A DNA stretch of 64,000 nucleotides from Candidatus Latescibacterota bacterium (GTDB taxonomy: Bacteria; Latescibacterota; UBA2968; UBA8231). The position numbers were made by a program, and so were the translations under genes. Where the stretch lies: the NCBI GenBank assembly GCA_965197905.1, contig CBDAOB010000002.1, positions 1 to 64,000 of the forward strand. Reading direction: 5' to 3'. Positions 1-64,000 of this stretch are shown here, piece after piece. The notes beneath the pieces were generated by a model, which worked only from the letters and a program-made list of their open reading frames with translations, did not search any database and was not told the origin of the DNA. Positions within the stretch are counted from its first letter, which is position 1. Each line of letters opens with the position of its first letter.

Positions 1-3
1 TCT

Positions 4-438
4 TTGATGCAGTCGGTTTTGGATGAAGAAGTGACGCAGGTGCTGGGGCGGTCGCGCTACCAGCGTCAGGCCCCGTTGGACGCACCCGGCGGCTATCGAA
101 ATGGCTACGGGAAGCGGCGGCGACTGTCCTGTACCTCGGGCACGATCGAGGTAAAACGTCCACGCGTGCGAGGTCTGGAAGAGCGCTTCGAGAGCGCCAT
201 TCTGCCGCTGTTTGCGCGGCGTACGAAGGAGGTGGGTCAGCTGTTGCCGGAACTGTATCTGCACGGTCTGTCTCAAGGTGACTTCGAGCTGGCGCTGCGC
301 GGCCTGCTGGGAGCGGGAGCGCCGCTGTCGCCGTCCTCAATCGCGCGTTTGCGGGATAAGTGGATCGTCGAATACCACGCCTGGCGCAGCCGACGGCTGG
401 ATGACCGCGAGCTGGTGTACGCCTGGGCAGACGGGATC
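4..438 (+). CDS. IS256 transposase, 5' exon (probably 5'-partial)
   Basis: Ends ...YAWADGI at 438, immediately before intron 5' end GTGCG. Confidence 0.85.
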
Positions 439-2579
439 GTGCGCCACGAGGCGCCAGAGAACCGGGTGGGATGCAAGGACCCACCAACGGGCTGTCGCAG
501 CAGCCCGTTGAAGCTGGAGGCAGCCTGACCCTGGGAGCGCAGGGGAAGGTGGAAGCAGCCTCGACAACGACAGAGTGGAGTGGCACCTCCAGACACTCCA
601 CGTCTGGCAAGCAAGACGGAATGGTGTAACCCGAAGTGAACCAGTGATGGAACCCCCTTTAGCGGCCCGCCAACCCAAACCTGGTGGATAAGGGTTGGTA
701 CGCAACGCACGTGGTCGGATATATGACCGACTGCGACTCTGGGGAGGTGTGATACCCACCGAAGCAGAGGCCTTGGAGAATGCCTGCGGCGTACCCAAGG
801 CGAAGTTGCAGGGGAAAAGCTGGGCACCTCCCCCGTCAAACGGTTCATGGTGAACGTGGGAACCGAGCCGAGTCCGACCGTTATCGGGGCAGCGCGCTGT
901 CCGCTGTGGGGCTTGGCAAGGGACGGAGCCTCTGTAGTAGTCCGCGAGCGGGAAAGCCGCTTACATGGCGAAGGGAGGCAGCAAGTTGCGCAGTGGGGTA
1001 CTGGAAAAACAGGAGGACGCCGGTGAATGCCAGCGCTTCGTGGCCCGAGGCAGAACAAGCCCGTAATCGAGTACTGGAAATCCAGACCGAACTGCACCGT
1101 TGGGCTGTAGAGGATCGAAGCAAGTGCTTCGACGACCTGTTCAACCTGGTGTGTGACCCGGCGTTTTTGAGTGTAGCCTGGCGTCGGGTGCGCAGCAACA
1201 AGGGTGCTCGTTCGGCCGGAGTGGACGGACAAACGGCCTACTCTGTGGAGACGGAACGCGGCGAGGAGGCCTTTCTCGCCGAGGTGCGGGTTGATCTGAA
1301 GACCCGCAGTTTCCGGCCTCTGCCCGTACGCGAGCGGTTGATTCCGAAACCTGGCACAACGAAGAAGCGCCGGCTCGGCATCCCAACCGCTCGGGACCGA
1401 GTGGTCCAAGCCGCACTCAAGCTGGTGCTCGAACCGATCTTCGAAGCGGACTTCAAGCCGTGCTCCTACGGCTTCCGCCCGAATCGGCGGGCTCAGGACG
1501 CCATCGCCGAGATTCATCAATTCTGCTCCCGCTCTTATGAGTGGGTGGTGGAGGGCGATATCCGTGCTTGTTTCGATGAGATTGATCACGCAGCCCTCTT
1601 GGACCGCGTGCGTCGACGTATCGGTGATAAGCATGTTCTGAGGCTTGTAAAAGCGTTCTGCAAGGCCGGTGTCCTCACGGAACAATCGGTGTTGCAAGAA
1701 AGCACTTCGGGCACTCCGCAAGGCGGTATTCTCTCACCGCTGGTGGCAAATATCGCCTTATCCGTCCTCGACGATTATTTCACTGAGGTCTGGAGAAAGG
1801 TGGGCGCTACCTCCAGTGCGCGACAAGCGCATCGGCGAAAGGGGCTACCGACTTGTCGGCTTGTCCGTTACGCTGACGATTTCGTGCTGCTGGTGGCGGG
1901 CACCGAAGCTGCAGCGTATGACCTGCGCGACCAAGCGGGGGTGACTCTCACCCCCATGGGTCTGCACCTGTCGGAGACGAAGACCGCCATCACGCACATC
2001 AGCCGTGGCTTCGATTTCCTGGGTTTTCGCATTCAGAAGCGACGGAAACCGGGCCCGGTTGGCGCACGCATCTATACGTGGCCAAGAAAGGAATCTCTGG
2101 CCCGGTTGAAGAGCACGGTGCGCGCAGTCACGAGAACGGGTCGGCAGAGGCCGTTGAAGAGCCTTCTGCGCCAACTCAATCCGGTGTTGCGGGGGTGGGC
2201 CAACTACTTTCAGTACGGGGTGTCGAAGGCCACTTTCAACTACGTGCGGGGCTTCACTTGGCGCCGCGTAGTGCATTGGCTGCGCCGCAAGCACCCGCGC
2301 TTTAATTGGAGGAAGCTGAAACGCCGCTACCTGCCAGGATGGTGGCCCACCGAGGACGGGATTGCTCTTTACAACGTCGGCGAAGTAGCAGTGACTCGTT
2401 ACCGCTATCGATCGGCGCGGATCCCTTCTCCCTGGCCTGCGACAACCGGATGAGACTCTGCGGTCACACGGCACCTTGTGGAGAGCCGGATGCGTGGTAA
2501 CGCGCACGTCCGGTTCGGAGGGCGGGCCGGAGAAACCCACATCACGCGTGTGGCGCAGGGCGCTCCGGTCCGACCCTAC
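439..2579 (+). mobile_element. Group II intron, RT-encoding, 2141 nt
   Basis: 5' GTGCG at 439; domain V GAGCCGGATGCGTGGTAACGCGCACGTCCGGTTC near 2481-2516; 3' end CCGACCCTAC at 2579; removal restores GAC GGG ATC|TAC GTC AAA (DGI|YVK) in frame. Confidence 0.95.
1023..2453 (+). CDS. ltrA: Group II intron reverse transcriptase/maturase, no evident HNH endonuclease domain
   Basis: AGVDG, LGIPTARDR, SYGFRP, GTPQGGILSP, RYADDF, FDFLGF, domain X LRGWANYF; GTG start at 1023 after AGGAGG. Confidence 0.95.
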   Translation: MNASASWPEAEQARNRVLEIQTELHRWAVEDRSKCFDDLFNLVCDPAFLSVAWRRVRSNKGARSAGVDGQTAYSVETERGEEAFLAEVRVDLKTRSFRPLPVRERLIPKPGTTKKRRLGIPTARDRVVQAALKLVLEPIFEADFKPCSYGFRPNRRAQDAIAEIHQFCSRSYEWVVEGDIRACFDEIDHAALLDRVRRRIGDKHVLRLVKAFCKAGVLTEQSVLQESTSGTPQGGILSPLVANIALSVLDDYFTEVWRKVGATSSARQAHRRKGLPTCRLVRYADDFVLLVAGTEAAAYDLRDQAGVTLTPMGLHLSETKTAITHISRGFDFLGFRIQKRRKPGPVGARIYTWPRKESLARLKSTVRAVTRTGRQRPLKSLLRQLNPVLRGWANYFQYGVSKATFNYVRGFTWRRVVHWLRRKHPRFNWRKLKRRYLPGWWPTEDGIALYNVGEVAVTRYRYRSARIPSPWPATTG

Positions 2580-3296
2580 TACGTCAAAGCCGGGCTCGAG
2601 AAAGAAAAGGCCGCTCTCCTGGTGGTCATCGGCGCCATGAGCGATGGGCGCAAGGAAGTCTTGACGATTGTCCCAGGCTATCGCGAATCGAAGGAGTCGT
2701 GGACGAGCGTGCTGCGCGATTTGCGTGACCGCGGACTGAGCGCGGCGAAGTTGTTGGTGGCGGATGGGCACCTGGGTATTTGGGCCGCCCTGGCGCAGGT
2801 CTGGCCGGAGACGGCGGAACAGCGGTGCTGGAATCACCGCCTCCTGAACGTGTTGGATAAGCTGCCTAAACGCGTGCAGGCCGAAGCGCGGCAACTGCTG
2901 ACACAGATCCCCTACGCGCCGACCCGTCAAGACGCGACCAAACGCCGCGATCAATTCGCCAAACGATTCCACCGCGAATGCCCAGACGCCGTAGATATCC
3001 TCGAGCGCGATTGGGACCGTATGGTGGCATTCTACGACTTTCCCGAGGCCCACTGGCAACACCTGCGCACTACCAACGTCGTTGAAAGTCCCTTCGCTTC
3101 GGTACGGCTGCGAACCAATGCGGCCAAGCGCTACAAGAAGGTGGCCAATGCCACCGCCCTCATATGGCGGGTACTGATGGTGGCCGAGAAACGATTTCGC
3201 CGACTCCGTGCACCGCATCTTATGGCTGACGTGTACGCCAATGTGCGCTACGAAAATGGATCACACATCGCGCAAAGGAAGAAGATTGCCGCCTGA
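2580..3296 (+). CDS. IS256 transposase, 3' exon
   Basis: YVKAGLEKEKAALLVVIG...LLVADGHLG...QRCWNH...LRTTNVVES; ends KKIAA*. Confidence 0.9.
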   Translation, partial: YVKAGLEKEKAALLVVIGAMSDGRKEVLTIVPGYRESKESWTSVLRDLRDRGLSAAKLLVADGHLGIWAALAQVWPETAEQRCWNHRLLNVLDKLPKRVQAEARQLLTQIPYAPTRQDATKRRDQFAKRFHRECPDAVDILERDWDRMVAFYDFPEAHWQHLRTTNVVESPFASVRLRTNAAKRYKKVANATALIWRVLMVAEKRFRRLRAPHLMADVYANVRYENGSHIAQRKKIAA

Positions 3297-3325
3297 GTCG
3301 TTTACACACCATTTGACCCAAGCTC

Positions 3326-3398
3326 GTCCCCGAACCCGCCGCAGGCGGGTTGCAGCGGAGGCCCGGCAGGGCCCGAAGCCGGGGACACGATGTTATAG
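3326..3398 (-). other. attC site truncated by IS256 insertion
   Basis: GTCCCCG...hairpins...CGGGGACAC GAT GTTATAG; left core missing at IS end. Confidence 0.8.
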
Positions 3399-3521
3399 GC
3401 CGTGCCCCACACGGCCTCAGGAATGACCCTTCCGCGCGAGTTACGGAGCCCCTGAATCCGCTCCCGTCGGCTGGAAAAGCTGCTCAGGCACACTGACCGT
3501 GATACTACTACAGGAGGTCAC

Positions 3522-5189
3522 CTACTCCATCTTCTTCGCCGGCATCTCCTTGCCTCCCTGGAAGAGGGTCAGGCCCATTACTAGGCCCGCGTTATCCAAT
3601 TGGAACTCGATCTGAGCATCTACAACCCTGTAGACGAAGCGCGTCTCGGATTCGGGATAGATTGGAATCGCTGGTTGCCCAGTGGCCTGCGCCATCAGCT
3701 GTCCGGTTTCATTCGTAATCGATATCACGAATCCCGGTAGCAGTTCGTATTTCCCGACGTACCGGTCCAGAATCTCGGGAGCCAACTGCATACTCTTTTC
3801 GTCGGGCATTATCGCCCCGCGTTGCATGGCCTTAACGTCCTGGCCGCCCTGGTGCAGCACGAGATGGGTCACCTGGCCCTTCTCATCTTTCCCGAACGAG
3901 ATCTGCGCGTCTACGATTTTGGAGAAGAATTCGGTTTCAGCTTCAGCGAATATCAGGGATTTTGGTTGCCCCGTTGCCTGCAGGTAAAGCCCTTCCGGCT
4001 CGTGCGTTACGGTGAGCACAAAGGTAGGCACGACTTCGTACTCCCCGACATAGGACTCGTATATCTCCGCGCCCAGAGCAATCTCCTTCCGCTCCTTGGG
4101 CAGCTCCAGCTTTGCTATCTCGAATGCCGGATTGATCAGGTGCCGGCCGATGTCGTCGATATCGTTTGCCGAGTTGGATAGCACCACGACCCCGAGCCCG
4201 GTCTTCCGGTCCCAACCGACGAAGCTGTGATACCCGCCTGTCTTACCGTTGTGCCACACGATCTCCGATTCGTGCTTCTTGTGGGTGAGCCAGCCGAAGC
4301 CTATCTCCATTTCCGGTCTTCCAGCCGGCAATCGTGCAGAGTGGGCTGCATCCATTGCGTCCCGGAAATCGGTCTCCACCAACGCCATATTCGCGGCCAG
4401 AAACCGAAGCATGTCTTCCGTGGTAGAACGGATCGCTCCTGCCCCGGCGAACGTCGGGACATCCCAGTTCGACGTCGGCTGCCTCATCGCCGTGTGACCG
4501 GTTGCCATTCGCTTGTGCAGATCTGGAGTCAGATGGATCACGGTGCTCTCCATCCCCAGAGGTCCGCAGATGCGAGTTCGCACAAGGGTCTCATAGTCTA
4601 CGCCCGCGTTCCGTGCCAGTACGTGTCCCAGCAGTCCGACGCCCAGATTGGAATACTCGAACGCTTCCCCGACTGGTCTGGTCAGGGAGTAGCTGGACAG
4701 GAACTCGTACATGTTCTCCACAGTGTAGTCGGCGTAGGGATTCTGGGGATTCGTAGGTTTGAAGTTGGTCGGCATCCGTGGGAGGCCCGACCGGTGTGTC
4801 GCCAGGTCAAGGGGTGTGATCTCCTTCCCGTCTTTGGAGGGAACCGTCACGGATTCCGGGAGGAATCTCGAGACCGGGTCCTCGAGACGGAGTTCGCCAC
4901 GCTTCACTGCATCCGCCAGCAGCGTCCCCGTGAAGACCTTGCTCACCGAGCCGATCTCGAACACGGTGTTCGCCCCTACTTCCGTATCGCCCTTCAAGTC
5001 TGTCTTGCCGTAGGCGACGACCTTGCGTCCTGTGCTGTCTACGATCCCGACACTCTTCTTGTAGAGGTCTATACGGTCGCGCAGAATCGTCTCGATGGAG
5101 TCATCGGAGGGCATTCCCTCAGCCGACGCTGTGTGTGCCGACATCGCCAAGGCCACCGCCAACGCTAGGTATTTGCATAGGGCTCTCAT
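3522..5189 (-). CDS. Serine hydrolase (beta-lactamase/AmpC-like fold) with two C-terminal DUF3471-like repeats, signal peptide
   Basis: FEIGSVSK (SxxK), YSN, WHNGKTGG; repeated YVGxYE...L..QATGQP. Confidence 0.85.
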   Translation of the reverse strand: MRALCKYLALAVALAMSAHTASAEGMPSDDSIETILRDRIDLYKKSVGIVDSTGRKVVAYGKTDLKGDTEVGANTVFEIGSVSKVFTGTLLADAVKRGELRLEDPVSRFLPESVTVPSKDGKEITPLDLATHRSGLPRMPTNFKPTNPQNPYADYTVENMYEFLSSYSLTRPVGEAFEYSNLGVGLLGHVLARNAGVDYETLVRTRICGPLGMESTVIHLTPDLHKRMATGHTAMRQPTSNWDVPTFAGAGAIRSTTEDMLRFLAANMALVETDFRDAMDAAHSARLPAGRPEMEIGFGWLTHKKHESEIVWHNGKTGGYHSFVGWDRKTGLGVVVLSNSANDIDDIGRHLINPAFEIAKLELPKERKEIALGAEIYESYVGEYEVVPTFVLTVTHEPEGLYLQATGQPKSLIFAEAETEFFSKIVDAQISFGKDEKGQVTHLVLHQGGQDVKAMQRGAIMPDEKSMQLAPEILDRYVGKYELLPGFVISITNETGQLMAQATGQPAIPIYPESETRFVYRVVDAQIEFQLDNAGLVMGLTLFQGGKEMPAKKME

Positions 5190-5230
5190 TCGGGCTCCTT
5201 TCCTTCTATGGCAGTTTCAGTGGGCATGGC

Positions 5231-5320
5231 CTATAACGTTTCACCGATTGCCGAACCTGCGAAGCAGGTTGCCGAAGGCCAAGGCGCGCATGCGCCGAAG
5301 CGGCAAACGAGTTGTTATAC
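5231..5320 (-). other. attC site (family A)
   Basis: CTATAAC...TTGCCG...CGGCAA...GTTATAC with three internal hairpins. Confidence 0.9.
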
Positions 5321-5350
5321 GCTGACAGCCGGTTTTGTGACAAATGACAT

Positions 5351-5917
5351 TCAACTCCGCCCGAGTACGGCATCAAGAAACAGACGATTTGACTGAGACA
5401 GATCCAACTCACTCAACTCGGCGTACGGATGAAATACAGAGTCCTGCTCCCAATCTCCAAGTACCCTCTTATGCGGTAGATGTGTCTCTGCCTGAGCTCC
5501 GAACACCAGCTGGAAAAAGTCAGGATATGGATAAGCGTATCCCTCCGGTTTGGGGCTTAAGTGATGGAAATGCATAAAACCCAGGAGCGACTCTTCCCTG
5601 ATCGTCCAACCCGCTTCCTCCAAGACCTCGCGGCGGAGCGTCTCTTCAATCGACTCACTGTCTTCACGTCGGCCGCCTGGCAGGATGTGATAGGTTCCAT
5701 CCTTACTGTGAACCATGAGTACGTCCTGTTTGCGCAGCAAAACGCATCGGACCGAAGTGACATACCCCAAGGGAGGACTCTTGTTTCCAAAGTAGCTTGT
5801 GATGCTGAGATGCATCTGTCCATCACACCACGCGGCAGATTCCACAATAGCTGGCTCCAGGTCCATCAAAAAAGAGGCTATCTCCGGTTTCATAGCCACG
5901 TCGCCTTGATACTCCAA
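5351..5917 (-). CDS. NUDIX hydrolase
   Basis: PGGRREDSESIEETLRREVLEEAG Nudix box. Confidence 0.85.
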   Translation of the reverse strand: MEYQGDVAMKPEIASFLMDLEPAIVESAAWCDGQMHLSITSYFGNKSPPLGYVTSVRCVLLRKQDVLMVHSKDGTYHILPGGRREDSESIEETLRREVLEEAGWTIREESLLGFMHFHHLSPKPEGYAYPYPDFFQLVFGAQAETHLPHKRVLGDWEQDSVFHPYAELSELDLSQSNRLFLDAVLGRS

Positions 5918-5937
5918 TTATCCTCTTAGCTGTTTGC

Positions 5938-6010
5938 GTATAACGTTCTCGCCGTGCCCGAACCGCGAAAGCGGTTGTGCGAAGGGCGGAAGCCCGAAGC
6001 CGGGTTAGGC
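5938..6010 (-). other. attC site (family B) with ~10-bp deletion in the L''-R'' arm
   Basis: ...GAAGCCGGG|TTAGGC lacks the CACGGACGTG seen in sister sites. Confidence 0.8.
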
Positions 6011-6069
6011 GAAGCTGGCGCGGCCGCTTTTACGGCGAAGCCTCCAAGGGCGCAACGATGCAACGGTTG

Positions 6070-6631
6070 TCAGACTGCGGATGTGCCAAACATGAATGTT
6101 ATTTCCTGGTGGAAGTGGAAGTCATCGTCCGGAACAATGAACTCTAATCTATCGCAAATGAACGAACCTTTGGGTGACTTGTCCTGAAGTTGGTCGCAAA
6201 AGCTTGTGACTCTTTTCTAAGGAGATGAACTCTGCAATTGTCATGTGCGGCGGTATATGCCTCCTCTTATGCTCCTTGCCACCAAACGCTCGGGATTTGC
6301 GGAGGACCTCCTGCAAGTCGCGTATTGGCTCCTCAGGGTGTATTGGGAATGAGACGCCGGGCGTGAAGTGTGCTGAAATGGAGCTCAAATGGCTCAAAGT
6401 CCTTCAAGACAGCATGGATCTCAGCCTCCAGTCGGGAGTCATCTCAAGACTGAGTGGGTCAGATACCGAAATGTGAGTGCAGCAGGCGGCATGCGATTTG
6501 GGATCGTACCGCTCGCGCAATGGATCTATTAGATCGCTCACCTCTCTCGTAGGCATGATGAGGATCAACCCAAGTCGATAGTCAAGCTGCCAGTTCTCCC
6601 AACTATCTGTATTCCGTGCGTACTTTATCAT
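6070..6631 (-). pseudogene. 2H phosphoesterase (2'-5' RNA ligase family), two frameshifts
   Basis: HISV and HMTI motifs in consecutive frames; third frame continues ...GSFICDRLEFIVP to stop at 6070. Confidence 0.7.
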
Positions 6632-6659
6632 CGTTGGTAGGCCCCTCTGCTCCAGTTTC

Positions 6660-7494
6660 GCATAACGTCTCGCGGGTTTGCGAACCGCGAAGCGGTTGCC
6701 GAAGGCCAAGGCGCGTAGCGACGCAGGTAGGGTCGAGAACTGGCGCGCCAGCCTTAGGGTTCGGTGGGTTCCCCATGGCTTTCGCCATAGCCCTCAGTCC
6801 GACTCCCATCGCTACGTTTCCAGTTCCCGCCGCCTCAAACCGGACGTGCGGATCTCCCGCATCCGGCTTCCCGACGAACGTCACATCCAGGCACACGCCA
6901 CAAGGACTTCACCTGGTAGTCAAGCTGCTTCCGATGCATACTAGTCTTACTGCTGGAGGCAATAGGCTCACGCCACTCTCCAACCCTCTGCACTTCCGCA
7001 GCATGTCCGAAGTCAGGCCCCTTCCCTCCACCGGAGTTACCCGGCTTCCTCGGTACTACGCGCCTGTCCGCCACCTCATCCAGCCCAGTCTGGCCCTCGC
7101 GGGTTACCGGTTGGAGGCACTCGCTGCTTCCACCGGATGAGGCTTCCCGTGTTGCGCCACATCTCCTCTTACACACATGCTGTCGCCACTACCCCGGCGG
7201 AACAGCTGGGTGCGCTTGTCGCTCGACTTCCCCAGCTGCAGCGGCCTTCCCTGGTTTACGGGCAGGTCGGCTTCCGCATTACACTTTTCGAGGCCTGCTC
7301 AGCGTTTACTCACGTTACGGCCTGTGTGCTCGCCAAGTCGCCCAAGGCGACCCTCTACACCGGAGGCTTCAGCGGCTTCGTCGCCTCCACCACTGCTCCG
7401 ATTGCTACCGGCTGGAGCGACCCTTGCCGGGTGGGATTCGCACCCACTGAAGATGTGCGCCTTAGCACGGCGCACCGCAAACGGGTTGTTACCC
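6660..7494 (-). other. attC site interrupted by ORF-less intron copy 1
   Basis: GTTTGCG...CAG|intron|CGCAAAC GGGTT GTTACCC. Confidence 0.9.
6727..7475 (-). mobile_element. ORF-less group II intron, copy 1 (749 nt)
   Basis: Minus strand starts GTGCGCCGTG, domain V GAAGCCGGATGCGGGAGATCCGCACGTCCGGTTT (6870-6837), ends CGACCCTAC. Confidence 0.93.
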
Positions 7495-7574
7495 GAAGTA
7501 TACCCCGTTCAAGAAGTAGCCCGACATTCCAGGCATTACTTTGTCCGCTCTCGATGCGAATGATACGAATTGCG

Positions 7575-7894
7575 TCATCTAGCCGCTTTGACAGGGGTGC
7601 TAAATTTGATCCTGACCTTGGATAAAACTACGAGGATCTTGTAGTCAACTGTAGTATCGGGATAAACTTGAACGATCTTGTAGTCGATGGAGGAATCCGG
7701 CTTAACGACGCTTATAGAATAGCAACGCCCGATTCAGGCACATGTAGTCGAGGCAGTTGTTTCAAAGCATGCTCAACCCTTTCTACTGAGGCGGAGTCAC
7801 CTTGAACGACGAGGGGTAACGGAGCTTCAGTTGGCTCGCCACAGCCACTGACGGAAATTGCCCCTATAGTTAGCATCCGAATTGCTCTTCTCAT
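7575..7894 (-). pseudogene. Small putative lipoprotein, probably frameshifted near 7712
   Basis: Lipobox-like VSGC; shifted frame continues with repeated PDxxxDYKI. Confidence 0.4.
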
Positions 7895-7919
7895 TGTCGT
7901 TTCAATCTTCTCATATTTC

Positions 7920-8767
7920 GGGTAACGCCTCGCCGGTTTACGAACCCCGAGCTTACCGAGGGGTTGCCCGAAGGGCCCAGGCGGCACAGCCGTCGCAGGT
8001 AGGGTCGAGAACTGGCGCGCCAGCCTTAGGGTTCGGTGGGTTCCCCATGGCTTTCGCCATAGCCCTCAGTCCGACTCCCATCGCTACGTTTCCAGTTCCC
8101 GCCGCCTCAAACCGGACGTGCGGATCTCCCGCATCCGGCTTCCCGACGAACGTCACATCCAGGCACACGCCACAAGGACTTCACCTGGTAGTCAAGCTGC
8201 TTCCGATGCATACTAAGTCTTACTGCTGGAGGCAATAGGCTCACGCCACTCTCCAACCCTCTGCACTTCCGCAGCATGTCCGAAGTCAGGCCCCTTCCCT
8301 CCACCGGAGTTACCCGGCTTCCTCGGTACTACGCGCCTGTCCGCCACCTCATCCAGCCCAGTCTGGCCCTCGCGGGTTACCGGTTGGAGGCACTCGCTGC
8401 TTCCACCGGATGAGGCTTCCCGTGTTGCGCCACATCTCCTCTTACACACATGCTGTCGCCACTACCCCGGCGGAACAGCTGGGTGCGCTTGTCGCTCGAC
8501 TTCCCCAGCTGCAGCGGCCTTCCCTGGTTTACGGGCAGGTCGGCTTCCGCATTACACTTTTCGAGGCCTGCTCAGCGTTTACTCACGTTACGGCCTGTGT
8601 GCTCGCCAAGTCGCCCAAGGCGACCCTCTACACCGGAGGCTTCAGCGGCTTCGTCGCCTCCACCACTGCTCCGATTGCTACCGGCTGGAGCGACCCTTGC
8701 CGGGTGGGATTCGCACCACTGAAGATGTGCGCCTTAGCACGGCGCACCGAAAACCGCTGTGTTACAA
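7920..8767 (-). other. attC site interrupted by intron copy 2
   Basis: GGGTAAC...GGTTTACG...CAG|intron|CGAAAACC...GTTACAA. Confidence 0.88.
7999..8747 (-). mobile_element. ORF-less group II intron, copy 2 (749 nt; one 1-nt insertion and one 1-nt deletion vs others)
   Basis: Same sequence as copy 1 except TACTAAGTCT (~8214) and GCACCACT (~8716). Confidence 0.93.
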
Positions 8768-8800
8768 GAAGTGCACGAACATCAAAACACGCTCCTAACC

Positions 8801-9439
8801 TTACCGGTTACTCGGCTTGACCGTTGAGTAGAGCAACGTTGGCGGTTCTTCCTTGACCATTCTATCAAGTAAATCAAAAGTGTTGCAGAATTCCCTGAGA
8901 GCCTCCTCGCAAAGAACAGCCTCTCCCCGTGTGTGCGCCGCTTTTTCAACCTCAACAAGAACGGGCCATTTCAACTCCGAGCATTCCATGACCTTCACAT
9001 CAAGTCCCAAGGGATCAAACGCTCCGACGTGATCATCGCCGCTAAATGACATGAAGGGATCATATCCCAAATAGCGCAGCTCAGTATCAAGCTCCCGCGT
9101 TGACACAGCTTCTTTGTTGCATTCGAGGCGTCGCAGAATGGGGCTCGCTATGGCGCCGTTCGTTACTTCCTCACCGAGTTCCTGGCGGATATTGGCGAAT
9201 TCACCAACATCAGGGCCCTTCCAAGCTAGGGACCATCTTGTTTTTTCATCCAACAGGACCTTGCTAATCCGCAGTAGCTGACCCGACTTAAATAGTGCCA
9301 GTCCATAGATCGTCGTCTCCCATTGACCCGAATGCCACATTTTGGAGCGGAGAAACGGCAAACGACAGAGCACCTCCTTGCGGTCCTGAAAATGAAATCG
9401 AACCTCAACTTCGAACGGGATTTGCGAAGCTGACTCCAA
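8801..9439 (-). CDS. CYTH-like domain protein
   Basis: N-terminal FEVEVRF, LLRI, KGP, VEVEK. Confidence 0.6.
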   Translation of the reverse strand: MESASQIPFEVEVRFHFQDRKEVLCRLPFLRSKMWHSGQWETTIYGLALFKSGQLLRISKVLLDEKTRWSLAWKGPDVGEFANIRQELGEEVTNGAIASPILRRLECNKEAVSTRELDTELRYLGYDPFMSFSGDDHVGAFDPLGLDVKVMECSELKWPVLVEVEKAAHTRGEAVLCEEALREFCNTFDLLDRMVKEEPPTLLYSTVKPSNR

Positions 9440-9493
9440 GGCTCAGTATCCTCCACCAGATTGTCGAATAGCCCATCGCATTGATTGCATTTC

Positions 9494-9584
9494 TTGTAAT
9501 GTTTTCACAATTCACGAAGCCGCGAAGGCGGCTTGCCGAAGGCCCAGCGCCGAATGGCGCGCAGCGGGAATTGCTGTGTTATAT
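9494..9584 (-). other. attC site with mutated R' core (AAT instead of AAC on + strand)
   Basis: TTGTAAT...CAATTCACG...CGGGAATTG...GTTATAT. Confidence 0.8.
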
Positions 9585-9613
9585 GACGTGGGCCCAGTTC
9601 ACTATCTTAGTGT

Positions 9614-10690
9614 TCAATTTTCGTTGGCAGTTTTCGCAAAAGCAGCGACTATCTCGGGAAAGAAGCTCCTAAGTGTGGGGTACTTTGACCGATTGGCTTC
9701 GTAGGCCAGCAGCTGGGAATGGACAGCATCAATGTATTTGAAACCTCTCTCCTTTTCGGCCTCAAGCGCGTTCTTTCCAGCGTTCGGACCCATTTCGGAA
9801 TGGAACAGCCGACTGGTAATGGCCCTGATTACGTGCTCGTTGACGCTGGTTTGCCAGTCCATGTAACCTCCAGCGCTGACCATCTGATCGGCTATAGGTG
9901 CGTACAATGCCGAGAATTCGTTGACACTCTTGAGGTTTTCGGCAGTGATGTGATCGACGAACGAGTGAGCGAACTCATGCCAAAGAACGTCCTGAAGCCG
10001 CGCAAGGTCGCCGAAGTCGGGGACGCCCTTGCTTTCCCCAACAGGGCCGATAATGCTGAAAACGTCAGTTACTCCTTTGTCTCGTACGATGCTGGGCCCA
10101 AAGCCGCCGTGATGTAAAAGTGGTCCGAGGATGATGTGATAGTCGCCTTGTTTCTCCCCGACGTATTCCTCCAGCGCCGCCATATAGTCTGTGTCGCCGA
10201 GCTGTCGTAGGGTTTTGGACCGAAGCGTCTCGTAATAGTCGGCGTTGGCATCATAAAAGGCCATGAAATCTGAGACTTGGGCGAAGTCGCGCAACCCCTC
10301 CACGAACCCAATGATATTGATGTCGCCACCAAAAGCTCGGGTTATATAGTCCTCAATGGCGTCATCGATGATCGGACTCTCGAAGTTTAGGGCGGGAGGT
10401 TGAGACAGATGGATGATGACGATCGCATAGGCATCGGAGGCGAGTGCCCTCGCCATGATCCCTCTGAGGAACTTGACGGCGTGATGATCCTTGTGATCGG
10501 CGAAGTGGTCGAGAATCTCTTGTTTGTATTGGATGTCGTAATTGGTCAAACCTTGGTGATCAGCCAACACTCCGACGACCGTGAGAAGCTCAATACGTGG
10601 ATCAACCGTTACACTGAACCTGAGTTCGGCCGCAGCGCTGCTGCCGCCTTGAGTGAGTAGAAAGATTGCCAGGATCGTCGCGTTTCTCAT
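9614..10690 (-). CDS. Secreted DUF4932-like zincin-motif protein
   Basis: Signal peptide, VDPRIELL, WHEFAHSFV, VNEHVIRA. Confidence 0.7.
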   Translation of the reverse strand: MRNATILAIFLLTQGGSSAAAELRFSVTVDPRIELLTVVGVLADHQGLTNYDIQYKQEILDHFADHKDHHAVKFLRGIMARALASDAYAIVIIHLSQPPALNFESPIIDDAIEDYITRAFGGDINIIGFVEGLRDFAQVSDFMAFYDANADYYETLRSKTLRQLGDTDYMAALEEYVGEKQGDYHIILGPLLHHGGFGPSIVRDKGVTDVFSIIGPVGESKGVPDFGDLARLQDVLWHEFAHSFVDHITAENLKSVNEFSALYAPIADQMVSAGGYMDWQTSVNEHVIRAITSRLFHSEMGPNAGKNALEAEKERGFKYIDAVHSQLLAYEANRSKYPTLRSFFPEIVAAFAKTANEN

Positions 10691-10713
10691 CTCAAACGTC
10701 CTTTTTCCATGTC

Positions 10714-10803
10714 ATATAACGTTTCGCCAGTTACCGAACTCGCGACGCGAGTTGTCGGAGACCAAGGCAGCGTAGCTGCCGCAGCGGTAACAGGTTGTTA
10801 TGT
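10714..10803 (-). other. attC site (family A)
   Basis: ATATAAC...GTTACCG...CGGTAAC...GTTATGT. Confidence 0.9.
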
Positions 10804-10821
10804 GACGAATGATTACTCACG

Positions 10822-11289
10822 TCAGTTAACCGGTGCTCCACATTCCAGATATGCGATCTTCGCGGTCTCCCGTGCCTCCACAGCCGCTTTTAGTCGGCCC
10901 TCGTAGTAAGGTGCCAACAAGGATAGTGCTGAATCCAATGGCAAAAACCGGTGTTCCGAGATCTCATCTGAGGGAAGTTCGATTGCGTCTACCTGCTCTT
11001 TAGCAAGGGAGCCACCCCAGAAGAGAAATACCAGCGCATCTTCCTTCTTGGTCGCCGCTACGCCAGCAGCTTCTGCTTGTTTTCCTTCCCCCCAGGAATC
11101 GACACACAGAAGTTCACGAACATCTAGCGAAAGCCCGGTCTCTTCCTGAATCTCTCTGATGCAAGCCCGTAGGGGGGACTCACCTTAATCAACATGCCCG
11201 CCTGGAAGCAGCCAGTAGTCGCGGTACGTCGGCTTCAGGATCAGCAGGTGGTTCTCAAATTCAATGACAGCTCCGGCGGAAACTATCAT
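10822..11289 (-). pseudogene. NUDIX hydrolase with in-frame stop inside the Nudix box (not in ORF track)
   Basis: MIVSAGAVI...WLLPGGHVD*GESPLRACIREIQEETGL; TAA at 11187-11185. Confidence 0.8.
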
Positions 11290-11349
11290 GAAGCAACCTT
11301 CAAGACCATCCTGTAACGCCCGTAACAACAGTTACCATTAGCATTTGTC

Positions 11350-12189
11350 ACATAACGTTTTGCCGGTTTACGAACTCACGAAGTGGGTTGCCGAAGGCCA
11401 AGGCGGCATCGGCGCCGCAGGTAGGGTCGAGAACTGGCGCGCCAGCCTTAGGGTTCGGTGGGTTCCCCATGGCTTTCGCCATAGCCCTCAGTCCGACTCC
11501 CATCGCTACGTTTCCAGTTCCCGCCGCCTCAAACCGGACGTGCGGATCTCCCGCATCCGGCTTCCCGACGAACGTCACATCCAGGCACACGCCACAAGGA
11601 CTTCACCTGGTAGTCAAGCTGCTTCCGATGCATACTAGTCTTACTGCTGGAGGCAATAGGCTCACGCCACTCTCCAACCCTCTGCACTTCCGCAGCATGT
11701 CCGAAGTCAGGCCCCTTCCCTCCACCGGAGTTACCCGGCTTCCTCGGTACTACGCGCCTGTCCGCCACCTCATCCAGCCCAGTCTGGCCCTCGCGGGTTA
11801 CCGGTTGGAGGCACTCGCTGCTTCCACCGGATGAGGCTTCCCGTGTTGCGCCACATCTCCTCTTACACACATGCTGTCGCCACTACCCCGGCGGAACAGC
11901 TGGGTGCGCTTGTCGCTCGACTTCCCCAGCTGCAGCGGCCTTCCCTGGTTTACGGGCAGGTCGGCTTCCGCATTACACTTTTCGAGGCCTGCTCAGCGTT
12001 TACTCACGTTACGGCCTGTGTGCTCGCCAAGTCGCCCAAGGCGACCCTCTACACCGGAGGCTTCAGCGGCTTCGTCGCCTCCACCACTGCTCCGATTGCT
12101 ACCGGCTGGAGCGACCCTTGCCGGGTGGGATTCGCACCCACTGAAGATGTGCGCCTTAGCACGGCGCACCGTGAACAGTGTTGTTACAA
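11350..12189 (-). other. attC site interrupted by intron copy 3
   Basis: ACATAAC...GTTTACG...CAG|intron|CGTGAAC...GTTACAA. Confidence 0.9.
11421..12169 (-). mobile_element. ORF-less group II intron, copy 3 (749 nt)
   Basis: Same sequence and ends as copy 1. Confidence 0.93.
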
Positions 12190-12195
12190 GAAGTG

Positions 12196-12621
12196 TCACG
12201 CGCTCAATGCCAGAGTCTCGTTTTGCAACCACCCACCAATGACTTTGGCCAGGCCGACGTCGTGCCGTTTGAATCCCATGCTCTCATAGACGTCAGGAAG
12301 ATCGGAAAACAGATGCACATGCTGTCCATCAAACTTCGAAACGACGATTTCCATCATGCGGGTAGCAACCCCTCGCCTCCGAAATGCCGACAGCGTCCAG
12401 ACATCCACGACGTATGCATTACAGACACCGTCCGAAAGTGCTCTCACTGTGCCAATTATGCGACCCTCAACGTACGCGATACAGTACGAGTGGCTGTTCT
12501 CGAATGAGCACCGAAGTTGTCCCGCTGTCCGTCCGTTGTCGAACTTGTCTTGGGAGAAAGTCTGCTTCATTTCAACCCAATCGACGCCGTGGAGATCCGT
12601 TTTATAGGTAACTTCCATCAT
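12196..12621 (-). CDS. GNAT N-acetyltransferase
   Basis: IIGTVRALSDG, VWT...FRRRGVATRMM, YESMGF. Confidence 0.85.
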   Translation of the reverse strand: MMEVTYKTDLHGVDWVEMKQTFSQDKFDNGRTAGQLRCSFENSHSYCIAYVEGRIIGTVRALSDGVCNAYVVDVWTLSAFRRRGVATRMMEIVVSKFDGQHVHLFSDLPDVYESMGFKRHDVGLAKVIGGWLQNETLALSA

Positions 12622-12653
12622 CGCAATTTCCCCGTGGAGTTAGAATACATTTC

Positions 12654-12731
12654 TTGTAACGAGAAAGAGTGCCCGAACCGGCGCAGCCGGTTTCCCCGGA
12701 GCGAAGCGGAGGCGGGCACTCGGTGTTGGGC
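12654..12731 (-). other. attC site (family B variant)
   Basis: TTGTAAC...GAGTGCCCG...CGGGCACTC GGT GTTGGGC. Confidence 0.85.
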
Positions 12732-12765
12732 GCTGTGCCAGTTTTGGAATCTTCGCACCTTCCCT

Positions 12766-13221
12766 TTAGGTCGAAGAGGGGCGCATCCGGGTCTGCAGTG
12801 GTTCTTCCATGGGTTCGGAGTCCCACCACCCCATAAACTTGGGGATTCCATCATGTAGATCTAACATGGCTTCATCGCAGTGAATATGGTAGCTACCTTC
12901 GTGAACTAAGCCCGAAACGGTTAGTAGGGCGGCATAAACTACGGTATGCTCACTGCCTGGACGATTCATCAAGCCCGATCCACAATGCCGACACCAATGT
13001 CGGTTACTAATTCCACTTCGGTAATTTTAAATCAACTCTTCTCCCTGAACGACGTGTACGGCTTCGTTCGGCCAAACAGCCGTGGCGTTGATTGGCGCCG
13101 CATGCCATGTTCGGCAGGTTTTACAATGACAATATCCAGCCCTGACCGGTGGACCCTCCACTCGAATCTTGACCTGACCGCAGAGACAGCTCCCTTCATA
13201 TTTCACAGCATCAGATGACAT
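12766..13221 (-). pseudogene. GFA/Mss4-like Zn protein with premature stop at 13029-13027
   Basis: GSCLCG, CHCKTC, then * then RHWCRHCGS in the same frame. Confidence 0.8.
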
Positions 13222-13285
13222 TATCTCTTCTCCTTAAGAATACACCGACAGAATAGCGTTGTTTTTTGGGGCGCTTAGGCATTGC

Positions 13286-13360
13286 GCCTAACGTTTCACC
13301 GGTTGACGAACCGACAGGCCAAGGTGCGCCAGCACCGCAGCGGCAAACGTGTTGTTAGGC
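13286..13360 (-). other. attC site (family A, first internal hairpin deleted)
   Basis: GCCTAAC...CGGCAAAC...GTTAGGC. Confidence 0.8.
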
Positions 13361-13373
13361 GAAGGAGAACACA

Positions 13374-14057
13374 TCAATATCCACTCAAAGGGCGTTCCCA
13401 TCTGTGATATGTACCATGAACCGTCGCGTTGGTCCGCAGATCAGATGCCAGTCCGTCGCCGCAAGAATCTGCCACAAAAGCACCAGCGTTCAATCTTCCC
13501 TCTTTGGCGGTTCTGTCTTGGGCACATTGGACCACCGCCCGCTGTCCTGAAATGCCTAGTGTCTCGAGGCCTTCGAGCCAAAGACCCCGATAAGTGAATG
13601 TGTCAACTGGAATAATCTCGGCTTCTTGTGGTTGGTCGGTAGCACCATTGGCGAACACAGGTTCCCATAGAAGCAAAGTTCGTCTTAGAGAATCGGTCTC
13701 GAAACCTGCTCTAGAAAAAGCGCGTTGACTTGCTAGGTTGTCAGTTCGAATCGATGCCCCCGCGAGGGAAGCACCGAGTTGTTCACCGTACAACAGTGCT
13801 TCCTTGACTAGGTGGGTTCCGATGCCCATTCCTTGCTCTGCCGGTCTTACGGCGACTAGGTCCAATTCGAATCGCGGATTCGCGCCAGATATTGTGAAAG
13901 CTGAGACAAACCCCGTAATCTCCGCATCGATAGCGACTAGCGTGACGTGCGAACTCGACGACAGATGATCGACGAAAACGTGCCCAAGAAGAGACTCTTG
14001 CCAAACGTCGCCCAGGATGCCGTCGGCGTCGTCAGTAGTTGCAGGTCGAATCAACAA
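13374..14057 (-). CDS. GNAT N-acetyltransferase
   Basis: LIRPAT, VAVRPAEQGMGIG, NLASQRAFSRAGF; TTG start at 14057 after GAAGGGA (the longer ORF-track start lies inside the IS). Confidence 0.8.
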   Translation of the reverse strand: MLIRPATTDDADGILGDVWQESLLGHVFVDHLSSSSHVTLVAIDAEITGFVSAFTISGANPRFELDLVAVRPAEQGMGIGTHLVKEALLYGEQLGASLAGASIRTDNLASQRAFSRAGFETDSLRRTLLLWEPVFANGATDQPQEAEIIPVDTFTYRGLWLEGLETLGISGQRAVVQCAQDRTAKEGRLNAGAFVADSCGDGLASDLRTNATVHGTYHRWERPLSGY

Positions 14058-14094
14058 ACGCTGTCCCTTCACTTTCGGCTTGTATCTTGAAAAT

Positions 14095-14295
14095 CGACTC
14101 CGTTTGATCACATGATCAGTTACATTGGCGAGTATTTGCTGGGGAGGCCGTTTTCGGTTTGAGGCTATGACCTCGCACGTTAGGTAGGCCCCCCACCTCC
14201 GCTGTTAATACCGAGGAAAACCCGAGACGGTCGAGTCTGTATTCTGCAAGCTCGGCAAGCACGGATAGTGGTGGGAGACCAGCAGCCAATATATC
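14095..14295 (+). ncRNA. Putative bridge RNA of the IS110 element
   Basis: Target loop TTTTCGGTT (14151-59)/ACGTTAG (14177-83); donor loop GAAAACCC (14216-23)/TGCAAG (14245-50); ends approximate. Confidence 0.8.
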
Positions 14296-14302
14296 ACGGG
14301 GG

Positions 14303-15313
14303 GTGAACATGCACCAAGAAAATCTAGTCGGCATTGACGTCAGTGCCGCCACGCTGGACGCCGTGCGCAGAGACCGGCGAGGCCAGTTGCTCAATGCAGC
14401 CTTCAGCAACGATACTAGCGGCCACAAGAAGCTCATCAGCTGGGCTACCAGGCGAGGATCAACGGCCCGCATTTGTATAGAAGCTACCGGTGTTTACAGC
14501 TTTCAGCTAGCTATGGCGCTTCATCAACACCCGAAAACAGAGGTCATGGTCGTCAACCCTCGGGCCATCAAGTCCTTCGGCCAAGCGCTCATGCAACGGG
14601 CCAAAATCGATCTAGTGGACGCCGAAGTAATCCTGGCCTTTGTCGAACGCATGGCCTTTGCATCTTGGCACCCGCCACCCGAAGAGGTCCTGCAGTTACA
14701 GTCACTCTCAAGGCGCATTGAGCAGGTGAAGGTGATGCTTAACCAGGAACTCAACCGTCGTCACGCTTATCAATTCCGTGCTGCTGTGGCAAAGTGGGTG
14801 CTCCAAGACATCGAGGTAAACATCCGGCATCTAAGGCGTCGTATAGCTCGTTTGGAAACGCACGGCCTGGAACTGATCGCAGCCAAACCTGAGCTCCAGG
14901 GCGCTTTTCAACGACTGGTCTCCATCAAAGGCGTAGCAGCTATCAGCGCGATGCGGATTTTGGCTGAACTGCTAACCCTCCCACCTGACCTGAAGCCATC
15001 GCAATGGGTCGCTCAGGCCGGTCTCGATCCGCGTGCAAGAGAGTCAGGGGCTTCCGTCCATGGACGTCGGTTTATCTCAAGGACAGGCAACAAACATCTG
15101 CGCCACGCCCTCTACATGCCCGCACTCGTGGCCTTACGACACGAACCACATGTGAAGGCCTTTTATGAAAAACTATTGGCCGCTGGCAAGAGACCCATGC
15201 AGGCAGTGGTGGCCGTGATGCGAAAATTGCTACGATCTATATGGGGTATGCTGAACTACAATCAGGATTTTGAGGACGAAAGATTCTACGAGATTCACAA
15301 GAAAGCAGCTTGA
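14303..15313 (+). CDS. IS110-family DEDD recombinase
   Basis: VGIDVS, IEATG, AKIDLVDA, SIKGVA, AGLDP...ESG, GNKHLRHALYMPA. Confidence 0.93.
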   Translation: MNMHQENLVGIDVSAATLDAVRRDRRGQLLNAAFSNDTSGHKKLISWATRRGSTARICIEATGVYSFQLAMALHQHPKTEVMVVNPRAIKSFGQALMQRAKIDLVDAEVILAFVERMAFASWHPPPEEVLQLQSLSRRIEQVKVMLNQELNRRHAYQFRAAVAKWVLQDIEVNIRHLRRRIARLETHGLELIAAKPELQGAFQRLVSIKGVAAISAMRILAELLTLPPDLKPSQWVAQAGLDPRARESGASVHGRRFISRTGNKHLRHALYMPALVALRHEPHVKAFYEKLLAAGKRPMQAVVAVMRKLLRSIWGMLNYNQDFEDERFYEIHKKAA

Positions 15314-15326
15314 CGGGGAAGAGAAA

Positions 15327-15418
15327 ACCTAACGTTTCTCCGGTTGCCGAACTCGCGCAGCGAGTTGCCGGAGGCCAAGGCGGCGAAGGCCGCCGTAGCG
15401 GCAAACGTGTTGTTACAT
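15327..15418 (-). other. attC site (family A), R' box split by IS110
   Basis: CTAAC...TTGCCG...CGGCAA...GTTACAT. Confidence 0.88.
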
Positions 15419-15430
15419 GAAGTGAATTAT

Positions 15431-15901
15431 TCAGAAGAATTTGACTACGATGTTCGGCGCCTTCACTGAAGCTCCACCCATTGTGATGGTACCCCCACCA
15501 GTCATCAGCAGATATTCAGCATTGCCTTCAGCCGGACCATCGAAGTCGACGTCGAGCAGTGAACCCTTTTTAACAATCACCTCCACAGTATCGTTGGATA
15601 TGCGACCGGTCATCAAGTCAGTCATGAAGACGCCTGTGCGGGTATTCAGAGCAATCTGATCAGCGGTGATGCTGATCAAAGGGTCAATGGCCATTTTCGC
15701 ATCAGTCGCCACATACATCGAGTGCGTCAACGCCTGCAATTCGTATTCGTTGCTCTCGATGGAACCAACAACACCAGCGCAACTCCAGCATTGTCTGTCG
15801 AGGTCGAACATTGGTCTGGCCGAAGTACCTATGAAACCAGAACACCCGAAAGCAAAAAGAAGAACAACCGCACCAAGAATCATTGAGCTCTTACCAGCCA
15901 T
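15431..15901 (-). CDS. Putative lipoprotein, unknown function
   Basis: Hydrophobic signal with AFGC lipobox; fills cassette. Confidence 0.65.
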   Translation of the reverse strand: MAGKSSMILGAVVLLFAFGCSGFIGTSARPMFDLDRQCWSCAGVVGSIESNEYELQALTHSMYVATDAKMAIDPLISITADQIALNTRTGVFMTDLMTGRISNDTVEVIVKKGSLLDVDFDGPAEGNAEYLLMTGGGTITMGGASVKAPNIVVKFF

Positions 15902-15923
15902 ACCAAATCTCCTCTCTCATTTC

Positions 15924-16010
15924 ATGTAACGTTTCACCGGTTACCGAACGCCGTTAGGCGTTGCCGAAGGCCAAGGAGCGCAGCGACGCAGCGGTAACGG
16001 GTTGTTACAG
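15924..16010 (-). other. attC site (family A)
   Basis: ATGTAAC...GTTACCG...CGGTAAC...GTTACAG. Confidence 0.9.
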
Positions 16011-16022
16011 GACGTGGGCTAA

Positions 16023-16400
16023 CTAACTCTTGTCCAACGGTTCGGTATATGTTGACTTCGGTGCGGCCTTTCCGAAAAAGGCCATAAGGTGTGCATCCTC
16101 TTCACCCACGTTCTCGATGCGATGCACAACGCCTTGAGGGATGAAGAGGGTCGCGGGAGCCACGACATCTAGCTGTTCCTCCGTACCCATCCTCACCTGA
16201 AGCTGGCCATTCAAGAAAACGATAGTCTCTTCCGTGTCATGAAAATGAGCATCAATCACCCCTCCGGGTTCCTGATATTGCTCCCAAAACTCACTTTCCG
16301 TCGCACCAACCTCTTTCGTGACCCGCTTGCGATTTCGCACCTTGCTCCAAGCATAGGACTTTCCTTTGGTGAACGGCTGCTCCTCATCTAAGATGTACAT
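16023..16400 (-). CDS. Cupin domain protein
   Basis: HFHDTEE...IPQGVVHRIEN. Confidence 0.85.
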   Translation of the reverse strand: MYILDEEQPFTKGKSYAWSKVRNRKRVTKEVGATESEFWEQYQEPGGVIDAHFHDTEETIVFLNGQLQVRMGTEEQLDVVAPATLFIPQGVVHRIENVGEEDAHLMAFFGKAAPKSTYTEPLDKS

Positions 16401-16416
16401 CTCAATATCCCATGTC

Positions 16417-16499
16417 CTGTAACGTTCTCGCCGTGCCCGAACCGCGAAGCGGTTGCGCGAAGGTGCGAAGCACTGAAGCCGGGCACGGACGTGTTACCA
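16417..16499 (-). other. attC site (family B)
   Basis: CTGTAAC...CCGTGCCCG...CGGGCACGG ACGT GTTACCA. Confidence 0.9.
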
Positions 16500-16546
16500 G
16501 CTGTTGTGCCCTCCGGACGCCCCATGACAGATCTCATCAAGGCAGC

Positions 16547-17212
16547 TCAATCCAACTCGAGCCCCGTCACCAAAAAATAAAACGACTCGAAAATCTGACA
16601 ATCTGTGCGACCAAATGTGATCTTGTCCTGGTGCCCCTGGAGAACGGCAACAGGACGGCAACCGAGTGTCTGTGCGACATCAACATCATGGTCCGTATCG
16701 CCGATCAGGTATGTCTGTGATGGTATCAGGTCGAAGTCCTCTATCAGATCGCGGCACCGCTGCTCTTTGGATGCGGCCAGTCTATCAGTCAACCCATATA
16801 CTCCGCTGAAGTGCTGGTGAATACCCAGGACATCAACCCAGGACTCCACCATCTGCTGTTCAGCTGCCGAAAGCACAAATTGTTTCAATTCAGCGGATTC
16901 AAAGTGTTCTAACGATTCTGCTATGCCAGGATTAAGTGTGCAACCCCTGAGTCCTGCCTGATACACCTCATGGAATTCGTCAGAAATGCTAGATTGCTCT
17001 TCGTGTACGAGATCGAGTCCCAAACGGCTATAGTAGCCGGACACCGGGAAACCAAAGATTCGTCGATGTGTTGTGACATTTATCGTTGGCAAGCCACGTC
17101 TTCGAAGGAGTTCGTTCATCGACTCTGTGGCCAAGTGCACATCATCGATAATGGTACCATTGAAATCCCAGATGACTGACTTCATCGAGCCCAACAAGGA
17201 CGAATCGTGCAC
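16547..17212 (-). CDS. HAD-family hydrolase (start may be ATG at ~17185)
   Basis: IWDFNGTIID, VLSA, IGDTDHD. Confidence 0.85.
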   Translation of the reverse strand: MHDSSLLGSMKSVIWDFNGTIIDDVHLATESMNELLRRRGLPTINVTTHRRIFGFPVSGYYSRLGLDLVHEEQSSISDEFHEVYQAGLRGCTLNPGIAESLEHFESAELKQFVLSAAEQQMVESWVDVLGIHQHFSGVYGLTDRLAASKEQRCRDLIEDFDLIPSQTYLIGDTDHDVDVAQTLGCRPVAVLQGHQDKITFGRTDCQIFESFYFLVTGLELD

Positions 17213-17231
17213 TCACTCAAGGCACAATTGC

Positions 17232-17322
17232 TGGTAACGTTTCACCGATTGCCGAACCTGCGGAGCAGGTTGCCGAAGGCCAAGCCGCCACAGGCGGCGT
17301 AGCGGCAAACGAGTTGTTAGGC
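17232..17322 (-). other. attC site (family A)
   Basis: TGGTAAC...GTTAGGC. Confidence 0.9.
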
Positions 17323-17340
17323 GCTGTGAATGAACCTCTC

Positions 17341-18000
17341 TCAGAACTTCCGCGCCAGAATATTCCAATGCCAGGATCCAGAATAAGTCTTCTCGGCATA
17401 CGTCTGCTCTGTCTCTTGCAGAGTTTCGACTTCGAATCCGGCAAGCAGTTGGTCCACTTCGTGGCGATCAGAGTAGTGGTGTTTGTGATCTCCGTCACCC
17501 TTGTCAGGATTGATAAATGTGTTCCGCTCAATCTCGTGTCCCTTCCCACACCATTCATTGAGCGTGCTGTTGAGGGTCAAGAACACCAGACCTTTTGGGC
17601 GGAGTACACGATGCATTTCTCGCAACGCGGTCTGCATTTCTGACAATGTGCCGTGATAGATCACGTTGAACGATACAACGAAGTCGAACTGACCATCACC
17701 GAAGGGCAACTTCAGCATGTTGCCCTGTCTGATGTCTGCGTTGAGTTCTTCGGATTTCAGCCACTCAGTGCAGTGCTGAAAACCACTATCAGTTGGCTCA
17801 AGCCCAAACGTTTCGAAACCCTCTCGGGCGAATAGCACAACGTGGCGACCAAGGCCAAAACCTAAATCGAGAACAGTCGACAGCCCTTCGTGGCGAAGTC
17901 TTGGCACGAGATCTCGCGCTTGATCATCAGGCACCCGCCAGGGACTCTGGGAATCTTCCTCTTCCCAAAGGGTGTTGAAATCCCGCCCTTCCTTTCTCAA
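17341..18000 (-). CDS. Class I SAM-dependent methyltransferase
   Basis: VLDLGFGLGRH, LPFGDGQFD, RVLRPKG. Confidence 0.88.
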   Translation of the reverse strand: MRKEGRDFNTLWEEEDSQSPWRVPDDQARDLVPRLRHEGLSTVLDLGFGLGRHVVLFAREGFETFGLEPTDSGFQHCTEWLKSEELNADIRQGNMLKLPFGDGQFDFVVSFNVIYHGTLSEMQTALREMHRVLRPKGLVFLTLNSTLNEWCGKGHEIERNTFINPDKGDGDHKHHYSDRHEVDQLLAGFEVETLQETEQTYAEKTYSGSWHWNILARKF

Positions 18001-18025
18001 AATGAATTACTCATAAATTCATTGC

Positions 18026-18116
18026 GCTTAACGTTTCACCGATTGCCGAACCTGCAAAGCAGGTTGCCGAAGGCCAAGCCGCAATAGGCGGCGTAGCGGC
18101 AAACGAGTTGTTATAC
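18026..18116 (-). other. attC site (family A)
   Basis: GCTTAAC...GTTATAC. Confidence 0.9.
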
Positions 18117-18131
18117 GACGTTGGTCCTTCC

Positions 18132-18836
18132 CTACATATGTCTGTTAACCAACACTAAGAATTCGTCCCAACTCCTGACTTCCGCATCAGGAGTGACATC
18201 CTCATTCTCGTGTAGGCGACGATTATACGAAATTGCAGTCATTTGACACTGCTTTGCGCCCAACACGTCAGTTTGCAACGTGTCGCCCATATACCAGATT
18301 TCCGACGGTGAAATTCCCAACCGTAAGGCAGCTGAAGCAAAGATCAATGAATGGGGTTTCCTGATGCCGTAGTCGGCGCTGGAGATAACGAATTCGAAGT
18401 GCCTAAGAAGGTCATGACGCTGAAGCTCCCACGAGAGGACCGCTCCCGTACCCGGATGGTTGCTTATGACACCCATCCTAATGTTTCGACAAGAAAGAGC
18501 TGTCAACGCCTCCGAAGCACCGGGTTCAGGGTCAAAGAGCACAGATGACTTCCAAAACTCCAGCTTAAGCGCGTCCATGGGTTCGCGAAAAGTGATGCCC
18601 AGTCGATCGAAGAGGAGACGATTAAACTGACGATTGGTAAACTCGATCATCGGAAACTCCGTTGAAGGCAGCTCACTCTCGATCCTGTCGACTTCAGCCA
18701 TTACGTCCTCGGGCTGCACTCCATTTCGATCCACTGCGTACTCCAGCAGGCGGGCGTTACCAGCAAGCGGATCAAATCGGAGATTGGTCACAAGGGTATC
18801 TACGAAATCGAAGAGAATTGCTTGGAGCCTATTCAT
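18132..18836 (-). CDS. HAD-family hydrolase
   Basis: ILFDFVDTL, ISN, RKPH, MGDTLQTDVLGA; ATG at 18836 (the ORF-track extension crosses attC). Confidence 0.88.
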   Translation of the reverse strand: MNRLQAILFDFVDTLVTNLRFDPLAGNARLLEYAVDRNGVQPEDVMAEVDRIESELPSTEFPMIEFTNRQFNRLLFDRLGITFREPMDALKLEFWKSSVLFDPEPGASEALTALSCRNIRMGVISNHPGTGAVLSWELQRHDLLRHFEFVISSADYGIRKPHSLIFASAALRLGISPSEIWYMGDTLQTDVLGAKQCQMTAISYNRRLHENEDVTPDAEVRSWDEFLVLVNRHM

Positions 18837-18864
18837 ATATGCTCCCCATTTTACTACCAATGTC

Positions 18865-18949
18865 GTATAACGATTTCGCCGTGCCCGAACCGCGAAGCGG
18901 TTGCAGCGAAGGCGCCTCAGCGCCGAAGCCGGGCATGGACGTGTTATAC
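18865..18949 (-). other. attC site (family B, GGGCATGG variant)
   Basis: GTATAAC...GTTATAC. Confidence 0.9.
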
Positions 18950-19235
18950 GATGGCGCCGCACAATATAACAACTCGCACGAGCGGGGATTGGGTTGTGAG
19001 GGGCCATGGCCGCACATGGGTGGCGGGGCGCTGACTGAAAAAGGCCACAACGGGGAGCGGAGGAGCCGTAAGTCATCAATGAGCACCTCGACACAGGCTC
19101 CACTTCTGGGCACATCGCGGCCATGGAAGAGTCGATCAAAGAGATGTCTTTCACCTATCTGTCTTCTAAAACAGTCGAAAGTACTCACTCAATGGGGCGC
19201 CTCTCGCCACTCAAACATTTTCGCCTTCGAATAAC
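18943..19235. other. Gene-less cassette 1 (putative promoter or structured-RNA cassette)
   Basis: Bounded by attC cores; homologous to 26020-26313; frame-breaking indels between copies. Confidence 0.8.
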
Positions 19236-19311
19236 ATATTCGCCGTGTCCGAACCGCGAATGCGGTTGCGCGAAGGGCGGATGCCCGAAGCCGGGCACGG
19301 GCGTGTTACGC
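19229..19311 (-). other. attC site (family B)
   Basis: GAATAAC...GTTACGC. Confidence 0.88.
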
Positions 19312-19405
19312 GCTGGCGGACAACCCTCCTCAAGTAGCGACTAACTAACGATAAGTCCGATTACACGTCGTATGCGAGCCTCGAATTCCAACTGCGATTA
19401 CCGCC

Positions 19406-19816
19406 TCAGTAATAACAACCCAATACTCTCTTCGTCGACCGCTCGTAGAGCCACAGTCTCCTAAAAGGTTGCTGTGGGCTTCCTCCACGCAGGAGCAGAT
19501 CGACTTCCAACTGCCTCAAGCTATCGGCTGCGCCTGGTTCCGGCTCAGGCTGTGGGTAGCTCTCACAGTAAAGGAGCAAATCCACGGGCATCTCCGAACG
19601 TGGGAGTTCCATGTATTCGTTGTACACCGGTGGAAGACCGCCTCCGGGACTCACTTCGGCAATTTCGATCGCTACGATTTCATCGTCGTTCCAGCGAGCC
19701 CTGAATGGCGGCCCAGCAGAGGGATGTTCCTCAATCGAGGCGACATCGAACTCGACCCGCTCCGCGTCGCAGAACTCGAGCAGTATCTGACGCAGGACAT
19801 CGAGGTCTTCAGTCAC
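19406..19816 (-). CDS. Hypothetical cassette protein
   Basis: GTG start after AGAGG; only ORF fitting cassette orientation. Confidence 0.55.
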   Translation of the reverse strand: MTEDLDVLRQILLEFCDAERVEFDVASIEEHPSAGPPFRARWNDDEIVAIEIAEVSPGGGLPPVYNEYMELPRSEMPVDLLLYCESYPQPEPEPGAADSLRQLEVDLLLRGGSPQQPFRRLWLYERSTKRVLGCYY

Positions 19817-19839
19817 TCTTGCCTCTTGATCTTAGAGAA

Positions 19840-21444
19840 AGTGCCCTGCGGACTAAACAGACGCAGCGCAGGTGCCACGAGGACTCAAATCACGGTTGCG
19901 CGTAACGGACTGTGCGGCGCTGTTAACGGCAGCGGCCGCGAAGCTAACATTGCCTGCCTTCACCTCTGCGGGTGGCTCCGATTTAGAGAAGCACGACACT
20001 GGTAGGACCCTGTAACCGGGAGCCCGTAGAGTCGGAAGGACTTCGGCCGTTCCATCCCCTCTCAAAACAGGAGCACATTCTATGGCACTCATTGTTGGCA
20101 TCGATCTAGGACGCAAAAGCGCCCACGATGTGAGTATCCTACGGCAGGAAAACGCCGAGCAACTGGGACGCACCTTCCGTTTCTATTCGACGCCAACAGA
20201 TCTTGAAATGTTGTTTACACGTATTGAGGCGGTGCGGCAGGACGAAGAAGCTATCGCTTTTGTCATCGATGCCCCCGGAAAAGCCTGGATTCCTATTACC
20301 GCTGTCCTCAAGAGCCCCGGCTTCCCCGTCTATCGGCCTTCTTCCTACCGCGTGCGCCGATTGCGGCAGGCCGGACATCGAAAAAACAAAACCAACCGCA
20401 TCGATGCATTGACCCTGGCGCGCTGCCTGCTCACCTATCCCCAAGATACGCAGGAAGTCTTCCTCCCCCAAAAAATATCAGCCCAGCTCGACCAGTTGGT
20501 GCGTCAGTGCGATCGCATCGTCGATGCGCAAAGGCGCCGCAAACAGCGTATCCAGGATCTCTGCGAGCAGATCAATCCTTATCTCACCACAGCCGCAAGG
20601 GGGTTTCTGCTCACCGAAGCCGGACGCGCCTTCCTGCGCACCTACCTCGATCCCCGAGGCGCCGTCCGATTAGGCAAAAAACGCTGGGCTCTGTTTCTGC
20701 AAAAACGCTATCGACTCCAACTCGATGAAAACATCCTCGATGCCATATACGCTTCTTGCAAGGACGCCACCGAGCTCTACAAGCCCGTACGCAAGGTGGG
20801 ACTGATGCCCTTCAACGAAGAAATCCTCCAGGAGGAAATGCAGTGGGAAATAGACCAGCTAGAACGTGAGGAAGCGCGCATCCTACTCCTGGAACGCCAG
20901 ATCAAACAATGCAATCAAACGTTAGATCCACAGGAGTCTTTTCTCTCCCTACCTGGCGTCCAGCACACCATCGCGGCAGGACTGCGCACATGCATTGGCG
21001 ACATCGATCGCTTTAATAGCCTCACCAAACATCGAGGCTTTGGAGGCTTATACCCATCCGTGAGTAAAACCGGCAACGACGACTCGGCACCCATGCCGAT
21101 CTCAAAAATGAGCTGCAATCGCTACAAGCGATACCTCTACCTAGCCGCTGAAAACGCCTACAAATAGGACGTTGACTGTGCCGCCTTCTACCACAAGCGA
21201 AGAAGCCGAGGTCATACACACAAACAGGCCGTCTGTGCGGTCGCCAACTCAAAACTCTTACCGCGAATACACCAACTCCTAAAAAAGCTCAAACAAGCAG
21301 AAAACTCGGGCACCCATAGACCCTACTACGTATTCAGAGATCTACAAGGAAATCCAATCAGCAAAACAGAAGCAAAGGCGATCATCACCGCTAAATGGGG
21401 CCACCTCAAATACGGGAAAAAAGGACTTGCAACGGCTTAGAGAA
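19840..21444 (+). mobile_element. IS110-family element abutting an attC R'' core; left end uncertain (19840 or ~19944)
   Basis: Right junction CTTAGAGAA|TGTTAAATGAC; CTTAGAGAA also at 19831-39. Confidence 0.75.
20082..21440 (+). pseudogene. IS110 recombinase with premature TAG at 21165-21167
   Basis: VGIDLG, KTNRIDA, SLPGV, LYLAA; frame continues ...FYHKRRSRGHTHKQAVCAVAN to 21440. Confidence 0.85.
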
Positions 21445-21497
21445 TGTTAAATGACGTTGGACTGTCGCAACGCACAACGATTGACGAGTCAGACTTC

Positions 21498-22184
21498 CTA
21501 ACAACGTTTTCGGAGCACGTACTCTTGCCGGTTGAAGTCTGTCATCTCTACAACGTGCACACCACTACCTAAGTGTCGGACGATCTCTCCGTCCTTCAGC
21601 ACGGCGCACCCGGCCTGGTCCAAGCCAAGACCCAAGACGGTCCGCGTACAAGACATCGCAGCCAGAACATGGGGTAAGGCATTCCACTCGCTGAAATGCA
21701 CTCCGACAATCAAGTCCTCGATCAATCCTAGCCCTGGCCTCAGCGAGACAGATTCGGCGCCGGTGTCTTCTGGAGGAATGGCACACACAGAAGGGAGCAT
21801 CAGTGCGCCAGCCGAAACGCCACCAACCGGAACCCCGTCAAGAAACTTGTCGCAGATGACACTGCCAATTCCCTCCGGCCCATACATCGCCGGATAAACT
21901 GGCGTCTTACCTCCACAGATGAATATCCCAGCACTGTGTGCAATCTTGCGCTCCGCCCCGTCTTGATCCAGACCGCCCTTCCCGTCTCCCATAATCACGC
22001 TGACCTCGCCAGCACCACCGCGATTTAATGGCTCGGTATACTCCTTGAGATAGAGGTGGCTTCGGTCTCCTCCCTGCATGAGGATAGCAACACGGGCCGA
22101 CCTGCCCCCACACTCCTCGGCAAACTCTCGCAGCGCACAAGGCAGCGCAGCGCTCCCTCCCATCAAGTAGGTAATCCCTGACAT
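21498..22184 (-). CDS. Cyanophycinase/peptidase S51-like protein
   Basis: LMGG, IFICGG, GVSAGA, GLGL...VHFSE, GLGLD. Confidence 0.8.
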   Translation of the reverse strand: MSGITYLMGGSAALPCALREFAEECGGRSARVAILMQGGDRSHLYLKEYTEPLNRGGAGEVSVIMGDGKGGLDQDGAERKIAHSAGIFICGGKTPVYPAMYGPEGIGSVICDKFLDGVPVGGVSAGALMLPSVCAIPPEDTGAESVSLRPGLGLIEDLIVGVHFSEWNALPHVLAAMSCTRTVLGLGLDQAGCAVLKDGEIVRHLGSGVHVVEMTDFNRQEYVLRKRC

Positions 22185-22255
22185 TCCTAACGCCGATGCA
22201 CAGCTATCTGCTCCCTGTAGACGGCAGCGACCTATCTCTCATGTCATCCAATGTC

Positions 22256-22338
22256 ATTTAACGTTCTCGCCGTGCCCGAACCGCGAAAGCGGTTGCGCGA
22301 AGGGCGAATGCCCGAAGCCGGGTCACGGCGTGTTAGGC
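22256..22338 (-). other. attC site (family B)
   Basis: ATTTAAC...GTTAGGC. Confidence 0.88.
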
Positions 22339-22354
22339 GAAGAACAACGGAGAA

Positions 22355-22726
22355 TTACATTTGCCAACGGCTAGCGTAGGCTCCTCGAAAGTTCAGAGGC
22401 GGCGACGTGACTGACATGTAGATAAAGGGTTGTGTACCCGCATTCACACAACCATGAGGGTCGCCGTCCTCGAATCGAACCACATCGCCCGCGGAGAATA
22501 TTTCCTCCTTGTCGTCTTCTAAAATCAAACGCCCACAGCCCTCTAAGGCGATCCACACTTGCTCTGAAGTTTTGTGGCGATGTATAGGCTGCTTCACTCC
22601 GGGTGGAATCGTTACGTGCGTGACGGTGACCCTTTCAGATGACGAGTTCTCGGAAAACAGGAGTTGAAGGGACTCCACGCCGGAATTACTCAGCACTGGA
22701 ATCTCTGAGGATCGAATCAGTTCCAT
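22355..22726 (-). CDS. Cupin domain protein
   Basis: HRHKTSEQVW...GDVV...HGCVN. Confidence 0.85.
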   Translation of the reverse strand: MELIRSSEIPVLSNSGVESLQLLFSENSSSERVTVTHVTIPPGVKQPIHRHKTSEQVWIALEGCGRLILEDDKEEIFSAGDVVRFEDGDPHGCVNAGTQPFIYMSVTSPPLNFRGAYASRWQM

Positions 22727-22750
22727 TCAATATCTCCCATATTGTTTTTC

Positions 22751-22831
22751 GCATAACGATTTCGCCGTGCCCGAGCCGCGGAGCGGTTTCGCGAAGGGCG
22801 TAGCCCGAAGCCGGGCACGGACGTGTTATGT
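22751..22831 (-). other. attC site (family B)
   Basis: GCATAAC...GTTATGT. Confidence 0.88.
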
Positions 22832-22859
22832 GCTGGCAGCGTCTCAGGTGCAATCTCCA

Positions 22860-22887
22860 TTGACTATTCGACTTCCTCCGATATCTT
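22860..22887 (+). promoter_or_regulatory. Putative sigma70 promoter of the inverted cassette gene
   Basis: TTGACT-N16-TATCTT, 40 bp upstream of ATG 22928. Confidence 0.45.
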
Positions 22888-22927
22888 GCCGCTAAGGACC
22901 CGATCTAGAATATGACGAGGCCAACGC

Positions 22928-23726
22928 ATGGAAGATTACGGCCCAATCAGAGCATTATACTATGATGCCAACTCAGCAGGTTCCTCTTGGGGAGGTTTCG
23001 AGTTCTACATGGAACAGGCCAGACGCTGCTCATCCGAGTGCTTAGAGTTGGTGCGGGACCGGCCGAATAGCCATACCGATCGCTCAGGCCGGTATCTCCG
23101 TGACTGGCCTGGACTCCTCGCCACATATGTTAGAAATAGCGAAGAAGAAGGTTCATCAACTGCCTCCTCAGGATAGGGATCGCATCACACTAGTCGAGGG
23201 AAGCATGACCGAGTTCGATCTCAACAAGGAGTTTGAACTCGTGATCATCCCGGCTCGGTCCTTCAACCATGTCTTGACCTCTGAGGAACAAGCAAGAACC
23301 TTCGATTCAGTCTTCTCCCATCTCCGGCCACAGGGCCGTCTAATCCTCGACATATTTGGCGCTTCCCGCGAGCATCCCAGGGAAGATATCTCTTCTACAG
23401 AGATGTCTCCTACACTAGAGAAGGGCAGAGAATTTCTAAATCCCGTCACAGGCAATCGCGTGTTGTCATTCGGAGGACTGTCCGCCCGCGATGTAGAGAA
23501 ACAGACAGAGTCATACGCTCAAGTGTTCGAGGAAGTTGATGAAGACGGCAAATCACTAGAGGAGTTTCGTGCTGGATTCCGAATTCGATACACGTTCCCC
23601 GATGAGATGGAGAAACTCCTTGTGGAGTGCGGCTTCGAAATAGAAAGCACTTTCTCAGATTACCCCGGACGCCCTCGTGGCGAGAGGAGTGACGGTGATC
23701 AGATTTGGATCGCCGTGAAGCCTTGA
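22928..23726 (+). pseudogene. Class I SAM methyltransferase, inverted relative to array, frameshift near 23050
   Basis: CLEL / CGTGRIAIPIAQAGISVTGLDSSPHML split across frames; HLRPQGRLILD. Confidence 0.8.
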
Positions 23727-23743
23727 ACCTCGCACCTGCTGGC

Positions 23744-23831
23744 ACATAACGATTTGCTGATTACCGAACGCCGAATGGCGTTGCCGAAGGCCAAGCCGCC
23801 GGGGCGGCGCAGCGGTAATCGGGTGTTATGT
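23744..23831 (-). other. attC site (family A)
   Basis: ACATAAC...GATTACCG...CGGTAATC...GTTATGT. Confidence 0.9.
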
Positions 23832-23860
23832 GACGTGAACCTTACCCCTGCCGGTAGGTG

Positions 23861-24322
23861 CTATGATTTTGAATAGGGCCGATCTTCGATGTAAAAGACC
23901 TTGTGACCGACATTCTCCTCAAATCCGACCTCTTCGAAGAATGGCGATTCACAGTTAGCACCGTAGGCAGTAATGAATGTGCAGCCAAGGGATTCCAAGT
24001 GGTTCCTAAGTAGCTTCGCCATTTTGCCCCCAATTCCGTGTAGATCACCCTCCATGAGGGAGCCGTTCTTATGGGGAGTTTCTCCTTGCAATCGAAGATC
24101 CAGAGAGAATTCCCACAAGTGCGCAGACAAACCGTCAAAACTAGCTCTAACTATCCCTAGTAGCTCTGCGCCTTCAAAGGCGGCGATCACCTCCTGGGGG
24201 TACTCTAGAACTGTGGTTGCCGTTTCTTTGCCAAACCCGACCTCACAAATATTGTTGCGCGAGTAGAAATCCCAGAGATCATATGCACGGATGGGTGGAT
24301 TGACCGATATCTCAACTGACAT
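23861..24322 (-). CDS. GNAT-fold protein
   Basis: LLGIVRASFDG, GIGGKM, FFEEVGF. Confidence 0.6.
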   Translation of the reverse strand: MSVEISVNPPIRAYDLWDFYSRNNICEVGFGKETATTVLEYPQEVIAAFEGAELLGIVRASFDGLSAHLWEFSLDLRLQGETPHKNGSLMEGDLHGIGGKMAKLLRNHLESLGCTFITAYGANCESPFFEEVGFEENVGHKVFYIEDRPYSKS

Positions 24323-24367
24323 TGTTCAGACCTGTGCGAGAGCACTCATCTTGTCAAAATTCATGTC

Positions 24368-24406
24368 ACATAACGTTTCGCCGGTTTGCGAACCGCGCTG
24401 TTAACT
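24368..24406 (-). other. Internally deleted 39-bp attC
   Basis: ACATAAC GTTTCGC CGGTT TGCG AACCG CGCT GTTAACT. Confidence 0.75.
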
Positions 24407-24413
24407 GACGTTG

Positions 24414-24896
24414 TTAGAACACCTGAAATTCGGCCATAAACGGTGGCCAATATCCAAGAAAAGCCATGGGGTTGTACACGAGAAGCGCAAGCAAGACTAA
24501 CTCCCCTAATGCGAAAAAGGCCAAACTATAGTTCCACTTCAGCGAATCCAGAAAGAAAGCACAAGCGGGCCACGTACATGACTGGCATAGAAGGTTCGCA
24601 AGTCTGGACAAGAGGAAAAAATGTAGCGTGCTCCCAGTGTTGTCGTATCGCTGATCGATGGCGAAAGCAACCGGATAAAGCGATAGTGCAGCGACTGCCA
24701 ATGGATAGCCGAGTCGTCTCTTGAGCGGGCTCCCAGTGACGTACTTGGATCCAAAGAAATAAATCCGGCCAACGCGTGCCCAATCGATACTGTTTGTGTC
24801 CGGCTGAAGCGCAAGGAGCCGAGCTATGGACATGATCGTTGCCGTCAATACGACGAAGCCTGCCGCAACGAGGACTAGACCAACAAGAAAACTCAT
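24414..24896 (-). CDS. Hypothetical membrane protein
   Basis: Several hydrophobic segments; fills cassette. Confidence 0.55.
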   Translation of the reverse strand: MSFLVGLVLVAAGFVVLTATIMSIARLLALQPDTNSIDWARVGRIYFFGSKYVTGSPLKRRLGYPLAVAALSLYPVAFAIDQRYDNTGSTLHFFLLSRLANLLCQSCTWPACAFFLDSLKWNYSLAFFALGELVLLALLVYNPMAFLGYWPPFMAEFQVF

Positions 24897-24928
24897 GAGC
24901 GACTGTGCAGAAACAATCTCACAATGTC

Positions 24929-25011
24929 AGTTAACGTTCTCGCCGTGCCCGAACCGCGAATGCGGTTGCGCGAAGGGCGTTAGCCCGAAGCCGGGCACGG
25001 ACGTGTTAGGC
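24929..25011 (-). other. attC site (family B)
   Basis: AGTTAAC...GTTAGGC. Confidence 0.9.
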
Positions 25012-25030
25012 GAAGGCGCAGACTCTCGAT

Positions 25031-25921
25031 TTATCTCTCTTGGTCCCGTCTGAGGTTCTTGATACCGTAAAGGTAGTCCATCATTTTATGCTCAAGTTCT
25101 ATTGGATAGGTGTAATCCAGACTCGAGCCAACGGTCTCCGCCAGCCTCTTGAAAAGCTCAATAGTCTTGAACAAGGCGTTCCAGTTTTGGTCTACGTCTG
25201 CACCTGCATAAGTTGACTCGAGCTCAATCCACGTCGACTCGTCCAGATATCTCCTAAACTTCCTGCCGAAGACACCAGGATTCACGCTCCAACAGTGTTG
25301 GGTGCCAATGTACCACTCAATCATCGGTTGCAGCTTCCTAATCCGCAGGTTTGAATCAAACTCGTACTTCGCATAGAAAAACTCACCTCTCCAAAGGCAC
25401 TTCGCGACGTAGGTGGTGGTCCACCAGAACCTGTGAATAAGCTCCTGGAATTCTTCCGCCGTTGGTTTTTCAGTGAAGTAGGCTTGATTTGTGGCCGGAT
25501 CTGGATCAACTACCTCGTGATCCTTGTCTACCAAAACCCGGTATCCGACCTCGTAGTGAGGCAGCAGGGGCTTTTGATTCAGTCGTTTCATGGAGGCAAC
25601 TGTAGAGATCTGGCAGTCCACCTTCAACCCATCGTCGAAAATCGCGAGCCGCGTCACCCAACCATCCGCCTCACTCGGCTTGTACGGCCAGACGATCAAG
25701 ACCGATCCGAAAACCTCGAGCCACTTGTCCCCCTCCAAGATCGGATCAAGACCTCGAACGTATAGTTCGATGTCATAGTCTGACAGCGCATCAGTCGAAG
25801 AATCGTTCCTGGCATGTGAACTAGTGAGGACTGCACCTCGGACCTCGTCAGTTCTGGTTGCCCAACTCTCGAAGTCAGCAAGGAATGACTCCTTCCGGGC
25901 TCTATAGGTCGCGTTCAACAT
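25031..25921 (-). CDS. Aminoglycoside 6-adenylyltransferase (ANT(6)/AadK-like) family protein
   Basis: TSSHAR...DALSDYDIELYV, YRVLVDKD, KPT.EEF...FWW..TYVAKCLWRGE. Confidence 0.85.
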   Translation of the reverse strand: MLNATYRARKESFLADFESWATRTDEVRGAVLTSSHARNDSSTDALSDYDIELYVRGLDPILEGDKWLEVFGSVLIVWPYKPSEADGWVTRLAIFDDGLKVDCQISTVASMKRLNQKPLLPHYEVGYRVLVDKDHEVVDPDPATNQAYFTEKPTAEEFQELIHRFWWTTTYVAKCLWRGEFFYAKYEFDSNLRIRKLQPMIEWYIGTQHCWSVNPGVFGRKFRRYLDESTWIELESTYAGADVDQNWNALFKTIELFKRLAETVGSSLDYTYPIELEHKMMDYLYGIKNLRRDQER

Positions 25922-25940
25922 GAGAACCTAAAGCGCTTTC

Positions 25941-26026
25941 GCCTAACGATTTCGCCTTGCCCGAACCGGCGTAGCCGGTTGCGCGAAGGCGCCTCAGCGC
26001 CGAAGCCGGGCATGGACGTGTTATCT
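25941..26026 (-). other. attC site (family B, GGGCATGG variant)
   Basis: GCCTAAC...GTTATCT. Confidence 0.9.
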
Positions 26027-26313
26027 GTTGGCGTTGCACAATATAGCAAACCGCGCGAGCGGGGTTGGGGTGGTGAGGGGCCATGGCCGCACAGGGGAGG
26101 AGCGGGGTCTTGAACGAAAAGGCCACAACGGGGAGCGGAAGGGCGGTGAGTCATCAATGAGCACCTCGACACAGGCTCCACTCCGGGGGCACATCGGCCA
26201 TGGAAGAGTCGACCGAAGAGATGTCTTTTATGTATCTGTCTTCGAACGGCGGTCGAAATTCTTCACTCAATTGGCCGATTTTCGCCACTCCAATATTTTC
26301 GCCTTCAGATAAC
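26020..26313. other. Gene-less cassette 2
   Basis: GTTATCTG / CAGATAAC complementary ends; homologous to 18943-19235. Confidence 0.8.
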
Positions 26314-26378
26314 TTGCTCTCGCCGATTGCCGAACTCGCGAAGCGGTTGCCGCAGGCCAAGACTTCCTATAACCGATG

Positions 26379-27608
26379 TCAAGCGAAAACGGGTTCGGTT
26401 GGTTCTTGCCGTGCGATGTTCAGCAGGTGATAGGTTTCATCGTACGGGACCGCGTCGCGCCACATGAAGTAAATAATCTTAAGCCATTTCGATCCCAACG
26501 CCCTTAAGGCCCGTTGGTGACTCCGTCCTAGGTTTCGTTGTCGTTCATAGTAGGCTCTTGCCCATTCGCTGCTTCTCAAGGAAATCATGGCTATCCAGTT
26601 TATGGCATAGCGCATCACCTTGTTGCAGGCATAGCGAAACTGGACCCGTTCATATTTGCCGCTTTTCTGCGTCACCGGCGTGGTGCCCGCCTGCGCTTGC
26701 AGATGGCGGAACGAGGTCCAACGTTCAGGCGCATCGCCTAATTCAGCCAAAAGAGTCGGAAGGATCGTTCCCGACTTCCCGCCGGGCAAACTCATGGCCC
26801 ATTGGGAAGATGGCAGATCTGCAAATGCTTGTTCGATTTCCCGTTTATACGTTTTGATGGCGGCAGCCTGAGTCTGTAATTGTGCCACCAACACCAGCAT
26901 CATTCTCGACCGAGCCCGCACAACGTGATGAGGAATGGCAATCTGCGGGCTATGGAGAAGGTCCCATAGCTGGGCCGTTCGTGCCGCATTCAAGCGGTGG
27001 CTCCGAGCAAAGTCCTGCCACTGTTGTTTGGTCAGCCGTTTCAGCTCACCAGGCGTAGGATACGCCTGCAGGAAATCAAGGGCCGTCCCACTGGCCATTT
27101 CCTCATAGGCCTCGAGGGAGCGGGGATAATATTCTTTCAACGTAGCCTTTAGTTGATTGATCCATCGCGTCTGCTGACGTACCAACTTTTGATAGTCTCG
27201 TGTCAGCATTTTCAGCTCGGCAGCTGCCGACGAGTTGGGCGTTAGCGGATGAAGATGGTTATGGTCTGTGCGGAGAAATTCCGCCAATACACACGCATCA
27301 AACGGATCGCTCTTAGACCGACTCACCCGGAAGCGATCTCGAGCCCGATCCAAGGCCTTGGGATTGATCGGATAAACCAAAACATCGTGATCTAACAAGA
27401 AGTCGATCATCCGTCCCTCGGGTTTCTCAATGGCAGCCCACAACAAAATCCCCTCAGCTCGACACTCGTATAACCACCGGCCGAATTCACTTAGGCTTTC
27501 CGACGTGTTACTTATCACCCGCTGAGTAATCCGCTTGCCGTTGTCCTCAACGACACAAACATCATGCGTCTGGTCGGACCAATCTACTCCCAAAATGTAG
27601 TGCTGCAT
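26379..27608 (-). CDS. IS110-family DEDD recombinase
   Basis: LGVDWS, AIEKP, SKSDPFDA, SLPG, AGTTPVTQKSGK. Confidence 0.93.
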   Translation of the reverse strand: MQHYILGVDWSDQTHDVCVVEDNGKRITQRVISNTSESLSEFGRWLYECRAEGILLWAAIEKPEGRMIDFLLDHDVLVYPINPKALDRARDRFRVSRSKSDPFDACVLAEFLRTDHNHLHPLTPNSSAAAELKMLTRDYQKLVRQQTRWINQLKATLKEYYPRSLEAYEEMASGTALDFLQAYPTPGELKRLTKQQWQDFARSHRLNAARTAQLWDLLHSPQIAIPHHVVRARSRMMLVLVAQLQTQAAAIKTYKREIEQAFADLPSSQWAMSLPGGKSGTILPTLLAELGDAPERWTSFRHLQAQAGTTPVTQKSGKYERVQFRYACNKVMRYAINWIAMISLRSSEWARAYYERQRNLGRSHQRALRALGSKWLKIIYFMWRDAVPYDETYHLLNIARQEPTEPVFA

Positions 27609-27624
27609 CCAAATCTCCTTCTTG

Positions 27625-27845
27625 CTTTCATCAAGAAGCTCGACCGGAAAGGTTGGCCTTATATCGGTCCTCGGAGGGACGACTTCCTATTGAACCTTTC
27701 AACTCCGATCTCAATGCCGGGCGGGACAGTCTTGGCCAGATCCTCAGCGGGATGAGGCGCGAATGGTCCTCTACCCAGAATGCTCCTCAAATAGATTCAG
27801 TGTCGATTCAACGATACTGAATCGCAAGAAACATTTCCCCTTGCG
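27625..27845 (-). ncRNA. Putative bridge RNA
   Basis: Minus strand: target guides CGCGCCT (27761-55)/GGCCAAG (27737-31); donor guides ATAGGAAGTC (27690-81)/GATATAAG (27665-58); ends approximate. Confidence 0.85.
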
Positions 27846-27874
27846 GGTGATATAAGGCGCGGCTAGCGCCGCAG

Positions 27875-28623
27875 GTAGGGTCGAGAACTGGCGCGCCAGC
27901 CTTAGGGTTCGGTGGGTTCCCCATGGCTTTCGCCATAGCCCTCAGTCCGACTCCCATCGCTACGTTTCCAGTTCCCGCCGCCTCAAACCGGACGTGCGGA
28001 TCTCCCGCATCCGGCTTCCCGACGAACGTCACATCCAGGCACACGCCACAAGGACTTCACCTGGTAGTCAAGCTGCTTCCGATGCATACTAGTCTTACTG
28101 CTGGAGGCAATAGGCTCACGCCACTCTCCAACCCTCTGCACTTCCGCAGCATGTCCGAAGTCAGGCCCCTTCCCTCCACCGGAGTTACCCGGCTTCCTCG
28201 GTACTACGCGCCTGTCCGCCACCTCATCCAGCCCAGTCTGGCCCTCGCGGGTTACCGGTTGGAGGCACTCGCTGCTTCCACCGGATGAGGCTTCCCGTGT
28301 TGCGCCACATCTCCTCTTACACACATGCTGTCGCCACTACCCCGGCGGAACAGCTGGGTGCGCTTGTCGCTCGACTTCCCCAGCTGCAGCGGCCTTCCCT
28401 GGTTTACGGGCAGGTCGGCTTCCGCATTACACTTTTCGAGGCCTGCTCAGCGTTTACTCACGTTACGGCCTGTGTGCTCGCCAAGTCGCCCAAGGCGACC
28501 CTCTACACCGGAGGCTTCAGCGGCTTCGTCGCCTCCACCACTGCTCCGATTGCTACCGGCTGGAGCGACCCTTGCCGGGTGGGATTCGCACCCACTGAAG
28601 ATGTGCGCCTTAGCACGGCGCAC
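27875..28623 (-). mobile_element. ORF-less group II intron, copy 4 (749 nt)
   Basis: Same sequence and ends as copy 1. Confidence 0.93.
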
Positions 28624-28653
28624 CGAAAACCGGGTGTTATGAGAAGTGTCTAC

Positions 28654-29610
28654 CTACGCAAATTGCTTGTAGTCTATGTCTACAAGTGCCACTTCATTCT
28701 CGATAGCATTTTGATACCGGTTGAGAAGAATTCGTTTATGTAAAGAGATCTGACTCATGTCCCACTCTAAGAAAGCGTCGATGAACGACATCACCTCACG
28801 CAGTTTGACAAAGATTGGTAGTCTTTCAATCCACACAGAGGAGAGATCTCGGTACTCCGCGTAACCTTCTAGGAGACTCCCAACGAATGCCTCGGCGTAC
28901 CCATTGACATCCGTACCATTGAAGGAAATATCTACCGCGAAGTTGATTAGAACTCCAAGATCGTGTGCAAAGAAGTGAAGTTCACATTCATCGGTGTCAA
29001 AAAACGTGACTTGGTTGTTGTGTACGTGGATGTTGCAAGGTCCGATGTCTCCATGGATGAGACCGTAGCATCCGGCGTCTTCCTGATAGGAGCGTACGAG
29101 ATGGACGACCTCTGAGCACTTGGCCCGAGCGACACTGAACCTTTCGGGAATGCGTTGAACGTCGTAGATGTCTGCTTCATGCCAGTGTGTGCGTTGCAGA
29201 GCTGGGTACTCAATATGGAACTTCTGAGTTGCGCGGTGCATCCTTCCGATCTGCTGCCCAAGTTGCTTGAACAGATTACGATCCCACTCCGCATTCGTGG
29301 GTGGTGCACCTTCCGCCCGCTCTAGACTGACTACCAGAAACTGCTCGCCTCCCGCGCAGATTTCCTCAACTAACTCCCCGTTGACCGAAGGAACGGCTCG
29401 GACGATCCTCACGCCATCGCTTGCCAGGTAATTGATCCACGACACTTCGGTCGTCTGCTCTGCATAACTTGGCTCCTGCAGTACTCTGGCGACAAAATCT
29501 CCTCCGTCGTTCGTGTACGGGTAGAAATACTGATTGAGGCTCCGTATTTGATTGGGTTTCACATCGAATAGCTCTGAAATGCTATCGACGATCTGCTTCT
29601 GCATACTCAA
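28654..29610 (-). CDS. APH/choline-kinase-family phosphotransferase
   Basis: IGRMH, YGLIHGDI...N, FFDTDEC. Confidence 0.85.
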   Translation of the reverse strand: MSMQKQIVDSISELFDVKPNQIRSLNQYFYPYTNDGGDFVARVLQEPSYAEQTTEVSWINYLASDGVRIVRAVPSVNGELVEEICAGGEQFLVVSLERAEGAPPTNAEWDRNLFKQLGQQIGRMHRATQKFHIEYPALQRTHWHEADIYDVQRIPERFSVARAKCSEVVHLVRSYQEDAGCYGLIHGDIGPCNIHVHNNQVTFFDTDECELHFFAHDLGVLINFAVDISFNGTDVNGYAEAFVGSLLEGYAEYRDLSSVWIERLPIFVKLREVMSFIDAFLEWDMSQISLHKRILLNRYQNAIENEVALVDIDYKQFA

Positions 29611-29653
29611 ATCCAGGCTATTTAGATCTACGCCCTAGTGCTTTGGGCATTTC

Positions 29654-29738
29654 TCATAACGTTCTCGCCGTGCCCGAACCGCGAAGCGGTTGCAGCGAAG
29701 GCGCGCAGACGCCGAAGCCGGGCACGGACGTGTTAACG
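29654..29738 (-). other. attC site (family B)
   Basis: TCATAAC...GTTAACG. Confidence 0.9.
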
Positions 29739-29772
29739 GCTGTGGGCAGATCTCTCTGTTGGAGCCAACAAC

Positions 29773-30294
29773 TCAGATTGATGCGCAATACTTATCCAGC
29801 GCAGACCTGTCAGCCTCGAAACCCAATTCAGTTCGGTTCAGCTTCTCAGGGTGAGCGAGGAAGAAATGATCAATGTCGTCGTTTGCCTGCGCTTCCGTGA
29901 GATCCACGCCCTTAACGACGAAGTACGCGACCGAGGTGAAGTACTGGACATCTCTGTACAAATACGTGCTTCCGAAGGAAGTCAAATATTGGAGATCTTG
30001 TACATGGACGCCTAATTCCTCTTGCAATTCGCGGACCAGAGTGTCTTCGAGGCTCTCCCGATATTGAACGAAACCGCCAGGTAGGGCCAGCGTCCCCTTC
30101 TTAGGTTCGTTTGCCCTTCGTGTAATGACTATCCGATCCCCGCTCTCAATGATGCCAACCGCGGAGGCAAGAGGGCCATGATAGTAGACATATCCACAGG
30201 ACGTGCATGTCAGGCTGGCGTTGTCGCCTTGTTGGATTCTACTTGCTCCGCAACTTGGGCAAAACTCAAAGCCTGTCAGCTCGCGTACATCCAT
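29773..30294 (-). CDS. NUDIX hydrolase with N-terminal Zn ribbon
   Basis: FCPSCG...CTSCG; LPGGFV..RESLEDTLVRELQEELG. Confidence 0.9.
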   Translation of the reverse strand: MDVRELTGFEFCPSCGASRIQQGDNASLTCTSCGYVYYHGPLASAVGIIESGDRIVITRRANEPKKGTLALPGGFVQYRESLEDTLVRELQEELGVHVQDLQYLTSFGSTYLYRDVQYFTSVAYFVVKGVDLTEAQANDDIDHFFLAHPEKLNRTELGFEADRSALDKYCASI

Positions 30295-30327
30295 AGGACT
30301 TGCTGCCTTGGCTCAAGGTCCCATTGC

Positions 30328-30410
30328 CGTTAACGTTCTCGCCGTGCCCGAACCGCGAATGCGGTTGCGCGAAGGGCGAATGCCCGAAGCCGGGCACGGG
30401 GGTGTTAACT
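30328..30410 (-). other. attC site (family B)
   Basis: CGTTAAC...GTTAACT. Confidence 0.9.
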
Positions 30411-30434
30411 GCCGTTACCTTTATGTTCCCATTT

Positions 30435-31343
30435 CTAAATCGACATAGCTCTACGAATTTCAATGGATCGAGTTGTGTGACTACCACGTCCCAATTCCGT
30501 CTGATGGAATGGTTTGGGACGAGATCCATCTATGTCTTCAAAACCATATTCCTGGGCTAATTCACCAACAACCAAAATCTGTCCGGTCTTTTTCAGGATC
30601 TCGGGATCGGCTGCCAATGCACGTATGGCTCGCCCCGTGTACTGTGGCGACTCTGTAAAGGGCAACTTTTCTTTGAAGATGTACTTCATCACACCCTCGG
30701 TTCGCACATAGCCGGGCCAAAGCGAAATACATGCTACACCATATTCCTTAAACGCAGCTGCCATCTCAATCGCCAATTTATCTGTTGCCAACTTTGAAAC
30801 GAGATAGTAGACGTCGCCTGGGCCTTGTTGTGAACTATAATTGGAAATATTGACGATCAATCCACTACCTGTATGTATCATGAGCGGTGCGGCGTAGGTA
30901 CTGGCGACATAATGCGACCGAAGCCCTACGTTGTGTGTCGCATCCCATTGTTCGATAGGGTGTTCCCAGAATGGACCTGAGTAGTACACGTCTCTATGGG
31001 CATTTTCATACCCCGACCAAACATTGTTCACGAGGATGTCTATGTGACCTTGCTCGTCCTCAACGCGTTTGAATACGGCCTTCACCTGATCGTCTTTTCG
31101 GTGATCACACCGGCAGGGAATACCTTTTCCTCCCAAGCGCGACACTTCGCGGGCCGTGCCCGTCAGAGTCCCGGTCACAGGAACGGTCTGGTCGCCTGAT
31201 TTCATGGTGCGACCGGTGATATAGACAGTGGCGCCAGCTTCCCCCAAGGCCAATGCCACTCCTTTGCCAACGCCTCGACTGGCCCCGGTCACTACGGCGA
31301 TCTTGCCTGCTAGTGGCAGTTCGCCTGTTCGACTCTTTGGCAT
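30435..31343 (-). CDS. SDR oxidoreductase (DHRS1-like)
   Basis: TGASRGVG, VYITGR, LVNN, YLVSK, ESPQYTGR. Confidence 0.9.
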   Translation of the reverse strand: MPKSRTGELPLAGKIAVVTGASRGVGKGVALALGEAGATVYITGRTMKSGDQTVPVTGTLTGTAREVSRLGGKGIPCRCDHRKDDQVKAVFKRVEDEQGHIDILVNNVWSGYENAHRDVYYSGPFWEHPIEQWDATHNVGLRSHYVASTYAAPLMIHTGSGLIVNISNYSSQQGPGDVYYLVSKLATDKLAIEMAAAFKEYGVACISLWPGYVRTEGVMKYIFKEKLPFTESPQYTGRAIRALAADPEILKKTGQILVVGELAQEYGFEDIDGSRPKPFHQTELGRGSHTTRSIEIRRAMSI

Positions 31344-31419
31344 GATTTTGTCTCCGATTTAGCAGCGATCATGGGTGAACGGAGAAACGGAAAGATCGCA
31401 TCATACCCCACGCAATGGC

Positions 31420-31504
31420 AGTTAACGTTCTCGCCGTGCCCGAACCGCGAATGCGGTTGCGCGAAGGCGCCTCAGCGCCGAAGCCGGGCACGGACGTGTT
31501 ACCC
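31420..31504 (-). other. attC site (family B)
   Basis: AGTTAAC...GTTACCC. Confidence 0.9.
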
Positions 31505-31558
31505 GACGTGCACATCATCCCGCCAGGAAACATCTAGAGTGTTTTAAAGCGATGTCTA

Positions 31559-32722
31559 TTAGGATCTGTCGACAAGAGCCAGCGCCGCCTCAATGCTGGC
31601 GATTGCCTCACGATCCGCCTTCAATGCGTCACCGATCAATTTGCCCGCCGCGGCGCGGTCTTCCAACGTAAAACCGTTGACCTTTTCCGCGGTGCTACAG
31701 AGACCATACAATGGATTCAGCGCCTCAAGCTCAAGATCGTAGTGAACAGCCGCCGCCTCGAGTGGCTCAGCTGCTACGGGGAAAAGGGTGACGAGTTCCC
31801 TCAGGTATGCGGCTGCTGTCAAACGTCTCGCTCTCAGTATTTCCGCGTGATGATGGGAATGTCCGGGCGAAACGTCTTCCGACTCAAACGCTTCACGCCA
31901 GAGTTCGTAAGCGGCAAAACCGTAGGGGATGCTTCGCTTTCCGTTGTGTCGAATGAAGCGTTCATCAGTGTATCTGGTGCCGTTCGCGAAGGCGACCGCG
32001 TTCCGGAGTGCCGTTAATTGCGTCGCCTTCTCGTCAGCGTTGCTCGGCTGATCGTAGATCGTGACATTGAACCACTCGACGCCATCGGAGTGTCCGATGG
32101 CGTCGTAACGAACGGTGTAAGTGTCACCTACGAACGGGTGACGAATCGTGTACGTCTCCTCAGCTTGGTTGTACCCAACGATCAGGCCCCAGCAGTACGC
32201 GTGGTGTGCCGGGTGATCGCTTGCTTTCTGTTCCAGACTCATCGGCTGCCACACCATCGCCGGGACGCCCTGTTGCAAGCTCGCCCGCACGGCTTCCCTG
32301 GCTTCTCGCTTCAGTGCTGGGAGATCGATGTCGGTATCGTGCTTCGTCGCTTGGAACGTGCGAAACTGTGCCATATTGGGGAGGAAATCGAGCGCGAGCC
32401 CCCAGTCTATGTTGTCGTGCATGACTCCCTTGCCTCCCTCTACCATCTCAAAGTGGAAGGCATGTCCCATCACGCCCTGCAACCGTGCCATCGTCCATTC
32501 CGAGCGGCCGACGGTCTGCATCAGCGGGCGGAGGGAGGAGGCTAGGGTCGTCCCCGAGTGTGGTCTGGACGGGTTGACATCTACCATGACGTTCATCGCT
32601 TGGCCTCCTTCCGGCACAGCGTCGGTGTTGGTCTCCTTGGCCGAAGTTCGCTCGATGATAAGGGTTGTAAGGACGAGGGCAGCCGCGATTCGAGCCAGAT
32701 TGACCACGGTATAGTTTACCAT
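31559..32722 (-). CDS. Hypothetical protein (possible papain/BtrH-like fold)
   Basis: 387-aa ORF with RBS AAGGA; MGHAF, WGLIVGY, YGFAAYELW. Confidence 0.65.
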   Translation of the reverse strand: MVNYTVVNLARIAAALVLTTLIIERTSAKETNTDAVPEGGQAMNVMVDVNPSRPHSGTTLASSLRPLMQTVGRSEWTMARLQGVMGHAFHFEMVEGGKGVMHDNIDWGLALDFLPNMAQFRTFQATKHDTDIDLPALKREAREAVRASLQQGVPAMVWQPMSLEQKASDHPAHHAYCWGLIVGYNQAEETYTIRHPFVGDTYTVRYDAIGHSDGVEWFNVTIYDQPSNADEKATQLTALRNAVAFANGTRYTDERFIRHNGKRSIPYGFAAYELWREAFESEDVSPGHSHHHAEILRARRLTAAAYLRELVTLFPVAAEPLEAAAVHYDLELEALNPLYGLCSTAEKVNGFTLEDRAAAGKLIGDALKADREAIASIEAALALVDRS

Positions 32723-32754
32723 TTCGTCCTTCCTTTCTCTATCTGTTGCATGTC

Positions 32755-32844
32755 GGGTAACGTTATGCCTGTTGCCGAACTCGCGTAGAGAGTTGCCGAC
32801 AGGCCAAGGCGCGTATGCGCCGCAGCGGCAACAGGTTGTTAAAG
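32755..32844 (-). other. attC site (family A)
   Basis: GGGTAAC...GTTGCCG...CGGCAAC...GTTAAAG. Confidence 0.9.
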
Positions 32845-32872
32845 GACGTGGGATAGAAATTCACGGAGCAAG

Positions 32873-33748
32873 CTATCCCATTTCGCCGAGAGCGAACAAG
32901 GTAAGAGCAATCCCAAGATACCGGTCGCGAGTTTTGGCGTCTCTGGTCGTCCCAGTCGGCCAAAAACACGAATAGGCGGCGTAATCCGCTATTCTCGTAG
33001 AATCCACCTTCTTGTTCGGTCTGCTTGCTGCCGCAGATCTGATCGCTTCAGTGAAATATTCGTCACTCCATTCGCCGTATTTGGCTATGCCGCCCAAGAG
33101 ATCGCCGACATCTCTTTCAAATTGTCCCGGACCTATGCTCTCAAAGTCGGTCAGGGTGGTCTTCTCTCCGTCTAGTACGACTTGCCGTGGCGAAAGATCT
33201 CTGTGACACATGTCTGTGTATGCATCGTGGACATGGCTCTCTATGCGCGACAAGATACTTCCGCACTCCCTGGTCAGCGGAGCGAAACGAGCACACGTGT
33301 CGGTAAGCCGTTCAATATCCCGATCTCTAGTGGTCAGACCGTCTCTGATAACTCCGAAGTCGGAGTAATCTTGTTCGGCAAACCGAGTGAGTTCCTGGAT
33401 TGTCTGAAAAACTGCCTGCAACGACTTCGGTGAAACCACATCAAGCACTAGATCCGCAACGCTCTTACTACCACAATCCGACAGAATCAAATACGGAATA
33501 CCGGAAAGCTCTCCGTGAGCAATTATCTTCGCATGGTTTAGCGAGGACCGCTCAATGAGACGATATGCCTCGATTTCTCGGCGTAAACGGTACGGTCTTC
33601 GTGGATTTAGTTTTACGATATAAGTTTTGTTCTCACCGAATGCACGCCAGACAAAGTTGCTGTTCGGCGGCAAATGTTGCGCTTCGACTACACCGGAAAG
33701 GCACTTCGTACAGACGTTATCGACAACTGCCTGGTATTCTTCCAACAT
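32873..33748 (-). CDS. APH-family phosphotransferase
   Basis: YIVKL...RE, CHRDLSPRQV, LTDFES. Confidence 0.75.
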   Translation of the reverse strand: MLEEYQAVVDNVCTKCLSGVVEAQHLPPNSNFVWRAFGENKTYIVKLNPRRPYRLRREIEAYRLIERSSLNHAKIIAHGELSGIPYLILSDCGSKSVADLVLDVVSPKSLQAVFQTIQELTRFAEQDYSDFGVIRDGLTTRDRDIERLTDTCARFAPLTRECGSILSRIESHVHDAYTDMCHRDLSPRQVVLDGEKTTLTDFESIGPGQFERDVGDLLGGIAKYGEWSDEYFTEAIRSAAASRPNKKVDSTRIADYAAYSCFWPTGTTRDAKTRDRYLGIALTLFALGEMG

Positions 33749-33822
33749 TCAGAAAAGAGCGTTTGATGCCGAAAAAGTGTGATGACCCAATCTCATGTTA
33801 ATACGATCTCAATCCCATGTTC

Positions 33823-34718
33823 CTTTAACGTTTTTCGGCTTTACGACGTGGGCCTGATCCCGAATAGGGATTGGCGCGGCGGTTGCCAAAGGCAATCGCT
33901 GTGACAAAAGGCCCGTGTGCCCGTAGGGCCGAGGGGCGAATGCCCCGATGGTAGGGTCGAGAACTGGCGCGCCAGCCTTAGGGTTCGGTGGGTTCCCCAT
34001 GGCTTTCGCCATAGCCCTCAGTCCGACTCCCATCGCTACGTTTCCAGTTCCCGCCGCCTCAAACCGGACGTGCGGATCTCCCGCATCCGGCTTCCCGACG
34101 AACGTCACATCCAGGCACACGCCACAAGGACTTCACCTGGTAGTCAAGCTGCTTCCGATGCATACTAGTCTTACTGCTGGAGGCAATAGGCTCACGCCAC
34201 TCTCCAACCCTCTGCACTTCCGCAGCATGTCCGAAGTCAGGCCCCTTCCCTCCACCGGAGTTACCCGGCTTCCTCGGTACTACGCGCCTGTCCGCCACCT
34301 CATCCAGCCCAGTCTGGCCCTCGCGGGTTACCGGTTGGAGGCACTCGCTGCTTCCACCGGATGAGGCTTCCCGTGTTGCGCCACATCTCCTCTTACACAC
34401 ATGCTGTCGCCACTACCCCGGCGGAACAGCTGGGTGCGCTTGTCGCTCGACTTCCCCAGCTGCAGCGGCCTTCCCTGGTTTACGGGCAGGTCGGCTTCCG
34501 CATTACACTTTTCGAGGCCTGCTCAGCGTTTACTCACGTTACGGCCTGTGTGCTCGCCAAGTCGCCCAAGGCGACCCTCTACACCGGAGGCTTCAGCGGC
34601 TTCGTCGCCTCCACCACTGCTCCGATTGCTACCGGCTGGAGCGACCCTTGCCGGGTGGGATTCGCACCCACTGAAGATGTGCGCCTTAGCACGGCGCACC
34701 GTAAAACCGATGTTATAT
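33823..34718 (-). other. Long (147 bp net) divergent attC interrupted by intron copy 5
   Basis: CTTTAAC...CGGCTTTTACG...four hairpins...GATG|intron|CGTAAAACCG AT GTTATAT. Confidence 0.85.
33951..34699 (-). mobile_element. ORF-less group II intron, copy 5 (749 nt)
   Basis: Same sequence and ends as copy 1. Confidence 0.93.
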
Positions 34719-34848
34719 AACGTGGAACTTTCTAGAATCTCATGGCCTTAGCCCTACTTCAGATCAAAGGATAATCGCTTTTCCCAACGCCTTCCGGTCT
34801 CTAATAGGAGTGGCCAATCTTGAAATATGCGAAAATATCACGCCCGAA

Positions 34849-35196
34849 TTAAGGTGCGCCTTCCGCGAACCACTGGATCAGCTCGTTAGAATTTTTCAAA
34901 GCGAACTGCCTTTTAATCAAGCTCCCAGATCGATCAAAGAGTAATAGTTCTGACGGGTTGGCACGGTGTTCAGCGATCAGTTGGTCGCCCTCTGGGGTGC
35001 CGATTTTGGCGATGAGAAAGAAAACTTGGTCGCCAAGCCGATCGCGAGCTTTATTTATTTGTTCAGACTGGCTTACGCTAACGACAAGGCCTGGGTCGTA
35101 GACAAATACCAGCGCCGGCTTGCCGGTACCTATTTGCTCGTGGGTCATCTTAAAACCCTTAGGCATCGCCGTTAACATAAGCCCTATAACTATCAA
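34849..35196 (-). CDS. Membrane-anchored thioredoxin-fold-like hypothetical protein (true start probably further upstream)
   Basis: TM segment, GKPALVFVYDP, LLLFDRSG. Confidence 0.55.
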   Translation of the reverse strand: MIVIGLMLTAMPKGFKMTHEQIGTGKPALVFVYDPGLVVSVSQSEQINKARDRLGDQVFFLIAKIGTPEGDQLIAEHRANPSELLLFDRSGSLIKRQFALKNSNELIQWFAEGAP

Positions 35197-35467
35197 TATG
35201 GATATGGTGACACTAATAGGAACCCAAGGCTTTCGACGTGTGGAGTTGGAATTATATTCCTCGTTGATGGTAAATCCCCCTCTTTTTTGTTATCAACGTA
35301 CGGTTGCCAAAACTGTGATGTGAGCTGGCATACCTAATGCCGCTGATGGGCATATTTCAGGTCGAAAGCTCCGATTGTTTCCTCAGCTTCTGGAACAACA
35401 ATCGCAGGCGTTGCTTAATTAACTTCATGCTTGAGGATGCCTATTTAGCTGAGTTGTTTTCCATGTT

Positions 35468-35557
35468 ATATAACGTTACGCCGGTTGCCGAACTCGCGAA
35501 GCGAGTTGCCGTAGGCCAAGGCGCGGAGGCGTCGCAGCGGCAACCGCGCTGTTAGCC
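35468..35557 (-). other. attC site (family A)
   Basis: ATATAAC...GTTAGCC. Confidence 0.9.
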
Positions 35558-35563
35558 GTCGTG

Positions 35564-36781
35564 TCAGCGAAGAAGTAGCAGTTTCCGGGTTAGGTGTTTC
35601 CCTGCGCTCAAGCGATAGAAGTACACCCCACTCGCAAGTTCCACACCAGCATCGTCGAATCCGCTCCATATCAACGAATGTGCTCCTGCTGGCCAGACGC
35701 CAGATGCCAAATCAGTCACTATCTGGCCGGATATGTCGTACACGGAAAGTCGGATCCGCAGCTCCGTGGGCAACTGGAAACGGATCGAGGTGTCCGAATT
35801 GAAGGGATTCGGTACGTTCGGTGCGAGGTTAAGCCTTGGCTGTGATGTGTCCGATTCCTCGGCGACCGCCGTCACACGCTCGCCCTCTGGCACCCATAGT
35901 GGGAACTGGTCGTCGGCAGGATGATTCGTCAAATTGACCACGTTGCTACCGTCAGAACCCATTGCGATTATTTCTCTGTTGTCCCCTAGAAACCTGTCGA
36001 AGACGATTCTGGCGCCATCTGGCGACCATTGATGGTTCTCGTTTAGACCTCTGTCGGTAAGTTGGACGAGGTTCGTACCATCCGCGTCCACGACGTAAAT
36101 ATTGATTTGAGCGTCGTGGTGTCCCGAAAAGGCAATCCGGCTACCATCCGGCGACCAGCGCGGAGAGACCGAAAGGGAGGGAGGTCGCAGATCGACTAAT
36201 TGCTCAAGGTTTGCGCCATCCGCATCGATGATAAACAAGCGAATAAACCCTTGTTGGATTCGCCTGCCGAATGCTATTCGTTGGCCGTCTGGAGACCAGC
36301 TTTCATCCCCGCTCCCCGGTGAAAAGACAGGGAACAGCTCAACCAGATTTCCTCCGTCGGCGTCCATTACGAAAAGGCCGAAGTCTTCGTGATTCCTGTT
36401 GGAACGAAACATCAGTTTTGAGCCATCCGGCGCCCATATGGGAAACTGATTGATGGAATCGTCGTCAGTTAGCCTTGTGACAATGTTGCCCGACTCATCC
36501 TTGACGCGGATGTCATCTGGTGGGCCGTTCTCGAAAAAAACCATTTCCAGGATTCTTGTACCGTGAAGCCCATCTACACGAGTGTTATTTAAGCGTTGAA
36601 GAAACGCCGTGTTCTCATCGGGCGTGAGCCGAGCCAAATTGGTACCATCAGGATCCATGGCGAACCCTTCAAGTGCTTCGCCGTCGCGATTGGATAAGAA
36701 CGCTATGCTGTCCGCTGAAGAAGGTTTTGGATATGTCGCCCACGCCAAACCCGCGACTAAGAACAACGTAATCGGTCTCAT
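35564..36781 (-). CDS. Secreted TolB-like (PD40 repeat) protein with C-terminal FlgD-Ig/sorting-like domain; first cassette
   Basis: Repeated WSPDG.RIAF; NVPNPFN...ASGVYFYRL...KLLLLR. Confidence 0.88.
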   Translation of the reverse strand: MRPITLFLVAGLAWATYPKPSSADSIAFLSNRDGEALEGFAMDPDGTNLARLTPDENTAFLQRLNNTRVDGLHGTRILEMVFFENGPPDDIRVKDESGNIVTRLTDDDSINQFPIWAPDGSKLMFRSNRNHEDFGLFVMDADGGNLVELFPVFSPGSGDESWSPDGQRIAFGRRIQQGFIRLFIIDADGANLEQLVDLRPPSLSVSPRWSPDGSRIAFSGHHDAQINIYVVDADGTNLVQLTDRGLNENHQWSPDGARIVFDRFLGDNREIIAMGSDGSNVVNLTNHPADDQFPLWVPEGERVTAVAEESDTSQPRLNLAPNVPNPFNSDTSIRFQLPTELRIRLSVYDISGQIVTDLASGVWPAGAHSLIWSGFDDAGVELASGVYFYRLSAGKHLTRKLLLLR

Positions 36782-36828
36782 CGCACTGTCTCCGATCTTG
36801 GAATCGACTACCTATTAAAGGACATGAC

Positions 36829-36855
36829 GGCTAACAGGTTGTATCCGAAGTGTGT
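36829..36855 (-). other. Putative attI site
   Basis: Minus strand ACTTCGGATACAACCTG|TTAGCC; core present without any attC palindrome; lies between intI and the first cassette. Confidence 0.65.
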
Positions 36856-37153
36856 TTCTACTATTCAGACGGGCACTCCGGGTTCATGTTCATGCAGTTC
36901 CGGTTGTTGAGTATTCGGTACATAGGATGTCGACGGTGAATCTGGTCCATCCGACATCGAACCAATGTGGCTGTGTGTGAAGAACCACCGATGAGAGGAA
37001 TGCATGTCAGGGCGAGAAGGACTTGAAGCCACGTCTTTCGACGGAGGCAAAATATCGCTGCATGGCCTTCTGTGAACCGCAGGGATTACACACGTGTTTC
37101 TCGACAGGTTTGATACGCGAAATATCCATTGACTGTCGTGTCAATGTCAATGG

Positions 37154-37995
37154 TCATCTCGTCTCATCGCGATTAGGTAAATCTCCGTCTTTAAGTTTGA
37201 TGTTATCCAGTGGCGACCGAATGCGCCGAATATCTTTCTGCATCACATGGGTATAGACCATCGTCGTCTCCGGTCGCTGTCCAGATCCTCCGCTTTCAGC
37301 CGGACGACTTCGCTGACTCGTAGGCCGGCCGAGTAAGCCACCATGAGCAGGGCTCGGTGCTTGGGGTTTCTCAGAGCGTTGAATATCCGAATCACTTCAT
37401 CACGGCTCAGGACGATGGGCAACTTGCTCTCGCGACGTGGTCGGGGTATCTCCTCCACGATGGCGGGTCTGCGCAACACCCGAAGGAAGTAGAATTTGAT
37501 CGCGCTTACGACTTGATTGATGTAGGCTCGGGAGACCTGCCGCTCATCGATCAGGTAAAGGAGGTATTGGCGAATCTCCGCCTCTTCCACGTGGCGCGGA
37601 TCCTGTTGCAGAAATCGTTGGAAGCGAAGCAGATGATTGCGATAGGACTTCTGCGTGGGCGGACTATAACCTCTGAGTCTGAGTTCCTGGTCTATCGGCT
37701 TGAGGAAGGCCTCTTCTGTGGGCGAAAGTACGGTGCGACGACTCTTCCGAGCTGCCGCGCGGGAATGTGGGTTTCGGATTTGACGTTCCTTGAATAGCTG
37801 CTGCAGACGCTCGATGGTCTCCTCCGTATGCGGTACACTCCAGCACTTCTCCTGAGGATGCCATCGGTAACCTGGTACCTTCTTGATCTTGCTGACCTTG
37901 TCGGGGTGATACGAGAAAGATACTCTGAGCCGTCCGGATGGAGCTTGATCTATTGATGCGCTACGGAATCCACCAGATGTCGAATGGCATGAATC
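37154..37995 (-). pseudogene. intI: Integron integrase pseudogene (internal deletion of most of the catalytic domain, no in-frame start)
   Basis: LRGYSPPTQKSY, AIKFYF, KLPIVLSRDEV, YSAGLRVSE, DLDSDR joined out of frame to ETTMVYTHV...IRSPLD. Confidence 0.88.
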
Positions 37996-38068
37996 CTACG
38001 AGAGGCATAATTTCGAGGCTCTGAACCTGCGGAAATCTGGGACATTGAAAGAAAGCAAAGGAAAGCTC

Positions 38069-38851
38069 ATGGGGATACTGGACAGGTTTTCATTGAAGGG
38101 TCGCGTCGCCTTAGTCTCCGGCGGCGCGGGACCGCTGTTTGGAAGCAGCATTTCGGAAGCGTTGGCAGAAGCGGGGGCGACGCTGATTACGGCCTCGCGA
38201 TCTCTGGAGCGCAACGAGGTGTTTGCGGAGGGGTTGAAGACTCAGGGCTACGACGCCCACGCAATGGAGATGGACATCACCGAGCTGGAATCGATCGAAG
38301 CGTTAGGGGCCGGGGTGACGGAGCGTTTCGGGCGCCTGGACATCCTGGTTAACAGTGCGCTGGCGATCAAGGGAGGTGGTTTCGAGGAGCAGACGCCGGA
38401 GTCGTGGGCGTTCGGAGCCAAGGGGAACATGGTGGGTCTGTTTGCGATGTGTAAGGCGTTCGTCCCCGGGATGGTGGAGCAGGGTGGAGGATCGATCATC
38501 AACATCTCGAGCATCTACGGTGTGGTGGCGAACGATCCGACGCTTTACGAGGGCACCGATATGCGGCAGCCGCCGGATTATACCTTCGTCAAAGCTGGCA
38601 TGATCAATTTTACTCGATACGTCGCCAATTATTATGGAAAGAAGGGGGTTCGGGCGAACTGCATCTGTCCGGGGGGTTATGACTGCGGCGACCCGGCACC
38701 TTTTGTGGAAAACTACACGAAACGTGTTCCGGTGGGACGGTTGTTGGACAACGAGGATCTCAAGGGAGCGGTCGTGTTTCTGGCTTCGGACGCGTCGTCC
38801 TACGTCACCGGGCACACGCTGATGGTGGACGGCGGTTGGACGACCCTTTAG
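38069..38851 (+). CDS. SDR oxidoreductase
   Basis: ALVSGG, INISSIYG, YTFVK, YVTGHTLMVDGG. Confidence 0.9.
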   Translation: MGILDRFSLKGRVALVSGGAGPLFGSSISEALAEAGATLITASRSLERNEVFAEGLKTQGYDAHAMEMDITELESIEALGAGVTERFGRLDILVNSALAIKGGGFEEQTPESWAFGAKGNMVGLFAMCKAFVPGMVEQGGGSIINISSIYGVVANDPTLYEGTDMRQPPDYTFVKAGMINFTRYVANYYGKKGVRANCICPGGYDCGDPAPFVENYTKRVPVGRLLDNEDLKGAVVFLASDASSYVTGHTLMVDGGWTTL

Positions 38852-38983
38852 CTGCGGCGGCGTTCCCCGACGACCGCCCCGTTGGCGGGACAGCGCTGTT
38901 CGTTGACATCAGAGGGCTTATAGTGCTGCATTTACAGGGTATTTCCTACGTCGCTCTTGCATCCGCCGTCTTCATCCGCTGGC

Positions 38984-40240
38984 ATGGCTAAAACTAAGAT
39001 CCTGATCGTCGAAGGTGTTGAGGTCCGTGGCAGGGCCCTGGACATGATTCTGGGCCAGATCGGCGAATTCGAGACCGTTCTGGTCTCGACCGTCACCGAC
39101 GCCCTGATGAAGATCAAGGCTGAACCGTTCGATTTGGTACTCGCCAACACCGAGGTCAGTAAACACGGCGACGGCCTCAAACTCGCCCAGATCATTCTGC
39201 TGCGCAACGTGGTGGCCAAACCCCCTTTGGTGATCATGGTCACCAAGGAGAAGGAGCAGGAACTGGTGCGCAAGTGTCGGCAGATCGGCGTAGTGGATTA
39301 CATCGTCTACCCCTACGACCCGGTCAATCTGTTGAAGCGAGTGTCGGATGCATTCGGCCAACACAAAGGCATGACGAAGGCACAGGCGCGTCGGTCGATT
39401 GCTGCGACGCTGAAAAAAATCATCGATCTGCCGACTATCTCCCAGGTTCAAGATCGGATTACAGATCTTCTCGCCAGCGATCGATCTTCTGCCGCTGATG
39501 TCGCCCGGGTCATGGAGATCGATCAGTCCATCACCGCCAAAATGCTGCGCCTAGCGAACTCCGCCGTTTTCGGTTTCAATCGCCATGTCACTTCGGTCAG
39601 GGACGCTGTTGCTCTTATCGGTTTCGAGCAGGTTGCGGATCTTGTCACCGCGGTATCCACATTCGAGGCACTTGGGCGCGTGGAAGAATCGCCCCACTTC
39701 AATCGCCTCGCGTTCTGGGAGCATTCGATAGGCTGCGGTTCCATCGCGCGGGTCATTGGTGATAAGCTCAAGGTCGACCCCGAGCGCGCCTTCGTAGCCG
39801 GTTTGCTCCACGATATCGGCAAAGTGGTGCTTGACGGCTATTTTCCCGAATTCTTTGGGCAGGCCCTACAAATGGCGGCCAAAGAAGGCATTTCGATCTA
39901 CGAGGCCGAAACCAAGACGATCCCTATAAACCATGAGATGGTGGGTGGCTATCTTGCCCGTCAGTGGAAACTGCCCGAGCCGATCGCTGACGTCATAGGC
40001 GCTCACCATACCCTCAAACCGCAAAAGTCCATGAATATGCGGCTGGTGGTCCTGGTCCACGTGGTCGACGCGCAGTGTCGTGCTCTCGGCGTCGGCAACG
40101 CCGGCGACAACTCAGTGTGGGAGCCAACCAACGGCATGCTGACGCGATTGGCAATCACTCGGTCTGACCTCGATTCATGGAAGCCGGAAATGCAAGAGGC
40201 CATAAAGAACGCGCAAGGACTCTTGGAGTTGGCCGAATGA
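38984..40240 (+). CDS. HDOD-domain protein with N-terminal receiver-like domain
   Basis: LRLANS, FWEHS, AGLLHDIGK, W.LP...I..HH. Confidence 0.88.
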   Translation: MAKTKILIVEGVEVRGRALDMILGQIGEFETVLVSTVTDALMKIKAEPFDLVLANTEVSKHGDGLKLAQIILLRNVVAKPPLVIMVTKEKEQELVRKCRQIGVVDYIVYPYDPVNLLKRVSDAFGQHKGMTKAQARRSIAATLKKIIDLPTISQVQDRITDLLASDRSSAADVARVMEIDQSITAKMLRLANSAVFGFNRHVTSVRDAVALIGFEQVADLVTAVSTFEALGRVEESPHFNRLAFWEHSIGCGSIARVIGDKLKVDPERAFVAGLLHDIGKVVLDGYFPEFFGQALQMAAKEGISIYEAETKTIPINHEMVGGYLARQWKLPEPIADVIGAHHTLKPQKSMNMRLVVLVHVVDAQCRALGVGNAGDNSVWEPTNGMLTRLAITRSDLDSWKPEMQEAIKNAQGLLELAE

Positions 40241-40285
40241 ACGGCGTTGTTTTCGCCCACTTTAAAGAATCGGAAGCAGACATTC

Positions 40286-41020
40286 ATGAGCGAACAAGCA
40301 CGAGCTGAACTGGCACCTACCGGAGTCCTGCGGGCCGGCATCAACCTGTCCAACTTTCTGCTGGTCACCGGGAAAACCGCCGCTGGCGAGCCCGAAGGGG
40401 TTTCCCCGGACATCGCCCGCGCCGTGGCCGATCGCCTGGGCATCGAGCTGGAATACGTGGTGTTCGACACCCCGGCGCAACTGGCGGACGCGGCGGTGCA
40501 AGATGTGTGGGATATCGGCAACCTTGGTGCCGAGCCGGAACGTGCCAAGACGATCGCATTCACCGCCGCCTACGCAGAGATAGAAGCTACCTATCTGGTG
40601 CCGGCCGGTTCGGCGATTCAATCTGTCGACGAGGTGGACCGCGAGGGGATGCGCATCGCCGTGTACGGGCGCGGCGCCTACGGGCTGTGGCTGAGCGATA
40701 ACCTGCAACACGCCGAGCTGGTCAAGGCGGATGGTCTCGACGACTCATTCGACATCTTCGTGAAAGAGGAGCTGGATGCCCTGGCGGGTCTGCGGCCCCG
40801 CCTTACCACGGATGTGCAGAAGCTGCCTGGTGCGCGGATCCTCGAAGGCCAGTTTACCGCAGTGCAGCAGGCGATCGGTACCAAGCCGGACCGAGCGGCC
40901 GGCGCCGCGTTTCTGCGTGCGTTCGTCGAGGAAGCCAAAGCCAGCGGTCTGGTGGCGGAGCTTATCGACAAACATGGTGTGAAAGGCAAGCTGACGGTGG
41001 CGCCGGCGGCGAGCGACTAG
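40286..41020 (+). CDS. ABC-type substrate-binding protein (family 3)
   Basis: LAPTGVLRAGINLSN, FVEEAKASGLV. Confidence 0.85.
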   Translation: MSEQARAELAPTGVLRAGINLSNFLLVTGKTAAGEPEGVSPDIARAVADRLGIELEYVVFDTPAQLADAAVQDVWDIGNLGAEPERAKTIAFTAAYAEIEATYLVPAGSAIQSVDEVDREGMRIAVYGRGAYGLWLSDNLQHAELVKADGLDDSFDIFVKEELDALAGLRPRLTTDVQKLPGARILEGQFTAVQQAIGTKPDRAAGAAFLRAFVEEAKASGLVAELIDKHGVKGKLTVAPAASD

Positions 41021-41033
41021 AGCTGAGAAAAAC

Positions 41034-41804
41034 ATGTCTGTACTGAGCGAAGCTGACCACAGTTTTTTCAAGGAGAACGGATACATCCTGCGGACGGATC
41101 TCCTCTCGGAGGAGGATCTTGCTCGATTCACCCACATCTACGACCGGGACCGTTCGGAGTACTCCTACCGGTGGCATCCTTACTCCTACCATCAACGGGC
41201 CAATTACGATGTGCTGGTTACCTCACCGGAGTTCGACGAGGCGGTTCGACACACACGAGTCTTTGCCGCCATCGGAGAGCTCATGGGTGGCAAGACCTGC
41301 TTCGGTGAATTCGGTGCCCGCTATATGGGCGATTATGACGGCGAGCTCCACCGCGGCTGGCACCGGGATCGCCCTCACTGGCCCGAGCATGCCTACCGAA
41401 TGGATTACATCCAGTTCATGCTCTACCTGACGGACGTCGGTCCGGACACCCACTGCTTCTCGATTTCGCCCGAGTCGATTGCCGATCCGGTCCTCAAGGA
41501 ACCGGAAGACCAGCTGTCAAGAGGGGGAATCGTCGACATCGAAGGGCCCGCCGGTTCCGTTTGCCTGTTCAACGTTGCCGTGCTGCACACGGCAACGACC
41601 CGCAAGACGACTAAAGAGCGCAAGACGCTGCAGATCTATTACGGTCATCGGGATCGCGCCCCTCTGGCCAACGACTCGGTGATCCCCCCCCGCTTCTGGA
41701 AACACGATCCGGACCCCGAGACGCGGGCGTTTTACGGAAATCTCAACGAGGTCACGAGGATCTACATGAAGTCGTTCGGGGTCGAGGACACCACGGTATC
41801 GTAG
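41034..41804 (+). CDS. Phytanoyl-CoA dioxygenase family protein
   Basis: FFKENGY, WHRD, LYLTDV, GPAGS...LH. Confidence 0.85.
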   Translation: MSVLSEADHSFFKENGYILRTDLLSEEDLARFTHIYDRDRSEYSYRWHPYSYHQRANYDVLVTSPEFDEAVRHTRVFAAIGELMGGKTCFGEFGARYMGDYDGELHRGWHRDRPHWPEHAYRMDYIQFMLYLTDVGPDTHCFSISPESIADPVLKEPEDQLSRGGIVDIEGPAGSVCLFNVAVLHTATTRKTTKERKTLQIYYGHRDRAPLANDSVIPPRFWKHDPDPETRAFYGNLNEVTRIYMKSFGVEDTTVS

Positions 41805-41839
41805 TAAACGCAAAACCGTTGCGTGGCTGAAAGGAAAGC

Positions 41840-42139
41840 ATGATCGAACACATCGTATTGCTGAAGCTGAAGGATGGGGTCACGTCCGAGCAGACGCAGG
41901 CGGTTCTAGAAGGATTACAGGAGTTAAAAGGAATGCTGCCCGGCATCGTTTCTATTACTGGTGGGGACAACATGAGCCCGGAAGGGAAGTCACACGATTT
42001 CAGCTGGGGTTTCACCATCACATTCGAAGACGTAGCATCGCGGGACGTTTATTTGCCACATCCCGATCACAAGGCGGTAAGCGCAGGCACGATCCGTCCC
42101 ATCGCGGACGACGTGCTGGTGTTCGATTACAGCAGTTGA
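41840..42139 (+). CDS. Dabb (stress-responsive A/B barrel) protein
   Basis: MIEHIVLLK...YLPHPDH...VFDY. Confidence 0.9.
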   Translation: MIEHIVLLKLKDGVTSEQTQAVLEGLQELKGMLPGIVSITGGDNMSPEGKSHDFSWGFTITFEDVASRDVYLPHPDHKAVSAGTIRPIADDVLVFDYSS

Positions 42140-42182
42140 CAACTGTGGCCCCGTCGGGCCGCAAAAAAGGAGCGGATGAACT

Positions 42183-42914
42183 ATGAACATAATCCTGATC
42201 GGCTGTGAGTTTGCGGGCAAGACCACGCTGGCTGCTGAAATCGTGGACTGGTTCGAGGAGAACATGGGCTACAGCAGCCATTTTCACGACCACTTCACAA
42301 TTCCTTCTACCGAGCTGACCGACGACGCGGGCGCCAGCTACGAAGCGGCCCATCCCCAGGTCAAGGAGATGTTCCAACGCTTCCTGATCTCTTACCACAC
42401 GTCGGAGGGATTCTACAGCGCTCCCGACCACCATCTCATGGGGTTCCACATCGAGGAAGCGGTCTACGCACCGCTCTACTACGGCTACGGCGGCCCGGAT
42501 TCGGGCTCCCCCATGCGCTCTCCGGAGGGGCAACGGACCGAGATGGCACGACACACAGAGGAAGAGATCCTCAAACATGCACCGAATTCGATTCTGGTGT
42601 TGATGAAAACAACGCCAGAAGTGATCAGGGAACGCATGGCCGCCAACATCTTCCCTGACGCCGAGACCCTCGCGCAACAAAAGTTGTCCAAGATCTTCGG
42701 AGAGCCCACCCGAGGTGTGGTACAGAAGAAAGACGTGGAACATGTGCTGGCCCGCTTCGAGGAGGAGTTCGAGGCAAGCCTGATCAAGAACAAGCTGGTG
42801 CTCGACACGACCACTGCCACCGTCGAGGAGAGCATGGCGGAGTTCCTAGAAGGCGCCAAGCCGCTTATGTCAGATGAGGACAAAATCCGCTTTGCCGAAC
42901 ATGGAAGCGCCTGA
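42183..42914 (+). CDS. P-loop-motif hypothetical protein, tandem copy 1
   Basis: ILIGCEFAGKTTLA. Confidence 0.8.
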   Translation: MNIILIGCEFAGKTTLAAEIVDWFEENMGYSSHFHDHFTIPSTELTDDAGASYEAAHPQVKEMFQRFLISYHTSEGFYSAPDHHLMGFHIEEAVYAPLYYGYGGPDSGSPMRSPEGQRTEMARHTEEEILKHAPNSILVLMKTTPEVIRERMAANIFPDAETLAQQKLSKIFGEPTRGVVQKKDVEHVLARFEEEFEASLIKNKLVLDTTTATVEESMAEFLEGAKPLMSDEDKIRFAEHGSA

Positions 42915-42999
42915 AGGCGCGGAAGAAACGAGATGAAGCAACGGGTTCTGGGGAGGACCGGTGTGGCCCGTCGGGCCGAAAAAAAGGAGCGGATGGACT

Positions 43000-43731
43000 G
43001 TGAACATACTCTTGATTGGCTGTGAGTTTGCGGGCAAGACGACGTTGGCTGCTGAGATCGTGGACTGGTGCGAAGAGAATCTGGGTGGCAGCAGTCATTT
43101 CCATGACCACTTCACGATTCCCTCGACGGAGCTGACCGATGAAGCTGGCGCCAGCTACGCGGCGACCCATCCCCAGGTAAAGGAGATGTTCCAGCGCTTC
43201 CTGATCTCCTATCACGCGTCCGAGGGATTCTTCAGCTATCCCGATCACAACCTCATGGGGTACCACATCGAGGAAGCGGTCTACGCGCCGCTCTACTACG
43301 GCTACGGCGGCCCGGACTCGGGCTCCCCCATGCGCAGCCCCGTGGGGCAACGCACGAAGATGGCCCGAAGTACTGAAGAAGAGATTCTCCGGCGTGCGCC
43401 CAACATGGTTCTGGTGTTGATGAAAGCGACACCGGAGGTGATCAGGGAGCGCATGGCGGCCAACTTTTACCCGGACGCCGAGACCGTCGAACGCCAGAAG
43501 ATGTCGAAGCTCTTCGGAGAGCCCACCCGGGGTGTGGTGCAGGAGAAAGACGTGGAACACGTGCTGGCGCGCTTCGAAGAGGAGTTCGAGGCGAGTCTGA
43601 TGAAGAACAAGCTAGTGCTCGACACGACTACTGCCACCGTCGAGGAGACCATGGCGGAATTCTTAGAAGGCTCAATGCCGTTCATGACAGACGCGGACAA
43701 GGCCCGCCTCGCTGAACACGGAAAATCCTGA
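43000..43731 (+). CDS. P-loop-motif hypothetical protein, tandem copy 2
   Basis: Collinear paralog, same 243-aa length from GTG at 43000. Confidence 0.8.
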   Translation: MNILLIGCEFAGKTTLAAEIVDWCEENLGGSSHFHDHFTIPSTELTDEAGASYAATHPQVKEMFQRFLISYHASEGFFSYPDHNLMGYHIEEAVYAPLYYGYGGPDSGSPMRSPVGQRTKMARSTEEEILRRAPNMVLVLMKATPEVIRERMAANFYPDAETVERQKMSKLFGEPTRGVVQEKDVEHVLARFEEEFEASLMKNKLVLDTTTATVEETMAEFLEGSMPFMTDADKARLAEHGKS

Positions 43732-43748
43732 GGGCAGGAGGACGCGAG

Positions 43749-44738
43749 ATGAAGCAGCGGGTTCTGGGGAGGACCGGTTTAAAGGTGAGCGAGCTCAACC
43801 TTGGGGCGGCTTTTGTCAGCAAGGGGGAGCAAGGCGCCGACGGTGCCACGGCGACGGTGCGCCGGGCGCTCGAGCTGGGCATGAACCTGGCCGATACCTC
43901 CGCCGACTACGGCGACAGCGAAGAGGTGCTCGGCCGGGCGCTGCACGAGATCGGCGAGCCGTGTATCGTCTCCACCAAGCTGGGGCCGCCGTCGGAATGG
44001 ACCGACTTCGATCCCAAAGACAAGGACCAGCTGCGACGGATAGTGGAACGTAGCCTCAAGAATCTGCACCGCGACGTCATCGACATCATGATGATCCACG
44101 AGCCCGACCGTCCGCGGCAGTTCGACTGGTACGACGACGACATCTCCTTTCAGGGTCCTGTGGTGGAGCTTTTGAACGAACTCAAGGAAGAGGGAGTGAT
44201 CAAATACACGGGTATCGGAGGCACAGCGATCTACGAACTCACGCGCCTGGTGGCTACCGGTGCGTACGACGTGGTGTTGACCGGTTTCAACTCCAGTCCT
44301 CTCTGGCGCGACTCTTTGACTACGGTGATTCCGGAAGCGACCAAACAAAACATGGGGGTCTTCCTCGCTTCTCCGACGCAGCAGGGGTGGCTCGTCAAGA
44401 AATGCCCGCAGGTTTACGACGGGGCGCGCTGGCTCAGTCCGCAGCGGCGAGAGCAGCTGAAGGTGCTCTACGACTTCGTGGACGAGATCGGCATCGAGCT
44501 GCCGGTGTTGTGTGTGCGCTGGGCATTGGCGGTGGAAGGGGTTTCCACGGTGTTGACCGGACCGCGCAACATCGCCCAGCTGGAGCAGAACTACTCCGCG
44601 ACCGAAGAGGGGCCATTGCCTGCCGATATCGCGAAACGTCTCGACGAGATCTACGAGATGGTACCGTATCGTCCCTTCGAGGAGCCGGCGCCGGCCTGTT
44701 TCGAACGGGAGTACTGGGGTCCGGGGCCATTGCGGTAA
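43749..44738 (+). CDS. Aldo/keto reductase
   Basis: RVLGRTGLKVS, DTSADYGDSE, STK, IHE. Confidence 0.9.
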   Translation: MKQRVLGRTGLKVSELNLGAAFVSKGEQGADGATATVRRALELGMNLADTSADYGDSEEVLGRALHEIGEPCIVSTKLGPPSEWTDFDPKDKDQLRRIVERSLKNLHRDVIDIMMIHEPDRPRQFDWYDDDISFQGPVVELLNELKEEGVIKYTGIGGTAIYELTRLVATGAYDVVLTGFNSSPLWRDSLTTVIPEATKQNMGVFLASPTQQGWLVKKCPQVYDGARWLSPQRREQLKVLYDFVDEIGIELPVLCVRWALAVEGVSTVLTGPRNIAQLEQNYSATEEGPLPADIAKRLDEIYEMVPYRPFEEPAPACFEREYWGPGPLR

Positions 44739-44783
44739 CGCATCCCCGCGTGCCTCAGGCCGGCTGCAGGCTCAATCGATGAA

Positions 44784-47700
44784 GTGCGTGCAGCAGCGCT
44801 TTCAAAACTCGGTTCAGACACCTGCGACATGCCATCGATTCCCACAGCTTCTTCTGCGGGGAGGCGCGGTTGCGGCGGGCCGCCCGCTGGCGACACACTC
44901 CCGGAACCGGCACGCCGTTTTCCGTTGGAGGCCCAACGCCGCATCAGCGAGCTTCTGGAGACCGCGGAGAGTGATACGACGGCCGCGGTAGTAGCGGGTT
45001 TCTTCTATCGCGACCACGACGGGGACGACACGTTCTCCGACGGCGAGGAGTTTCCCGGGGCGATTCTCGGCGCGCCGCAGCTTAACGACGCGTCGCTGCA
45101 CACCTACTTCAACTGTTTTTGGAGCGACGCACTACTACCGGGCGATAAGGTCGTGGTCCGGTTCGAGGCAGCCGGTGTGTTTCCATTCGAGGCAGACGTC
45201 GAGCTGCAACCCGGATTGAATCTGGTGCACATTCCGGTTCTGCCCACGCGACCGGTCATCTATGTCGTTCCCCATTCCCACTTCGACACCGAGTGGCGTC
45301 GCACCTACGAGGAGTACCTCGAGCAGGAGGTGCCCAACCTGCGGAGCCGTCTCGACCTGATGCGACAAGAGCCATCCCACTGCTTCAGCTTCGACGAAGA
45401 ATGTGTAACGATTCCGTTCATGGAGCGCTCCGACGCGGACCACCGCGAGCGGCTGCGCCAGGGCATCCGCGACGGCATGGTGGAGCCCAAGGGGTTGGTC
45501 ACGCAGCAGGAGCTCACTATGCCGTACGGTGAATCGCTGGTGCGTAACATTACAATGGGGGAACGGATGCTCTCCGAGCTGATGGGTGAGTCGATTCGGC
45601 CGGAGGTCTACTGGTGCGTTGATCATTACGGCATGGGAGTGCAGATGGCGCAGATCCTGCGCAATTCCGGGCGCAGGTATTTCCTCATTGGGGAATACAG
45701 CGATGAGCGGATTCCGTACACGGAGCCGGGACTGAGCCAGCATCAGGAATTCTGGCTGCGTTCACCGGACGGGTCGAGGATGCTCACCAATCGCGGTTTC
45801 TACGGCGGTGCGGTAACACCGACCGCCATTCCGCCGCGACACCCTCATCAGTGCGGACTACAGTTCCTGGGTGAGGACAACTGCGCGCCCCGGCCCGAGC
45901 TGATCGCCGAGGTAGAGGAAACAAACCGTTCCCAGGATCAGTTCACCTACGTGATCTCCACGACGCTGCCTTTTTACCGGGCGATCGCGCGCGACCCGGA
46001 GCTACCCACCTTCGAGACGGAAAGTGTCGTTACCCGCTGGTGTGGGATCTACGAATCGCGGCTGCGAAGCAAGACCCAGAACCGGACGTTGGAGAACCGG
46101 ACCCTGGCGCTGGAAGCGTTGGCCAGCTGTGCACAACTGGAAGGGATGCCGTATCCGGACACATTGGAACGCGCCTGGTACCTGATGATCCTGAATCAAC
46201 ATCACGATCCGCTGATGTCGATTATGGCCAGGGTGGGTCTCTTTGACTCGGAGATTCCCGCGCGTTTCGAGCAGTGCTCGAGCCTGCTGGATCAGGTCGA
46301 CGACCAGGTGATGGGTTGGCTGGGAGCGGAGATCGACACCGCGGGGTCGCCAGGGAGACCGCTGATCGCCTACAACGCGCTGCCGCTGGCGCACTCGGCG
46401 GTTTTGGAGATGGAGTTCAGTGTCGAGGACGGGACCGGAGGTACGCACGTGGGTTTCGTCGATCACCAGGGCGAGCCGGTGGTGTGCCAGCGCGTGGAAG
46501 CGGAAGAGGGCAGGGAACGACTCGTCTTTCTGGCGGAGCATCTTCCGGCGTTGGGGTGGCGCACCTATTACATGACTACCGATGGAGATCCCCGGCTCGA
46601 CGGGGGCGGCAACAGCGACGACTCGGCTGCCGCGGCGCTCGGGGATTCGGGTCGTGGCGCACAGGTCGTCCAGGCCACGACAACTCGCCTGGAAAACGAG
46701 CACCTCAGAGTCGAGTTGATCGACGGCATGATCACACGAGTGGTCGAGAAGAGCGCGGGCATTGAGGTGCTGCGAGCATCGACCGAATGTGGCGTCAACG
46801 AGATCGCGATCTGGCGAGACGAGGGGTGCATCAGCGTAATTCGCCCGATGGACGACAACGGCATCGTCGATTTTCTGCACAACGACGCGGCTGTTCTGGT
46901 CGCCCGCAGTGCACAGATCGCCGACCGCCAGGTTGCCGTGCTCGAGGACGGACCGCTGCGGGCACGGCTGCAGATTCGGTTCGAGCTCGATTGGGGACGC
47001 TTTGAACAACGGCTCGAGCTGGAGACCGGGTCCTGGCTGTTGCGGCTAACTACCAAGATCGAGTGGGATCCGTCCGGCAAGGTCACTCCCTTCGACGGTC
47101 GCCGCGTGCGTCTGGCTTTCGGTACCGGCTTCAAGGATGCGAGGATCGTGTGCGACACCCCGTTCGGCGTGGTGCCGTGGAGGCAGGTGGAGCAGATCCG
47201 ACCGGTTAACTCATGGCTGGCAGCGGAGACGCCGACCTGTGGGGTGGCATTGTTCCACAAGGGAACCCACTCGGTGCAGGTGGTGGACGATATCATCTAC
47301 GCCACCCTGATTCGTTCGGTGCTCGAGCCGGATTTCGATACTGAGGACGAGCGTGCCTGCAAGTGGGATGTGGCCGATGACGAGGCCGCCGAGGCCGGCA
47401 CCCACACCCTGGAACACGCTCTCTACATGTATCCCGGAACCTGGGACCGCGCCGAGGTTCCCTCCGCCGCCCGTCGTTTCAATTCCGCCATCGAGGTTGT
47501 GCCGGCGGGCCGCCACGAGGGGCGACTGCCAGCCGAAGCGAGCTATCTAGATCTAGAGCCGCCGACGCTGGTGGCATCGGCGGTGAAACCCTCCGAATAT
47601 CGCACTGGTCATACGGTTGTTCGTCTCTACAATCCCACCGAGCGCAACGTGCACGGTCGGCTGGGGGTCGGGTTTGACCACGGAGCGGTGGAGGTGGTGG

Positions 47701-47810
47701 ATTTCCGCGAGCAAATGGTGGATACTCTGGGCGGGGGAAACCCGTATGAGCTTCAGGTGGGTCCCTACGAGATCGTCACCCTGTGCATCGAGGGACGGAA
47801 GGAACACTGA
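44784..47810 (+). CDS. Glycoside hydrolase family 38 (alpha-mannosidase-like); start uncertain
   Basis: VVPHSHFDTEW, PYGESLVRN, NQHHD, VVRLYN. Confidence 0.8.
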   Translation: MRAAALSKLGSDTCDMPSIPTASSAGRRGCGGPPAGDTLPEPARRFPLEAQRRISELLETAESDTTAAVVAGFFYRDHDGDDTFSDGEEFPGAILGAPQLNDASLHTYFNCFWSDALLPGDKVVVRFEAAGVFPFEADVELQPGLNLVHIPVLPTRPVIYVVPHSHFDTEWRRTYEEYLEQEVPNLRSRLDLMRQEPSHCFSFDEECVTIPFMERSDADHRERLRQGIRDGMVEPKGLVTQQELTMPYGESLVRNITMGERMLSELMGESIRPEVYWCVDHYGMGVQMAQILRNSGRRYFLIGEYSDERIPYTEPGLSQHQEFWLRSPDGSRMLTNRGFYGGAVTPTAIPPRHPHQCGLQFLGEDNCAPRPELIAEVEETNRSQDQFTYVISTTLPFYRAIARDPELPTFETESVVTRWCGIYESRLRSKTQNRTLENRTLALEALASCAQLEGMPYPDTLERAWYLMILNQHHDPLMSIMARVGLFDSEIPARFEQCSSLLDQVDDQVMGWLGAEIDTAGSPGRPLIAYNALPLAHSAVLEMEFSVEDGTGGTHVGFVDHQGEPVVCQRVEAEEGRERLVFLAEHLPALGWRTYYMTTDGDPRLDGGGNSDDSAAAALGDSGRGAQVVQATTTRLENEHLRVELIDGMITRVVEKSAGIEVLRASTECGVNEIAIWRDEGCISVIRPMDDNGIVDFLHNDAAVLVARSAQIADRQVAVLEDGPLRARLQIRFELDWGRFEQRLELETGSWLLRLTTKIEWDPSGKVTPFDGRRVRLAFGTGFKDARIVCDTPFGVVPWRQVEQIRPVNSWLAAETPTCGVALFHKGTHSVQVVDDIIYATLIRSVLEPDFDTEDERACKWDVADDEAAEAGTHTLEHALYMYPGTWDRAEVPSAARRFNSAIEVVPAGRHEGRLPAEASYLDLEPPTLVASAVKPSEYRTGHTVVRLYNPTERNVHGRLGVGFDHGAVEVVDFREQMVDTLGGGNPYELQVGPYEIVTLCIEGRKEH

Positions 47811-48796
47811 TGGAGTATGTCAATTTCGGCAAGGCCGGAGTCAAGGTGAGCAAGATCGCCCTGGGACTCGGTTTTAGAGGACAACGCGACCCTGCGGAGG
47901 CGCAGAAGGTGGTGGAACGGGCCCTCGATCTGGGCATTACCTTCTTCGACTGTGCCAACGTCTACGGACCCACCGGCAGAGACGCATGGGACATCGGCCA
48001 CTCGGAGAGAATTCTGGGTCGGGCGATCAGGAGCGGTCGCGACGACGTGGTCATCACGACCAAAGTGGCCGGTGCGGTGGGCACGGGCCCGAACGAGAGC
48101 GGACTGTCTCGTTACCACATCATGCAACAGGTGGAGCGTTCTCTAAAACACCTGGATACCGACCACATCGATGTCTACCTGGCCCACGACTATCCCCACG
48201 AAACCCCGCACGAAGAAACCCTGCGCACCTTCGACGATCTAGTGAGATCCGGCAAGGTGCTCTACGTCGGCTGCTGCAACTACAATGCCTGGCAGGTGTG
48301 TCATGCGCTGTGGATCCAGGAGCGCATCAACGCTTCGCCCTACATCTGCGTGCAGAATCCGTACAACCTGCTCAATCGCAAGTTGGAGCAGGAGATGTTT
48401 GGCGTCATTCGGGAATTCGGTCTCGGTGCCATGGCGTACAGTCCGCTCGCCGTCGGTCTCTTGAGCGGCGCCTACGACGTCAACAAGCCGGCGCCCGCCG
48501 ATTCACTGTGGGAGATGGATCACCGCAAAGGCCGTTTCGAGAAGCTGATGCAGGGACCGATCCGGCCGACCATCGCTCTGGTGCACGAGCTCGCCGCGGA
48601 AATAGGCAAGACGCCGGCGCAGCTGGCCATCGCCTGGGTGCTCTCGCATCCGGAAATCACGACGGCATTGAGCGGCAGTGACAAGGCGGAGCATGTAGAG
48701 GATGTGGTGGGGGCCGTCGGCTGGGAGCTAGATCCGGAGATCCGCCGAAGGTTGGACGAACAATCCGATTCACTGGGGGAGGCCCTCGATGGCTGA
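47810..48796 (+). CDS. Aldo/keto reductase
   Basis: FDCANVYG, SLKHLDTDHIDVY, YSPLAVGLLSG; TGATG coupling. Confidence 0.9.
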   Translation: MEYVNFGKAGVKVSKIALGLGFRGQRDPAEAQKVVERALDLGITFFDCANVYGPTGRDAWDIGHSERILGRAIRSGRDDVVITTKVAGAVGTGPNESGLSRYHIMQQVERSLKHLDTDHIDVYLAHDYPHETPHEETLRTFDDLVRSGKVLYVGCCNYNAWQVCHALWIQERINASPYICVQNPYNLLNRKLEQEMFGVIREFGLGAMAYSPLAVGLLSGAYDVNKPAPADSLWEMDHRKGRFEKLMQGPIRPTIALVHELAAEIGKTPAQLAIAWVLSHPEITTALSGSDKAEHVEDVVGAVGWELDPEIRRRLDEQSDSLGEALDG

Positions 48797-48826
48797 CTCC
48801 ATCAACTCGAACTCGGAGCAGAGACC

Positions 48827-50125
48827 ATGACCGATCAGAGCTGGTTCTCCCGCGATCGATTCGGACTCTTTATTCACTGGGGTCTCTACGCCCTGCCGGC
48901 ACGCCACGAGTGGGTGAAACAGCGGGAGGAGATCCCCGACGAACAGTACGACCCGTATTTCAAGTTTTTCGATCCGGATCTTTACGATCCCCGGCTGTGG
49001 GCCAACGCTGCCGCGGGTGCGGGCATGAAGTACTTCGTGGTCACCACCAAACACCACGAAGGGTTTTGCCTGTGGGATTCCCAGCTGACCGACTACAAGG
49101 CTACCAACACCCCCGCCGGACGCGATCTCATCGGACCGATGATCGACGCCTTTCGCGACGCTCAAATGCGGGTGGGATTCTACCACTCCCTCATCGACTG
49201 GCACCATTCGGACTTCGTCATCGACGATCTGCACTCCATGCGCAATCACCCCGATCGGGAGAAGCTCAACAAGAACCGGCAGCAGCAGCGATACATCGAG
49301 TATCTGCACGGGCAGGCGCGGGAGCTCTTGAGTCAGTTCGGTACCATCGACGTGATGTTCTACGACTTCAGCTATCCGGCGAGCGACCAGCGGTGGGCGA
49401 GGGAAGGCTGGCAGGGCAAAGGAAGGGAGGAGTGGGACAGCAAGGAGCTGATCCGGATGACGCGGGAGCTGCAGCCGAATATCGTCGTCAACGACCGGCT
49501 CGACCTCAACGATGTGGAGGGCGGTTGGGACTACCGGACTCCGGAGCAGTTCATGCCGCGGGAGTGGGTGACGATCGACGGCAAGCAGGTTCGCTGGGAG
49601 ACCTGCCAGACCTTTTCCGGCTCCTGGGGGTACCACCGGGATGAGACGAGCTGGAAAAGCGTAGCGCAGCTGGTACGCATGCTGGTGGAGGTGGTGAGCA
49701 AAGGTGGGAACCTGCTGTTGAACGTGGGACCGACGGGGCGGGGAGAGTTCGATGCCCGCGCCCTAGATCGACTCGCAGGCATGGGCGCGTGGATGTTCCG
49801 CCACGGTCGTTCCATCTACGGATGCACCCAGGCGCCGGCGGAATTTGTCGGCTCGCCTCATTGCTGCCTCACCTACGACCCGGAGCGACGGCGGATCTAT
49901 GCCCATGTATTCACCTGGCCGTTCGAACAGCTCCACCTGGATGGATTCGCCGGCAAGGTGGAGTACGCCCAGCTGTTAAACGACGCCTCGGAAATCCAAT
50001 CTACCGAAGACCCCGGGCACCACCGGGCCAGCAGCGAGGAGGATCGTCAGACATTGACATTGAAGCTTCCCGTGCGGCAACCCGACGTCGCGGTACCGGT
50101 GATCGAGCTCTTCCTCAAATCCTAA
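48827..50125 (+). CDS. Alpha-L-fucosidase (GH29)
   Basis: FGLFIHWG, TKHHEGFCLW, GGNLLLNVGP. Confidence 0.93.
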   Translation: MTDQSWFSRDRFGLFIHWGLYALPARHEWVKQREEIPDEQYDPYFKFFDPDLYDPRLWANAAAGAGMKYFVVTTKHHEGFCLWDSQLTDYKATNTPAGRDLIGPMIDAFRDAQMRVGFYHSLIDWHHSDFVIDDLHSMRNHPDREKLNKNRQQQRYIEYLHGQARELLSQFGTIDVMFYDFSYPASDQRWAREGWQGKGREEWDSKELIRMTRELQPNIVVNDRLDLNDVEGGWDYRTPEQFMPREWVTIDGKQVRWETCQTFSGSWGYHRDETSWKSVAQLVRMLVEVVSKGGNLLLNVGPTGRGEFDARALDRLAGMGAWMFRHGRSIYGCTQAPAEFVGSPHCCLTYDPERRRIYAHVFTWPFEQLHLDGFAGKVEYAQLLNDASEIQSTEDPGHHRASSEEDRQTLTLKLPVRQPDVAVPVIELFLKS

Positions 50126-50151
50126 CCTTTCATAACGCCGAGAGGCCTATC

Positions 50152-51945
50152 GTGAAGACAGTTCGCGTTTCGACATCCGATTCCCATCCCGCTCCCGCGT
50201 GGGCCGTTAGCCAGCGCCATCTGATCGACGTCATGAACGAGGCCGCTCCCAAGTTTCAGGAGCGTTACACCCGCGACGACGGCACATTGATCTGGCGCGA
50301 CGAATTCCCCGGCATGGACGGCTCCGACGACGGCTACGAGAGTTTCTACAACTGGCCCTTGTTCTACGCCCTCGGCGGCCGCGCCGACATGGAGGAGCGC
50401 AGTCGGTTCCTCTGGGATGCCGTTACCCGGCAGTTTACCGACTACGGACTGGTGCATCGGGAGTTCGACGGGTATTACGACTGGATGCACCACGGGGAGT
50501 CCTATCTCTACTTCTACTTCTTTGGCTTGGCCGACGCCAACCGCCAGGCCGGGCGGGCGCGCAACTTCGCGAACATGTACACCGGGGCCGATCCCGAGGC
50601 ACCCAACTGGGATGCGGAAAAACGGATGATCCGCTCGCCGATCAACGGTAGCCGCGGTCCGCACTTCAAATACACCTGGGATGACTGGTCCACCTGTCGC
50701 TGGGATCTGGCCCAATACCAGGTGCCGTTCGATGATCTCGACGTGCCAACGGAGATGCGCGAGTTTCGCGGCGAGATCGTCCCCATCGCCGACTGGAAGG
50801 AGGACCGAGTCTACGAGGTGATCTTGGAAGCGTTGAACGAACGCCAGATGCACGGCGACGTACCGCTCAACCTTTCAGCCACCAGCCTGGTGACGAATGC
50901 CTATATCTACACCGGCGAAGAGAGCTACCGGAAGTGGGTGTTGGATTACCTGGAGGCGTGGGCAGAACGCATCGAAGCCAACGGCGGCCTCTGCCCCGAC
51001 AACGTGGGCCACAGCGGCGCGATCGGCGAAACGCTGGATGGAAAATGGTTTGGGGGGTATTACGGTTGGAGCTGGCCCCACGGATTCACGAACATCATCG
51101 AATCACTGAGTATCGCCGCCATGAACGCGGTGCTGATGACCGGCGACATGAGCTACCTGGAGATTCCCCGAGGTCAAATGCGGAGGATGCTGGAATTGGG
51201 TCGCGTCGAAAACGGGCGTTTGCTGATGCCGCATCGCTACAGCGACCGGGGTTGGACCGGTTACAGTCCGGTGAAGCCCGGGTTTCTGGTGCCTCTCTGG
51301 TATGTCTCGCAGGACGAGAACGACCTGCACCTGATCGAGGAACTTCCAGATTGCAGCACCCACTGGCCGAGCCTCGACGGGGACAGCGACTCCTTCCACA
51401 CCGGTGCGTGGTACAGCTACATCCGCGGCAGGAACTCGGAGTACCCAAGCCAGCTGCTGCAGGCGCAACTGGATGAGGTGAAAGAGCGAATCGAGCTGCC
51501 CGACGAAGGGGAGCCCAGCACCTGGAATGTGCACCATTGGCAGCGGCGCAATCCGGTGCGCACGACGGCGCTGGTGCAGATGACCACCGGAGGACCGGAC
51601 CCGATCTACCACGGGGGTTTGCTGCATACCCGCCTGCGTTATTACGATCCTCAAGCGGGACGGCCCGGGTTGCCGGAACAAACGGCGGCGCTGGTCAGCG
51701 CGATCGAAGAGGACAAGGTTACGGTGGATCTGGTGAATCTGGATCCGGGGGACCCTCGTCGGATTCAGCTACAGGCGGGGGCGTTTGCCGAGCACGAGTT
51801 CACCGAGCTGAAAGAAACGGGCGAAGACCAGGTGCTGCAGATCGATGGTCCTCACTTCGAGATCGAGTTGGCGGCCGGCGGTCAGGGCAGGTTCGAAATC
51901 GGCATGCGCCGCTACTGTAGCCGGCCGACCTACCAACAGCCGTAG
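50152..51945 (+). CDS. Conserved hypothetical protein, aromatic-rich (possible alpha/alpha-barrel glycan enzyme)
   Basis: Long ORF in operon; DDGYESFYNWPLFY, YDWMHHGE; GTG start after GAGG. Confidence 0.7.
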   Translation: MKTVRVSTSDSHPAPAWAVSQRHLIDVMNEAAPKFQERYTRDDGTLIWRDEFPGMDGSDDGYESFYNWPLFYALGGRADMEERSRFLWDAVTRQFTDYGLVHREFDGYYDWMHHGESYLYFYFFGLADANRQAGRARNFANMYTGADPEAPNWDAEKRMIRSPINGSRGPHFKYTWDDWSTCRWDLAQYQVPFDDLDVPTEMREFRGEIVPIADWKEDRVYEVILEALNERQMHGDVPLNLSATSLVTNAYIYTGEESYRKWVLDYLEAWAERIEANGGLCPDNVGHSGAIGETLDGKWFGGYYGWSWPHGFTNIIESLSIAAMNAVLMTGDMSYLEIPRGQMRRMLELGRVENGRLLMPHRYSDRGWTGYSPVKPGFLVPLWYVSQDENDLHLIEELPDCSTHWPSLDGDSDSFHTGAWYSYIRGRNSEYPSQLLQAQLDEVKERIELPDEGEPSTWNVHHWQRRNPVRTTALVQMTTGGPDPIYHGGLLHTRLRYYDPQAGRPGLPEQTAALVSAIEEDKVTVDLVNLDPGDPRRIQLQAGAFAEHEFTELKETGEDQVLQIDGPHFEIELAAGGQGRFEIGMRRYCSRPTYQQP

Positions 51946-52007
51946 GTCTGTCGGCGCGGGGGTTGGCGTCGGCGCCTAGCCCGCACCTGCAGGCACTAGC
52001 TCGATAG

Positions 52008-54098
52008 TCAAGCCGGCCCCACGTCGCGGAGATCCACCCCGTGGATTTCCAGCGCCTCCAGCTGACTGCTCGGTTCGACGCGAAAATCCAGGCCGTCGGC
52101 ATCCTTGAAGCGAACCTCCGTAACGGCTCCGTTCGCTTCGAATCCTTGATCGCGCATCTCTTGTAACGCTACCTGCGCCCAGGTTTCGTTCGCGGCGGCC
52201 CAGTAGACGTTCTTGTCCACCTCCTTGAGACCCTGCGCTTTTTCCAGTTTCACGAACGACAGGTTCTCGTCGACCGAGTTGAGGAACACGTTGCGCTGGA
52301 CCGTTGAGTGGTCGCAGGGATCCCGCCGTACGACCAGGCACCCGATCAGCGGTGCCCGGAAATCGATGAACAGGTTGTCTTCCACCGTGTTGTCATGTTT
52401 CAGCACGAAACCGGCGTAGGTGCAGTGCCGCACGACGTTGTGATGCCAGCGGCTGCCCCGGGTCCAATCGTCGGTGCGCAACGCGCCGTGATGATCACGG
52501 AATACCACGTGGTGGACGTAATTGAAACAGACCTCGTTGCCGATGCCGCAACCCGAAACGTAGATGGCGTTGCCGTCTTCCATCGACTCGCAGGTGTGGT
52601 GCAGCTCGTTGTGCGAAACTCGGTTGTGGCGAGAGTGCAGGAACGGGAAAACGTCTTCCCACGGCACGTCCTGGGGAACGTTTCCGAAACTCCCCGTCTC
52701 GTCATGTCTGACGGTGCGGCCGTTTTCGCGATAGTCGGGCATAGCGAAGTATGGCGGGCGCACCCCGATAACGGCGAGGCCGGTGTAGGGCATGTGGTGA
52801 ATGAGATTGTGGGCGATCTCGTTCTCACCACTCTGCCACACCATGATTCCCAGACTGTGCCAGAGGATCTCGGCGCAGTTGTGAACGGTGTTGTTAATGA
52901 CCCGGTTTTGTTTGTTGACGTCGAGGGTGCCCGGACCGTGGCCGCACAGCAGGATTCCGGTGCCGCCCAGATGTTCCACCGTGTTGCCGTCGATCCGGTT
53001 GTGTTTGGCGTGGCGATCGAGACGTATACCGTCCCCGGATGAGGCGGTGAAGCGGCAGCCTTCTACTGCGATGCGCTCGGCGCCGCGCAAGCGCACGAGG
53101 GCGTTGTCCTTGTCCCACATGTCCCAATCGTGCTGCACGCCGGCGTCGGTGGGCGTCAGGGTTTCGCGGGCGCCGTGCACGAAGGTGATGCCCTCGAATC
53201 TCAAATATCGGGGGAAGCGTTTATTGGCTTCATCCCCTTCGATGCGAACGAGCTCGGTCAACTGTGGATAGCAGATCTCGTCCCCAGGTTCGCCCTCGGC
53301 CGGCCAGAGGTAGATACACCTGGCGACGCTGTCGTAGACCCACTCTCCGGGTGCGTCCAGAACCTCCAGGTAGTTCTCCAACCAGCAGGGCCGGTGCTCC
53401 GTCCCCTCCAGGTGGGTGATCTCGCAGGTCATCGGGTAGGTGGCGGGCACTGTGGTAACGGCTCGCCCGGAAGACCGATTGACCTCGGCGAAGGTGAGGA
53501 AGTTGCAGATCCATCCGTACCTCGGGCGCACGAACAGCTCCACGTCTTCCAGGTTGTCCCAGCTTCCGATCATTTCGGGAGGGAGGTAGACCACATCCGG
53601 TCGTACGTCTGGGAGGTTGGGGTAGCGATTCAATTCCGGCGCGGTCTTATCCGGTTCCTGCGTCGGATTGAAGTTGCGGGAGCGGGCTCGCGGCAGCCGC
53701 TGGAGACCATTGTAAAGAGTTGTAACGCGAGGTGCGGATTCGGGAAGTTCGGCAACCCACACTTTCCCCGCCGCCGGCGCCGGAAGATTCGGCGGTTTTT
53801 CTTCCAACCGTCGCCAGCCGGTAACCGGGACGCCGGATCCGACAAAGACGTTCTCACCCTCGCCGTGCCAAACGATTGGATGCTGATCGGTGCCACTATC
53901 CTCCGGCCCGAGCACGAGGGTCTCCGTGAGTCGGTGATACCCCTCGTGCAGCACGACCTTTACGGCCACGCCGTCCTTTGGCATCGAGCGCGCCAGATCA
54001 CGGGCAGCAGCCAGTGAGGCAAGAGGACTTGCATTCTCACCGTCGCCACTATCGGTTCCTGCCGGCGATACGTGGATCTCAACTGTAGCGTTGTTCAT
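52008..54098 (-). CDS. Right-handed parallel beta-helix protein (GH141-like)
   Basis: VSPAGTD.GDG, LDAPGEW, repeated N.I..N.I strands, DGNAIY. Confidence 0.8.
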   Translation of the reverse strand: MNNATVEIHVSPAGTDSGDGENASPLASLAAARDLARSMPKDGVAVKVVLHEGYHRLTETLVLGPEDSGTDQHPIVWHGEGENVFVGSGVPVTGWRRLEEKPPNLPAPAAGKVWVAELPESAPRVTTLYNGLQRLPRARSRNFNPTQEPDKTAPELNRYPNLPDVRPDVVYLPPEMIGSWDNLEDVELFVRPRYGWICNFLTFAEVNRSSGRAVTTVPATYPMTCEITHLEGTEHRPCWLENYLEVLDAPGEWVYDSVARCIYLWPAEGEPGDEICYPQLTELVRIEGDEANKRFPRYLRFEGITFVHGARETLTPTDAGVQHDWDMWDKDNALVRLRGAERIAVEGCRFTASSGDGIRLDRHAKHNRIDGNTVEHLGGTGILLCGHGPGTLDVNKQNRVINNTVHNCAEILWHSLGIMVWQSGENEIAHNLIHHMPYTGLAVIGVRPPYFAMPDYRENGRTVRHDETGSFGNVPQDVPWEDVFPFLHSRHNRVSHNELHHTCESMEDGNAIYVSGCGIGNEVCFNYVHHVVFRDHHGALRTDDWTRGSRWHHNVVRHCTYAGFVLKHDNTVEDNLFIDFRAPLIGCLVVRRDPCDHSTVQRNVFLNSVDENLSFVKLEKAQGLKEVDKNVYWAAANETWAQVALQEMRDQGFEANGAVTEVRFKDADGLDFRVEPSSQLEALEIHGVDLRDVGPA

Positions 54099-54394
54099 AA
54101 GAATCCTCTCCGATGCAGTGGGGCATCCCAGGAATCTACCGGAAAATTGGTGCTGGTCGAGGGGTGGCGTGGTAGTTCCCTGCAGCTCACTAGCAGACCG
54201 GGCCGCGAGGCCGGGTTGCCCGGAGCGGGTTCATTCAAATTAAAAGACAATCGCCGTTTGGCAGCGGACGGGGGCGGACGGTCTAAGCGGGTTCAATGCG
54301 TCCGAAGCCGCAGGATTGCGGCGAAGGATGCAATGCCTCGGAGCCCGACACGATGTCGGGCGAGAATGAGCGAAACCGTCCGGCACTGTCCGCT

Positions 54395-55387
54395 TTACGC
54401 CATGGTCTCCAGCATCTCCAACGTCACCTGGTATCGCAGCGGCTCACCGGCTTCCCAGCGTTCGAACTCGGCGATTACGTAGTCTGCCTGGCGTTTGATC
54501 TCGTCACCCTTCGACCCGGCGATATGGGGGCTCAGGTAGACGTTCGGCAAGGAAAAGAGCGGCGAGCCCTCCACGGGTGGCTCCGGGTAGGTGACATCGA
54601 GAAGCGCGGTCAGGTCCGGCCGGCGTTGCATCACCTCTGCCAGCTCCGCTTCCACCACCTGGGCGCCACGGCCGGTGTTGATGAAAGTGGCGCCTTGCCG
54701 CATGCTCGCCAAGAGTGCGCCGTCAAGCAAACCTCTGGTCGCCGGCAAGTCCGGAAGATGGTTGCTCACTACAAAAGCCTGCGCAAACAACTCTTCCAGC
54801 GAGACCTGCCTTAGGTCCGACTCTTCTGCGTCGGCTTCATTCAAATAAGGATCGCATGCCAACGCATGCAGGTCGAACGGTTTCAGTAGCTGCGCCACGC
54901 GGCGGCCTACCATGCCCAAACCGATGAGACCGACGGTTTCGCCAAACGCCCCGGGCACGATCGGGGCGTCCTTCCATCCTCGCGGCGACTCGCACCGGTC
55001 GGCGCACCGGAAATACCCTTTACACGACAGCAGTATCTGCGACAGGGTGAACTCGGCCACTGGAACAGCATTAGCTGCCCACGAGCTCACCAGCAGGATA
55101 TCCCGTTCCAAAATGGGGCGGGCAAATCCCCGCACCGAGCCGGCGGCGTAGAACACGGCTTCCAGCGCCGGTAACCGGGACAGTTCGTCGGGGCCCAGCG
55201 GAACCATTCCCCAGGTGGAGAAGATCACCTGCAGGCCTTGAAGCTGTTCAACGTGATCTGAGAAGGTGCTGCTGGAAATCGTCGCAGAATAGAGATCGAC
55301 CATCGACTCGATCCGTCGCCGCCGCCCGTTCGCGAAGACGCGGTCCAGGCGGTCCGAATCTTCGCTGAAGAAGGCCGCTTTCTTCAC
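54395..55387 (-). CDS. D-2-hydroxyacid dehydrogenase family protein
   Basis: GLIGLGMVG, FINTGRG, LDVTYPEP, SPHIAG. Confidence 0.9.
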   Translation of the reverse strand: MKKAAFFSEDSDRLDRVFANGRRRRIESMVDLYSATISSSTFSDHVEQLQGLQVIFSTWGMVPLGPDELSRLPALEAVFYAAGSVRGFARPILERDILLVSSWAANAVPVAEFTLSQILLSCKGYFRCADRCESPRGWKDAPIVPGAFGETVGLIGLGMVGRRVAQLLKPFDLHALACDPYLNEADAEESDLRQVSLEELFAQAFVVSNHLPDLPATRGLLDGALLASMRQGATFINTGRGAQVVEAELAEVMQRRPDLTALLDVTYPEPPVEGSPLFSLPNVYLSPHIAGSKGDEIKRQADYVIAEFERWEAGEPLRYQVTLEMLETMA

Positions 55388-55393
55388 CGCGAG

Positions 55394-56362
55394 TCAGGCG
55401 CAGGCGGGATTTGATTCGGTCCAGCGGTTGTAGGTGGGATCGTCTCTCGGCGCCAGGCGGTCGCGGGCATCGCGCCACATAACATGCCAGGTAACGGGAT
55501 CGTGCAACTCCGTTTCCGGCTTGGAACGGCTGCGCGCCACGAACCCGGGGAACTCGCTGCGTCCGGTAGGTTGTCCCGTGGGACTATACCGCAGATCGAA
55601 ACTCCAGCGGATCTGGTCGCTGGTGTTGGCGAGAGAGCCGTGGCAGGTATAGCGACTCATGAAAAGGACGTCGCCCGCATCCATGGGAACGGGGATGGTT
55701 TCCTCCTCGGCGAAGAACCGGGTGGGAATCTCGTATCCCCCGGTGGGCTGAGGACAATGTGGCTGAAGACGATCCCGATGGCTTCCCGCCACCAGCTTGA
55801 TACAGCCATGCTCTTCTCTGGAAGGCGTAAGTGGGAGCCAGACGGTCAGCATCTCGGTGTCGTCCGCTTCGGGCAGCACGACCCCGCTATCCTGATGCCA
55901 GCGCGTCGCTTTGACCAGGTCGTTCGCCTGCATCTCCGACAACAGATCTTCCGGAGGTTTGATGCGAACGTGCTGGACGGGAGTGGAGAAGATCTCGGGT
56001 CCAATGAAAGATTCGGCGGCATCCAGCAGCTTCTCGTTGCGCAGCAGCCAGAAAACGGCCGGGCCGGCCCAGAACGGGGTGTCCGCTTCGACCCCTTTCT
56101 GCGGCAGGCTTATGTCCAGGTGTTGCGCCGTCTGGCGCCCGGATTCCACGTAGATTTGGGTGAGGCGCTCGCCAAATGGCAACCCGGCGTATGTCGAGGT
56201 GATCTCGCCCTTTTTCAACAAAGTACCGGCAACGTCGTCCAGTAGAGCGCTGTATTCCTCGACGACCGGTTGCAGATCCTCGTCGAAGTCCAGCAGACCT
56301 TCGACGACGAGATACCCGTCTCGCTCGAACTCTTCCACCTGCTCATGGCTCAAACTGGCCAC
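55394..56362 (-). CDS. Phytanoyl-CoA dioxygenase family protein
   Basis: FERDGY, WHQD, VWLPL, GSH, HGS.N....RWSFDLRY. Confidence 0.9.
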   Translation of the reverse strand: MASLSHEQVEEFERDGYLVVEGLLDFDEDLQPVVEEYSALLDDVAGTLLKKGEITSTYAGLPFGERLTQIYVESGRQTAQHLDISLPQKGVEADTPFWAGPAVFWLLRNEKLLDAAESFIGPEIFSTPVQHVRIKPPEDLLSEMQANDLVKATRWHQDSGVVLPEADDTEMLTVWLPLTPSREEHGCIKLVAGSHRDRLQPHCPQPTGGYEIPTRFFAEEETIPVPMDAGDVLFMSRYTCHGSLANTSDQIRWSFDLRYSPTGQPTGRSEFPGFVARSRSKPETELHDPVTWHVMWRDARDRLAPRDDPTYNRWTESNPACA

Positions 56363-56606
56363 GGATTCCTCCTATTCTCGATCCCGATTTTGCGCCCAGC
56401 AATATCAGGCAAGACTGCTGCTCACGCAATTACGTTCGCCTGAGTAGTGTTTGCCGCACTGAACAGAGGTTCGCCCTGCCAAACAGCCCTTCGGCCCAAA
56501 CCCTGACTCCAAAAAAATCTATAAACTTTCTTGCTTCGCCTGGCTAGATATCTCAATTTATAAGACAATACCATCATTTTAACCCCCTAAACAGGAGGAT
56601 GAGAAA

Positions 56607-58493
56607 ATGGGTAAGCGATACCTTTCTTTTACGGTGCTCGCCCTGGTAGTTCTGGTTGCCGGCAGCGCGCAGAGCCAGACCACACCTTGGGAGACTGCCT
56701 TCAACGGATGGACCGGAGAGCTGGTGGTGCCTGAGTTTTCGGGCACACCCAAGGTTATGAAGGTGTCCGTCCAGGATGTTTCCTGGAACGGTAGTGGTTC
56801 TGTGACCGTTCCTTTCACATCCAACCAGCGGGGCCGGGCCTGGCTCGTAATCTACAGGAAAGGCTCCAACACCACGGGTGCCACTGGCCCAAACGGGGCC
56901 TGGGTCCGACTAGTAGCCCAAGATCTTTACGTCAACCACGTGGGTCCGGTGGATATCGAGTCGGGCAACAGCTCCATCACCTGGAACGGCCAGGATTTCG
57001 AGGGCAACGCCGCAGGTTCCGGGAACTACGAGTTCGACATTGTCGCCTTCAACGGCAAGGACAAGCTCACCCTGGTGGGTCCGGGCATGATGCCGGGCCA
57101 GACCTGGAACGAGACCCACATCGATACCAAGTCGAATCCGGCCGAGATCTGGTCACCGGAAGGGGCGGGAACGCCGTCGGATGTGATTCGCGGCGAGATC
57201 GGTACGGACTACCTGGCCAACCCAAACGCCTGGGACAGCTACTCCTTCGCTAGCTTGTATCCGTGTGCGGAGGGCGGTTGCAATCACTGCGGCGTCGTGC
57301 CCGACGATACTACCGTCGGAGTCTACTGGGCTTGCGACTTCTCCGGCGAATTTGGCGGCACCTACAAGATGACCATAAATCGCGCTGCCCAGTCGTTCGA
57401 GGCCGACACATCCTTTGGACAGAATGGATGGTTTCCCCTCACCGAGGATCGCAACGGGAACATCCATCCCTGGGAAAACCTGGTCATCGCCACTCACTGG
57501 AGCGTGGCGGACAATCCGCTGACTGGGATCGAATTCCACGACAAGACCACCGGCGAGATCGTCAAGTTCATCGATACTAACGATTTCTTCGTCGATCTCG
57601 GTGTGGACGACGATGGGAACGAAACGGTCACCCCAACCGGTCCCGGCAAGTTGGACGTGAACGCCCAGGGCATCTACATCAGCACCTGGCGGTTCAAAGC
57701 ACCGATCATTTTCATGGACCATGACGGCAACATTCACTGGGCCAACCTGCAGGGAGACGGCATCGGCCAGACAATCGATGTCGAGGAAGGGGTGGAGCTG
57801 GGCATCCCGGCCCGCGTTGCCATAGTGATCAACGTCAGGGGGGACATCAGCGGCAACGCGACATTCCTTAGCGAGACCCTGGCTACCGAAGGTTCTATCG
57901 TATCCTTCCTCGGCCGCGATGGCACCGGTATCGGACATATGCAACCTAGCGGAGTAATAGGTCCTACCTACGAATATGCCGAGGACAACTTCTCCATGAT
58001 CCGCGGGATGGATCTGGTGTCGGAAAACGGACCGTATGACGGCATCTACTATGACGCCCATATGAGCATGCTGACGAAAGCGTACACTCCCGGGGACGCG
58101 GAAGAGCTGGTCACCGGCCCGGGCATGTTCATGCACGTCCCCTACGATGTGGCCTCGGGGCGTCTCGGAGCGGGTGTCACCGCCGTGGAGTCTGTAGGCG
58201 CGGCTGGCACCCCGGACAGCTACAGCTTGAGCGATGCGTATCCCAATCCGTTCAACCCGGAGACGACGATCGAGTTCGCTATTCCAACCGATGGTCACGT
58301 CAAGTTACAGGTCTACAACACGGCCGGTCAGTTGGTCAATACCGTCGTGGATGAGGTGTTGAATGCGGGCGTCTACCGGGACACCTGGGAAGCGCAGGAC
58401 AGCAACGGTCAGTCGGTATCCAGCGGTGTCTATTTCTACCGCATGGAGGCGGGAGACTTCGTCGACACGCGATCCATGACGCTACTCAAGTAG
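56607..58493 (+). CDS. Secreted protein with FlgD-Ig domain and C-terminal sorting-like domain
   Basis: Signal peptide; WNGQD.EGN; YPNPFNPET...SSGVYFYRM...MTLLK. Confidence 0.85.
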   Translation: MGKRYLSFTVLALVVLVAGSAQSQTTPWETAFNGWTGELVVPEFSGTPKVMKVSVQDVSWNGSGSVTVPFTSNQRGRAWLVIYRKGSNTTGATGPNGAWVRLVAQDLYVNHVGPVDIESGNSSITWNGQDFEGNAAGSGNYEFDIVAFNGKDKLTLVGPGMMPGQTWNETHIDTKSNPAEIWSPEGAGTPSDVIRGEIGTDYLANPNAWDSYSFASLYPCAEGGCNHCGVVPDDTTVGVYWACDFSGEFGGTYKMTINRAAQSFEADTSFGQNGWFPLTEDRNGNIHPWENLVIATHWSVADNPLTGIEFHDKTTGEIVKFIDTNDFFVDLGVDDDGNETVTPTGPGKLDVNAQGIYISTWRFKAPIIFMDHDGNIHWANLQGDGIGQTIDVEEGVELGIPARVAIVINVRGDISGNATFLSETLATEGSIVSFLGRDGTGIGHMQPSGVIGPTYEYAEDNFSMIRGMDLVSENGPYDGIYYDAHMSMLTKAYTPGDAEELVTGPGMFMHVPYDVASGRLGAGVTAVESVGAAGTPDSYSLSDAYPNPFNPETTIEFAIPTDGHVKLQVYNTAGQLVNTVVDEVLNAGVYRDTWEAQDSNGQSVSSGVYFYRMEAGDFVDTRSMTLLK

Positions 58494-58505
58494 CTCGTGC
58501 GACGG

Positions 58506-58531
58506 ACAGGGCCGCAACACAGCCCTGTTTT
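58506..58531 (+). terminator. Putative rho-independent terminator
   Basis: ACAGGGC-N9-GCCCTGT followed by T run, just after stop. Confidence 0.55.
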
Positions 58532-58633
58532 GAATCAACGCTAGAGAGGCCGGCTCCGGGATGTTCCTGGAGTCGGCTTTTCTCTGCTTCGACGTGGTTA
58601 TTCCAACGGGATTCCCTAGGACACCTTACCCCT

Positions 58634-61594
58634 GTGAAGCGGCACTTCATACCCTCTGCAACGACAGCGGCTAGCGCCCCGATTGCTCCCAGCCTGGCGG
58701 TGCTGGTTCTGCTTTTGTGCAGCCCGCTAGGGACCGTGGACCGCTCCCTGGCGGACACCGGGGACCGGGTAGACGTACCGGAGATCGTGGCCAGCCGGCC
58801 TCTGCTGCGCTACGAGCGGCCCGGCTACCGCAACTATGCTTTCAACAATTATTCCAACCCGCCGGATCACAGCCTTCCGTATCGTGATCGGCAGAACGCC
58901 ATCTACAACTCCTTCGGGGATTATCTCCTGACCGGCTATCCGCTGTACGACTGGACCGAACGGCGTACGCCGAACCAGATCTTCGGCAGCAGCATCTCGA
59001 AGGACCTGGGCACCTTCGAGAACGTGATCGACAACCTCGTAGTTGCCCGGGACGGATACGGCGACTGGGGTATCAGCGCGATGATGGGTGATGCGATGAT
59101 CGCTCGCCTGTCCCCACTGACCCTGTCGCGGACCGATTTTAACGGGGCTCGTCTCGATTTTGCCCATCCTTTCCTGAGGATCTCTCTCCTGGGGTCGCGC
59201 ATCGAAAAACCCACAGACGCCAGATCTTCGGACGGATCGAATTTTTACAACGACTCAACCACCTTCAGAGAGGGCCGTATCTTCACCTTCTTCGCCGACG
59301 GCAGCGTGCTGCTGCTGGGCAGCAGGCTCGAGGCCGACCTGGGTATGCTACGCCTGGGTCTGAATGGCACCAACATCCATCTCTACCAGAGCACGCGAAG
59401 CGGTGGCAGTACACTCAAGGGGGTTGTCCACCCCAAACAGCCCCTCCTGGATTGGGTAGTTGTACGTTTTTCCGACGATTCCCCCGAAGATGGCCGCGGC
59501 GGCCCCGTAGTCCACGAGGTGCTGCTCATTATCAACGGCGAGCCGCGTCCCGACATCACCCCCGGCTTGGTCCGGCGTCGCGCAGGGCTGGACACCCAGG
59601 TCGGCACTATTTCTCAGCGCACGGGCGTGTTTCGTCCCATCATCTACGACAACCCCAGAGCGGCAAGGGGCGGCGGTTCGAGAGCGAGCGGCATATTCTA
59701 TCGGGGCCGGAATGACCTTCCGCTCTATGCCGACTACATGTATCGCCTCAACCACGAGGCGGGAATCGATGTCAGCGATATCACCAACTTGAAAGGGTTG
59801 CTGGCGAACCTCGAGGTGTTGTCGCCCGACGCGATTCATCAAGCCGACGGCGATGAACAACTCGTCTACCTCTTTGACCTCTCCGGTGAGCCGATTGTGC
59901 GCTCGGTGGAGGTTCAGGCGATGGTGGCAAACGACTACCGCATCGACGTAGCGACCCTGTCGGAACCGGACCCCGGCGCCCCGAACCTCACGCGTCAGTT
60001 CAAGAGCACTTTCTACCGCACTGCAAAGCGGGCGAAGGAAAACGTGCGCGACCTCTCCAATCTCGGGCAGTTACGTTTCGGGGTGGGGGAGCAGACCGGA
60101 CTGTTCACCTACAGCAGTGATTTCAATCTGCAGTTTGCGGGCGCAGAATTCAACGGAGAATTCGCGCGCTCAGCTCTGTACTCCCGTTTCCCTGCCCGCC
60201 AGGATAGGGAAGCGATCTACAGCAAAGCCCCTGCTTTTTCCGAGCGCGGGAGCGCCTACTACATAAACGGGACGCGATGGCTCGGCCGCTGGCAGTTCGG
60301 TGGCGAGCTGTTTGCCATGAACCCCGACTACCAGACGACCCTGCGCACCTACCAGGAGGATACCTTCGTTTGCTGCTATGCGGGCAAGTGGGGCGGCATG
60401 GTGAACGAGACCCTGTATTGGGATCTCATACAGGACAACGAAGACGGTGACGCGTATCCTGATCGGCGTCCTGGCGAGCTACTGGCGCTGCCGATTGACG
60501 ATTTCGGCGATGATCGTAACGGAGTGTTGATCGGCCTGGACGAGGATCAGGACGGCGTGCCCGACACCGACCGAAATTTCAATCAAGTGCCGGATTACAA
60601 CGAACCTTTCCTGTTATACAGCGTCGAGGCGAACGAATACGTCTACGGGCTCGACCGCAACAACAACGACGAGCCCGATGCGCGCGAGGACGATCTGGAT
60701 TGGGACTATCCCTACGACCTGGACCAGGGCGGCTACCATTTCTTCGGCCGCTACAAACTGACCGATCATTGGTCGGCCACCTTCGGCCGACACGACGTCG
60801 ACCAGATTGCCGGCGCCGGTCAGAACAGGTCCACCTACGGCATGGTCGACTATCGCCGGCAGAACCTCTCCGGGCGCCAGAAGGTTTTCATCGAGAACCA
60901 CTTCCGCCGGGTCCGGGACGACGTTCCCGACGAGTACACCGATCACAACGAGCGCTCGACCTCCGGGCAGAGGGTGGTGCGGGTGGATCAGCTGCTGTAC
61001 CGGGACAGCTACGTCAACGAGTCCTATCTGGAAGCCTGGATCAGCCCCTGGCGGAGCGTGAGTCTGGTGCAGAAGCTGCGCTGGCGCATCAACTGGCAGC
61101 AGCGGTTTCTGCGACCCGGCACCGCGCAGCGGGAGCGCCGGCTCGATTTCACCTCCATCGTTAGCCGCGCCGAGTATCGCTACAGCGTGGGCGACCTAGA
61201 CCTGACCGCGCAATTCAAGTACCTGAGGTTGCGTCTGCGCGACCGCAACGCCGATCGATCCCTGCGATTCGAGGAGAGTGTTATTCCGATCCTGAAGGGT
61301 GAATTTCCGCTGCTCTCCCGCACCTCTCTGCGCTTCGGTGTCGAGGGATGGGGGCCATTTCCGTACTCCTTCGAGGAGCAAGGCCGCGCGAGCGACAGTT
61401 TCGAGCGGCGTACCGCCTTCATCACCATGACCAACCGCACCGCCTACTTTGGCTACGATCTGTATACGATCTTCGGTTTTAGCAAGGACAAGCAGAAGTT
61501 CGATAGTCCGTTGCAGCGCGATCGCTCCATCGACACCTGGGGGTTCTTCATCCGCGGGCTCATCGGCTTCACCGAATACGGCGATCTGATCTGA
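58634..61594 (+). CDS. Large exported/outer-membrane hypothetical protein
   Basis: 986-aa ORF, signal-like N-terminus, DxDxD repeats, beta-strand-rich C-terminus. Confidence 0.7.
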   Translation: MKRHFIPSATTAASAPIAPSLAVLVLLLCSPLGTVDRSLADTGDRVDVPEIVASRPLLRYERPGYRNYAFNNYSNPPDHSLPYRDRQNAIYNSFGDYLLTGYPLYDWTERRTPNQIFGSSISKDLGTFENVIDNLVVARDGYGDWGISAMMGDAMIARLSPLTLSRTDFNGARLDFAHPFLRISLLGSRIEKPTDARSSDGSNFYNDSTTFREGRIFTFFADGSVLLLGSRLEADLGMLRLGLNGTNIHLYQSTRSGGSTLKGVVHPKQPLLDWVVVRFSDDSPEDGRGGPVVHEVLLIINGEPRPDITPGLVRRRAGLDTQVGTISQRTGVFRPIIYDNPRAARGGGSRASGIFYRGRNDLPLYADYMYRLNHEAGIDVSDITNLKGLLANLEVLSPDAIHQADGDEQLVYLFDLSGEPIVRSVEVQAMVANDYRIDVATLSEPDPGAPNLTRQFKSTFYRTAKRAKENVRDLSNLGQLRFGVGEQTGLFTYSSDFNLQFAGAEFNGEFARSALYSRFPARQDREAIYSKAPAFSERGSAYYINGTRWLGRWQFGGELFAMNPDYQTTLRTYQEDTFVCCYAGKWGGMVNETLYWDLIQDNEDGDAYPDRRPGELLALPIDDFGDDRNGVLIGLDEDQDGVPDTDRNFNQVPDYNEPFLLYSVEANEYVYGLDRNNNDEPDAREDDLDWDYPYDLDQGGYHFFGRYKLTDHWSATFGRHDVDQIAGAGQNRSTYGMVDYRRQNLSGRQKVFIENHFRRVRDDVPDEYTDHNERSTSGQRVVRVDQLLYRDSYVNESYLEAWISPWRSVSLVQKLRWRINWQQRFLRPGTAQRERRLDFTSIVSRAEYRYSVGDLDLTAQFKYLRLRLRDRNADRSLRFEESVIPILKGEFPLLSRTSLRFGVEGWGPFPYSFEEQGRASDSFERRTAFITMTNRTAYFGYDLYTIFGFSKDKQKFDSPLQRDRSIDTWGFFIRGLIGFTEYGDLI

Positions 61595-61626
61595 GAAGCG
61601 CGTCAAAAGCGCGGCGATCAGTTCGG

Positions 61627-62820
61627 TTATTCGGTGGCGCCGGCCAGTTCCAGTCCCCGTAGCGCATTTTCGTTTTTCGGGTCGATCTCCAGCGCCCTCC
61701 TGAAGGCGCGTGCGGCCAGCTCTGTTTTGCGATTCTCGGCGTAGAGCTTACCGAGCTTGATCTGGGTGCCGGCGTCCTCGGGGTTGTACCGCAGGTAAGT
61801 GGTGTAGCGCCGCACCGTTTTCAGATAGTCGGTCAGCTGCTGAAACCGTCGCAGGTGTCTTTCCCCTTCGGCAGATTTGCCGCTGCGCCAGTAGGCTTGT
61901 CCAAGGGCGTAATACGCCTGGGCCTGTTGCGGATCCGCGGCAATTGAACGTTCCAGGTGGTCTATCGCCTCGTGGTAACGCTTTTCGTTGTTGAGAATCA
62001 ATCCCAGCTTGTAATGTGCGTCGCCGTACGAGGAATCGAGCTCGATGGCGCGCCGCAAATGACTGGTGGCTTCGGCGGCGCGGTTCTGGTGGTGCCGTAT
62101 CAGCGCCAGGTGGTGGTGTGCTTTGGGTTGTCCGCGCGGATCGAGCTCGATGGCTCTCCTGAAATAGACTTCTGCCTTTTCATCGAGGCCCTGGCGCGCA
62201 TAGACCAGCCCCAGGTTGTACTGAACCGTCGGATGTTTCGGGTTGAGTGCCAGCGCCTTTTGGTAGATCGAGATCGCTTTGGATTGCTGGCCCATACGGG
62301 AGTAGGCGTTGGCGAGATTGCTGTGCGCCGATACAGAGCGCGGAAACTGCGTTAATGCCTGAGTGTTTAGCTCGATGGCTTCGGTGAACATCTCCTCGTC
62401 GAAATACAGCTCTGTGAGATGGAAATACGGAGCCTCGTTATTGGGCGCGGCCGCGATCGCCTTGTGAAAGTACGGCACGGCTTCCTCGAGCTTGCCAGAC
62501 TGTCGGAGTTTTTGGCCCGATTCCAGATAAAACCCATACGTAAACCCTTCAAGAGCCACCGCCTTGATGAAGGACTGGCTAGCTTCGGTAAACCTTTTTT
62601 GCCGGAGTCGAACCGAGCCCAACTGCGTGAGTACCTGCGGCAGCTTCGGATCTATATGGAGGGCCTGGAGAAAGGATTGTGCCGCCTCTTCCAGCTGTCC
62701 CTGCTGTCGATGAATCTCGCCCTGGCGAATCAGGAGCTCCACCTGGTCTGTGTTCGAGTCGGAACAAGCCAACAGCGAACAAAAAACGCAGATTGCGGTG
62801 ACCCGAAGTATATCGGCCAT
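61627..62820 (-). CDS. TPR-repeat lipoprotein
   Basis: LLAC lipobox; repeated A...LG..Y....A...F..A...DP. Confidence 0.85.
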   Translation of the reverse strand: MADILRVTAICVFCSLLACSDSNTDQVELLIRQGEIHRQQGQLEEAAQSFLQALHIDPKLPQVLTQLGSVRLRQKRFTEASQSFIKAVALEGFTYGFYLESGQKLRQSGKLEEAVPYFHKAIAAAPNNEAPYFHLTELYFDEEMFTEAIELNTQALTQFPRSVSAHSNLANAYSRMGQQSKAISIYQKALALNPKHPTVQYNLGLVYARQGLDEKAEVYFRRAIELDPRGQPKAHHHLALIRHHQNRAAEATSHLRRAIELDSSYGDAHYKLGLILNNEKRYHEAIDHLERSIAADPQQAQAYYALGQAYWRSGKSAEGERHLRRFQQLTDYLKTVRRYTTYLRYNPEDAGTQIKLGKLYAENRKTELAARAFRRALEIDPKNENALRGLELAGATE

Positions 62821-62881
62821 CGACAAACTGACAGAGTTATCCACATACCATGGTGCTCGACAGCTGCTGCGACTCACTGGG

Positions 62882-64000
62882 CTATCGTTGGCCTGACCCA
62901 CGAACGGCCCCGCGCTCTTCAACTACCGTCAGAATTTGATTGGCGCTCACGTTTTGCAGCGTTTCCAGCTCGCCATTGGGCCACCTTACGTTAACCGAAT
63001 CGGCAAACGCCCAATTGCCCAGTCCAAAATTCAGTCTCAGATCGCTCTGGGAGAGATAGCTGCCGCCGCTCTTTACCTCCGCCATTTGTCGGTTGTCTGC
63101 AGCATATACGATGACTCGGGCTCCCAGGGCCGATCGGTTGCTGCCGCCACCCACCAGTTTTATGGTGAGCCAATTGTTGCGTGTGGCGGTCTCGTTGTGC
63201 AACAAGGTTAAGGGTCCGTTGGTCGCCGCGAGAAGGATGTCCACCGCGCCGTCATTATCATAATCTCCAAAGGCGGCGCCACGGCCAACGCGGGCAACTG
63301 GTAGCTCGTCACCTGCCCTGCTGACATCTTCGAAGGTGTAAACTCCGCCATGCGGCCCCTCGTTTCTCAACAGCAAGGCAGGTTGGGCATGGGCGGAGAG
63401 TTTGTCGAACAGCTCTATATTGTCCAGCACATGGCCGTTCGTATTAAACAGATCCCAATACCCATCCCGGTCGACATCCAGGAATCCCCCACCCCAGCCC
63501 AGCAGCCGCAGGCTCGGCGCCCCCACCGCCGAACGGAAAGAGACATTCGTGAAGAATCCATTCCCTTCGTTCTCGTAGAGAGCGTTGGGTTCCCCCTGAA
63601 AGTTGGTCACCCAGATGTCCAGATGTTGATCGTTGTTGTAGTCGCCGAGATCGACACCCATCCCGGCTTCGGTGCGCCCATCCTCTCCGTATCCGACGCC
63701 AGCGATCAGGGCATTGTCGACAAACGTGCCGTGGCCATTGTTGAGGTAGAGGAAGTTTGGGGTGTTGTCATTTGCCACGTACAGGTCGGGATCGCCGTCG
63801 TTGTCGCAATCTCCCCATACCACACCGAGTCCCTTTCCATCGGTGTTGTAGAGATTTGCTTCCCGGGTCGCGTCCGCAAACAGACCCCCATCGTTGCGGT
63901 AGAGAACGTCGTCGACGCCGGAAAAGCTGTCCGGGTGGGGATAGGCCTTCAATTTTCGGAGCTGCGGCCCCAGATTCTCTGTGTTTTCCATGGAGATATA
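62882..64000 (-). CDS. CRTAC1/ASPIC-UnbV family FG-GAP protein (5'-partial)
   Basis: GDYDNDG repeats, DLYVAND, GSYLSQ...FGLG...VRWPNG. Confidence 0.9.
   Translation of the reverse strand, partial: YISMENTENLGPQLRKLKAYPHPDSFSGVDDVLYRNDGGLFADATREANLYNTDGKGLGVVWGDCDNDGDPDLYVANDNTPNFLYLNNGHGTFVDNALIAGVGYGEDGRTEAGMGVDLGDYNNDQHLDIWVTNFQGEPNALYENEGNGFFTNVSFRSAVGAPSLRLLGWGGGFLDVDRDGYWDLFNTNGHVLDNIELFDKLSAHAQPALLLRNEGPHGGVYTFEDVSRAGDELPVARVGRGAAFGDYDNDGAVDILLAATNGPLTLLHNETATRNNWLTIKLVGGGSNRSALGARVIVYAADNRQMAEVKSGGSYLSQSDLRLNFGLGNWAFADSVNVRWPNGELETLQNVSANQILTVVEERGAVRGSGQR

What the first reader, a model, noticed from the sequence alone, without database searches (positions are those of the whole stretch)
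6727..34699. ORF-less, non-IIC group II intron that repeatedly homes into attC sites in the sense orientation
Seen: five 749-nt copies (6727-7475, 7999-8747, 11421-12169, 27875-28623, 33951-34699). They read as identical by eye apart from two 1-nt indels in copy 2. Each sits at the same position, the inner edge of the L'' arm of an attC, and on the same strand as the cassette genes. The element has GTGCG/AC ends, a 34-nt domain V with an AGC triad, a long branched domain VI and only a stub in domain IV (MHRKQLDYQVK, possibly an RT N-terminal vestige). Known: the well-described attC-targeting introns are class IIC; these have a CGC triad, encode an RT and insert antisense into the bottom strand at R''. 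Inference: this is a IIB-type, non-autonomous ribozyme that has spread recently using an RT supplied in trans. It would splice out of array mRNA harmlessly, while at the DNA level it adds 749 nt inside the attC hairpin and may lock cassettes in place. I cannot confirm from sequence alone that it is undescribed.
Basis: partly seen in the sequence, partly recalled or inferred. Interest (0 to 1): 0.92.

Follow-up and report, generated by a model that had tools for sequence, protein, structure and literature searches.

The report
Gene-less mobile intron targeting integron sites
A small self-splicing-type mobile intron that has lost its own enzyme gene has recently copied itself 13 times in this bacterium, mostly into the recombination sites that separate integron gene cassettes, apparently using an enzyme borrowed from one related intron elsewhere in the genome.

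Summary
Five 749-nt copies sit at the stated coordinates, on the window's minus strand and in the sense of the cassette genes. Four are identical; copy 2 has two 1-nt indels.

It is a real group II intron: Rfam D1-D4 scores 106.8 bits, domain V carries an AGC triad, and the helices covary. It is IIB-like, not IIC. EBS1 (CGUAAAC) pairs with the attC L'' arm, G287 (EBS3) pairs with exon +1, and a weaker candidate EBS2 pairs with the R'' core TAACA.

The genome holds 13 ORF-less copies. Seven lie in complete or partial attC sites. The others lie at motif-matching non-attC sites, four of them sense-oriented inside genes, including flgE. Targeting is therefore sequence-specific, not attC-exclusive.

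One intact RT/maturase-bearing relative sits on another contig, directly behind an ORF-less copy, and is the likely helper. A public run holds a flgE allele lacking exactly the 749 nt.

The "RT vestige" peptide is not conserved. Domain IV is instead a conserved ~130-nt RNA stub shared by ORF-less relatives across the phylum, on ribozyme backbones that match local RT-bearing introns.

In print, only Sonbol & Siam 2021 reports IIB introns in integrons. This scan has noted similar attC-targeting ORF-less introns before, on other DNA, at other attC positions.

The parts
6727..7475 (-). ORF-less group II intron, copy 1 (749 nt), inside a complete attC
7999..8747 (-). copy 2 (two 1-nt indels), inside a complete attC
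11421..12169 (-). copy 3, inside a complete attC
27875..28623 (-). copy 4, in a degenerate attC: only the R''-L''-first-hairpin half matches the attC profile (positions 3-32, E 5.7e-5)
33951..34699 (-). copy 5, in a long atypical attC: the 3' half matches the profile weakly (E 0.002) and ends near 33825
7254..7260 (-). EBS1 of copy 1 (intron nt 216-222, CGUAAAC); pairs with the last 7 nt of the 5' exon, which is the attC L'' arm
   Evidence: Covariation in 87 distinct relatives: exon -1 to -5 is 86-92% complementary with 5-6 pair types
7279..7284 (-). candidate EBS2 of copy 1 (intron nt 192-197, GUGUAA); pairs with exon -16 to -11 (TAACAN, the R'' core), with an A.A mismatch at -15
   Evidence: 58% complementary against 47 +/- 1.9% in shuffles; 0 of 1000 shuffles reach the observed value. 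Moderate support only.
7189..7189 (-). EBS3 of copy 1 (G287); pairs with the first 3' exon base (C)
   Evidence: 97% complementary, 6 pair types
6878..7008 (-). domain IV stub of copy 1 (intron nt 468-598): no ORF; 73-79% conserved against 5 of the 7 ORF-less relatives compared (56-57% for the other two); not alignable to RT-bearing introns
6838..6871 (-). domain V of copy 1, 34 nt, AGC triad
6727..6835 (-). domain VI of copy 1: long (~105 nt) and branched; the basal helix covaries; a bulged A at window 6733 lies 7 nt from the 3' end
   Evidence: position of the A read
7476..7494 (-). R''-L'' half of the attC split by copy 1 (GGGTAAC AACCC GTTTGCG)
6660..6726 (-). central part and L'-R' half of the same attC (...CGCAAACCCGCGAGACGTTATGC)
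5232..35555 (-). cassette array: 26 attC profile hits (3 of them occupied), plus the two atypical occupied sites; all cassette ORFs are on the minus strand
37154..37707 (-). remnant of an integron integrase gene, in the same orientation as the cassettes; it matches only positions 1-148 of 315 of TIGR02249, plus a short C-terminal piece

Best explanation
The repeat is a non-autonomous (ORF-less) IIB-like group II intron. Its RNA finds DNA targets by base pairing. EBS1 (CGUAAAC) pairs with GTTTRCG, EBS3 (G287) pairs with the following C, and a likely EBS2 pairs with TAACA about 4 nt upstream. In this genus those three motifs coincide with the R'' core, the L'' arm and the first base of the central loop on the top (cassette-sense) strand of one subfamily of the host's attC sites. 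The intron therefore retrohomes into attCs, and occasionally into look-alike sites in ordinary genes, always in the sense orientation. It has no RT. Splicing and reverse transcription are inferred to be supplied in trans by the one related RT/maturase-bearing intron of the genome (C3:1187174-1189158, 441 aa, YADD present, no endonuclease domain). Shown: the ribozyme anatomy and its covariation; the EBS1 and EBS3 pairings; the copy number and identity; the sites and orientation; the existence of the helper; and a precise intron-less allele. Inferred: that the helper is the driver, that the intron splices in vivo, and that the 749-nt insertion between L'' and L' hampers attC folding and so cassette excision.
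For: Rfam hits on all five window copies. In the D1-D3 consensus fold, 68 of 117 pairs show compensatory changes, and domain V and the base of domain VI are conserved or covary in 57 distinct relatives. EBS1-IBS1 and EBS3-IBS3 covary in 87 distinct introns. The genome holds 12 full copies and 1 truncated copy at >=99.7% identity. All 12 independent sites share the motif. Of genome sites matching TAACA-N3-6-IBS1 (<=1 mismatch)+C, 8 of 18 are occupied; with 0 mismatches, 3 of 4 are occupied (the motif was derived from occupied sites). Empty attCs in the window carry GTTTGCCG, GTTACCG or CCGTGCCCG at L'', which mismatch EBS1. The copies inside genes are sense-oriented, and removing the intron restores a 498-aa FlgE frame and a 670-aa ankyrin frame. 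Only one cognate RT locus exists in the genome. It is intact, with RVT_1 and GIIM domains. Its ribozyme is 97-100% identical to the ORF-less element over nt 1-249, which include EBS1 and EBS2. An ORF-less copy sits directly 5' of it, as expected if it inserted at the helper's own 5' exon junction. Run X2 has a contig that skips exactly the 749 nt (ends GT..AC) in flgE, while run X1 has contigs crossing both junctions.
Against: No splicing or mobility was measured. Run X2 is of unknown kind, so its intron-less contig may be an empty DNA site or a spliced RNA. EBS2 support is only moderate. A perfect target in a truncated attC (C3:295146) is empty. The helper is only 78-86% identical over nt 250-467 and 83% over nt 651-749, and its domain IV is unrelated to the stub, so compatibility with the helper is assumed. 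A second RT family is also present: 557 aa, 32% identical, 11 loci of which one is split. The IEP class was not assigned. Nothing here tests the effect on IntI recombination.
Confidence: 0.8

Rival explanations
1. The copies are immobile relics spread by DNA-level events (cassette duplication, IntI recombination, homologous recombination), not by retrohoming.
For: One truncated copy (C3:359767-360466) shares at least 70 nt of 5' flank with window copy 1, so at least one copy arose by segmental duplication. The array is rich in repeated attCs.
Against: The other 12 copies have different flanks on both sides and exact, identical boundaries. Five lie outside any attC cluster, four of them inside ordinary genes. 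Every site carries the sequence complementary to EBS1 and EBS3. An allele that lacks the intron precisely exists.
Confidence: 0.05
2. The intron is mobilised or spliced by the other, abundant intron family of the genome (557-aa RT, 11 loci, one of them in the window at 780-2453), or it self-splices and needs no cognate protein. The C3 element would then be a bystander.
For: That RT family has 10 intact-looking copies at 99.8-100% identity, so it is probably active. 'Driver' IEPs with relaxed specificity are known in T. elongatus (PMC2882425, passages read).
Against: The two RTs are only 32% identical. The ORF-less ribozyme is 97-100% identical to the C3 intron in nt 1-249 and 94% in domain V. 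Across the phylum, ORF-less members match local RT-bearing introns of this same lineage at 94-97%.
Confidence: 0.1
3. The association with attC is incidental: the intron simply recognises a 13-nt word that happens to occur in some attCs, with no adaptation to integrons.
For: Relatives in other genera use quite different IBS1 words and non-attC sites. Five of 13 copies are outside attCs. The upstream YTA[AG]C preference is shared by the whole lineage, so its resemblance to the R'' core may predate any integron link.
Against: In the record titled Ca. Latescibacterota (L047, L063), RT-bearing relatives 82-83% identical also sit at the same attC position, with an EBS1 changed to match (CGUGAAU / GTTCACG). 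attCs offer many near-identical targets in non-essential DNA, which is the kind of refuge that mobile introns are known to exploit.
Confidence: 0.2

Closest known systems
Group IIC-attC introns (S.ma.I2 lineage; PMC3001079, passages read; PMC4424553, passages read)
   Same: Group II introns that repeatedly insert into integron attC sites; the RT has no endonuclease domain.
   Different: Those are IIC ribozymes that carry their own RT. They insert into the bottom strand and so lie antisense to the cassettes. This element is IIB-like, has no ORF, lies on the top strand in sense orientation, and reads the site through a 7-bp EBS1 plus EBS3 (and probably EBS2) at the L''/loop boundary. The 'CGC triad' of IIC introns is recalled, not checked here.
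UHB.I2 and H.ha.F1/F2: IIB introns in integrons or CALINs of halophiles (Sonbol & Siam 2021, PMC7923331; outline and sections 5, 7, 11 and 12 read)
   Same: Non-IIC (IIB) introns associated with cassette arrays. UHB.I2 has the same orientation as the cassettes and lacks an endonuclease domain.
   Different: UHB.I2 is a single RT-encoding CL1 intron 'immediately after' an attC, with poorly conserved exons. The H.ha elements are 5'-truncated fragments. Here there are 13 ORF-less copies, a defined position inside the attC, pairing shown by covariation, and a separate helper. No sequence comparison with those introns was possible.
Thermosynechococcus elongatus TeI3 ORF-less introns mobilised by TeI4 'driver' IEPs (Mohr et al. 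2010, PMC2882425; passages read)
   Same: ORF-less introns outnumber the RT-bearing ones, keep good EBS/IBS pairing at their sites, co-reside with related IEP genes, and insert next to or into other introns.
   Different: TeI3 introns show clear N- and C-terminal ORF remnants around one deletion and form one clade within one genome. Here no ORF remnant is detectable. The domain IV stub is shared across genera, while the ribozyme backbones are polyphyletic. The targets here are attCs.
Earlier notes of this scan on ORF-less non-IIC introns in attC
   Same: The same kind of finding: sense-strand or base-pairing targeting of attC by ORF-less IIB-type introns.
   Different: Most of those are described at the R' or R'' core. 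None shares sequence words with this element (3 of 180 words, with one unrelated twintron note). They are unchecked AI notes, not evidence.

Membership tests
Group II intron ribozyme | 5' GUGYG and 3' AY termini | tested here: met
   GUGCG...AC in all copies; the contig joint in run X2 skips GT..AC exactly
Group II intron ribozyme | 34-nt domain V with the catalytic triad, followed by domain VI with a bulged A | tested here: met
   RF00029 at 39.2 bits, E 6.6e-6. AGC is conserved in 57 distinct relatives and the basal helix of domain VI covaries. The A lies 7 nt from the 3' end; its bulged state is inferred from the pairing.
Group II intron ribozyme | Multi-helix domain I-III architecture supported by covariation | tested here: met
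   RF02003 at 106.8 bits; 68 of 117 pairs with compensatory change in 35 sequences
Group II intron ribozyme | Splicing activity | not testable with these tools
   Indirect only: a precise 749-nt-less flgE contig in a run of unknown kind, and sense orientation inside genes
Group IIC / IIC-attC | Compact IIC ribozyme without EBS2, with short EBS1 pairing | tested here: not met
   About 620 nt of ribozyme outside domain IV; 7-nt EBS1, of which exon positions -1 to -5 covary; a candidate EBS2 loop. The IIC criteria are taken from recall and from PMC4424553 passages.
Group IIC / IIC-attC | Insertion into the attC bottom strand, antisense to the cassettes | tested here: not met
   The intron, the cassette ORFs and R''->R' are all on the window's minus strand
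Group IIC / IIC-attC | Encodes its own class C RT | tested here: not met
   No ORF in domain IV
IIB-like group II introns | EBS3 in domain I pairs with the first 3' exon base (not a delta-delta' pair beside EBS1) | tested here: met
   +1 pairs with nt 287: 97% complementary, 6 pair types
IIB-like group II introns | EBS2-IBS2 pairing | tested here: inconclusive
   58% complementary against 47 +/- 1.9% in shuffles; variable spacing blurs the signal
IIB-like group II introns | IEP of a named class (A, B, D, E, F, CL) | tested here: inconclusive
   The helper RT is <=34% identical to the Sinorhizobium, E. coli, Klebsiella, Bacillus and Enterococcus plasmid hits listed, and 62% to one Planctomyces plasmid. 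The best solved matches are IIC RTs, at E 1e-45. No class-labelled references were on hand.
Trans-mobilised ORF-less bacterial introns (TeI3-like) | A related IEP-encoding intron in the same genome | tested here: met
   C3:1187174-1189158, 441-aa RT with an X (maturase) domain
Trans-mobilised ORF-less bacterial introns (TeI3-like) | Simple ORF deletion with discernible ORF remnants | tested here: not met
   The stub (nt 468-598) does not align to any RT-bearing relative
Integron attC site (the target) | R''(RYYYAAC)...L''...L'...R'(GTTRRRY) imperfect palindrome following each cassette ORF | tested here: met
   13 seed attCs aligned; 53 profile hits in three clusters; 4 of the 12 insertion sites are complete attCs and 2 are partial. 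IntegronFinder itself was not available.

The most novel reading that the evidence does not exclude
The ~130-nt domain IV stub is a portable, structured RNA module that defines a phylum-wide family of non-autonomous group II introns. By recombination or template switching at the domain IV boundaries, it is repeatedly placed on the ribozyme backbone of whichever RT-bearing intron is resident, much as a SINE borrows from a LINE. Each ORF-less parasite thus inherits its helper's protein compatibility and target specificity. In this genus the pair has specialised on the top strand of attC, where multiple 749-nt inserts between L'' and L' could act as a brake on cassette excision in a chromosomal integron.
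Probability: 0.4. Interest if true: 0.8.

Novelty: new variant of a known kind. Interest (0 to 1): 0.62.

Why it matters
In print, integron-targeting introns are almost synonymous with IIC-attC elements, which sit antisense and block array transcription. A sense-strand, base-pairing, ORF-less intron that multiplies within a chromosomal cassette array is a second and mechanistically different way for retroelements to exploit integrons. It can be spliced out of the array transcript, yet it lengthens the attC loop roughly ten-fold. That makes a concrete question testable: does intron occupancy freeze cassettes in place?

The case also bears on bacterial ORF-less introns, which reviews call rare and short-lived (PMC4424553, PMC3245105). 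Here they outnumber their helper 13 to 1. They share a conserved domain IV module across genera and look recombinant with local helpers. That is relevant to how non-autonomous introns, and a shared trans-acting splicing apparatus, can evolve.

Tried and rejected
- **RT vestige.** The ATG and frame are missing in the 12 ORF-less relatives aligned, and the region shows no similarity to the RT gene.
- **3' extension.** A 3' extension after domain VI, as in B.c.I4, was considered because Rfam's alignment ends 33 nt before the 3' end. The comparative fold instead shows one long domain VI whose basal helix reaches the 3' end.
- **EBS2 elsewhere.** The UGUU at intron nt 272-275 lies in a junction beside a covarying helix. 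No other column covaries with exon -8 to -20.
- **Class assignment.** Neither solved structures nor plasmid tblastn gave a class.
- **First attC regex.** The first regex was too narrow (4 hits). It was replaced by an inverted-repeat scan and then by an nhmmer profile.
- **Tool errors.** The repeat finder with a minus-strand reference gave an error and was not repeated.
- **RNA runs X8 and X9.** They carry intron contigs at 100% identity but no flgE exon cover. They are contigs from RNA libraries that may contain DNA, so they do not show transcription or splicing.
- **ORF-less relatives in genus g22.** None of those inspected by eye was in a recognisable attC.
- **Literature.** Searches for 'group II intron'+attC+integron (28 papers) and 'ORF-less'+attC (19 papers) found no report of an ORF-less group II intron in attC. 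Subscription papers are outside the library, for example Rodriguez-Martinez 2012, which PMC7923331 cites for a top-strand IIC intron.


Full report
**Observation**

The window holds five copies of a 749-nt element at 6727-7475, 7999-8747, 11421-12169, 27875-28623 and 33951-34699. Four copies are identical. Copy 2 differs by one missing G and one extra T.

The element reads 5'->3' on the minus strand, starting GTGCGCCGTG and ending CTCGACCCTAC. The cassette ORFs of the surrounding array and the attC sites (R'' to R') are on the same strand.

**Identity as a group II intron**

- Rfam scores RF02003 (group-II-D1D4-4) at 106.8 bits in four copies and 98.7 bits in copy 2; the gathering score is 49.
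- The domain V/VI model RF00029 scores 39.2 bits, just under its threshold of 40, with E 6.6e-6.
- Domain V is 34 nt with an AGC triad.
- I aligned the first 480 nt with 34 relatives from other genomes. In the consensus fold, 68 of 117 predicted pairs keep pairing through changes on both sides.
- In 57 distinct 3' ends, domain V is nearly invariant.
- In the same set, domain VI is a long (~105 nt) branched domain. Its basal helix covaries (GGGAACUGG/CCAGUUCUC, GGGAUGUGG/CCACAUCCC, GGGAGGUGG/CCACCUCUC) and reaches the 3' end, leaving an unpaired A seven nucleotides from the splice site.
- The long domain VI is thus a trait of the whole lineage, not a 3' extension.

**Target recognition**

I took 87 distinct introns of the lineage together with their own flanks and looked for complementarity between exon positions and intron columns.

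- Exon positions -1 to -5 are 86-92% complementary to intron nt 216-220, with 5-6 pair types. This fixes EBS1 as nt 216-222 (CGUAAAC).
- The first 3' exon base is 97% complementary to nt 287, with 6 pair types. This is an EBS3 in domain I, of the IIB/IIC kind, not a IIA delta pair.
- A candidate EBS2 (nt 192-197, GUGUAA) against exon -16 to -11 is 58% complementary. Shuffled exons give 47 +/- 1.9%, and 0 of 1000 shuffles reach the observed value. This is moderate support.
- The element has the AGC triad, a 7-bp EBS1 and about 620 nt of ribozyme outside domain IV. It is IIB-like and fails the IIC criteria.

**The insertion sites**

All 12 independent sites in the genome read ...(T/C)(A/G/C)AC(A/G)-N3-6-[GTTTACG or a one-off variant] | intron | C....

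In the window this word is the R'' core (..TAAC), the spacer and the L'' arm of an attC. The intron sits exactly between L'' and the central loop (GCTGCG...). The matching L' arm of the occupied attCs reads CGTAAAC or CGCAAAC, which is the same word as EBS1. That is expected, because both are complementary to L''.

I built an nhmmer profile from 13 window attCs and ran it on an intron-deleted copy of the genome. It finds 53 attCs: 26 in the window's array (5232-35555), 20 on C3 at 289-363 kb, 5 on C1 and 2 singles.

Of the 12 joined insertion sites:

- 4 are complete attCs (E <= 2e-11);
- 2 are partial or atypical attCs: window copy 4 (E 5.7e-5, 5' half only) and copy 5 (E 0.002);
- 6 are not attCs (one weak chance-level match at E 0.25).

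A thirteenth, truncated copy (C3:359767-360466) repeats the 5' flank of copy 1 and so arose by duplication.

Empty attCs of the window carry GTTTGCCG, GTTACCG or CCGTGCCCG at L'', which do not match EBS1.

Genome-wide, 18 sites match TAACA-N3-6-IBS1 (<=1 mismatch, wobble allowed)+C, and 8 of them are occupied. With no mismatch there are 4 sites, and 3 are occupied. The motif was derived from the occupied sites, so these counts describe saturation and are not an independent test. The empty perfect site is in a truncated attC at C3:295146.

**Copies outside attCs**

| Site | Context | Orientation |
|---|---|---|
| C5:2488115 | flgE, between the D1 and D2 domains | sense |
| C3:919022 | ankyrin-repeat gene | sense |
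| C1:64879 | two codons before the stop of a nuoH-like gene | sense |
| C4:593542 | FG-GAP repeat gene | sense |
| C4:2028902 | intergenic | - |
| C3:1186425 | directly 5' of the RT-bearing relative; no spanning ORF found | - |

Removing the intron gives single open frames of 498 aa for flgE and 670 aa for the ankyrin gene. This confirms the boundaries to the base.

Even so, the element is sequence-specific rather than attC-specific.

**The helper**

- tblastn finds one locus for the cognate RT.
- That locus lies inside a 1985-nt intron at C3:1187174-1189158.
- The protein has 441 aa with RVT_1 and GIIM domains, a YADD motif and no endonuclease domain.
- An ORF-less copy ends at 1187173, immediately before the helper's first base. 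This is what insertion at the helper's own 5' exon junction would give, because IBS1 and IBS2 lie in the 5' exon.
- A second, unrelated intron family is also present: a 557-aa RT, 32% identical, at 11 loci (one of them split) including window 780-2453. It remains a minor candidate driver.

**Recent activity**

I laid public runs on the flgE locus.

- Run X1 has contigs crossing both intron-exon junctions.
- Run X2, from another sample and study and of unrecorded kind, has a 1301-nt contig that joins position 1500 to 2250. It skips exactly 749 nt with ends GT..AC.
- That contig is either an empty allele or a spliced transcript. Either reading supports a young, precisely excisable element.
- Two RNA-library runs labelled sponge metagenome (X8, X9) hold 580-603-nt contigs identical to intron nt ~52-638 and nothing from the flgE exons. 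As contigs, they do not prove transcription.

**Domain IV**

- Nt 468-598 do not align to the helper or to any other RT-bearing relative.
- The ATG and frame of the proposed peptide are absent in the other ORF-less members.
- The stub is 73-79% conserved against 5 of the 7 ORF-less relatives compared (56-57% for the other two). These relatives come from other genera of the same phylum (G052, G056, G111, G106, G105 and G109, plus locus L094).
- The stub folds into helices in which 8 of 48 pairs are compensatory in 9 distinct sequences.
- In a scan of 168 genomes of the phylum, 24 had matches at E <= 1e-20. Contiguous ORF-less forms were listed for 8 genomes of one genus, in which 14 of 15 genomes had a match.

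Outside the stub, each ORF-less intron resembles an RT-bearing intron rather than the other ORF-less introns.

- The window's element is 97-100% identical to its helper over nt 1-249 and 94% over domain V.
- L130 and L131 are 94-95% and 96-97% identical to the RT-bearing L086 on either side of the stub.
- On a D1-D3 tree of 66 distinct introns, the ORF-less state needs at least 6 changes, of which at least 3 are forced by well-supported branches.
- An AU test rejects a single ORF-less clade (delta lnL 193, p 7.4e-6). The group was defined by length and stub, but I ran the test after seeing the tree.
- The simplest reading is exchange at the domain IV boundaries between ORF-less and RT-bearing introns. 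Direction and mechanism are open.

**Integron context**

- The window's integrase gene is a remnant that matches only TIGR02249 positions 1-148 of 315 (90.9 bits).
- It lies in the same orientation as the cassettes.
- A complete integron integrase lies at C3:204281-205219 (366.7 bits; cut-off 265).
- Whether a 749-nt insert between L'' and L' impairs folding of the recombinogenic strand was not tested. It is an inference from the geometry of attC.

**Comparison with what is known**

- *IIC-attC introns* insert into the bottom strand, lie antisense and carry their RT (PMC3001079, passages; PMC4424553, passages). Three of their defining features are not met here.
- *Sonbol & Siam 2021* (PMC7923331, sections read) report one RT-bearing CL1/IIB1 intron just after an attC in sense orientation, and two class E fragments in a CALIN. 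They state that only IIC introns had been linked to integrons before.
- *T. elongatus* ORF-less introns mobilised by relatives' IEPs are documented (PMC2882425, passages), but those retain ORF remnants and form one clade.
- Reviews call bacterial ORF-less introns rare (PMC4424553; PMC3245105, passages).
- Two literature searches found no report of an ORF-less group II intron in attC within the held library.
- This scan's own notebook lists 46 notes in at least 33 genomes on similar elements, mostly at the R' or R'' core. One note concerns the nuoH copy of this genome. None shares sequence with this element.
- The RT's class could not be assigned. It is <=34% identical to the listed Sinorhizobium, E. 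coli, Klebsiella, Bacillus and Enterococcus plasmid hits and 62% identical to one Planctomyces plasmid gene. RT relatives 55-83% identical occur in MAGs labelled Latescibacterota, Planctomycetota, Acidobacteriota and others.

**Verdict**

This is a real, recently active, non-autonomous IIB-like group II intron. Its base-pairing specificity coincides with the R''-L'' half of one attC subfamily. It is a new variant of known kinds, namely attC-associated introns and trans-mobilised ORF-less introns. The modular domain IV stub is the most unexpected part.

Noticed in passing
window ~300-2600 (+): RT ORF 780-2453, domain V/VI 2481-2579: A second, unrelated group II intron (557-aa RT with RVT_1 and GIIM domains, 32% identical to the helper). 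It appears to interrupt an IS256/Mutator-family transposase gene, whose C-terminal part is at 2478-3296. There are 11 loci of this RT in the genome, 10 of them at 99.8-100% identity.
   Followed up: partly
window 37154-37707 (-); G000 C3:204281-205219: The array's integrase gene is a remnant (N-terminal 148 of 315 model positions plus a short C-terminal piece), oriented like the cassettes. A complete integron integrase lies on another contig, about 85 kb from a second attC cluster.
   Followed up: partly
L023 (G052) and L025 (G056), domain I loops of ORF-less relatives: These relatives carry extra inserts, built from GCCTGCCTG-type words and their complements, in several domain I loops. This makes L025 942 nt long and looks like a small palindromic repeat element invading the intron.
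   Followed up: no
G000 C4:593542-594290 (L003): In the FG-GAP repeat gene that hosts one copy, the upstream frame ends 47 codons after the junction and another frame opens 11 codons before it. A frameshift, whether real or an assembly indel, therefore lies near the insertion but not at it.
   Followed up: no
G000 C3:348603-348759: A 157-nt 3' fragment of a related intron (85% identical), still followed by an attC remainder. No RT gene lies upstream of it.
   Followed up: partly
window 3522-5189 (-): A 555-aa serine beta-lactamase-family / DUF3471 protein gene lies just beyond the last attC of the array (5232-5319).
   Followed up: no
window 42150-42449 and 42967-43266: An 86% identical 300-nt direct repeat inside two adjacent plus-strand ORFs (243 aa and 256 aa). 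These are probably tandem paralogues.
   Followed up: no
L049-L051 (record titled Planctomycetota MAG): Three copies of an RT-bearing relative sit in near-identical short palindromic flanks (TCTGAATCC...GGGATTCAGA). This suggests that another sub-lineage homes into a different repeated hairpin element.
   Followed up: no

What the first reader, a model, noticed from the sequence alone, without database searches (positions are those of the whole stretch)
7254..7362. EBS1 explains exactly which attC sites are invaded
Seen: the intron has a stem-loop CCTG-CCCGTAAAC-CAGG, with candidate EBS1 CGUAAA(C) at minus 7260-7254. The five 5' exons end TTTGCG, TTTTCG, TTCACG, TTTTCG and TTTACG, each within one mismatch or wobble of TTTACG. 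All 3' exons start with C. Every intact uninvaded attC in the array instead has CCG at this position (TTGCCG, TTACCG, TTCCCG, TGCCCG). A candidate EBS2, CGGUGU (7362-7357), can pair with ACACTG/ACATCG upstream in some copies (tentative). Inference: compatible sites are saturated, and targeting uses RNA-DNA base pairing to the L'' box, even in a very different attC (33823). The CCG majority could be escape variants.
Basis: partly seen in the sequence, partly recalled or inferred. Interest (0 to 1): 0.8.

Follow-up and report, generated by a model that had tools for sequence, protein, structure and literature searches.

The report
Gene-less intron reading integron attC arms
A small self-splicing mobile intron that has lost its own enzyme gene copies itself into the recombination sites of a gene-cassette array by pairing two RNA guide segments with the site's left arm; one guide decides which sites can be hit, but many matching sites are still empty.

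Summary
Five copies of a 749-nt ORF-less IIB-like group II intron sit on the cassette strand, at the inner end of L'' in five attC sites. All 23 empty intact sites of this array carry CCG (p=1e-5). The EBS1 call is right: the loop is Id3 and covaries with the 5' exon in 61 related introns (0 of 5000 permutations reach the score). Three parts of the reading fail. (1) The proposed EBS2 shows no covariation; the real one is AGUGU at 7285-7281, pairing with 'ACAC' at the R''/spacer edge, with a T two bases further upstream. (2) EBS1 is necessary, not sufficient: genome-wide 0 of 39 incompatible attCs are hit, but only 6 of 14 compatible ones, and 5 of 12 insertions lie outside attCs. (3) CCG sites are compensated subfamilies, also found in genomes with no detected copy. 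A full-length relative with the same guides, grouping with class F/g3, probably supplies the protein. The mechanism is ordinary En-minus retrohoming aimed at an unusual target. The scan has noted top-strand non-IIC attC introns in other genomes; print (6 searches) showed only CL1 and class E cases.

The parts
6727..7475 (-). ORF-less group II intron, copy 1 (749 nt, GUGCG...CUAC)
   Evidence: boundaries confirmed by an empty-allele contig
7999..8747 (-). intron copy 2 (differs from copy 1 by two single-base indels)
11421..12169 (-). intron copy 3, identical to copy 1
27875..28623 (-). intron copy 4, in an attC that is also split by an IS110-family element
33951..34699 (-). intron copy 5, in a 147-bp attC of a different type
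7254..7260 (-). EBS1, CGUAAAC (7 nt), in the Id3 loop 7262-7254; Id3 stem 7266-7263 / 7253-7250
   Evidence: covariation with exon -7..-1: 5.65 vs 2.57 permuted, 0 of 5000; compensatory stem changes visible
7281..7285 (-). EBS2, AGUGU, in the Id2/Id3 junction; pairs with exon -14..-10 or -15..-11
   Evidence: covariation 3.55 vs 2.51 permuted, 0 of 5000
7249..7249 (-). EBS3 candidate G facing IBS3 C; delta C at 7261 and delta' G at 7268 are inferred from position
   Evidence: 12 of 12 3' exons in this genome start with C; in relatives only 20 of 52 do, so inconclusive lineage-wide
   Evidence: Rfam alignment; no covariation
6837..6870 (-). domain V with AGC triad
   Evidence: RF00029 39.2 bits, E 5.5e-6, just under the gathering score of 40
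7476..7494 (-). left arm of attC 1: R'' (TAAC 7491-7488), IBS2 7489-7486, IBS1/L'' 7482-7476
6660..6726 (-). rest of attC 1: IBS3 C at 6726, variable terminal structure, L', R'
7920..8767 (-). attC 2, split by copy 2
11350..12190 (-). attC 3, split by copy 3
26310..28642 (-). attC 4, split by copy 4 and by an IS110 element (transposase 26379-27608)
33823..34718 (-). attC 5 (long type), split by copy 5
3325..35557 (-). cassette array with 31 attC-model rows
37056..37995 (-). broken integron-integrase-like gene at the head of the array, on the same strand as the cassettes
   Evidence: TIGR02249 positions 1-148, 90.9 bits

Best explanation
A non-autonomous (ORF-less) IIB-like group II intron of the class F/g3 lineage is mobilised in trans by the reverse transcriptase-maturase of a full-length relative (G000:C3:1187174-1189158) that has the same EBS1 and EBS2. 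It reverse-splices into DNA sites read in four parts: a distal T at -16/-17 (probably read by the protein), IBS2 'ACAC'-like bases paired by EBS2 AGUGU, IBS1 GTTTACG-like bases paired by EBS1, and a C paired by EBS3. The attC left arm supplies all four: R'' TAAC gives the T and the start of IBS2, and L'' gives IBS1. attC sites are therefore the densest set of targets, but recognition is by sequence and needs no hairpin. EBS1 sorts attC subfamilies into usable and unusable; which usable sites are filled is chance and history. Shown: boundaries, guide positions by covariation, the occupancy table. Inferred: trans-mobilisation, who reads the distal T, use of the lagging-strand template, and splicing.
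For: Covariation of EBS1 and of the junction EBS2 with exons in 61 of 80 related loci, holding when reduced to 33 distinct EBS1 or 28 distinct EBS2. All 12 occupied sites have the distal T and at least 3 of 4 IBS2 pairs, against 2.5% of 4244 IBS1+C sites; this includes 5 of 5 non-attC sites. Among 47 attC rows with TAAC in register: compatible 6 occupied and 2 empty, incompatible 0 of 39. Compatible rows lacking TAAC: 0 of 6 occupied. The helper has RVT_1 and GIIM only, YADD intact, no endonuclease domain, and groups with Ni.ha.I1 and the A. caldus g3 protein at 100/98. RmInt1 has the same geometry (IBS2 -9 to -13, critical T-15, G-C EBS3 pair, lagging bias; PMC4075523 passages). 12 of 12 insertions have the intron on the G-rich strand, against 51 of 96 empty matched sites. 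Sister introns with the same EBS2 sit at the same attC position: L013, L029, L127/L109 and the ORF-less L154.
Against: No splicing or homing was observed; RNA contigs cover the intron but show no exon-exon joint. The IBS2 offsets and thresholds were chosen after seeing the sites, and related loci are not independent. 96 of 108 three-part sites are empty, so the rule is incomplete and attC enrichment (8 of 108 sites but 6 of 12 insertions) may include a structural or selective term. EBS3 G is invariant while the 3' base varies in relatives (C 20, A 20, T 8, G 4 of 52). The strand bias rests on 8 independent regions, weak skew, and is confounded with gene orientation. The tree had no class C, D, E or g4 reference.
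Confidence: 0.8

Rival explanations
1. One reading: EBS1/IBS1 plus IBS3 alone decide occupancy and compatible attC sites are saturated.
For: Perfect split in this array: 5 of 5 compatible sites hit, 0 of 23 CCG sites; 0 of 39 incompatible attCs hit genome-wide.
Against: Only 6 of 14 EBS1-compatible attC left halves are occupied (one IS110-end row dropped, one misregistered row C3:296513 added by hand). 4232 of 4244 compatible genome sites are empty. An empty allele of the 7476 site exists in run X1. G020 has 1 copy of a sister intron and 11 empty compatible-type attCs.
Confidence: 0.04
2. The attC hairpin contributes to targeting, as in IIC-attC introns, on top of base pairing.
For: attCs are 8 of 108 three-part sites but 6 of 12 insertions; the insertion falls at the inner end of the L''/L' stem (folds).
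Against: 5 of 12 insertions are outside attCs, four of them in sense orientation inside genes (NADHdh, ankyrin, FG-GAP, FlgE families). With TA rather than T alone the set shrinks to 22 sites with 9 occupied, so sequence explains much of the enrichment. L''/L' pairing would compete with EBS1. Insertions in genes may also be purged, which would mimic preference.
Confidence: 0.15
3. CCG sites are escape variants that arose, or were enriched, under pressure from this intron.
For: Compatible-type versus CCG-type sites are 6:12 here (3 empty plus 3 occupied, counted by hand) but 42:13 in 60 relatives, p=0.0015.
Against: CCG sites differ by two bases in L'' and carry the compensating CGG in L'. They occur in G005, G011 and G015, where the intron DNA search found nothing (only 8 candidates scored per genome). 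A second intron targets the GTGCCCG subfamily. Both patterns were drawn from this genome and kin are not independent. Sorting of existing subfamilies remains possible; de novo escape is unlikely.
Confidence: 0.15
4. The copies spread mostly as passengers of duplicated cassettes, or are assembly artefacts.
For: The cassette upstream of 7476 is duplicated at C3:360467-360911 (98.7%) with a 3'-truncated intron.
Against: The other 12 sites have different flanks and precise junctions; an empty allele exists.
Confidence: 0.03

Closest known systems
Group IIC-attC introns (S.ma.I2 and relatives; PMC3001079 passages, PMC7923331 parts 1-4 of 7)
   Same: Mobile group II introns lodged inside attC sites of cassette arrays; no endonuclease domain.
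   Different: They enter the bottom strand, opposite to the cassettes, at TTGT/T in R'', use a 3-4 bp EBS1 plus the DNA hairpin, lack EBS2 and have a CGC triad. This one enters the top strand at the inner end of L'', uses a 7-nt EBS1 and an EBS2, has an AGC triad and also hits non-attC sites.
UHB.I2 (IIB1/CL1) and H.ha.F1/F2 (class E fragments), Sonbol and Siam 2021, PMC7923331 (parts 1-4 of 7 read; supplements not read)
   Same: Non-IIC introns in cassette arrays; UHB.I2 is in the cassette orientation.
   Different: Other protein classes; UHB.I2 lies just downstream of an attC, single cases, no occupancy rule or EBS2 test. The exact H.ha insertion points are in supplements I did not read.
RmInt1 of Sinorhizobium meliloti (class D; PMC4075523 passages)
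   Same: Works like it: En-minus, EBS1+EBS2+EBS3 pairing, a distal T two bases beyond IBS2, G-C EBS3 pair, lagging-orientation bias.
   Different: Different protein group; no attC link in the passages read; here IBS2 lies 1-2 nt further out and the mobile form is ORF-less.
Class F / g3 introns Ni.ha.I1, D.a.I1 (Toro and Martinez-Abarca 2013, PMC3552965 passages and Table S2)
   Same: Helper protein 46.8% identical to Ni.ha.I1 and in one clade with it; same Id2-junction-Id3 layout; 1985 nt, RT-X only.
   Different: No attC mention in that paper's main text (0 hits); most relatives here are not in attCs of these two families (2 of 52 hit the models).

Membership tests
Group II intron, IIB-like | 5' GUGYG and 3' AY boundaries | tested here: met
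   GUGCG...CUAC; 749-nt skip
Group II intron, IIB-like | Domain I match and domain V with AGC triad | tested here: met
   RF02003 106.8 bits (cut-off 49); RF00029 39.2 bits (cut-off 40), E 5.5e-6
Group II intron, IIB-like | EBS1-IBS1 and EBS2-IBS2 pairing | tested here: met
   covariation, 0 of 5000 permutations for each
Group II intron, IIB-like | EBS3-IBS3 pair for the 3' exon | tested here: inconclusive
   12 of 12 C here; 20 of 52 C in relatives with the same G
Group II intron, IIB-like | Bulged branch A in domain VI; splicing | not tested
   domain VI was not folded; no spliced joint in the RNA contigs of X5, X6
Group IIC-attC | Insertion in the attC bottom strand, opposite to the cassettes | tested here: not met
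   5 of 5 copies on the cassette strand
Group IIC-attC | Target TTGT/T in R'' | tested here: not met
   target GTTTACG-like|C at the inner end of L''
Group IIC-attC | CGC triad, short EBS1, no EBS2 | tested here: not met
   AGC triad, 7-nt EBS1, EBS2 present
Class F / g3 (protein-based; applies to the helper) | Clade with named g3 proteins | tested here: met
   100/98 with Ni.ha.I1 and A. caldus, apart from g1 and g2; no C, D, E or g4 reference in the 22-row tree
Class F / g3 (protein-based; applies to the helper) | RT and X domains only, no D/En region | tested here: met
   441 aa, RVT_1 96-317, GIIM 339-414, nothing else
Integron attC site | R''/R' boxes and L''/L' stem after each cassette | tested here: met
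   box names set by canonical spacing from R'' (recalled); the models were my own, built from 13 window sites
Integron attC site | Recombined by IntI | not testable with these tools
   a full intI is at G000:C3:204281 (366.7 bits) and a broken one heads this array

The most novel reading that the evidence does not exclude
Class F/g3 introns are pre-adapted to integrons. A lineage-wide preference for T(A) just upstream of IBS2 matches the one invariant motif of attC sites (R'' TAAC), so a change of the two RNA guides alone retargets them to any attC family. This happened at least twice in g3 relatives (guides CGURAAY/AGUGU and UAUCAGC/ACUGC) and again in a second ORF-less intron of this genome. 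An old ORF-less lineage then rides arrays as a MITE-like parasite. Landing at the L''/VTS boundary leaves all four boxes intact but lengthens the VTS by 749 nt, which should lock the flanking cassettes in place while splicing preserves read-through: a switch that stabilises chosen attC subfamilies.
Probability: 0.3. Interest if true: 0.72.

Novelty: new variant of a known kind. Interest (0 to 1): 0.5.

Why it matters
Reviews treat attC targeting as the speciality of one IIC lineage that reads a bottom-strand hairpin. This case shows ordinary guide pairing reaching the same sites from the other strand. It comes with a full natural dataset: 12 insertions, 47 scorable attCs, both guides located by covariation, and the helper protein in the same genome. 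That makes the targeting rule, and the effect of an intron in the VTS on cassette excision, directly testable. In most sedentary integrons the bottom strand lies on the leading-strand template (25 of 30, PMC5371416 passages), which would expose the top strand to En-minus introns. That may explain why such introns keep turning up in large chromosomal arrays (inference).

Tried and rejected
Single-sequence folding of domain I was uninformative (z -0.84). My first palindrome scan was noisy and was replaced by HMMs. My first D5 pattern found nothing. The automatic register misplaces some rows with other spacer lengths, so its 39 and 30 are approximate. The RT at 780-2453 is not the helper: 32% identical, groups with g1, inserted in an IS256. 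RNA contigs of X5 and X6 cover the intron and not the flanks, but contigs cannot show expression level or splicing, so I drew nothing from this. Runs with small word shares were not used. Searches for more copies gave few: 1 metagenome contig and 3 other genomes of 167; the G119 copy has another EBS1 and no attC-like flank. Delta-delta' pairing as the 3' exon rule does not fit here (delta C, exon C). No paper on class F or ORF-less introns in attC sites appeared, but the library lacks most subscription papers, among them Leon and Roy 2009, Quiroga 2008/2009 and Simon 2008, which I did not read. No structure or complex prediction was run.

Full report
What is there. Window 3325-35557 is a cassette array on the minus strand with 31 attC-model rows, headed by a broken integrase gene on the same strand; a full intI lies on contig C3. 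Five attCs are split by a 749-nt element that begins GUGCG, ends CUAC, matches Rfam D1D4-4 at 106.8 bits and has a domain V with an AGC triad. The genome holds 13 ORF-less copies (12 complete, one 3'-truncated) and one full-length relative of 1985 nt placed directly behind an ORF-less copy. The relative is identical over the first 225 nt, has the same EBS1 loop and junction, and encodes a 441-aa RT-maturase with YADD and no endonuclease domain. Its closest proteins come from Candidatus Latescibacterota genomes (82-83%). In a 22-row tree it groups with the named g3/class F proteins Ni.ha.I1 and A. caldus at 100/98, apart from g1 and g2; classes C, D, E and g4 were not represented.

The observation. 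All exon ends, the C at +1 and the CCG of empty sites are as reported. By hand count, 5 sites are invaded and 23 are empty with an intact left half, all CCG; 3 damaged rows were dropped. Fisher p is 1.0e-5. A contig of run X1 skips exactly 6727-7475, which fixes the boundaries and shows that this compatible site exists empty in a related allele.

Is the loop EBS1? Yes. I fetched 80 loci of related proteins; 69 had enough upstream DNA to align, 63 gave a 5' boundary and 61 an intact Id region. The loop varies between families and tracks the exon end. With one locus per distinct EBS1 (n=33) the mean pairing score is 5.65 of 7 against 2.57 after permuting exons, and 0 of 5000 permutations reach it. 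The stem shows compensatory changes, and Ni.ha.I1 has the same layout. The loci are related, so these counts overstate independence.

EBS2. The variable segment between Id2 and Id3, AGUGU at 7285-7281, does (3.55 vs 2.51; 0 of 5000). Examples are L058 CGCUC with GAGCG, L035 AUGGU with ACCAT and L079 ACUGC with GCAGT. It pairs at -14..-10 or -15..-11. In 14 of 33 families the two bases just upstream are TA. In attCs this places the T of R'' TAAC at -16/-17 and makes its AC the start of IBS2. RmInt1 has the same arrangement, with IBS2 at -9 to -13 and a critical T-15 read by the protein (PMC4075523, passages). Whether the T here is read by protein or paired by a junction A is open.

Does EBS1 explain occupancy exactly? 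It is necessary, not sufficient. Among 77 attC-model rows genome-wide, 47 have TAAC in register: 6 compatible are occupied, 2 compatible are empty, and 0 of 39 incompatible are occupied. Six compatible rows without TAAC in register are all empty; one is an IS110 end and was dropped, and one misregistered site was added by hand, giving 6 of 14. The empty C3:295147 has a perfect IBS1 and the same 17 upstream bases as the occupied C3:301157. The genome offers 4244 IBS1+C sites under a relaxed rule (402 exact), of which 12 are used. Adding the distal T and 3 of 4 IBS2 pairs leaves 108 and keeps all 12. Five of the 12 are not attCs, and all five carry the upstream motif against a background of 2.5%. 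Four of these lie in sense orientation in NADH dehydrogenase, ankyrin, FG-GAP and flagellar-hook genes. One more site (C3:1186424) looks like an attC left-arm remnant that my models did not score. Thresholds were set after seeing the sites, but the EBS2 position came from other genomes.

CCG. The CCG subfamilies lose pairs at both -4 and -3 (at most 4 of 6). A sister intron with EBS1 CGUGAAU occupies ATTCCCG|C with a single mismatch (L014), so C at -3 is no block in itself. CCG sites have the matching CGG in L' and occur at 13 sites in 7 of 60 relatives, including three genomes with no intron match. Loss of invaded cassettes could do that; the test is weak. A second ORF-less intron (827 nt, C3:349429-348603) has a loop GCACGG matching CCGTGC|C in the GTGCCCG subfamily and occupies 1 of 9 pattern-matched sites.

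Beyond this genome. The same guides hit the same attC position in L013 and L029, in G020 (L127/L109), and in L154. L154 is an 83%-identical ORF-less intron that shares the deletion junction and sits in the long 33823-type attC, with a compensatory change at -7. L079 and L080 carry other guides and sit at the same register in a different long attC-like palindrome (judged by eye, not by a model). Most relatives are not in attCs of the two families modelled (2 of 52).

How it works. Shown: boundaries, guides and the occupancy table. Inferred from group II intron biology: the helper protein binds the ORF-less RNA, the lariat reverse-splices into exposed single-stranded DNA and is copied from a replication primer. 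Trans-action on ORF-less bacterial introns is described in PMC4424553 (passages). All 12 insertions have the intron on the locally G-rich strand against 51 of 96 matched empty sites (p=0.001), which fits a lagging-strand template, but there are only 8 regions and gene orientation confounds it. The insertion point is the inner end of the L stem, so the intron lengthens the VTS. Long VTSs cut replicative recombination by up to 4 logs but not recombination of conjugated single strands (PMC8946536, passages). The effect on these cassettes is untested.

Comparison and novelty. It works like RmInt1. It fails every IIC-attC feature tested. Print holds a CL1 intron and class E fragments in arrays, and mentions one top-strand IIC case (PMC7923331, parts 1-4 of 7; its supplements, unread, may give insertion points that bear on this). 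Six searches showed no class F or ORF-less attC intron. Earlier unchecked notes of this scan describe top-strand non-IIC attC introns in other genomes, at R', R'' or the left arm; I used them as context only. Interest 0.5.

Noticed in passing
G000:C3:349429-348603 (L010): A second, single-copy ORF-less intron (827 nt) in a GTGCCCG-type attC, three bases further out, with its own matching loop; only its 3' 157 nt resemble the main intron and no helper was looked for.
   Followed up: partly
G000:C3:1186425-1189158 (L009): Tandem of an ORF-less copy and the full-length helper. The helper is identical for 225 nt and 87-91% beyond, with a G-to-T change at the base of the Id3 stem. Recombination or insertion at the 5' junction could explain it; tandem insertions are reported for RmInt1.
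   Followed up: partly
window 26310-28642: One attC hit twice: by the intron and by an IS110-family element about 25 bases further in.
   Followed up: partly
window 439-2579 (+): A different group II intron (557-aa ORF, groups with g1) inside an IS256; 11 protein matches in the genome, several with the IS around them.
   Followed up: partly
window 37056-37995 (-): Integrase-like gene with an internal deletion, on the same strand as the cassettes and directly upstream; this recalls 'inverted integrase' integrons (label recalled, not tested).
   Followed up: no
window attC sites, e.g. 35468-35557: The extra unpaired bases seem to lie on the L'-R' arm, not the R''-L'' arm as in canonical attCs (canonical layout recalled); this could affect which strand is recombined.
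   Followed up: no
window 7920-8767 and 11350-12190: In two invaded sites L' is exactly CGTAAAC while L'' has one mismatch, so L'' may have drifted after insertion.
   Followed up: no
G000:C3:360466-359767 (L011): Duplicate of the 7476 cassette with an intron copy cut off at nt 700.
   Followed up: partly
G000:C1:65627-64879: A copy in the last codons of an NADH dehydrogenase subunit gene, sense orientation; would have to splice or tolerate a changed C-terminus.
   Followed up: no
L079, L080: Relatives with other guides inserted in a long attC-like palindrome at the same register.
   Followed up: partly
window 3522-5189, 25031-25921: Cassettes resembling a class C beta-lactamase/serine hydrolase and an aminoglycoside 6-adenylyltransferase, both far below curated cut-offs.
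   Followed up: no
window 14303-15313, 20082-21167: Two more IS110-family transposases in the array, on the opposite strand.
   Followed up: no

Follow-up and report, generated by a model that had tools for sequence, protein, structure and literature searches.

Can an RNA-guided insertion sequence be aimed at the recombination site of an integron, and can it then travel with the cassette that it has entered? The question is raised by the window, the whole stretch of 64,000 nucleotides analyzed here, which contains a long minus-strand cassette array, with imperfect palindromes of 70 to 95 nt following same-strand open reading frames (ORFs), and within that array an IS110-family element in the opposite orientation. 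We conclude that this element is very probably a bridge-RNA insertion sequence of the IS621 type that targets the R' core of attC sites in integrons, and that it belongs to a broad group sharing this aim.

Structure of the element

We place the boundaries of the element at 14081..15330 on the plus strand because these ends match those of its relatives, nearly all parsed elements of which start CT|TGTAYN and end AGAGTAT|CT. So defined, the IS621-type element measures 1,250 bp with one CT core counted and lies antisense to the cassette array. The CT core is present at both junctions (14079-14080 and 15329-15330), and the longest subterminal inverted match between the first 50 nt of each end is 4 nt. 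Contigs of run X7, which hold a related element, begin to match at 14080/14081 and continue beyond the element, and both junctions are bridged by contigs of runs X1 and X3, which come from two studies and of which X1 may be the source.

The element encodes an IS110 recombinase of 334 amino acids (14309..15313, plus strand; Pfam PF01548 and PF02371). Its DEDD RuvC domain and its Tnp domain with the catalytic serine are both present with intact residues (D10, E58, D101, D104, and S246), and the protein aligns end to end with those of IS621 (8wt6, E 4e-38) and ISCro4 (E 5e-36). The non-coding left end is 228 nt long and the right end 15 nt, the long-left, short-right arrangement of the IS621 type. 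The short right region (15310..15330, plus strand) holds a -35 hexamer, TTGACG (15310-15315), that overlaps the stop codon, the left donor AGAAAAC (15322-15328), and the core CT, while at the other end the right donor TGTAT begins at 14081 and the -10 half TATCTT occupies 14083..14088 (plus strand). As had been predicted, TTGACG-17-TATCTT arises across the joined ends as a putative circle-junction promoter, and a TTG-type -35 at 17 or 18 nt across the junction recurs in 60/65 guide types among the matches listed. A scan for promoters yielded one site at chance level and none directed outward, and no circle junction was seen in 168 genomes or in the contigs of four runs, which can show presence and not absence.

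The host genome carries one full copy and three decayed fragments; a contig joint at 14834-15082 is consistent with the deleted fragment at C3:308658. Decayed bridge-RNA remnants were noted at C3:320964-321070 and C5:1010760-1010924, the former with the same right target guide, ACGTTAG, and another left guide. Among 72,556 plasmids there was no close relative, the best match reaching 44% identity and the nearest matches on enterobacterial plasmids about 36%.

The occupied attC site and its cassette

The insertion joins two halves of a target. On the left, CTTTCGG (14072-14078) with the core CT (together 14072..14080, plus strand) is the host cassette's head in reverse complement; on the right, AACGT (15331-15335, plus strand) belongs to the attC of the upstream cassette (15327..15418, minus strand; R'' at 15412-15418), a member of the repeat family of the window. 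The R' box of this occupied attC reads GTTAGGT, its final bases coming from the IS. With the attC box names assigned as we assume them and the IntI crossover G|TT presumably falling between 15333 and 15332, the right core T at 15330 means that the element begins 2 nt inside the cassette, which encodes a GNAT acetyltransferase.

This host cassette (13292..15332, minus strand) is 791 bp without the IS and 2,041 bp with it, and it has an attC of the window repeat family (13286..13360, minus strand). The GNAT gene (13374..14072, minus strand; Pfam PF00583; GTG start at 14072 or TTG start at 14057) is uninterrupted, its start lying 6 nt from the junction. The insertion point can thus be read from sequence as 2 nt to the cassette side of the crossover, antisense, and ahead of the start codon of the cassette gene.

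The array around it is extensive. An attC profile built from 20 window sites gave 57 matches in the host genome, 26 of them within the first 50 kb of the contig, and the genome has an integron integrase above the curated cut-off at C3:204281 as well as an IntI fragment at window positions 37267-37707. This fragment, which stands at the head of the array, and likewise the IntI-like genes beside the copies on contig C1 of a second genome, G041, runs in the same direction as the cassettes rather than away from them. The attC family of the window (e.g., 15327-15418) has a branched center of two or three short hairpins.

The empty target given in the original prediction, TTTCGG-CT-AACGT, remains a reconstruction: neither an empty allele among 168 genomes nor an IS-skipping joint in the contigs of 4 of 11 runs was found (contigs show presence only), and GNAT homologues in 5/167 other genomes are merely 37 to 44% identical. 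The reconstruction is indirectly supported by a head-to-tail comparison, in which the empty head matches the cassette's own tail at 10/12 positions and at 12/15 over a longer stretch; 14/14 other cassette pairs give 9 to 11 of 12.

A candidate bridge RNA and its guides

All parts of the candidate bridge RNA lie on the plus strand of the long left end. Sequence and folding point to a candidate 5' stem-loop, TGATCA-CA-TGATCA (14105..14118). The target-binding loop (14141..14195), supported by covariation of its stems and of guides with flanks, comprises a left target guide (LTG), TTTTCGGTT (14151-14159), an inner stem GAGG/CCTC (14161-14174), a right target guide (RTG), ACGTTAG (14177-14183), and the handshake bases GT (14184-14185). 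The donor-binding loop (14210..14256), which covaries with the donor, comprises a left donor guide (LDG), GGAAAACCC (14215-14223), an inner stem AGAC/GTCT, a right donor guide (RDG), TGCAAG (14245-14250), and the handshake bases CT (14251-14252). Every motif of the targets, donors, guides, and stems named in the original prediction was found in its place.

With the segments arranged as in IS621 (PMC11208160), the four guides agree with target and donor, taken in order, at 28/31 positions, a value reached by 0/3,000 dinucleotide shuffles of the left end (mean, 21.7 ± 0.9; maximum, 26). The proposed check by folding and covariation gave a divided answer. The minimum free energy fold of the left end alone is no better than those of shuffled sequences (z = -0.46), and there is no Rfam match over the left end. 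In an alignment of 45 relatives, the four stems around the loops show 90% pairing and all four covary, with 13/20 pairs changed on both sides compared to 5.8 when shuffled, a test that kinship can inflate.

Two details of the predicted loops had to be revised. The donor guides match as proposed, but relatives favor ACCG/CGGY over CCGAG/CTCGG as the stem closing the donor loop, which places GG in the guide and makes CT the handshake bases. The left target guide likewise matches the target, but over its full 9 nt it forms two U:G wobbles rather than one; one of these falls at the first core base, where IS621 strongly prefers a Watson-Crick pair, and this counts against our explanation.

The handshake bases themselves speak for it. 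Donor position 7 is the partner of the target-loop handshake base in 64/64 types, 63 with the same A:T pair and one with a compensatory change, and the element at 14081-15330 is alone in having changed both partners. The donor-loop handshake base pairs in 53/64 types compared to 37.7 ± 2.4 in shuffles. Relatives combine the left donor AGAGTAT with LDG GGAGTATCN and handshake AT; the element studied here uniquely combines AGAAAAC with GGAAAACCC and GT. The handshake rule (PMC11208158) requires just such a joint change of the left donor, its guide, and the handshake base.

By analogy with IS621, the element would circularize at its CT core, and the joined ends would form a sigma-70 promoter driving transcription of the left end into a bridge RNA with two loops. 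Its target loop would pair with the cassette head, CT, and AACGT, and the donor loop with AGAAAAC-CT-TGTA, while the DEDD/Ser recombinase would exchange strands at the core.

An aim at the attC crossover box, as first proposed, is borne out in that the guide reads the R' core, with insertion 2 nt from the crossover, and has to be widened in that it reads the cassette head too. The right half of the guide reads the conserved attC side: its target AACGT occurs at 29/42 readable R' boxes of the host genome, and the C at RTG position 4 separates the two boxes, with AACG in 20/21 R' and AACA in 21/21 R'' boxes of the window sites. The left half covers the opening bases of the next cassette and fits the cassette-head consensus of the genome at positions 2 to 5 and not at 6 to 8. 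R' cores among the 42 attC sites are CT at only 7, TT at 12, and AT, the commonest, at 17; a TT core could pair with both guides. Because the left half reads the cassette head and so few sites have a CT core, the guide is aimed at a subset of cassettes and not purely at the attC box, and only a portion of an array is open to any one element. Scored against the guide, the occupied site reaches 15/16; the runner-up within 6.7 Mb, at 14.5, is the empty attC R' at C3:350555.

Relatives and their targets

A scan of contigs with the single protein found no relatives, and these were obtained with an alignment of 56 of 120 listed homologues. The loci comprise the best 80 of 554 and the best 80 of 524 confirmed matches, a sample biased toward close relatives. 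For the test of guides against flanks, 119/190 loci were used, with one locus per guide type, giving 67 types. Among these listed matches, the LTG agrees with the left flank at 4.46 of 7 positions exactly, compared to 2.45 ± 0.13 when shuffled, and the RTG with the right flank at 4.55 of 5, compared to 2.31 ± 0.12. Both signals persist within the group with a GTTAG right guide alone. It had been asked whether other copies might have different ends or flanks unrelated to their guides; the ends are shared by nearly all parsed elements and the flanks track the guides across the 67 types, and the IS621 architecture thus holds and extends to many relatives.

A rival reading accepts the guides as real and takes attC as incidental: a CT-core IS110 element with a GTTAG guide would hit any CTAAC, whether in stop codons or by chance, and cassette arrays offer many. 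The host genome lends this some credit, as 17/19 of its best-scoring unoccupied sites are not flagged as attC by the profile. The distribution of guides points the other way. GTTAG right guides make up 37/67 guide types among the matches listed, and the left guides that go with them are varied and for the most part spell cassette heads of the GTTAGGC type; the C specific for R' over R'' is present in 32/44 GTTAG types among the matches listed. An AAC flank follows in 34/37 GTTAG types and in 0/30 other types among these matches.

To recognize attC in flanks, we used a rule made for this analysis in place of a curated model, counting as a pass a score above the 97th percentile of 348 shuffles; the rule had been revised after a stricter, one-bulge version missed the window's own site, which now scores 7.4, just over threshold, with the bulge on the 3' arm of the plus strand. 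Left out were flanks shorter than 60 nt (5 AAC and 5 other), duplicates, and loci whose right end was not parsed. Among the matches listed, 24/58 AAC flanks pass, compared to 3/95 other flanks, a control set that includes many copies of few elements; the stricter rule gives 13/57 against 0/94. Counts of attC on the opposite strand are no control, because attC sites are near-palindromic. The passing sites are found in the host's phylum, in beta-, gamma-, and deltaproteobacteria, in a planctomycete, and in a verrucomicrobium. Of these 24 sites, 17 have their extra base on the 3' arm, as expected for R' insertion, 3 have it on the 5' arm, and 4 are tied. Further attC-like sites occur at 20/45 AAC loci and 7/45 others, and an antisense ORF of at least 60 amino acids starts within 40 nt at 18/32 AAC loci and 18/69 others.

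In favor of an incidental attC, 34/58 AAC flanks fail the rule, some at contig ends or decayed, and the AAC flanks of L034, L037, L044, L121, and L181 do not look like attC. GTTAG guides are also scattered over a quick tree of 102 proteins, where the R' label requires 20 changes, at least 13 of them forced, compared to 33.9 when shuffled. Judging by the labels on genomes of the same class in this tree, the host is probably a member of Candidatus Latescibacterota. Retargeting thus appears frequent, and as to its direction, one origin with losses and repeated gains both fit the quick tree. Weighing the higher pass rate of AAC flanks, the additional attC-like sites around them, the R'-reading C, and the abundance of GTTAG guides, we consider an incidental role of attC unlikely.

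Individual genomes illustrate the preferred aim at attC. In G041, 3/3 copies lie at attC R' boxes of different cassettes, each 3 to 10 kb from an IntI-like gene (the IntI-like matches beside the copies in G041 and G101 fall below the curated cut-off), and G170 has three copies at CT|AACG within one 20-kb cassette array. Of four further copies found later, all four lie at CT|AACG and three pass the attC rule.

Other loci add observations of their own. The left guide of G041 ends in AT, and 2/3 copies (L014, L019) have an AT left and a CT right junction, a pattern that corresponds to a CT donor inserted into an AT-core target; L067 and L198 were noted in the same connection. Some 400 bp separate a GTTAG-guide copy, L207 (G168 C6), from a broken IntI-like gene, and the flank of this copy may be attI or a decayed attC. 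Multicopy relatives at L010, L011, L015, and L018, with further copies in G085 and G092, are aimed at pyrimidine-rich heptamer repeats such as CCCCTCT and CCCGTCT, with tandem insertions at L029 and L127.

A second alternative supposes that the element recognizes the folded attC hairpin and that the RNA match is secondary. IntI and group IIC-attC introns recognize the folded, single-stranded attC hairpin, and the target here lies at the base of a hairpin-forming site; IS621 is, moreover, able to act on single strands (10.64898/2026.08.31.748434). Yet close relatives with other guides enter matching sites that are not attC, and the left guide varies along with the cassette head. Recognition of the hairpin in place of RNA guidance is therefore highly improbable, although the hairpin may have a helping role.

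Consequences for cassette mobility

Among the matches listed, the GTTRRRY box is found at 46/46 sites after insertion compared to 38/46 before. The donor end that rebuilds it is common to relatives that do not target attC and to IS621 (ACAGTAT); repair of R' may therefore be a preadaptation rather than the result of selection, or, if attC is incidental, mere luck. The upstream attC retains its lowest-energy fold, with a low predicted pairing of the R box (outer pair) that drops from 0.16 to 0.002.

Judged by its position, the IS would possibly leave with the cassette upon IntI excision. The GTTAG core is left intact, as first proposed; the further proposal of travel inside the cassette follows from position, and among the loci compared there were no two that shared a left flank but differed in the right one, as expected of a moved IS plus cassette. 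We tentatively entertain a wider picture, in which a widespread and possibly ancestrally attC-adapted bridge-RNA group rides as cassette passengers: these elements would enter 2 nt inside a cassette, rebuild GTTRRRY, spare the gene, be spread by IntI, and have their left guides retuned to the cassette heads of the host, including AT-core sites used with a CT donor. If true, two recombinases, one guided by RNA and the other that of the integron, would be linked.

The opposing view concerns this hitchhiking step only and sees a dead end, the element no longer moving and no longer traveling with its cassette, since a circle carrying the IS would reintegrate poorly. Folding lends it weight: in the attC of the IS-carrying circle, predicted outer pairing of the R box falls from 0.96 to 0.32 and the energy from -18.8 to -14.4 kcal/mol, a site weaker by a predicted 4.4 kcal/mol with its extended outer pairing lost. 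The single full copy beside three decayed fragments in the host genome and the lack of a moved pair among the loci compared also agree with it. On the other hand, the ORF, catalytic residues, guides, and promoter halves are all intact, the 7-bp R box of the circle still pairs with six Watson-Crick pairs and one G:T, and the copies with identical proteins that G041 and G170 each contain suggest that relatives have moved recently. A dead end is accordingly a serious possibility, though one toward which we do not lean.

Other mobile elements in the array

Five near-identical group II intron copies of about 730 nt (Rfam RF02003) lie on the minus strand of the window at approximately 6718-7477, 7990-8750, 11412-12172, 27866-28625, and 33942-34701; they are too short for an intron-encoded reverse transcriptase. 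All five are inside attC sites, with 5' GTGCG on the cassette strand. Group IIC-attC introns are usually on the strand opposite the cassettes (PMC3001079), with one exception described (PMC9229058). Separate from these copies is a group II intron domain V/VI match at 2481-2579 (plus strand, RF00029).

The window also holds two further IS110-like elements. One, at 20082-21167 (361 amino acids, PF01548 and PF02371), seems cut by an early TAG at 21165 and lies between attC-like halves near 19904 and 21447. The other, at 26362-27857, has a 409-amino-acid ORF (26379-27608, minus strand) and splits an attC centrally at GCCAAG|GCGCGG, the same attC holding an intron copy.

Comparison with known systems

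The closest characterized systems are the bridge recombinases of IS621 and ISCro4 (Durrant 2024, PMC11208160; Hiraizumi 2024, PMC11208158). With IS621 the element shares a long left end with a predicted two-loop RNA, a CT core, the motif of a putative junction promoter, handshake bases, and a DEDD-plus-serine recombinase, and on this reading it has every IS621-type feature that can be assessed in sequence. The donors are near-identical between IS621 (ACAGTAT-CT-TGTAT) and the relatives (AGAGTAT-CT-TGTAT). The element differs from IS621 in its distant protein (E 4e-38), in its left donor, AGAAAAC, and in its target, the attC R' core rather than REP. Supplementary Data 1 of Durrant (PMC11208160) contains two unlabeled elements with GTTAG guides and CTAACG targets; in the accessible text of that source attC is named only in a reference, and the word "integron" is absent from the searchable text of the supplements. 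A natural target class can thus be proposed for a large share of the sampled IS621-like guides (37/67 types among the matches listed).

A second comparison is with the IS1111-attC group, whose members are likewise RNA-guided, belong to the IS110 superfamily, and enter attC antisense to the cassettes. Membership in this group was considered and rejected because guide position, repeats, and insertion end all differ: in the IS1111-attC group the guide RNA lies downstream of the gene and there are subterminal repeats, whereas here the guides lie upstream and no repeat exceeds 4 nt, and insertion is at R', the 3' side. The IS1111-attC elements are reportedly to be credited to Tetu and Holmes in 2008 and Post and Hall in 2009. 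ISKpn4, ISPst6, ISPa21, and ISPa25 represent the group, in which the guide is termed seekRNA (Siddiquee 2024, PMC11187229). These elements insert near the 5' end of attC (PMC3001079), in contrast to the 3' R' core entered here, where attC is left whole.

Group IIC-attC introns (PMC3001079) are, like this element, specialized on attC and oriented opposite to the cassettes, but they use ribozyme-based retrohoming at another position in attC rather than DNA recombination. No description of an R'-aimed IS110-group element with a left-end guide was found in the literature examined, including the accessible parts of PMC12444791 and PMC11089894; the 2008 and 2009 studies, known through citations, could mention one. 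The element thus combines a known chemistry with a known class of target, and it differs from earlier cases in its lineage and in the position that it enters in attC. To the two kinds of attC parasite already described, IS1111-attC elements and IIC-attC introns, it would add a third, and of these it alone is so placed as to keep attC whole and to join the cassette. The effect of attC-targeting IS elements on cassette mobility has been raised as an open point (PMC11616780), and this element makes the question testable. Together with its relatives it provides a natural collection of variant guides and handshake bases in which target and donor cores can differ, and such a set should be useful in working out the rules of bridge recombinases.

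Follow-up and report, generated by a model that had tools for sequence, protein, structure and literature searches.

An IS110-group element interrupts one repeat of a gene-cassette array in the 64,000-nt stretch of DNA from a Candidatus Latescibacterota bacterium that was analysed here (the window). The locus raises the question of whether RNA guides programmed for this repeat directed the insertion or whether the element landed there incidentally. The array occupies positions 1-37 kb of the window and consists of single minus-strand genes between 85-100-bp imperfect palindromes, which terminate in TAAC and GTTA and lie in one orientation. At its head lies an internally deleted intI fragment (37267-37707); contig C3 carries a complete intI. 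When intact sites were folded as single-stranded DNA, three hairpins formed inside an enclosing stem, and the CT core used by the element fell in the unpaired linker between two of these hairpins; hairpin folding of the repeats reached z scores of -2.5 to -3.5 on the plus strand. From this anatomy and context we infer that the repeats are attC sites; an Rfam search of the window matched no attC model to them. An attC-like profile built on 21 window sites returned 66 hits in the genome at E <= 0.01, with CTTGGCC in 17 and CTTCGC in 35 at the same position.

The intI fragment, extending over 37170-37707 on the minus (cassette) strand, joined the first 148 profile positions to the apparent last ~20 residues, and the full intI lay at C3:204281-205219. 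Predicted streptomycin adenylyltransferase-like, phosphotransferase-like and beta-lactamase-fold domains were found in the cassettes at 25031-25921, 28654-29610, 32873-33748 and 3522-5189. More attC clusters, comprising both subfamilies, were located at C3:289000-363200 and C1:172000-190100 of the same genome (G000), several of them cut off mid-site.

The element and the site that it invaded are organised as follows.
26362..27856, minus strand: IS110-group element, 1,495 bp with one CT core counted, delimited from both junctions
26379..27608, minus strand: recombinase ORF of 409 aa, open, with residues D9, E61, D101, D104 and S316
27609..27854, minus strand: left non-coding end with the predicted bridge RNA, assigned from guide matches and the family alignment and presumed to be transcribed
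26307..26361, minus strand: 3' part of the invaded attC-like site, from the CT core to GTTATCT
27857..27874, minus strand: central portion of the invaded attC-like site, flanked by the intron and the IS
27875..28623, minus strand: ORF-less group II intron (Rfam RF02003) of ~750 nt with approximate ends, in the same attC ~18 nt upstream of the IS

The left junction reads CGCGC-CT-TATATC, with its core at 27856-27855, and the right junction reads ATAGGAAGT-CT-TGGCC, with its core at 26361-26360 (both minus strand). The target CGCGC-CTT-GGCC and the donor ending in CTT-ATATC, proposed in the initial annotation, were seen at these two junctions. The span of 26355..27862 given there corresponded to a real element and included a few flanking bases, which were trimmed to 26362-27856. 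The non-coding region lies upstream of the ORF (248 nt including the core) and the right end follows 17 nt after the stop codon. No subterminal inverted repeats were present, the best inverted match between the 60-nt ends being 7 nt, located 26 and 41 nt inside. Both junctions were crossed, at a depth close to that of the flanks (6.8 and 5.6), by contigs of runs X1 and X3 (two samples from two studies, one of which runs may be the source of the assembly), so the element is not a misassembly. In the genome (6.69 Mb, 91% complete) the element was single-copy, with one full-length blastn match and one tblastn match. Mapping of copies and flanks, suggested earlier as a check, yielded this one full copy and, in a second attC-like site, only a 12-nt left-end relic.

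Other mobile elements shared the array. Near-identical copies of the ORF-less intron RF02003 were found genome-wide. Five of them were on the minus strand of the window (6725-7477, 7997-8749, 11419-12171, 27873-28625 and 33950-34701), each in an attC-like site, at an identical position and in cassette orientation; this orientation and position differ from those of IIC-attC introns as the available text of PMC7923331 describes them. Elsewhere in the genome there were at least 8 further copies, one in tandem with a 91% variant. A group II intron carrying a reverse transcriptase/maturase ORF (RVT_1, GIIM) at 780-2579 (plus strand, opposite to the cassettes) is a possible helper for the ORF-less introns. 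An IS110 element of IS621-like size (336 aa) at 14079-15330 (plus strand) interrupted the terminal box of an attC at a CT, with guide-like matches upstream as judged by eye and a 92%-identical fragment at C3:308660-308782. A third IS110 at 20082-21439 (plus strand), with one internal TAG stop, differed at 17-20 positions between samples, its adjoining DNA being nearly identical.

The recombinase ORF was intact, as had been noted at first. Pfam searches identified PF01548 (DEDD RuvC-like, E 2e-36) and PF02371 (Tnp, catalytic serine, E 5e-10), and D9, E61, D101 and D104 together with S316 of the Tnp domain were invariant in 49 aligned homologues. The protein aligned with the solved structures of ISCro4 (9T56, E 2e-15) and IS621 (8WT6, E 5e-14); a close solved structure was not found for its clade of ~400-aa proteins. 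It was ~28% identical, over a partial alignment only, to the IS110 at 14303, which agrees with the proposal that the two elements are independent. The best plasmid matches had 33-36% identity, no relatives were found on viral contigs and no close named element was found in a comparison made without ISfinder. Among 167 other genomes of the phylum there was no close relative at E <= 1e-60, a result compatible with horizontal acquisition. Single-protein scans of genome and metagenome contigs recovered no relative; an alignment-based scan did retrieve relatives. A 276-residue C-terminal form is on record (P0001), which a frameshift or a contig end could explain.

If the insertion was RNA-guided, the non-coding end should hold segments that read both target and donor. 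The initial annotation had reported exact matches of 7-10 nt for all four guides and a closing stem, and all of these were recovered at the junctions.
27755..27761, minus strand: left target guide (LTG), 7 nt exact including the CT core, with one more U:G wobble
27731..27737, minus strand: right target guide (RTG), 7 nt complementary to CTTGGCC
27681..27690, minus strand: left donor guide (LDG), 10 nt, of which 9 are conserved and the 10th is variable
27658..27665, minus strand: right donor guide (RDG), 8 nt
27693-27700/27647-27654, minus strand: closing stem
27729..27730, minus strand: target-loop handshake AC, complementary to the donor GT preceding the core
27656..27657, minus strand: donor-loop handshake GC, complementary to the target GC preceding the core

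The guides follow the IS621 order LTG-RTG-LDG-RDG, and the family alignment fixes where in the loops they lie. When the bases of the non-coding region were shuffled 20,000 times, the LTG match was reached in 2.6%, the RTG match in 1.4%, the LDG match in 0.055% and the RDG match in 0.36%; LTG and RTG were matched together in 0.015%. The variable 10th base of the LDG was C in 21 of the 66 elements parsed among the matches listed. Both hybrid junctions were matched over 10 nt. Complementarity of the handshake to the non-cognate DNA is the arrangement that promotes strand exchange in IS621, according to the available text of PMC11208158. Among the matches listed, the AC handshake was present in 65 of 66 parsed elements, the query included, and the GC handshake in 61 of 66, and because they are conserved in the clade these dinucleotides add little specific support; on the sequences compared, the GC donor handshake is not specific to the attC target. 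The RNA region of the query alone folded no better than shuffles (z -1.48). A two-loop structure drawn on an alignment of 40 sequences, picked for distinct guides, paired 96.2% of cells, with double changes at 18 of 30 pairs and none of 500 shuffles scoring as high, figures whose significance is overstated by the kinship among elements. In the same 40 sequences the target guides were variable (1.85 and 1.5 bits) and the donor guides conserved (0.29 and 0.31 bits).

The relatives provided a clade-wide view of guides and flanks. The alignment-based scan yielded 101 loci in genomes and 380 in metagenomes, and the best 80 of each set were retained. Of these 160 loci, 146 were near full length, giving 147 with the query; 24 that lacked a loop or an end, or ran into a contig edge, were set aside and 123 were parsed, representing 115 distinct insertions. 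The RTG equalled the right flank at 7/7 positions in 91 of the 115 and at 6/7 or more in 111, among the matches listed, and this test was not circular because the right junction had been placed from the donor guide alone. For the first 66 elements, the non-core matches of the RTG averaged 4.86 of 5, compared with 2.25 (maximum 2.70) in 2,000 permutations, a contrast that kinship again overstates. The left guide matched at 6/7 or more in 83 of the 115 among the matches listed, a count inflated by scoring over three registers. Read from these sequences, the donor loop is conserved across the clade and the target loop varies with the flanks. By eye, and among the matches listed, many relatives lay in palindromic repeats and a few at tRNA-like ends; a large Rokubacteria group among them occupied sites that were left unclassified. 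L081, L091, L103, L108, L021 and others carried one donor loop at sites that looked by eye like the 3' ends of tRNAs, perhaps the end of an IS, and palindromic repeats of several families.

The 12-bp motif formed by the two target halves was also found in repeats that hold no copy of the element.
5277..5288, minus strand: perfect 12-mer target, unoccupied, within an intact attC-like site
6704..6715, minus strand: empty perfect 12-mer target in an attC-like site already holding an intron copy
32802..32813, minus strand: perfect 12-mer target, unoccupied, within an intact attC-like site
35514..35525, minus strand: perfect 12-mer target, unoccupied, within an intact attC-like site

These four targets, listed in the initial annotation, proved to be exact 12-mers, all within attC-like repeats. 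The perfect 12-mer occurred 4 times in the 5,366 bases of attC-like hits, versus 3 times in the other 6.68 Mb of the genome. When 16 empty CTTGGCC sites were compared with the left guide, 4 were perfect, 5 had one mismatch and 7 had two. The description of the target as the conserved attC linker held for its right half, CTTGGCC, present in 17 of 66 hits; the left half is a variable hairpin arm. The right guide reads the conserved linker and the left guide reads the variable arm.

Two further observations bear on whether attC targeting is a trait of the lineage. When the sites of the 115 elements were rebuilt, the window attC profile matched those of the query (E 1e-9) and of L101 (E 5e-10), the next best being 3.5, among the matches listed; the profile, built from the window, may miss unlike attC types among the relatives. 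L101 was the closest relative among the matches listed (68% identity) and was placed as sister to the query with a support of 0.99 (FastTree, 109 proteins, midpoint root). It shares the donor and the orientation of the query and is inserted at the homologous attC linker, with the junction inside the profile match. Its right guide, CTTCGCC, differs by one base from that of the query and fits the other attC subfamily (CTTCGC). Its left guide matched 4/7 positions at its own occupied site and matched a second, intact attC (E 2e-15) on its contig, which is itself a cassette array with a hydrolase and, as the next unit, a toxin-antitoxin pair. A rule-based attC test was dropped, since it found none of the 115 elements, missed L101 and recovered just 10 of 21 window controls.

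The second observation was the relic, at C4:1308070 of the genome within an attC-like site (C4:1308031-1308119), where CGCGC-CT is followed by 12 nt of the left end and the attC then resumes. The relic 14-mer was found in the genome solely there and in the element (0.04 expected), a similar 14-mer occurred twice in the 167 other genomes, and the left-end start TATATCAC was carried by 1 of the 115 elements among the matches listed, namely the query. The attC at this site is decayed and weak (E 0.24 genome-wide, 8e-4 in a small search), and the last four bases of the relic could derive from attC. The simplest reading would be an earlier insertion at the same CT, followed by a deletion via 4-nt microhomology. 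The relic site (L182:1032-1120) is solitary and outside arrays, and is followed by a ribosome-binding-like motif and an ORF. No orthologue of the locus was found in two same-genus genomes, which gave short attC-like matches only. Junction patterns in other genomes (2 and 4 matches) were deemed chance, because none lay in attC or beside this recombinase. The proposal of a programmable recombinase specialised on this attC family was thus supported by guide/target covariation and by the sister L101 and the relic at the same attC position. Specialisation on attC rests on three insertion events, those of the query, the relic and L101.

Two hexamers mark the promoter that the circular form would create.
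26377..26382, minus strand: -35 hexamer TTGACA, overlapping the stop codon
27849..27854, minus strand: -10 position TATATC, missing the final T of most relatives

As reported in the initial annotation, TTGACA lies at the right end, 17 nt from TATATC across the junction. Among the matches listed, TTGAC was found 21 nt ahead of the core in 92 of 115 elements, and the -10 hexamer, read in 111, was TATACT in 44, TATATT in 42 and TATATC in 2. The TATATC of the query suggests a weaker junction promoter. On the linear element, which lacks the circle junction, a promoter scan gave no hit, as would be expected. No circle or polymorphic insertion was found among the contig joints listed, and contigs cannot show absence. 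A joint 26361->27864 in run X3 was rejected as an empty allele or excision, because two expected bases were missing and it fits the paralogous attC at 6704. IS621 excises less efficiently than it inserts (available text of PMC13626964), and a single-strand, copy-and-paste excision is reported in the available part of a preprint (10.64898/2026.08.31.748434); either would fit a stable resident copy.

We conclude that the locus very probably holds an autonomous IS110-group bridge recombinase element, from a small sub-lineage whose target guides have been retargeted to the attC linker. Following the IS621 model, the two ends of the element would meet at the CT core in a circular form, bringing TTGACA and the -10 together and allowing the bridge RNA to be transcribed. 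Base pairing would link the donor loop of this RNA to the joined ends, and its target loop to the 12-bp attC motif. A tetramer of the recombinase would cut beside both CT cores via D9/E61/D101/D104 and S316, the handshake bases would favour strand exchange, and insertion would proceed without loss of target bases. The sub-lineage of the query and L101 would have switched its aim to the unpaired linker that separates two of the internal hairpins, the rest of the clade mostly aiming at other repeats, and attC repeats would offer a multi-copy, intergenic landing site. From what is generally known of attC, the 1.5-kb insert between the arms probably stops the split site from folding and recombining.

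Other readings concern the trait itself or the identity of the repeats. The element could be a generalist of hairpin repeats whose guides fit a GC-rich 12-mer by chance, its landing in attC being incidental and no trait of the lineage. By eye, many clade members do aim at tRNA-like ends or palindromic repeats, the genome has three further perfect 12-mers at places other than attC, and the attC profile matched only 2 of the 115 elements among the matches listed. Those two are sisters (0.99), however, the one-base difference between their right guides tracks the attC subfamilies (CTTGGCC in 17 of 66, CTTCGC in 35 of 66), and the sole other trace of the element in the genome likewise lies at this CT of an attC-like site, so we regard an incidental landing as improbable. 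It is a shade more improbable still that the repeats are REP-like and the element an ordinary REP-targeting IS110. Such a reading would draw on the box spacing, non-canonical by eye, and on the 10 of 21 window sites recovered by the rule-based test; it is opposed by repeats lying between single genes in one orientation, with TAAC/GTTA ends and a hairpin fold, by the intI fragment at the array head and the full intI in the genome, and by the toxin-antitoxin pair next in the L101 array. Membership of the known IS1111-attC group seems scarcely credible. The attC target and the DEDD and Tnp domains are common to both (available text of PMC11187229), yet here the non-coding region is upstream rather than downstream and subterminal inverted repeats are absent, and the same text gives 330-350 aa, against 409 aa, and insertion at one end for ISKpn4 and ISPst6, against mid-site.

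A reading that has a real, if somewhat less than even, chance is that this anatomy is right and the element immobile, a fixed and silent copy with an impaired junction promoter or RNA. It concerns activity alone and can hold alongside the retargeted bridge recombinase that we prefer. The copy is single while four perfect and five one-mismatch attC targets are empty, the same site was occupied in two samples with no circle joint among those listed, the -10 is without its last T, and the 276-residue C-terminal form is on record, though a contig end would explain it. Against this, the ORF is open with all catalytic residues kept, the guides and handshake bases are intact, the relic probably marks an earlier insertion, and IS621 itself excises less than it inserts (PMC13626964, available text).

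IS1111-attC elements were reportedly treated by Tetu and Holmes in 2008 and by Post and Hall in 2009. As far as the available text of Siddiquee et al. 2024 (PMC11187229) describes ISKpn4, ISPst6 and ISPa25, they resemble our element in RNA-guided, attC-specific insertion and differ in having a downstream non-coding region, subterminal inverted repeats, 330-350 aa and insertion at one attC end; in our element that region is upstream, the repeats are missing, the protein has 409 aa and the cut falls in the internal linker. In length and layout it fits the IS110 subgroup proper (395-455 aa transposases in the available text of PMC11187229). The closest likeness in anatomy is to IS621, which, in the available text of Durrant et al. 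2024 (PMC11208160) and Hiraizumi et al. 2024 (PMC11208158), has the same upstream non-coding region, CT core, guide order, handshake dinucleotides and DEDD plus serine residues, and a promoter across the right-left junction like the one predicted here. By the same sources the two differ in protein length (409 aa versus about 326), in natural target (attC interior versus enterobacterial REP) and in the right guides, of 7-8 nt here versus an RTG pairing over 4 nt in wild-type IS621; both handshake pairs here complement non-cognate DNA, the state engineered there as 'post-HSB'. The relatives aim at palindromic repeats, like IS621 and the REP-targeting ISPa11 as the available text describes them, and natural guide redirection is described for ISXne4 and ISMch6 in the available text of PMC11187229. 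A partial survey of the literature and the supplements of two papers, without ISfinder, found no IS110-group element at an attC interior, which is not proof of absence. What appears new here is this target for an IS110-group branch, the mechanism having been known since 2024.

A broader and more doubtful proposal, which we offer as a conjecture, is that, separately from the IS1111-attC elements, a distinct lineage of the IS110 group arrived in integrons when its repeat-targeting guides were reprogrammed to the internal attC linker, and then tracked the attC subfamilies by single-base guide changes. One ~95-bp site in this array would serve several RNA-guided parasites, each at its own position: this element, the second IS110 at the attC end and, past the left box, the ORF-less group II intron. 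With the array intI internally deleted, recombinases of this kind could turn attC sites off and on, or mobilise cassettes with no need of the integrase. The element is a clear natural case of bridge-RNA reprogramming, in which the donor loop stays conserved, the target loops are many and a single branch is aimed at integron sites, and its same-clade elements form a ready collection of natural guide-target pairs. The clade, with ~400-aa proteins, a readable 150-nt RNA and 7-nt right guides, is a source of bridge recombinases whose donor, target and RNA are known. Altogether, these results suggest that integrons have been colonised more than once, at different positions, by RNA-guided recombinases, a point relevant to the freezing or rearrangement of cassette arrays.
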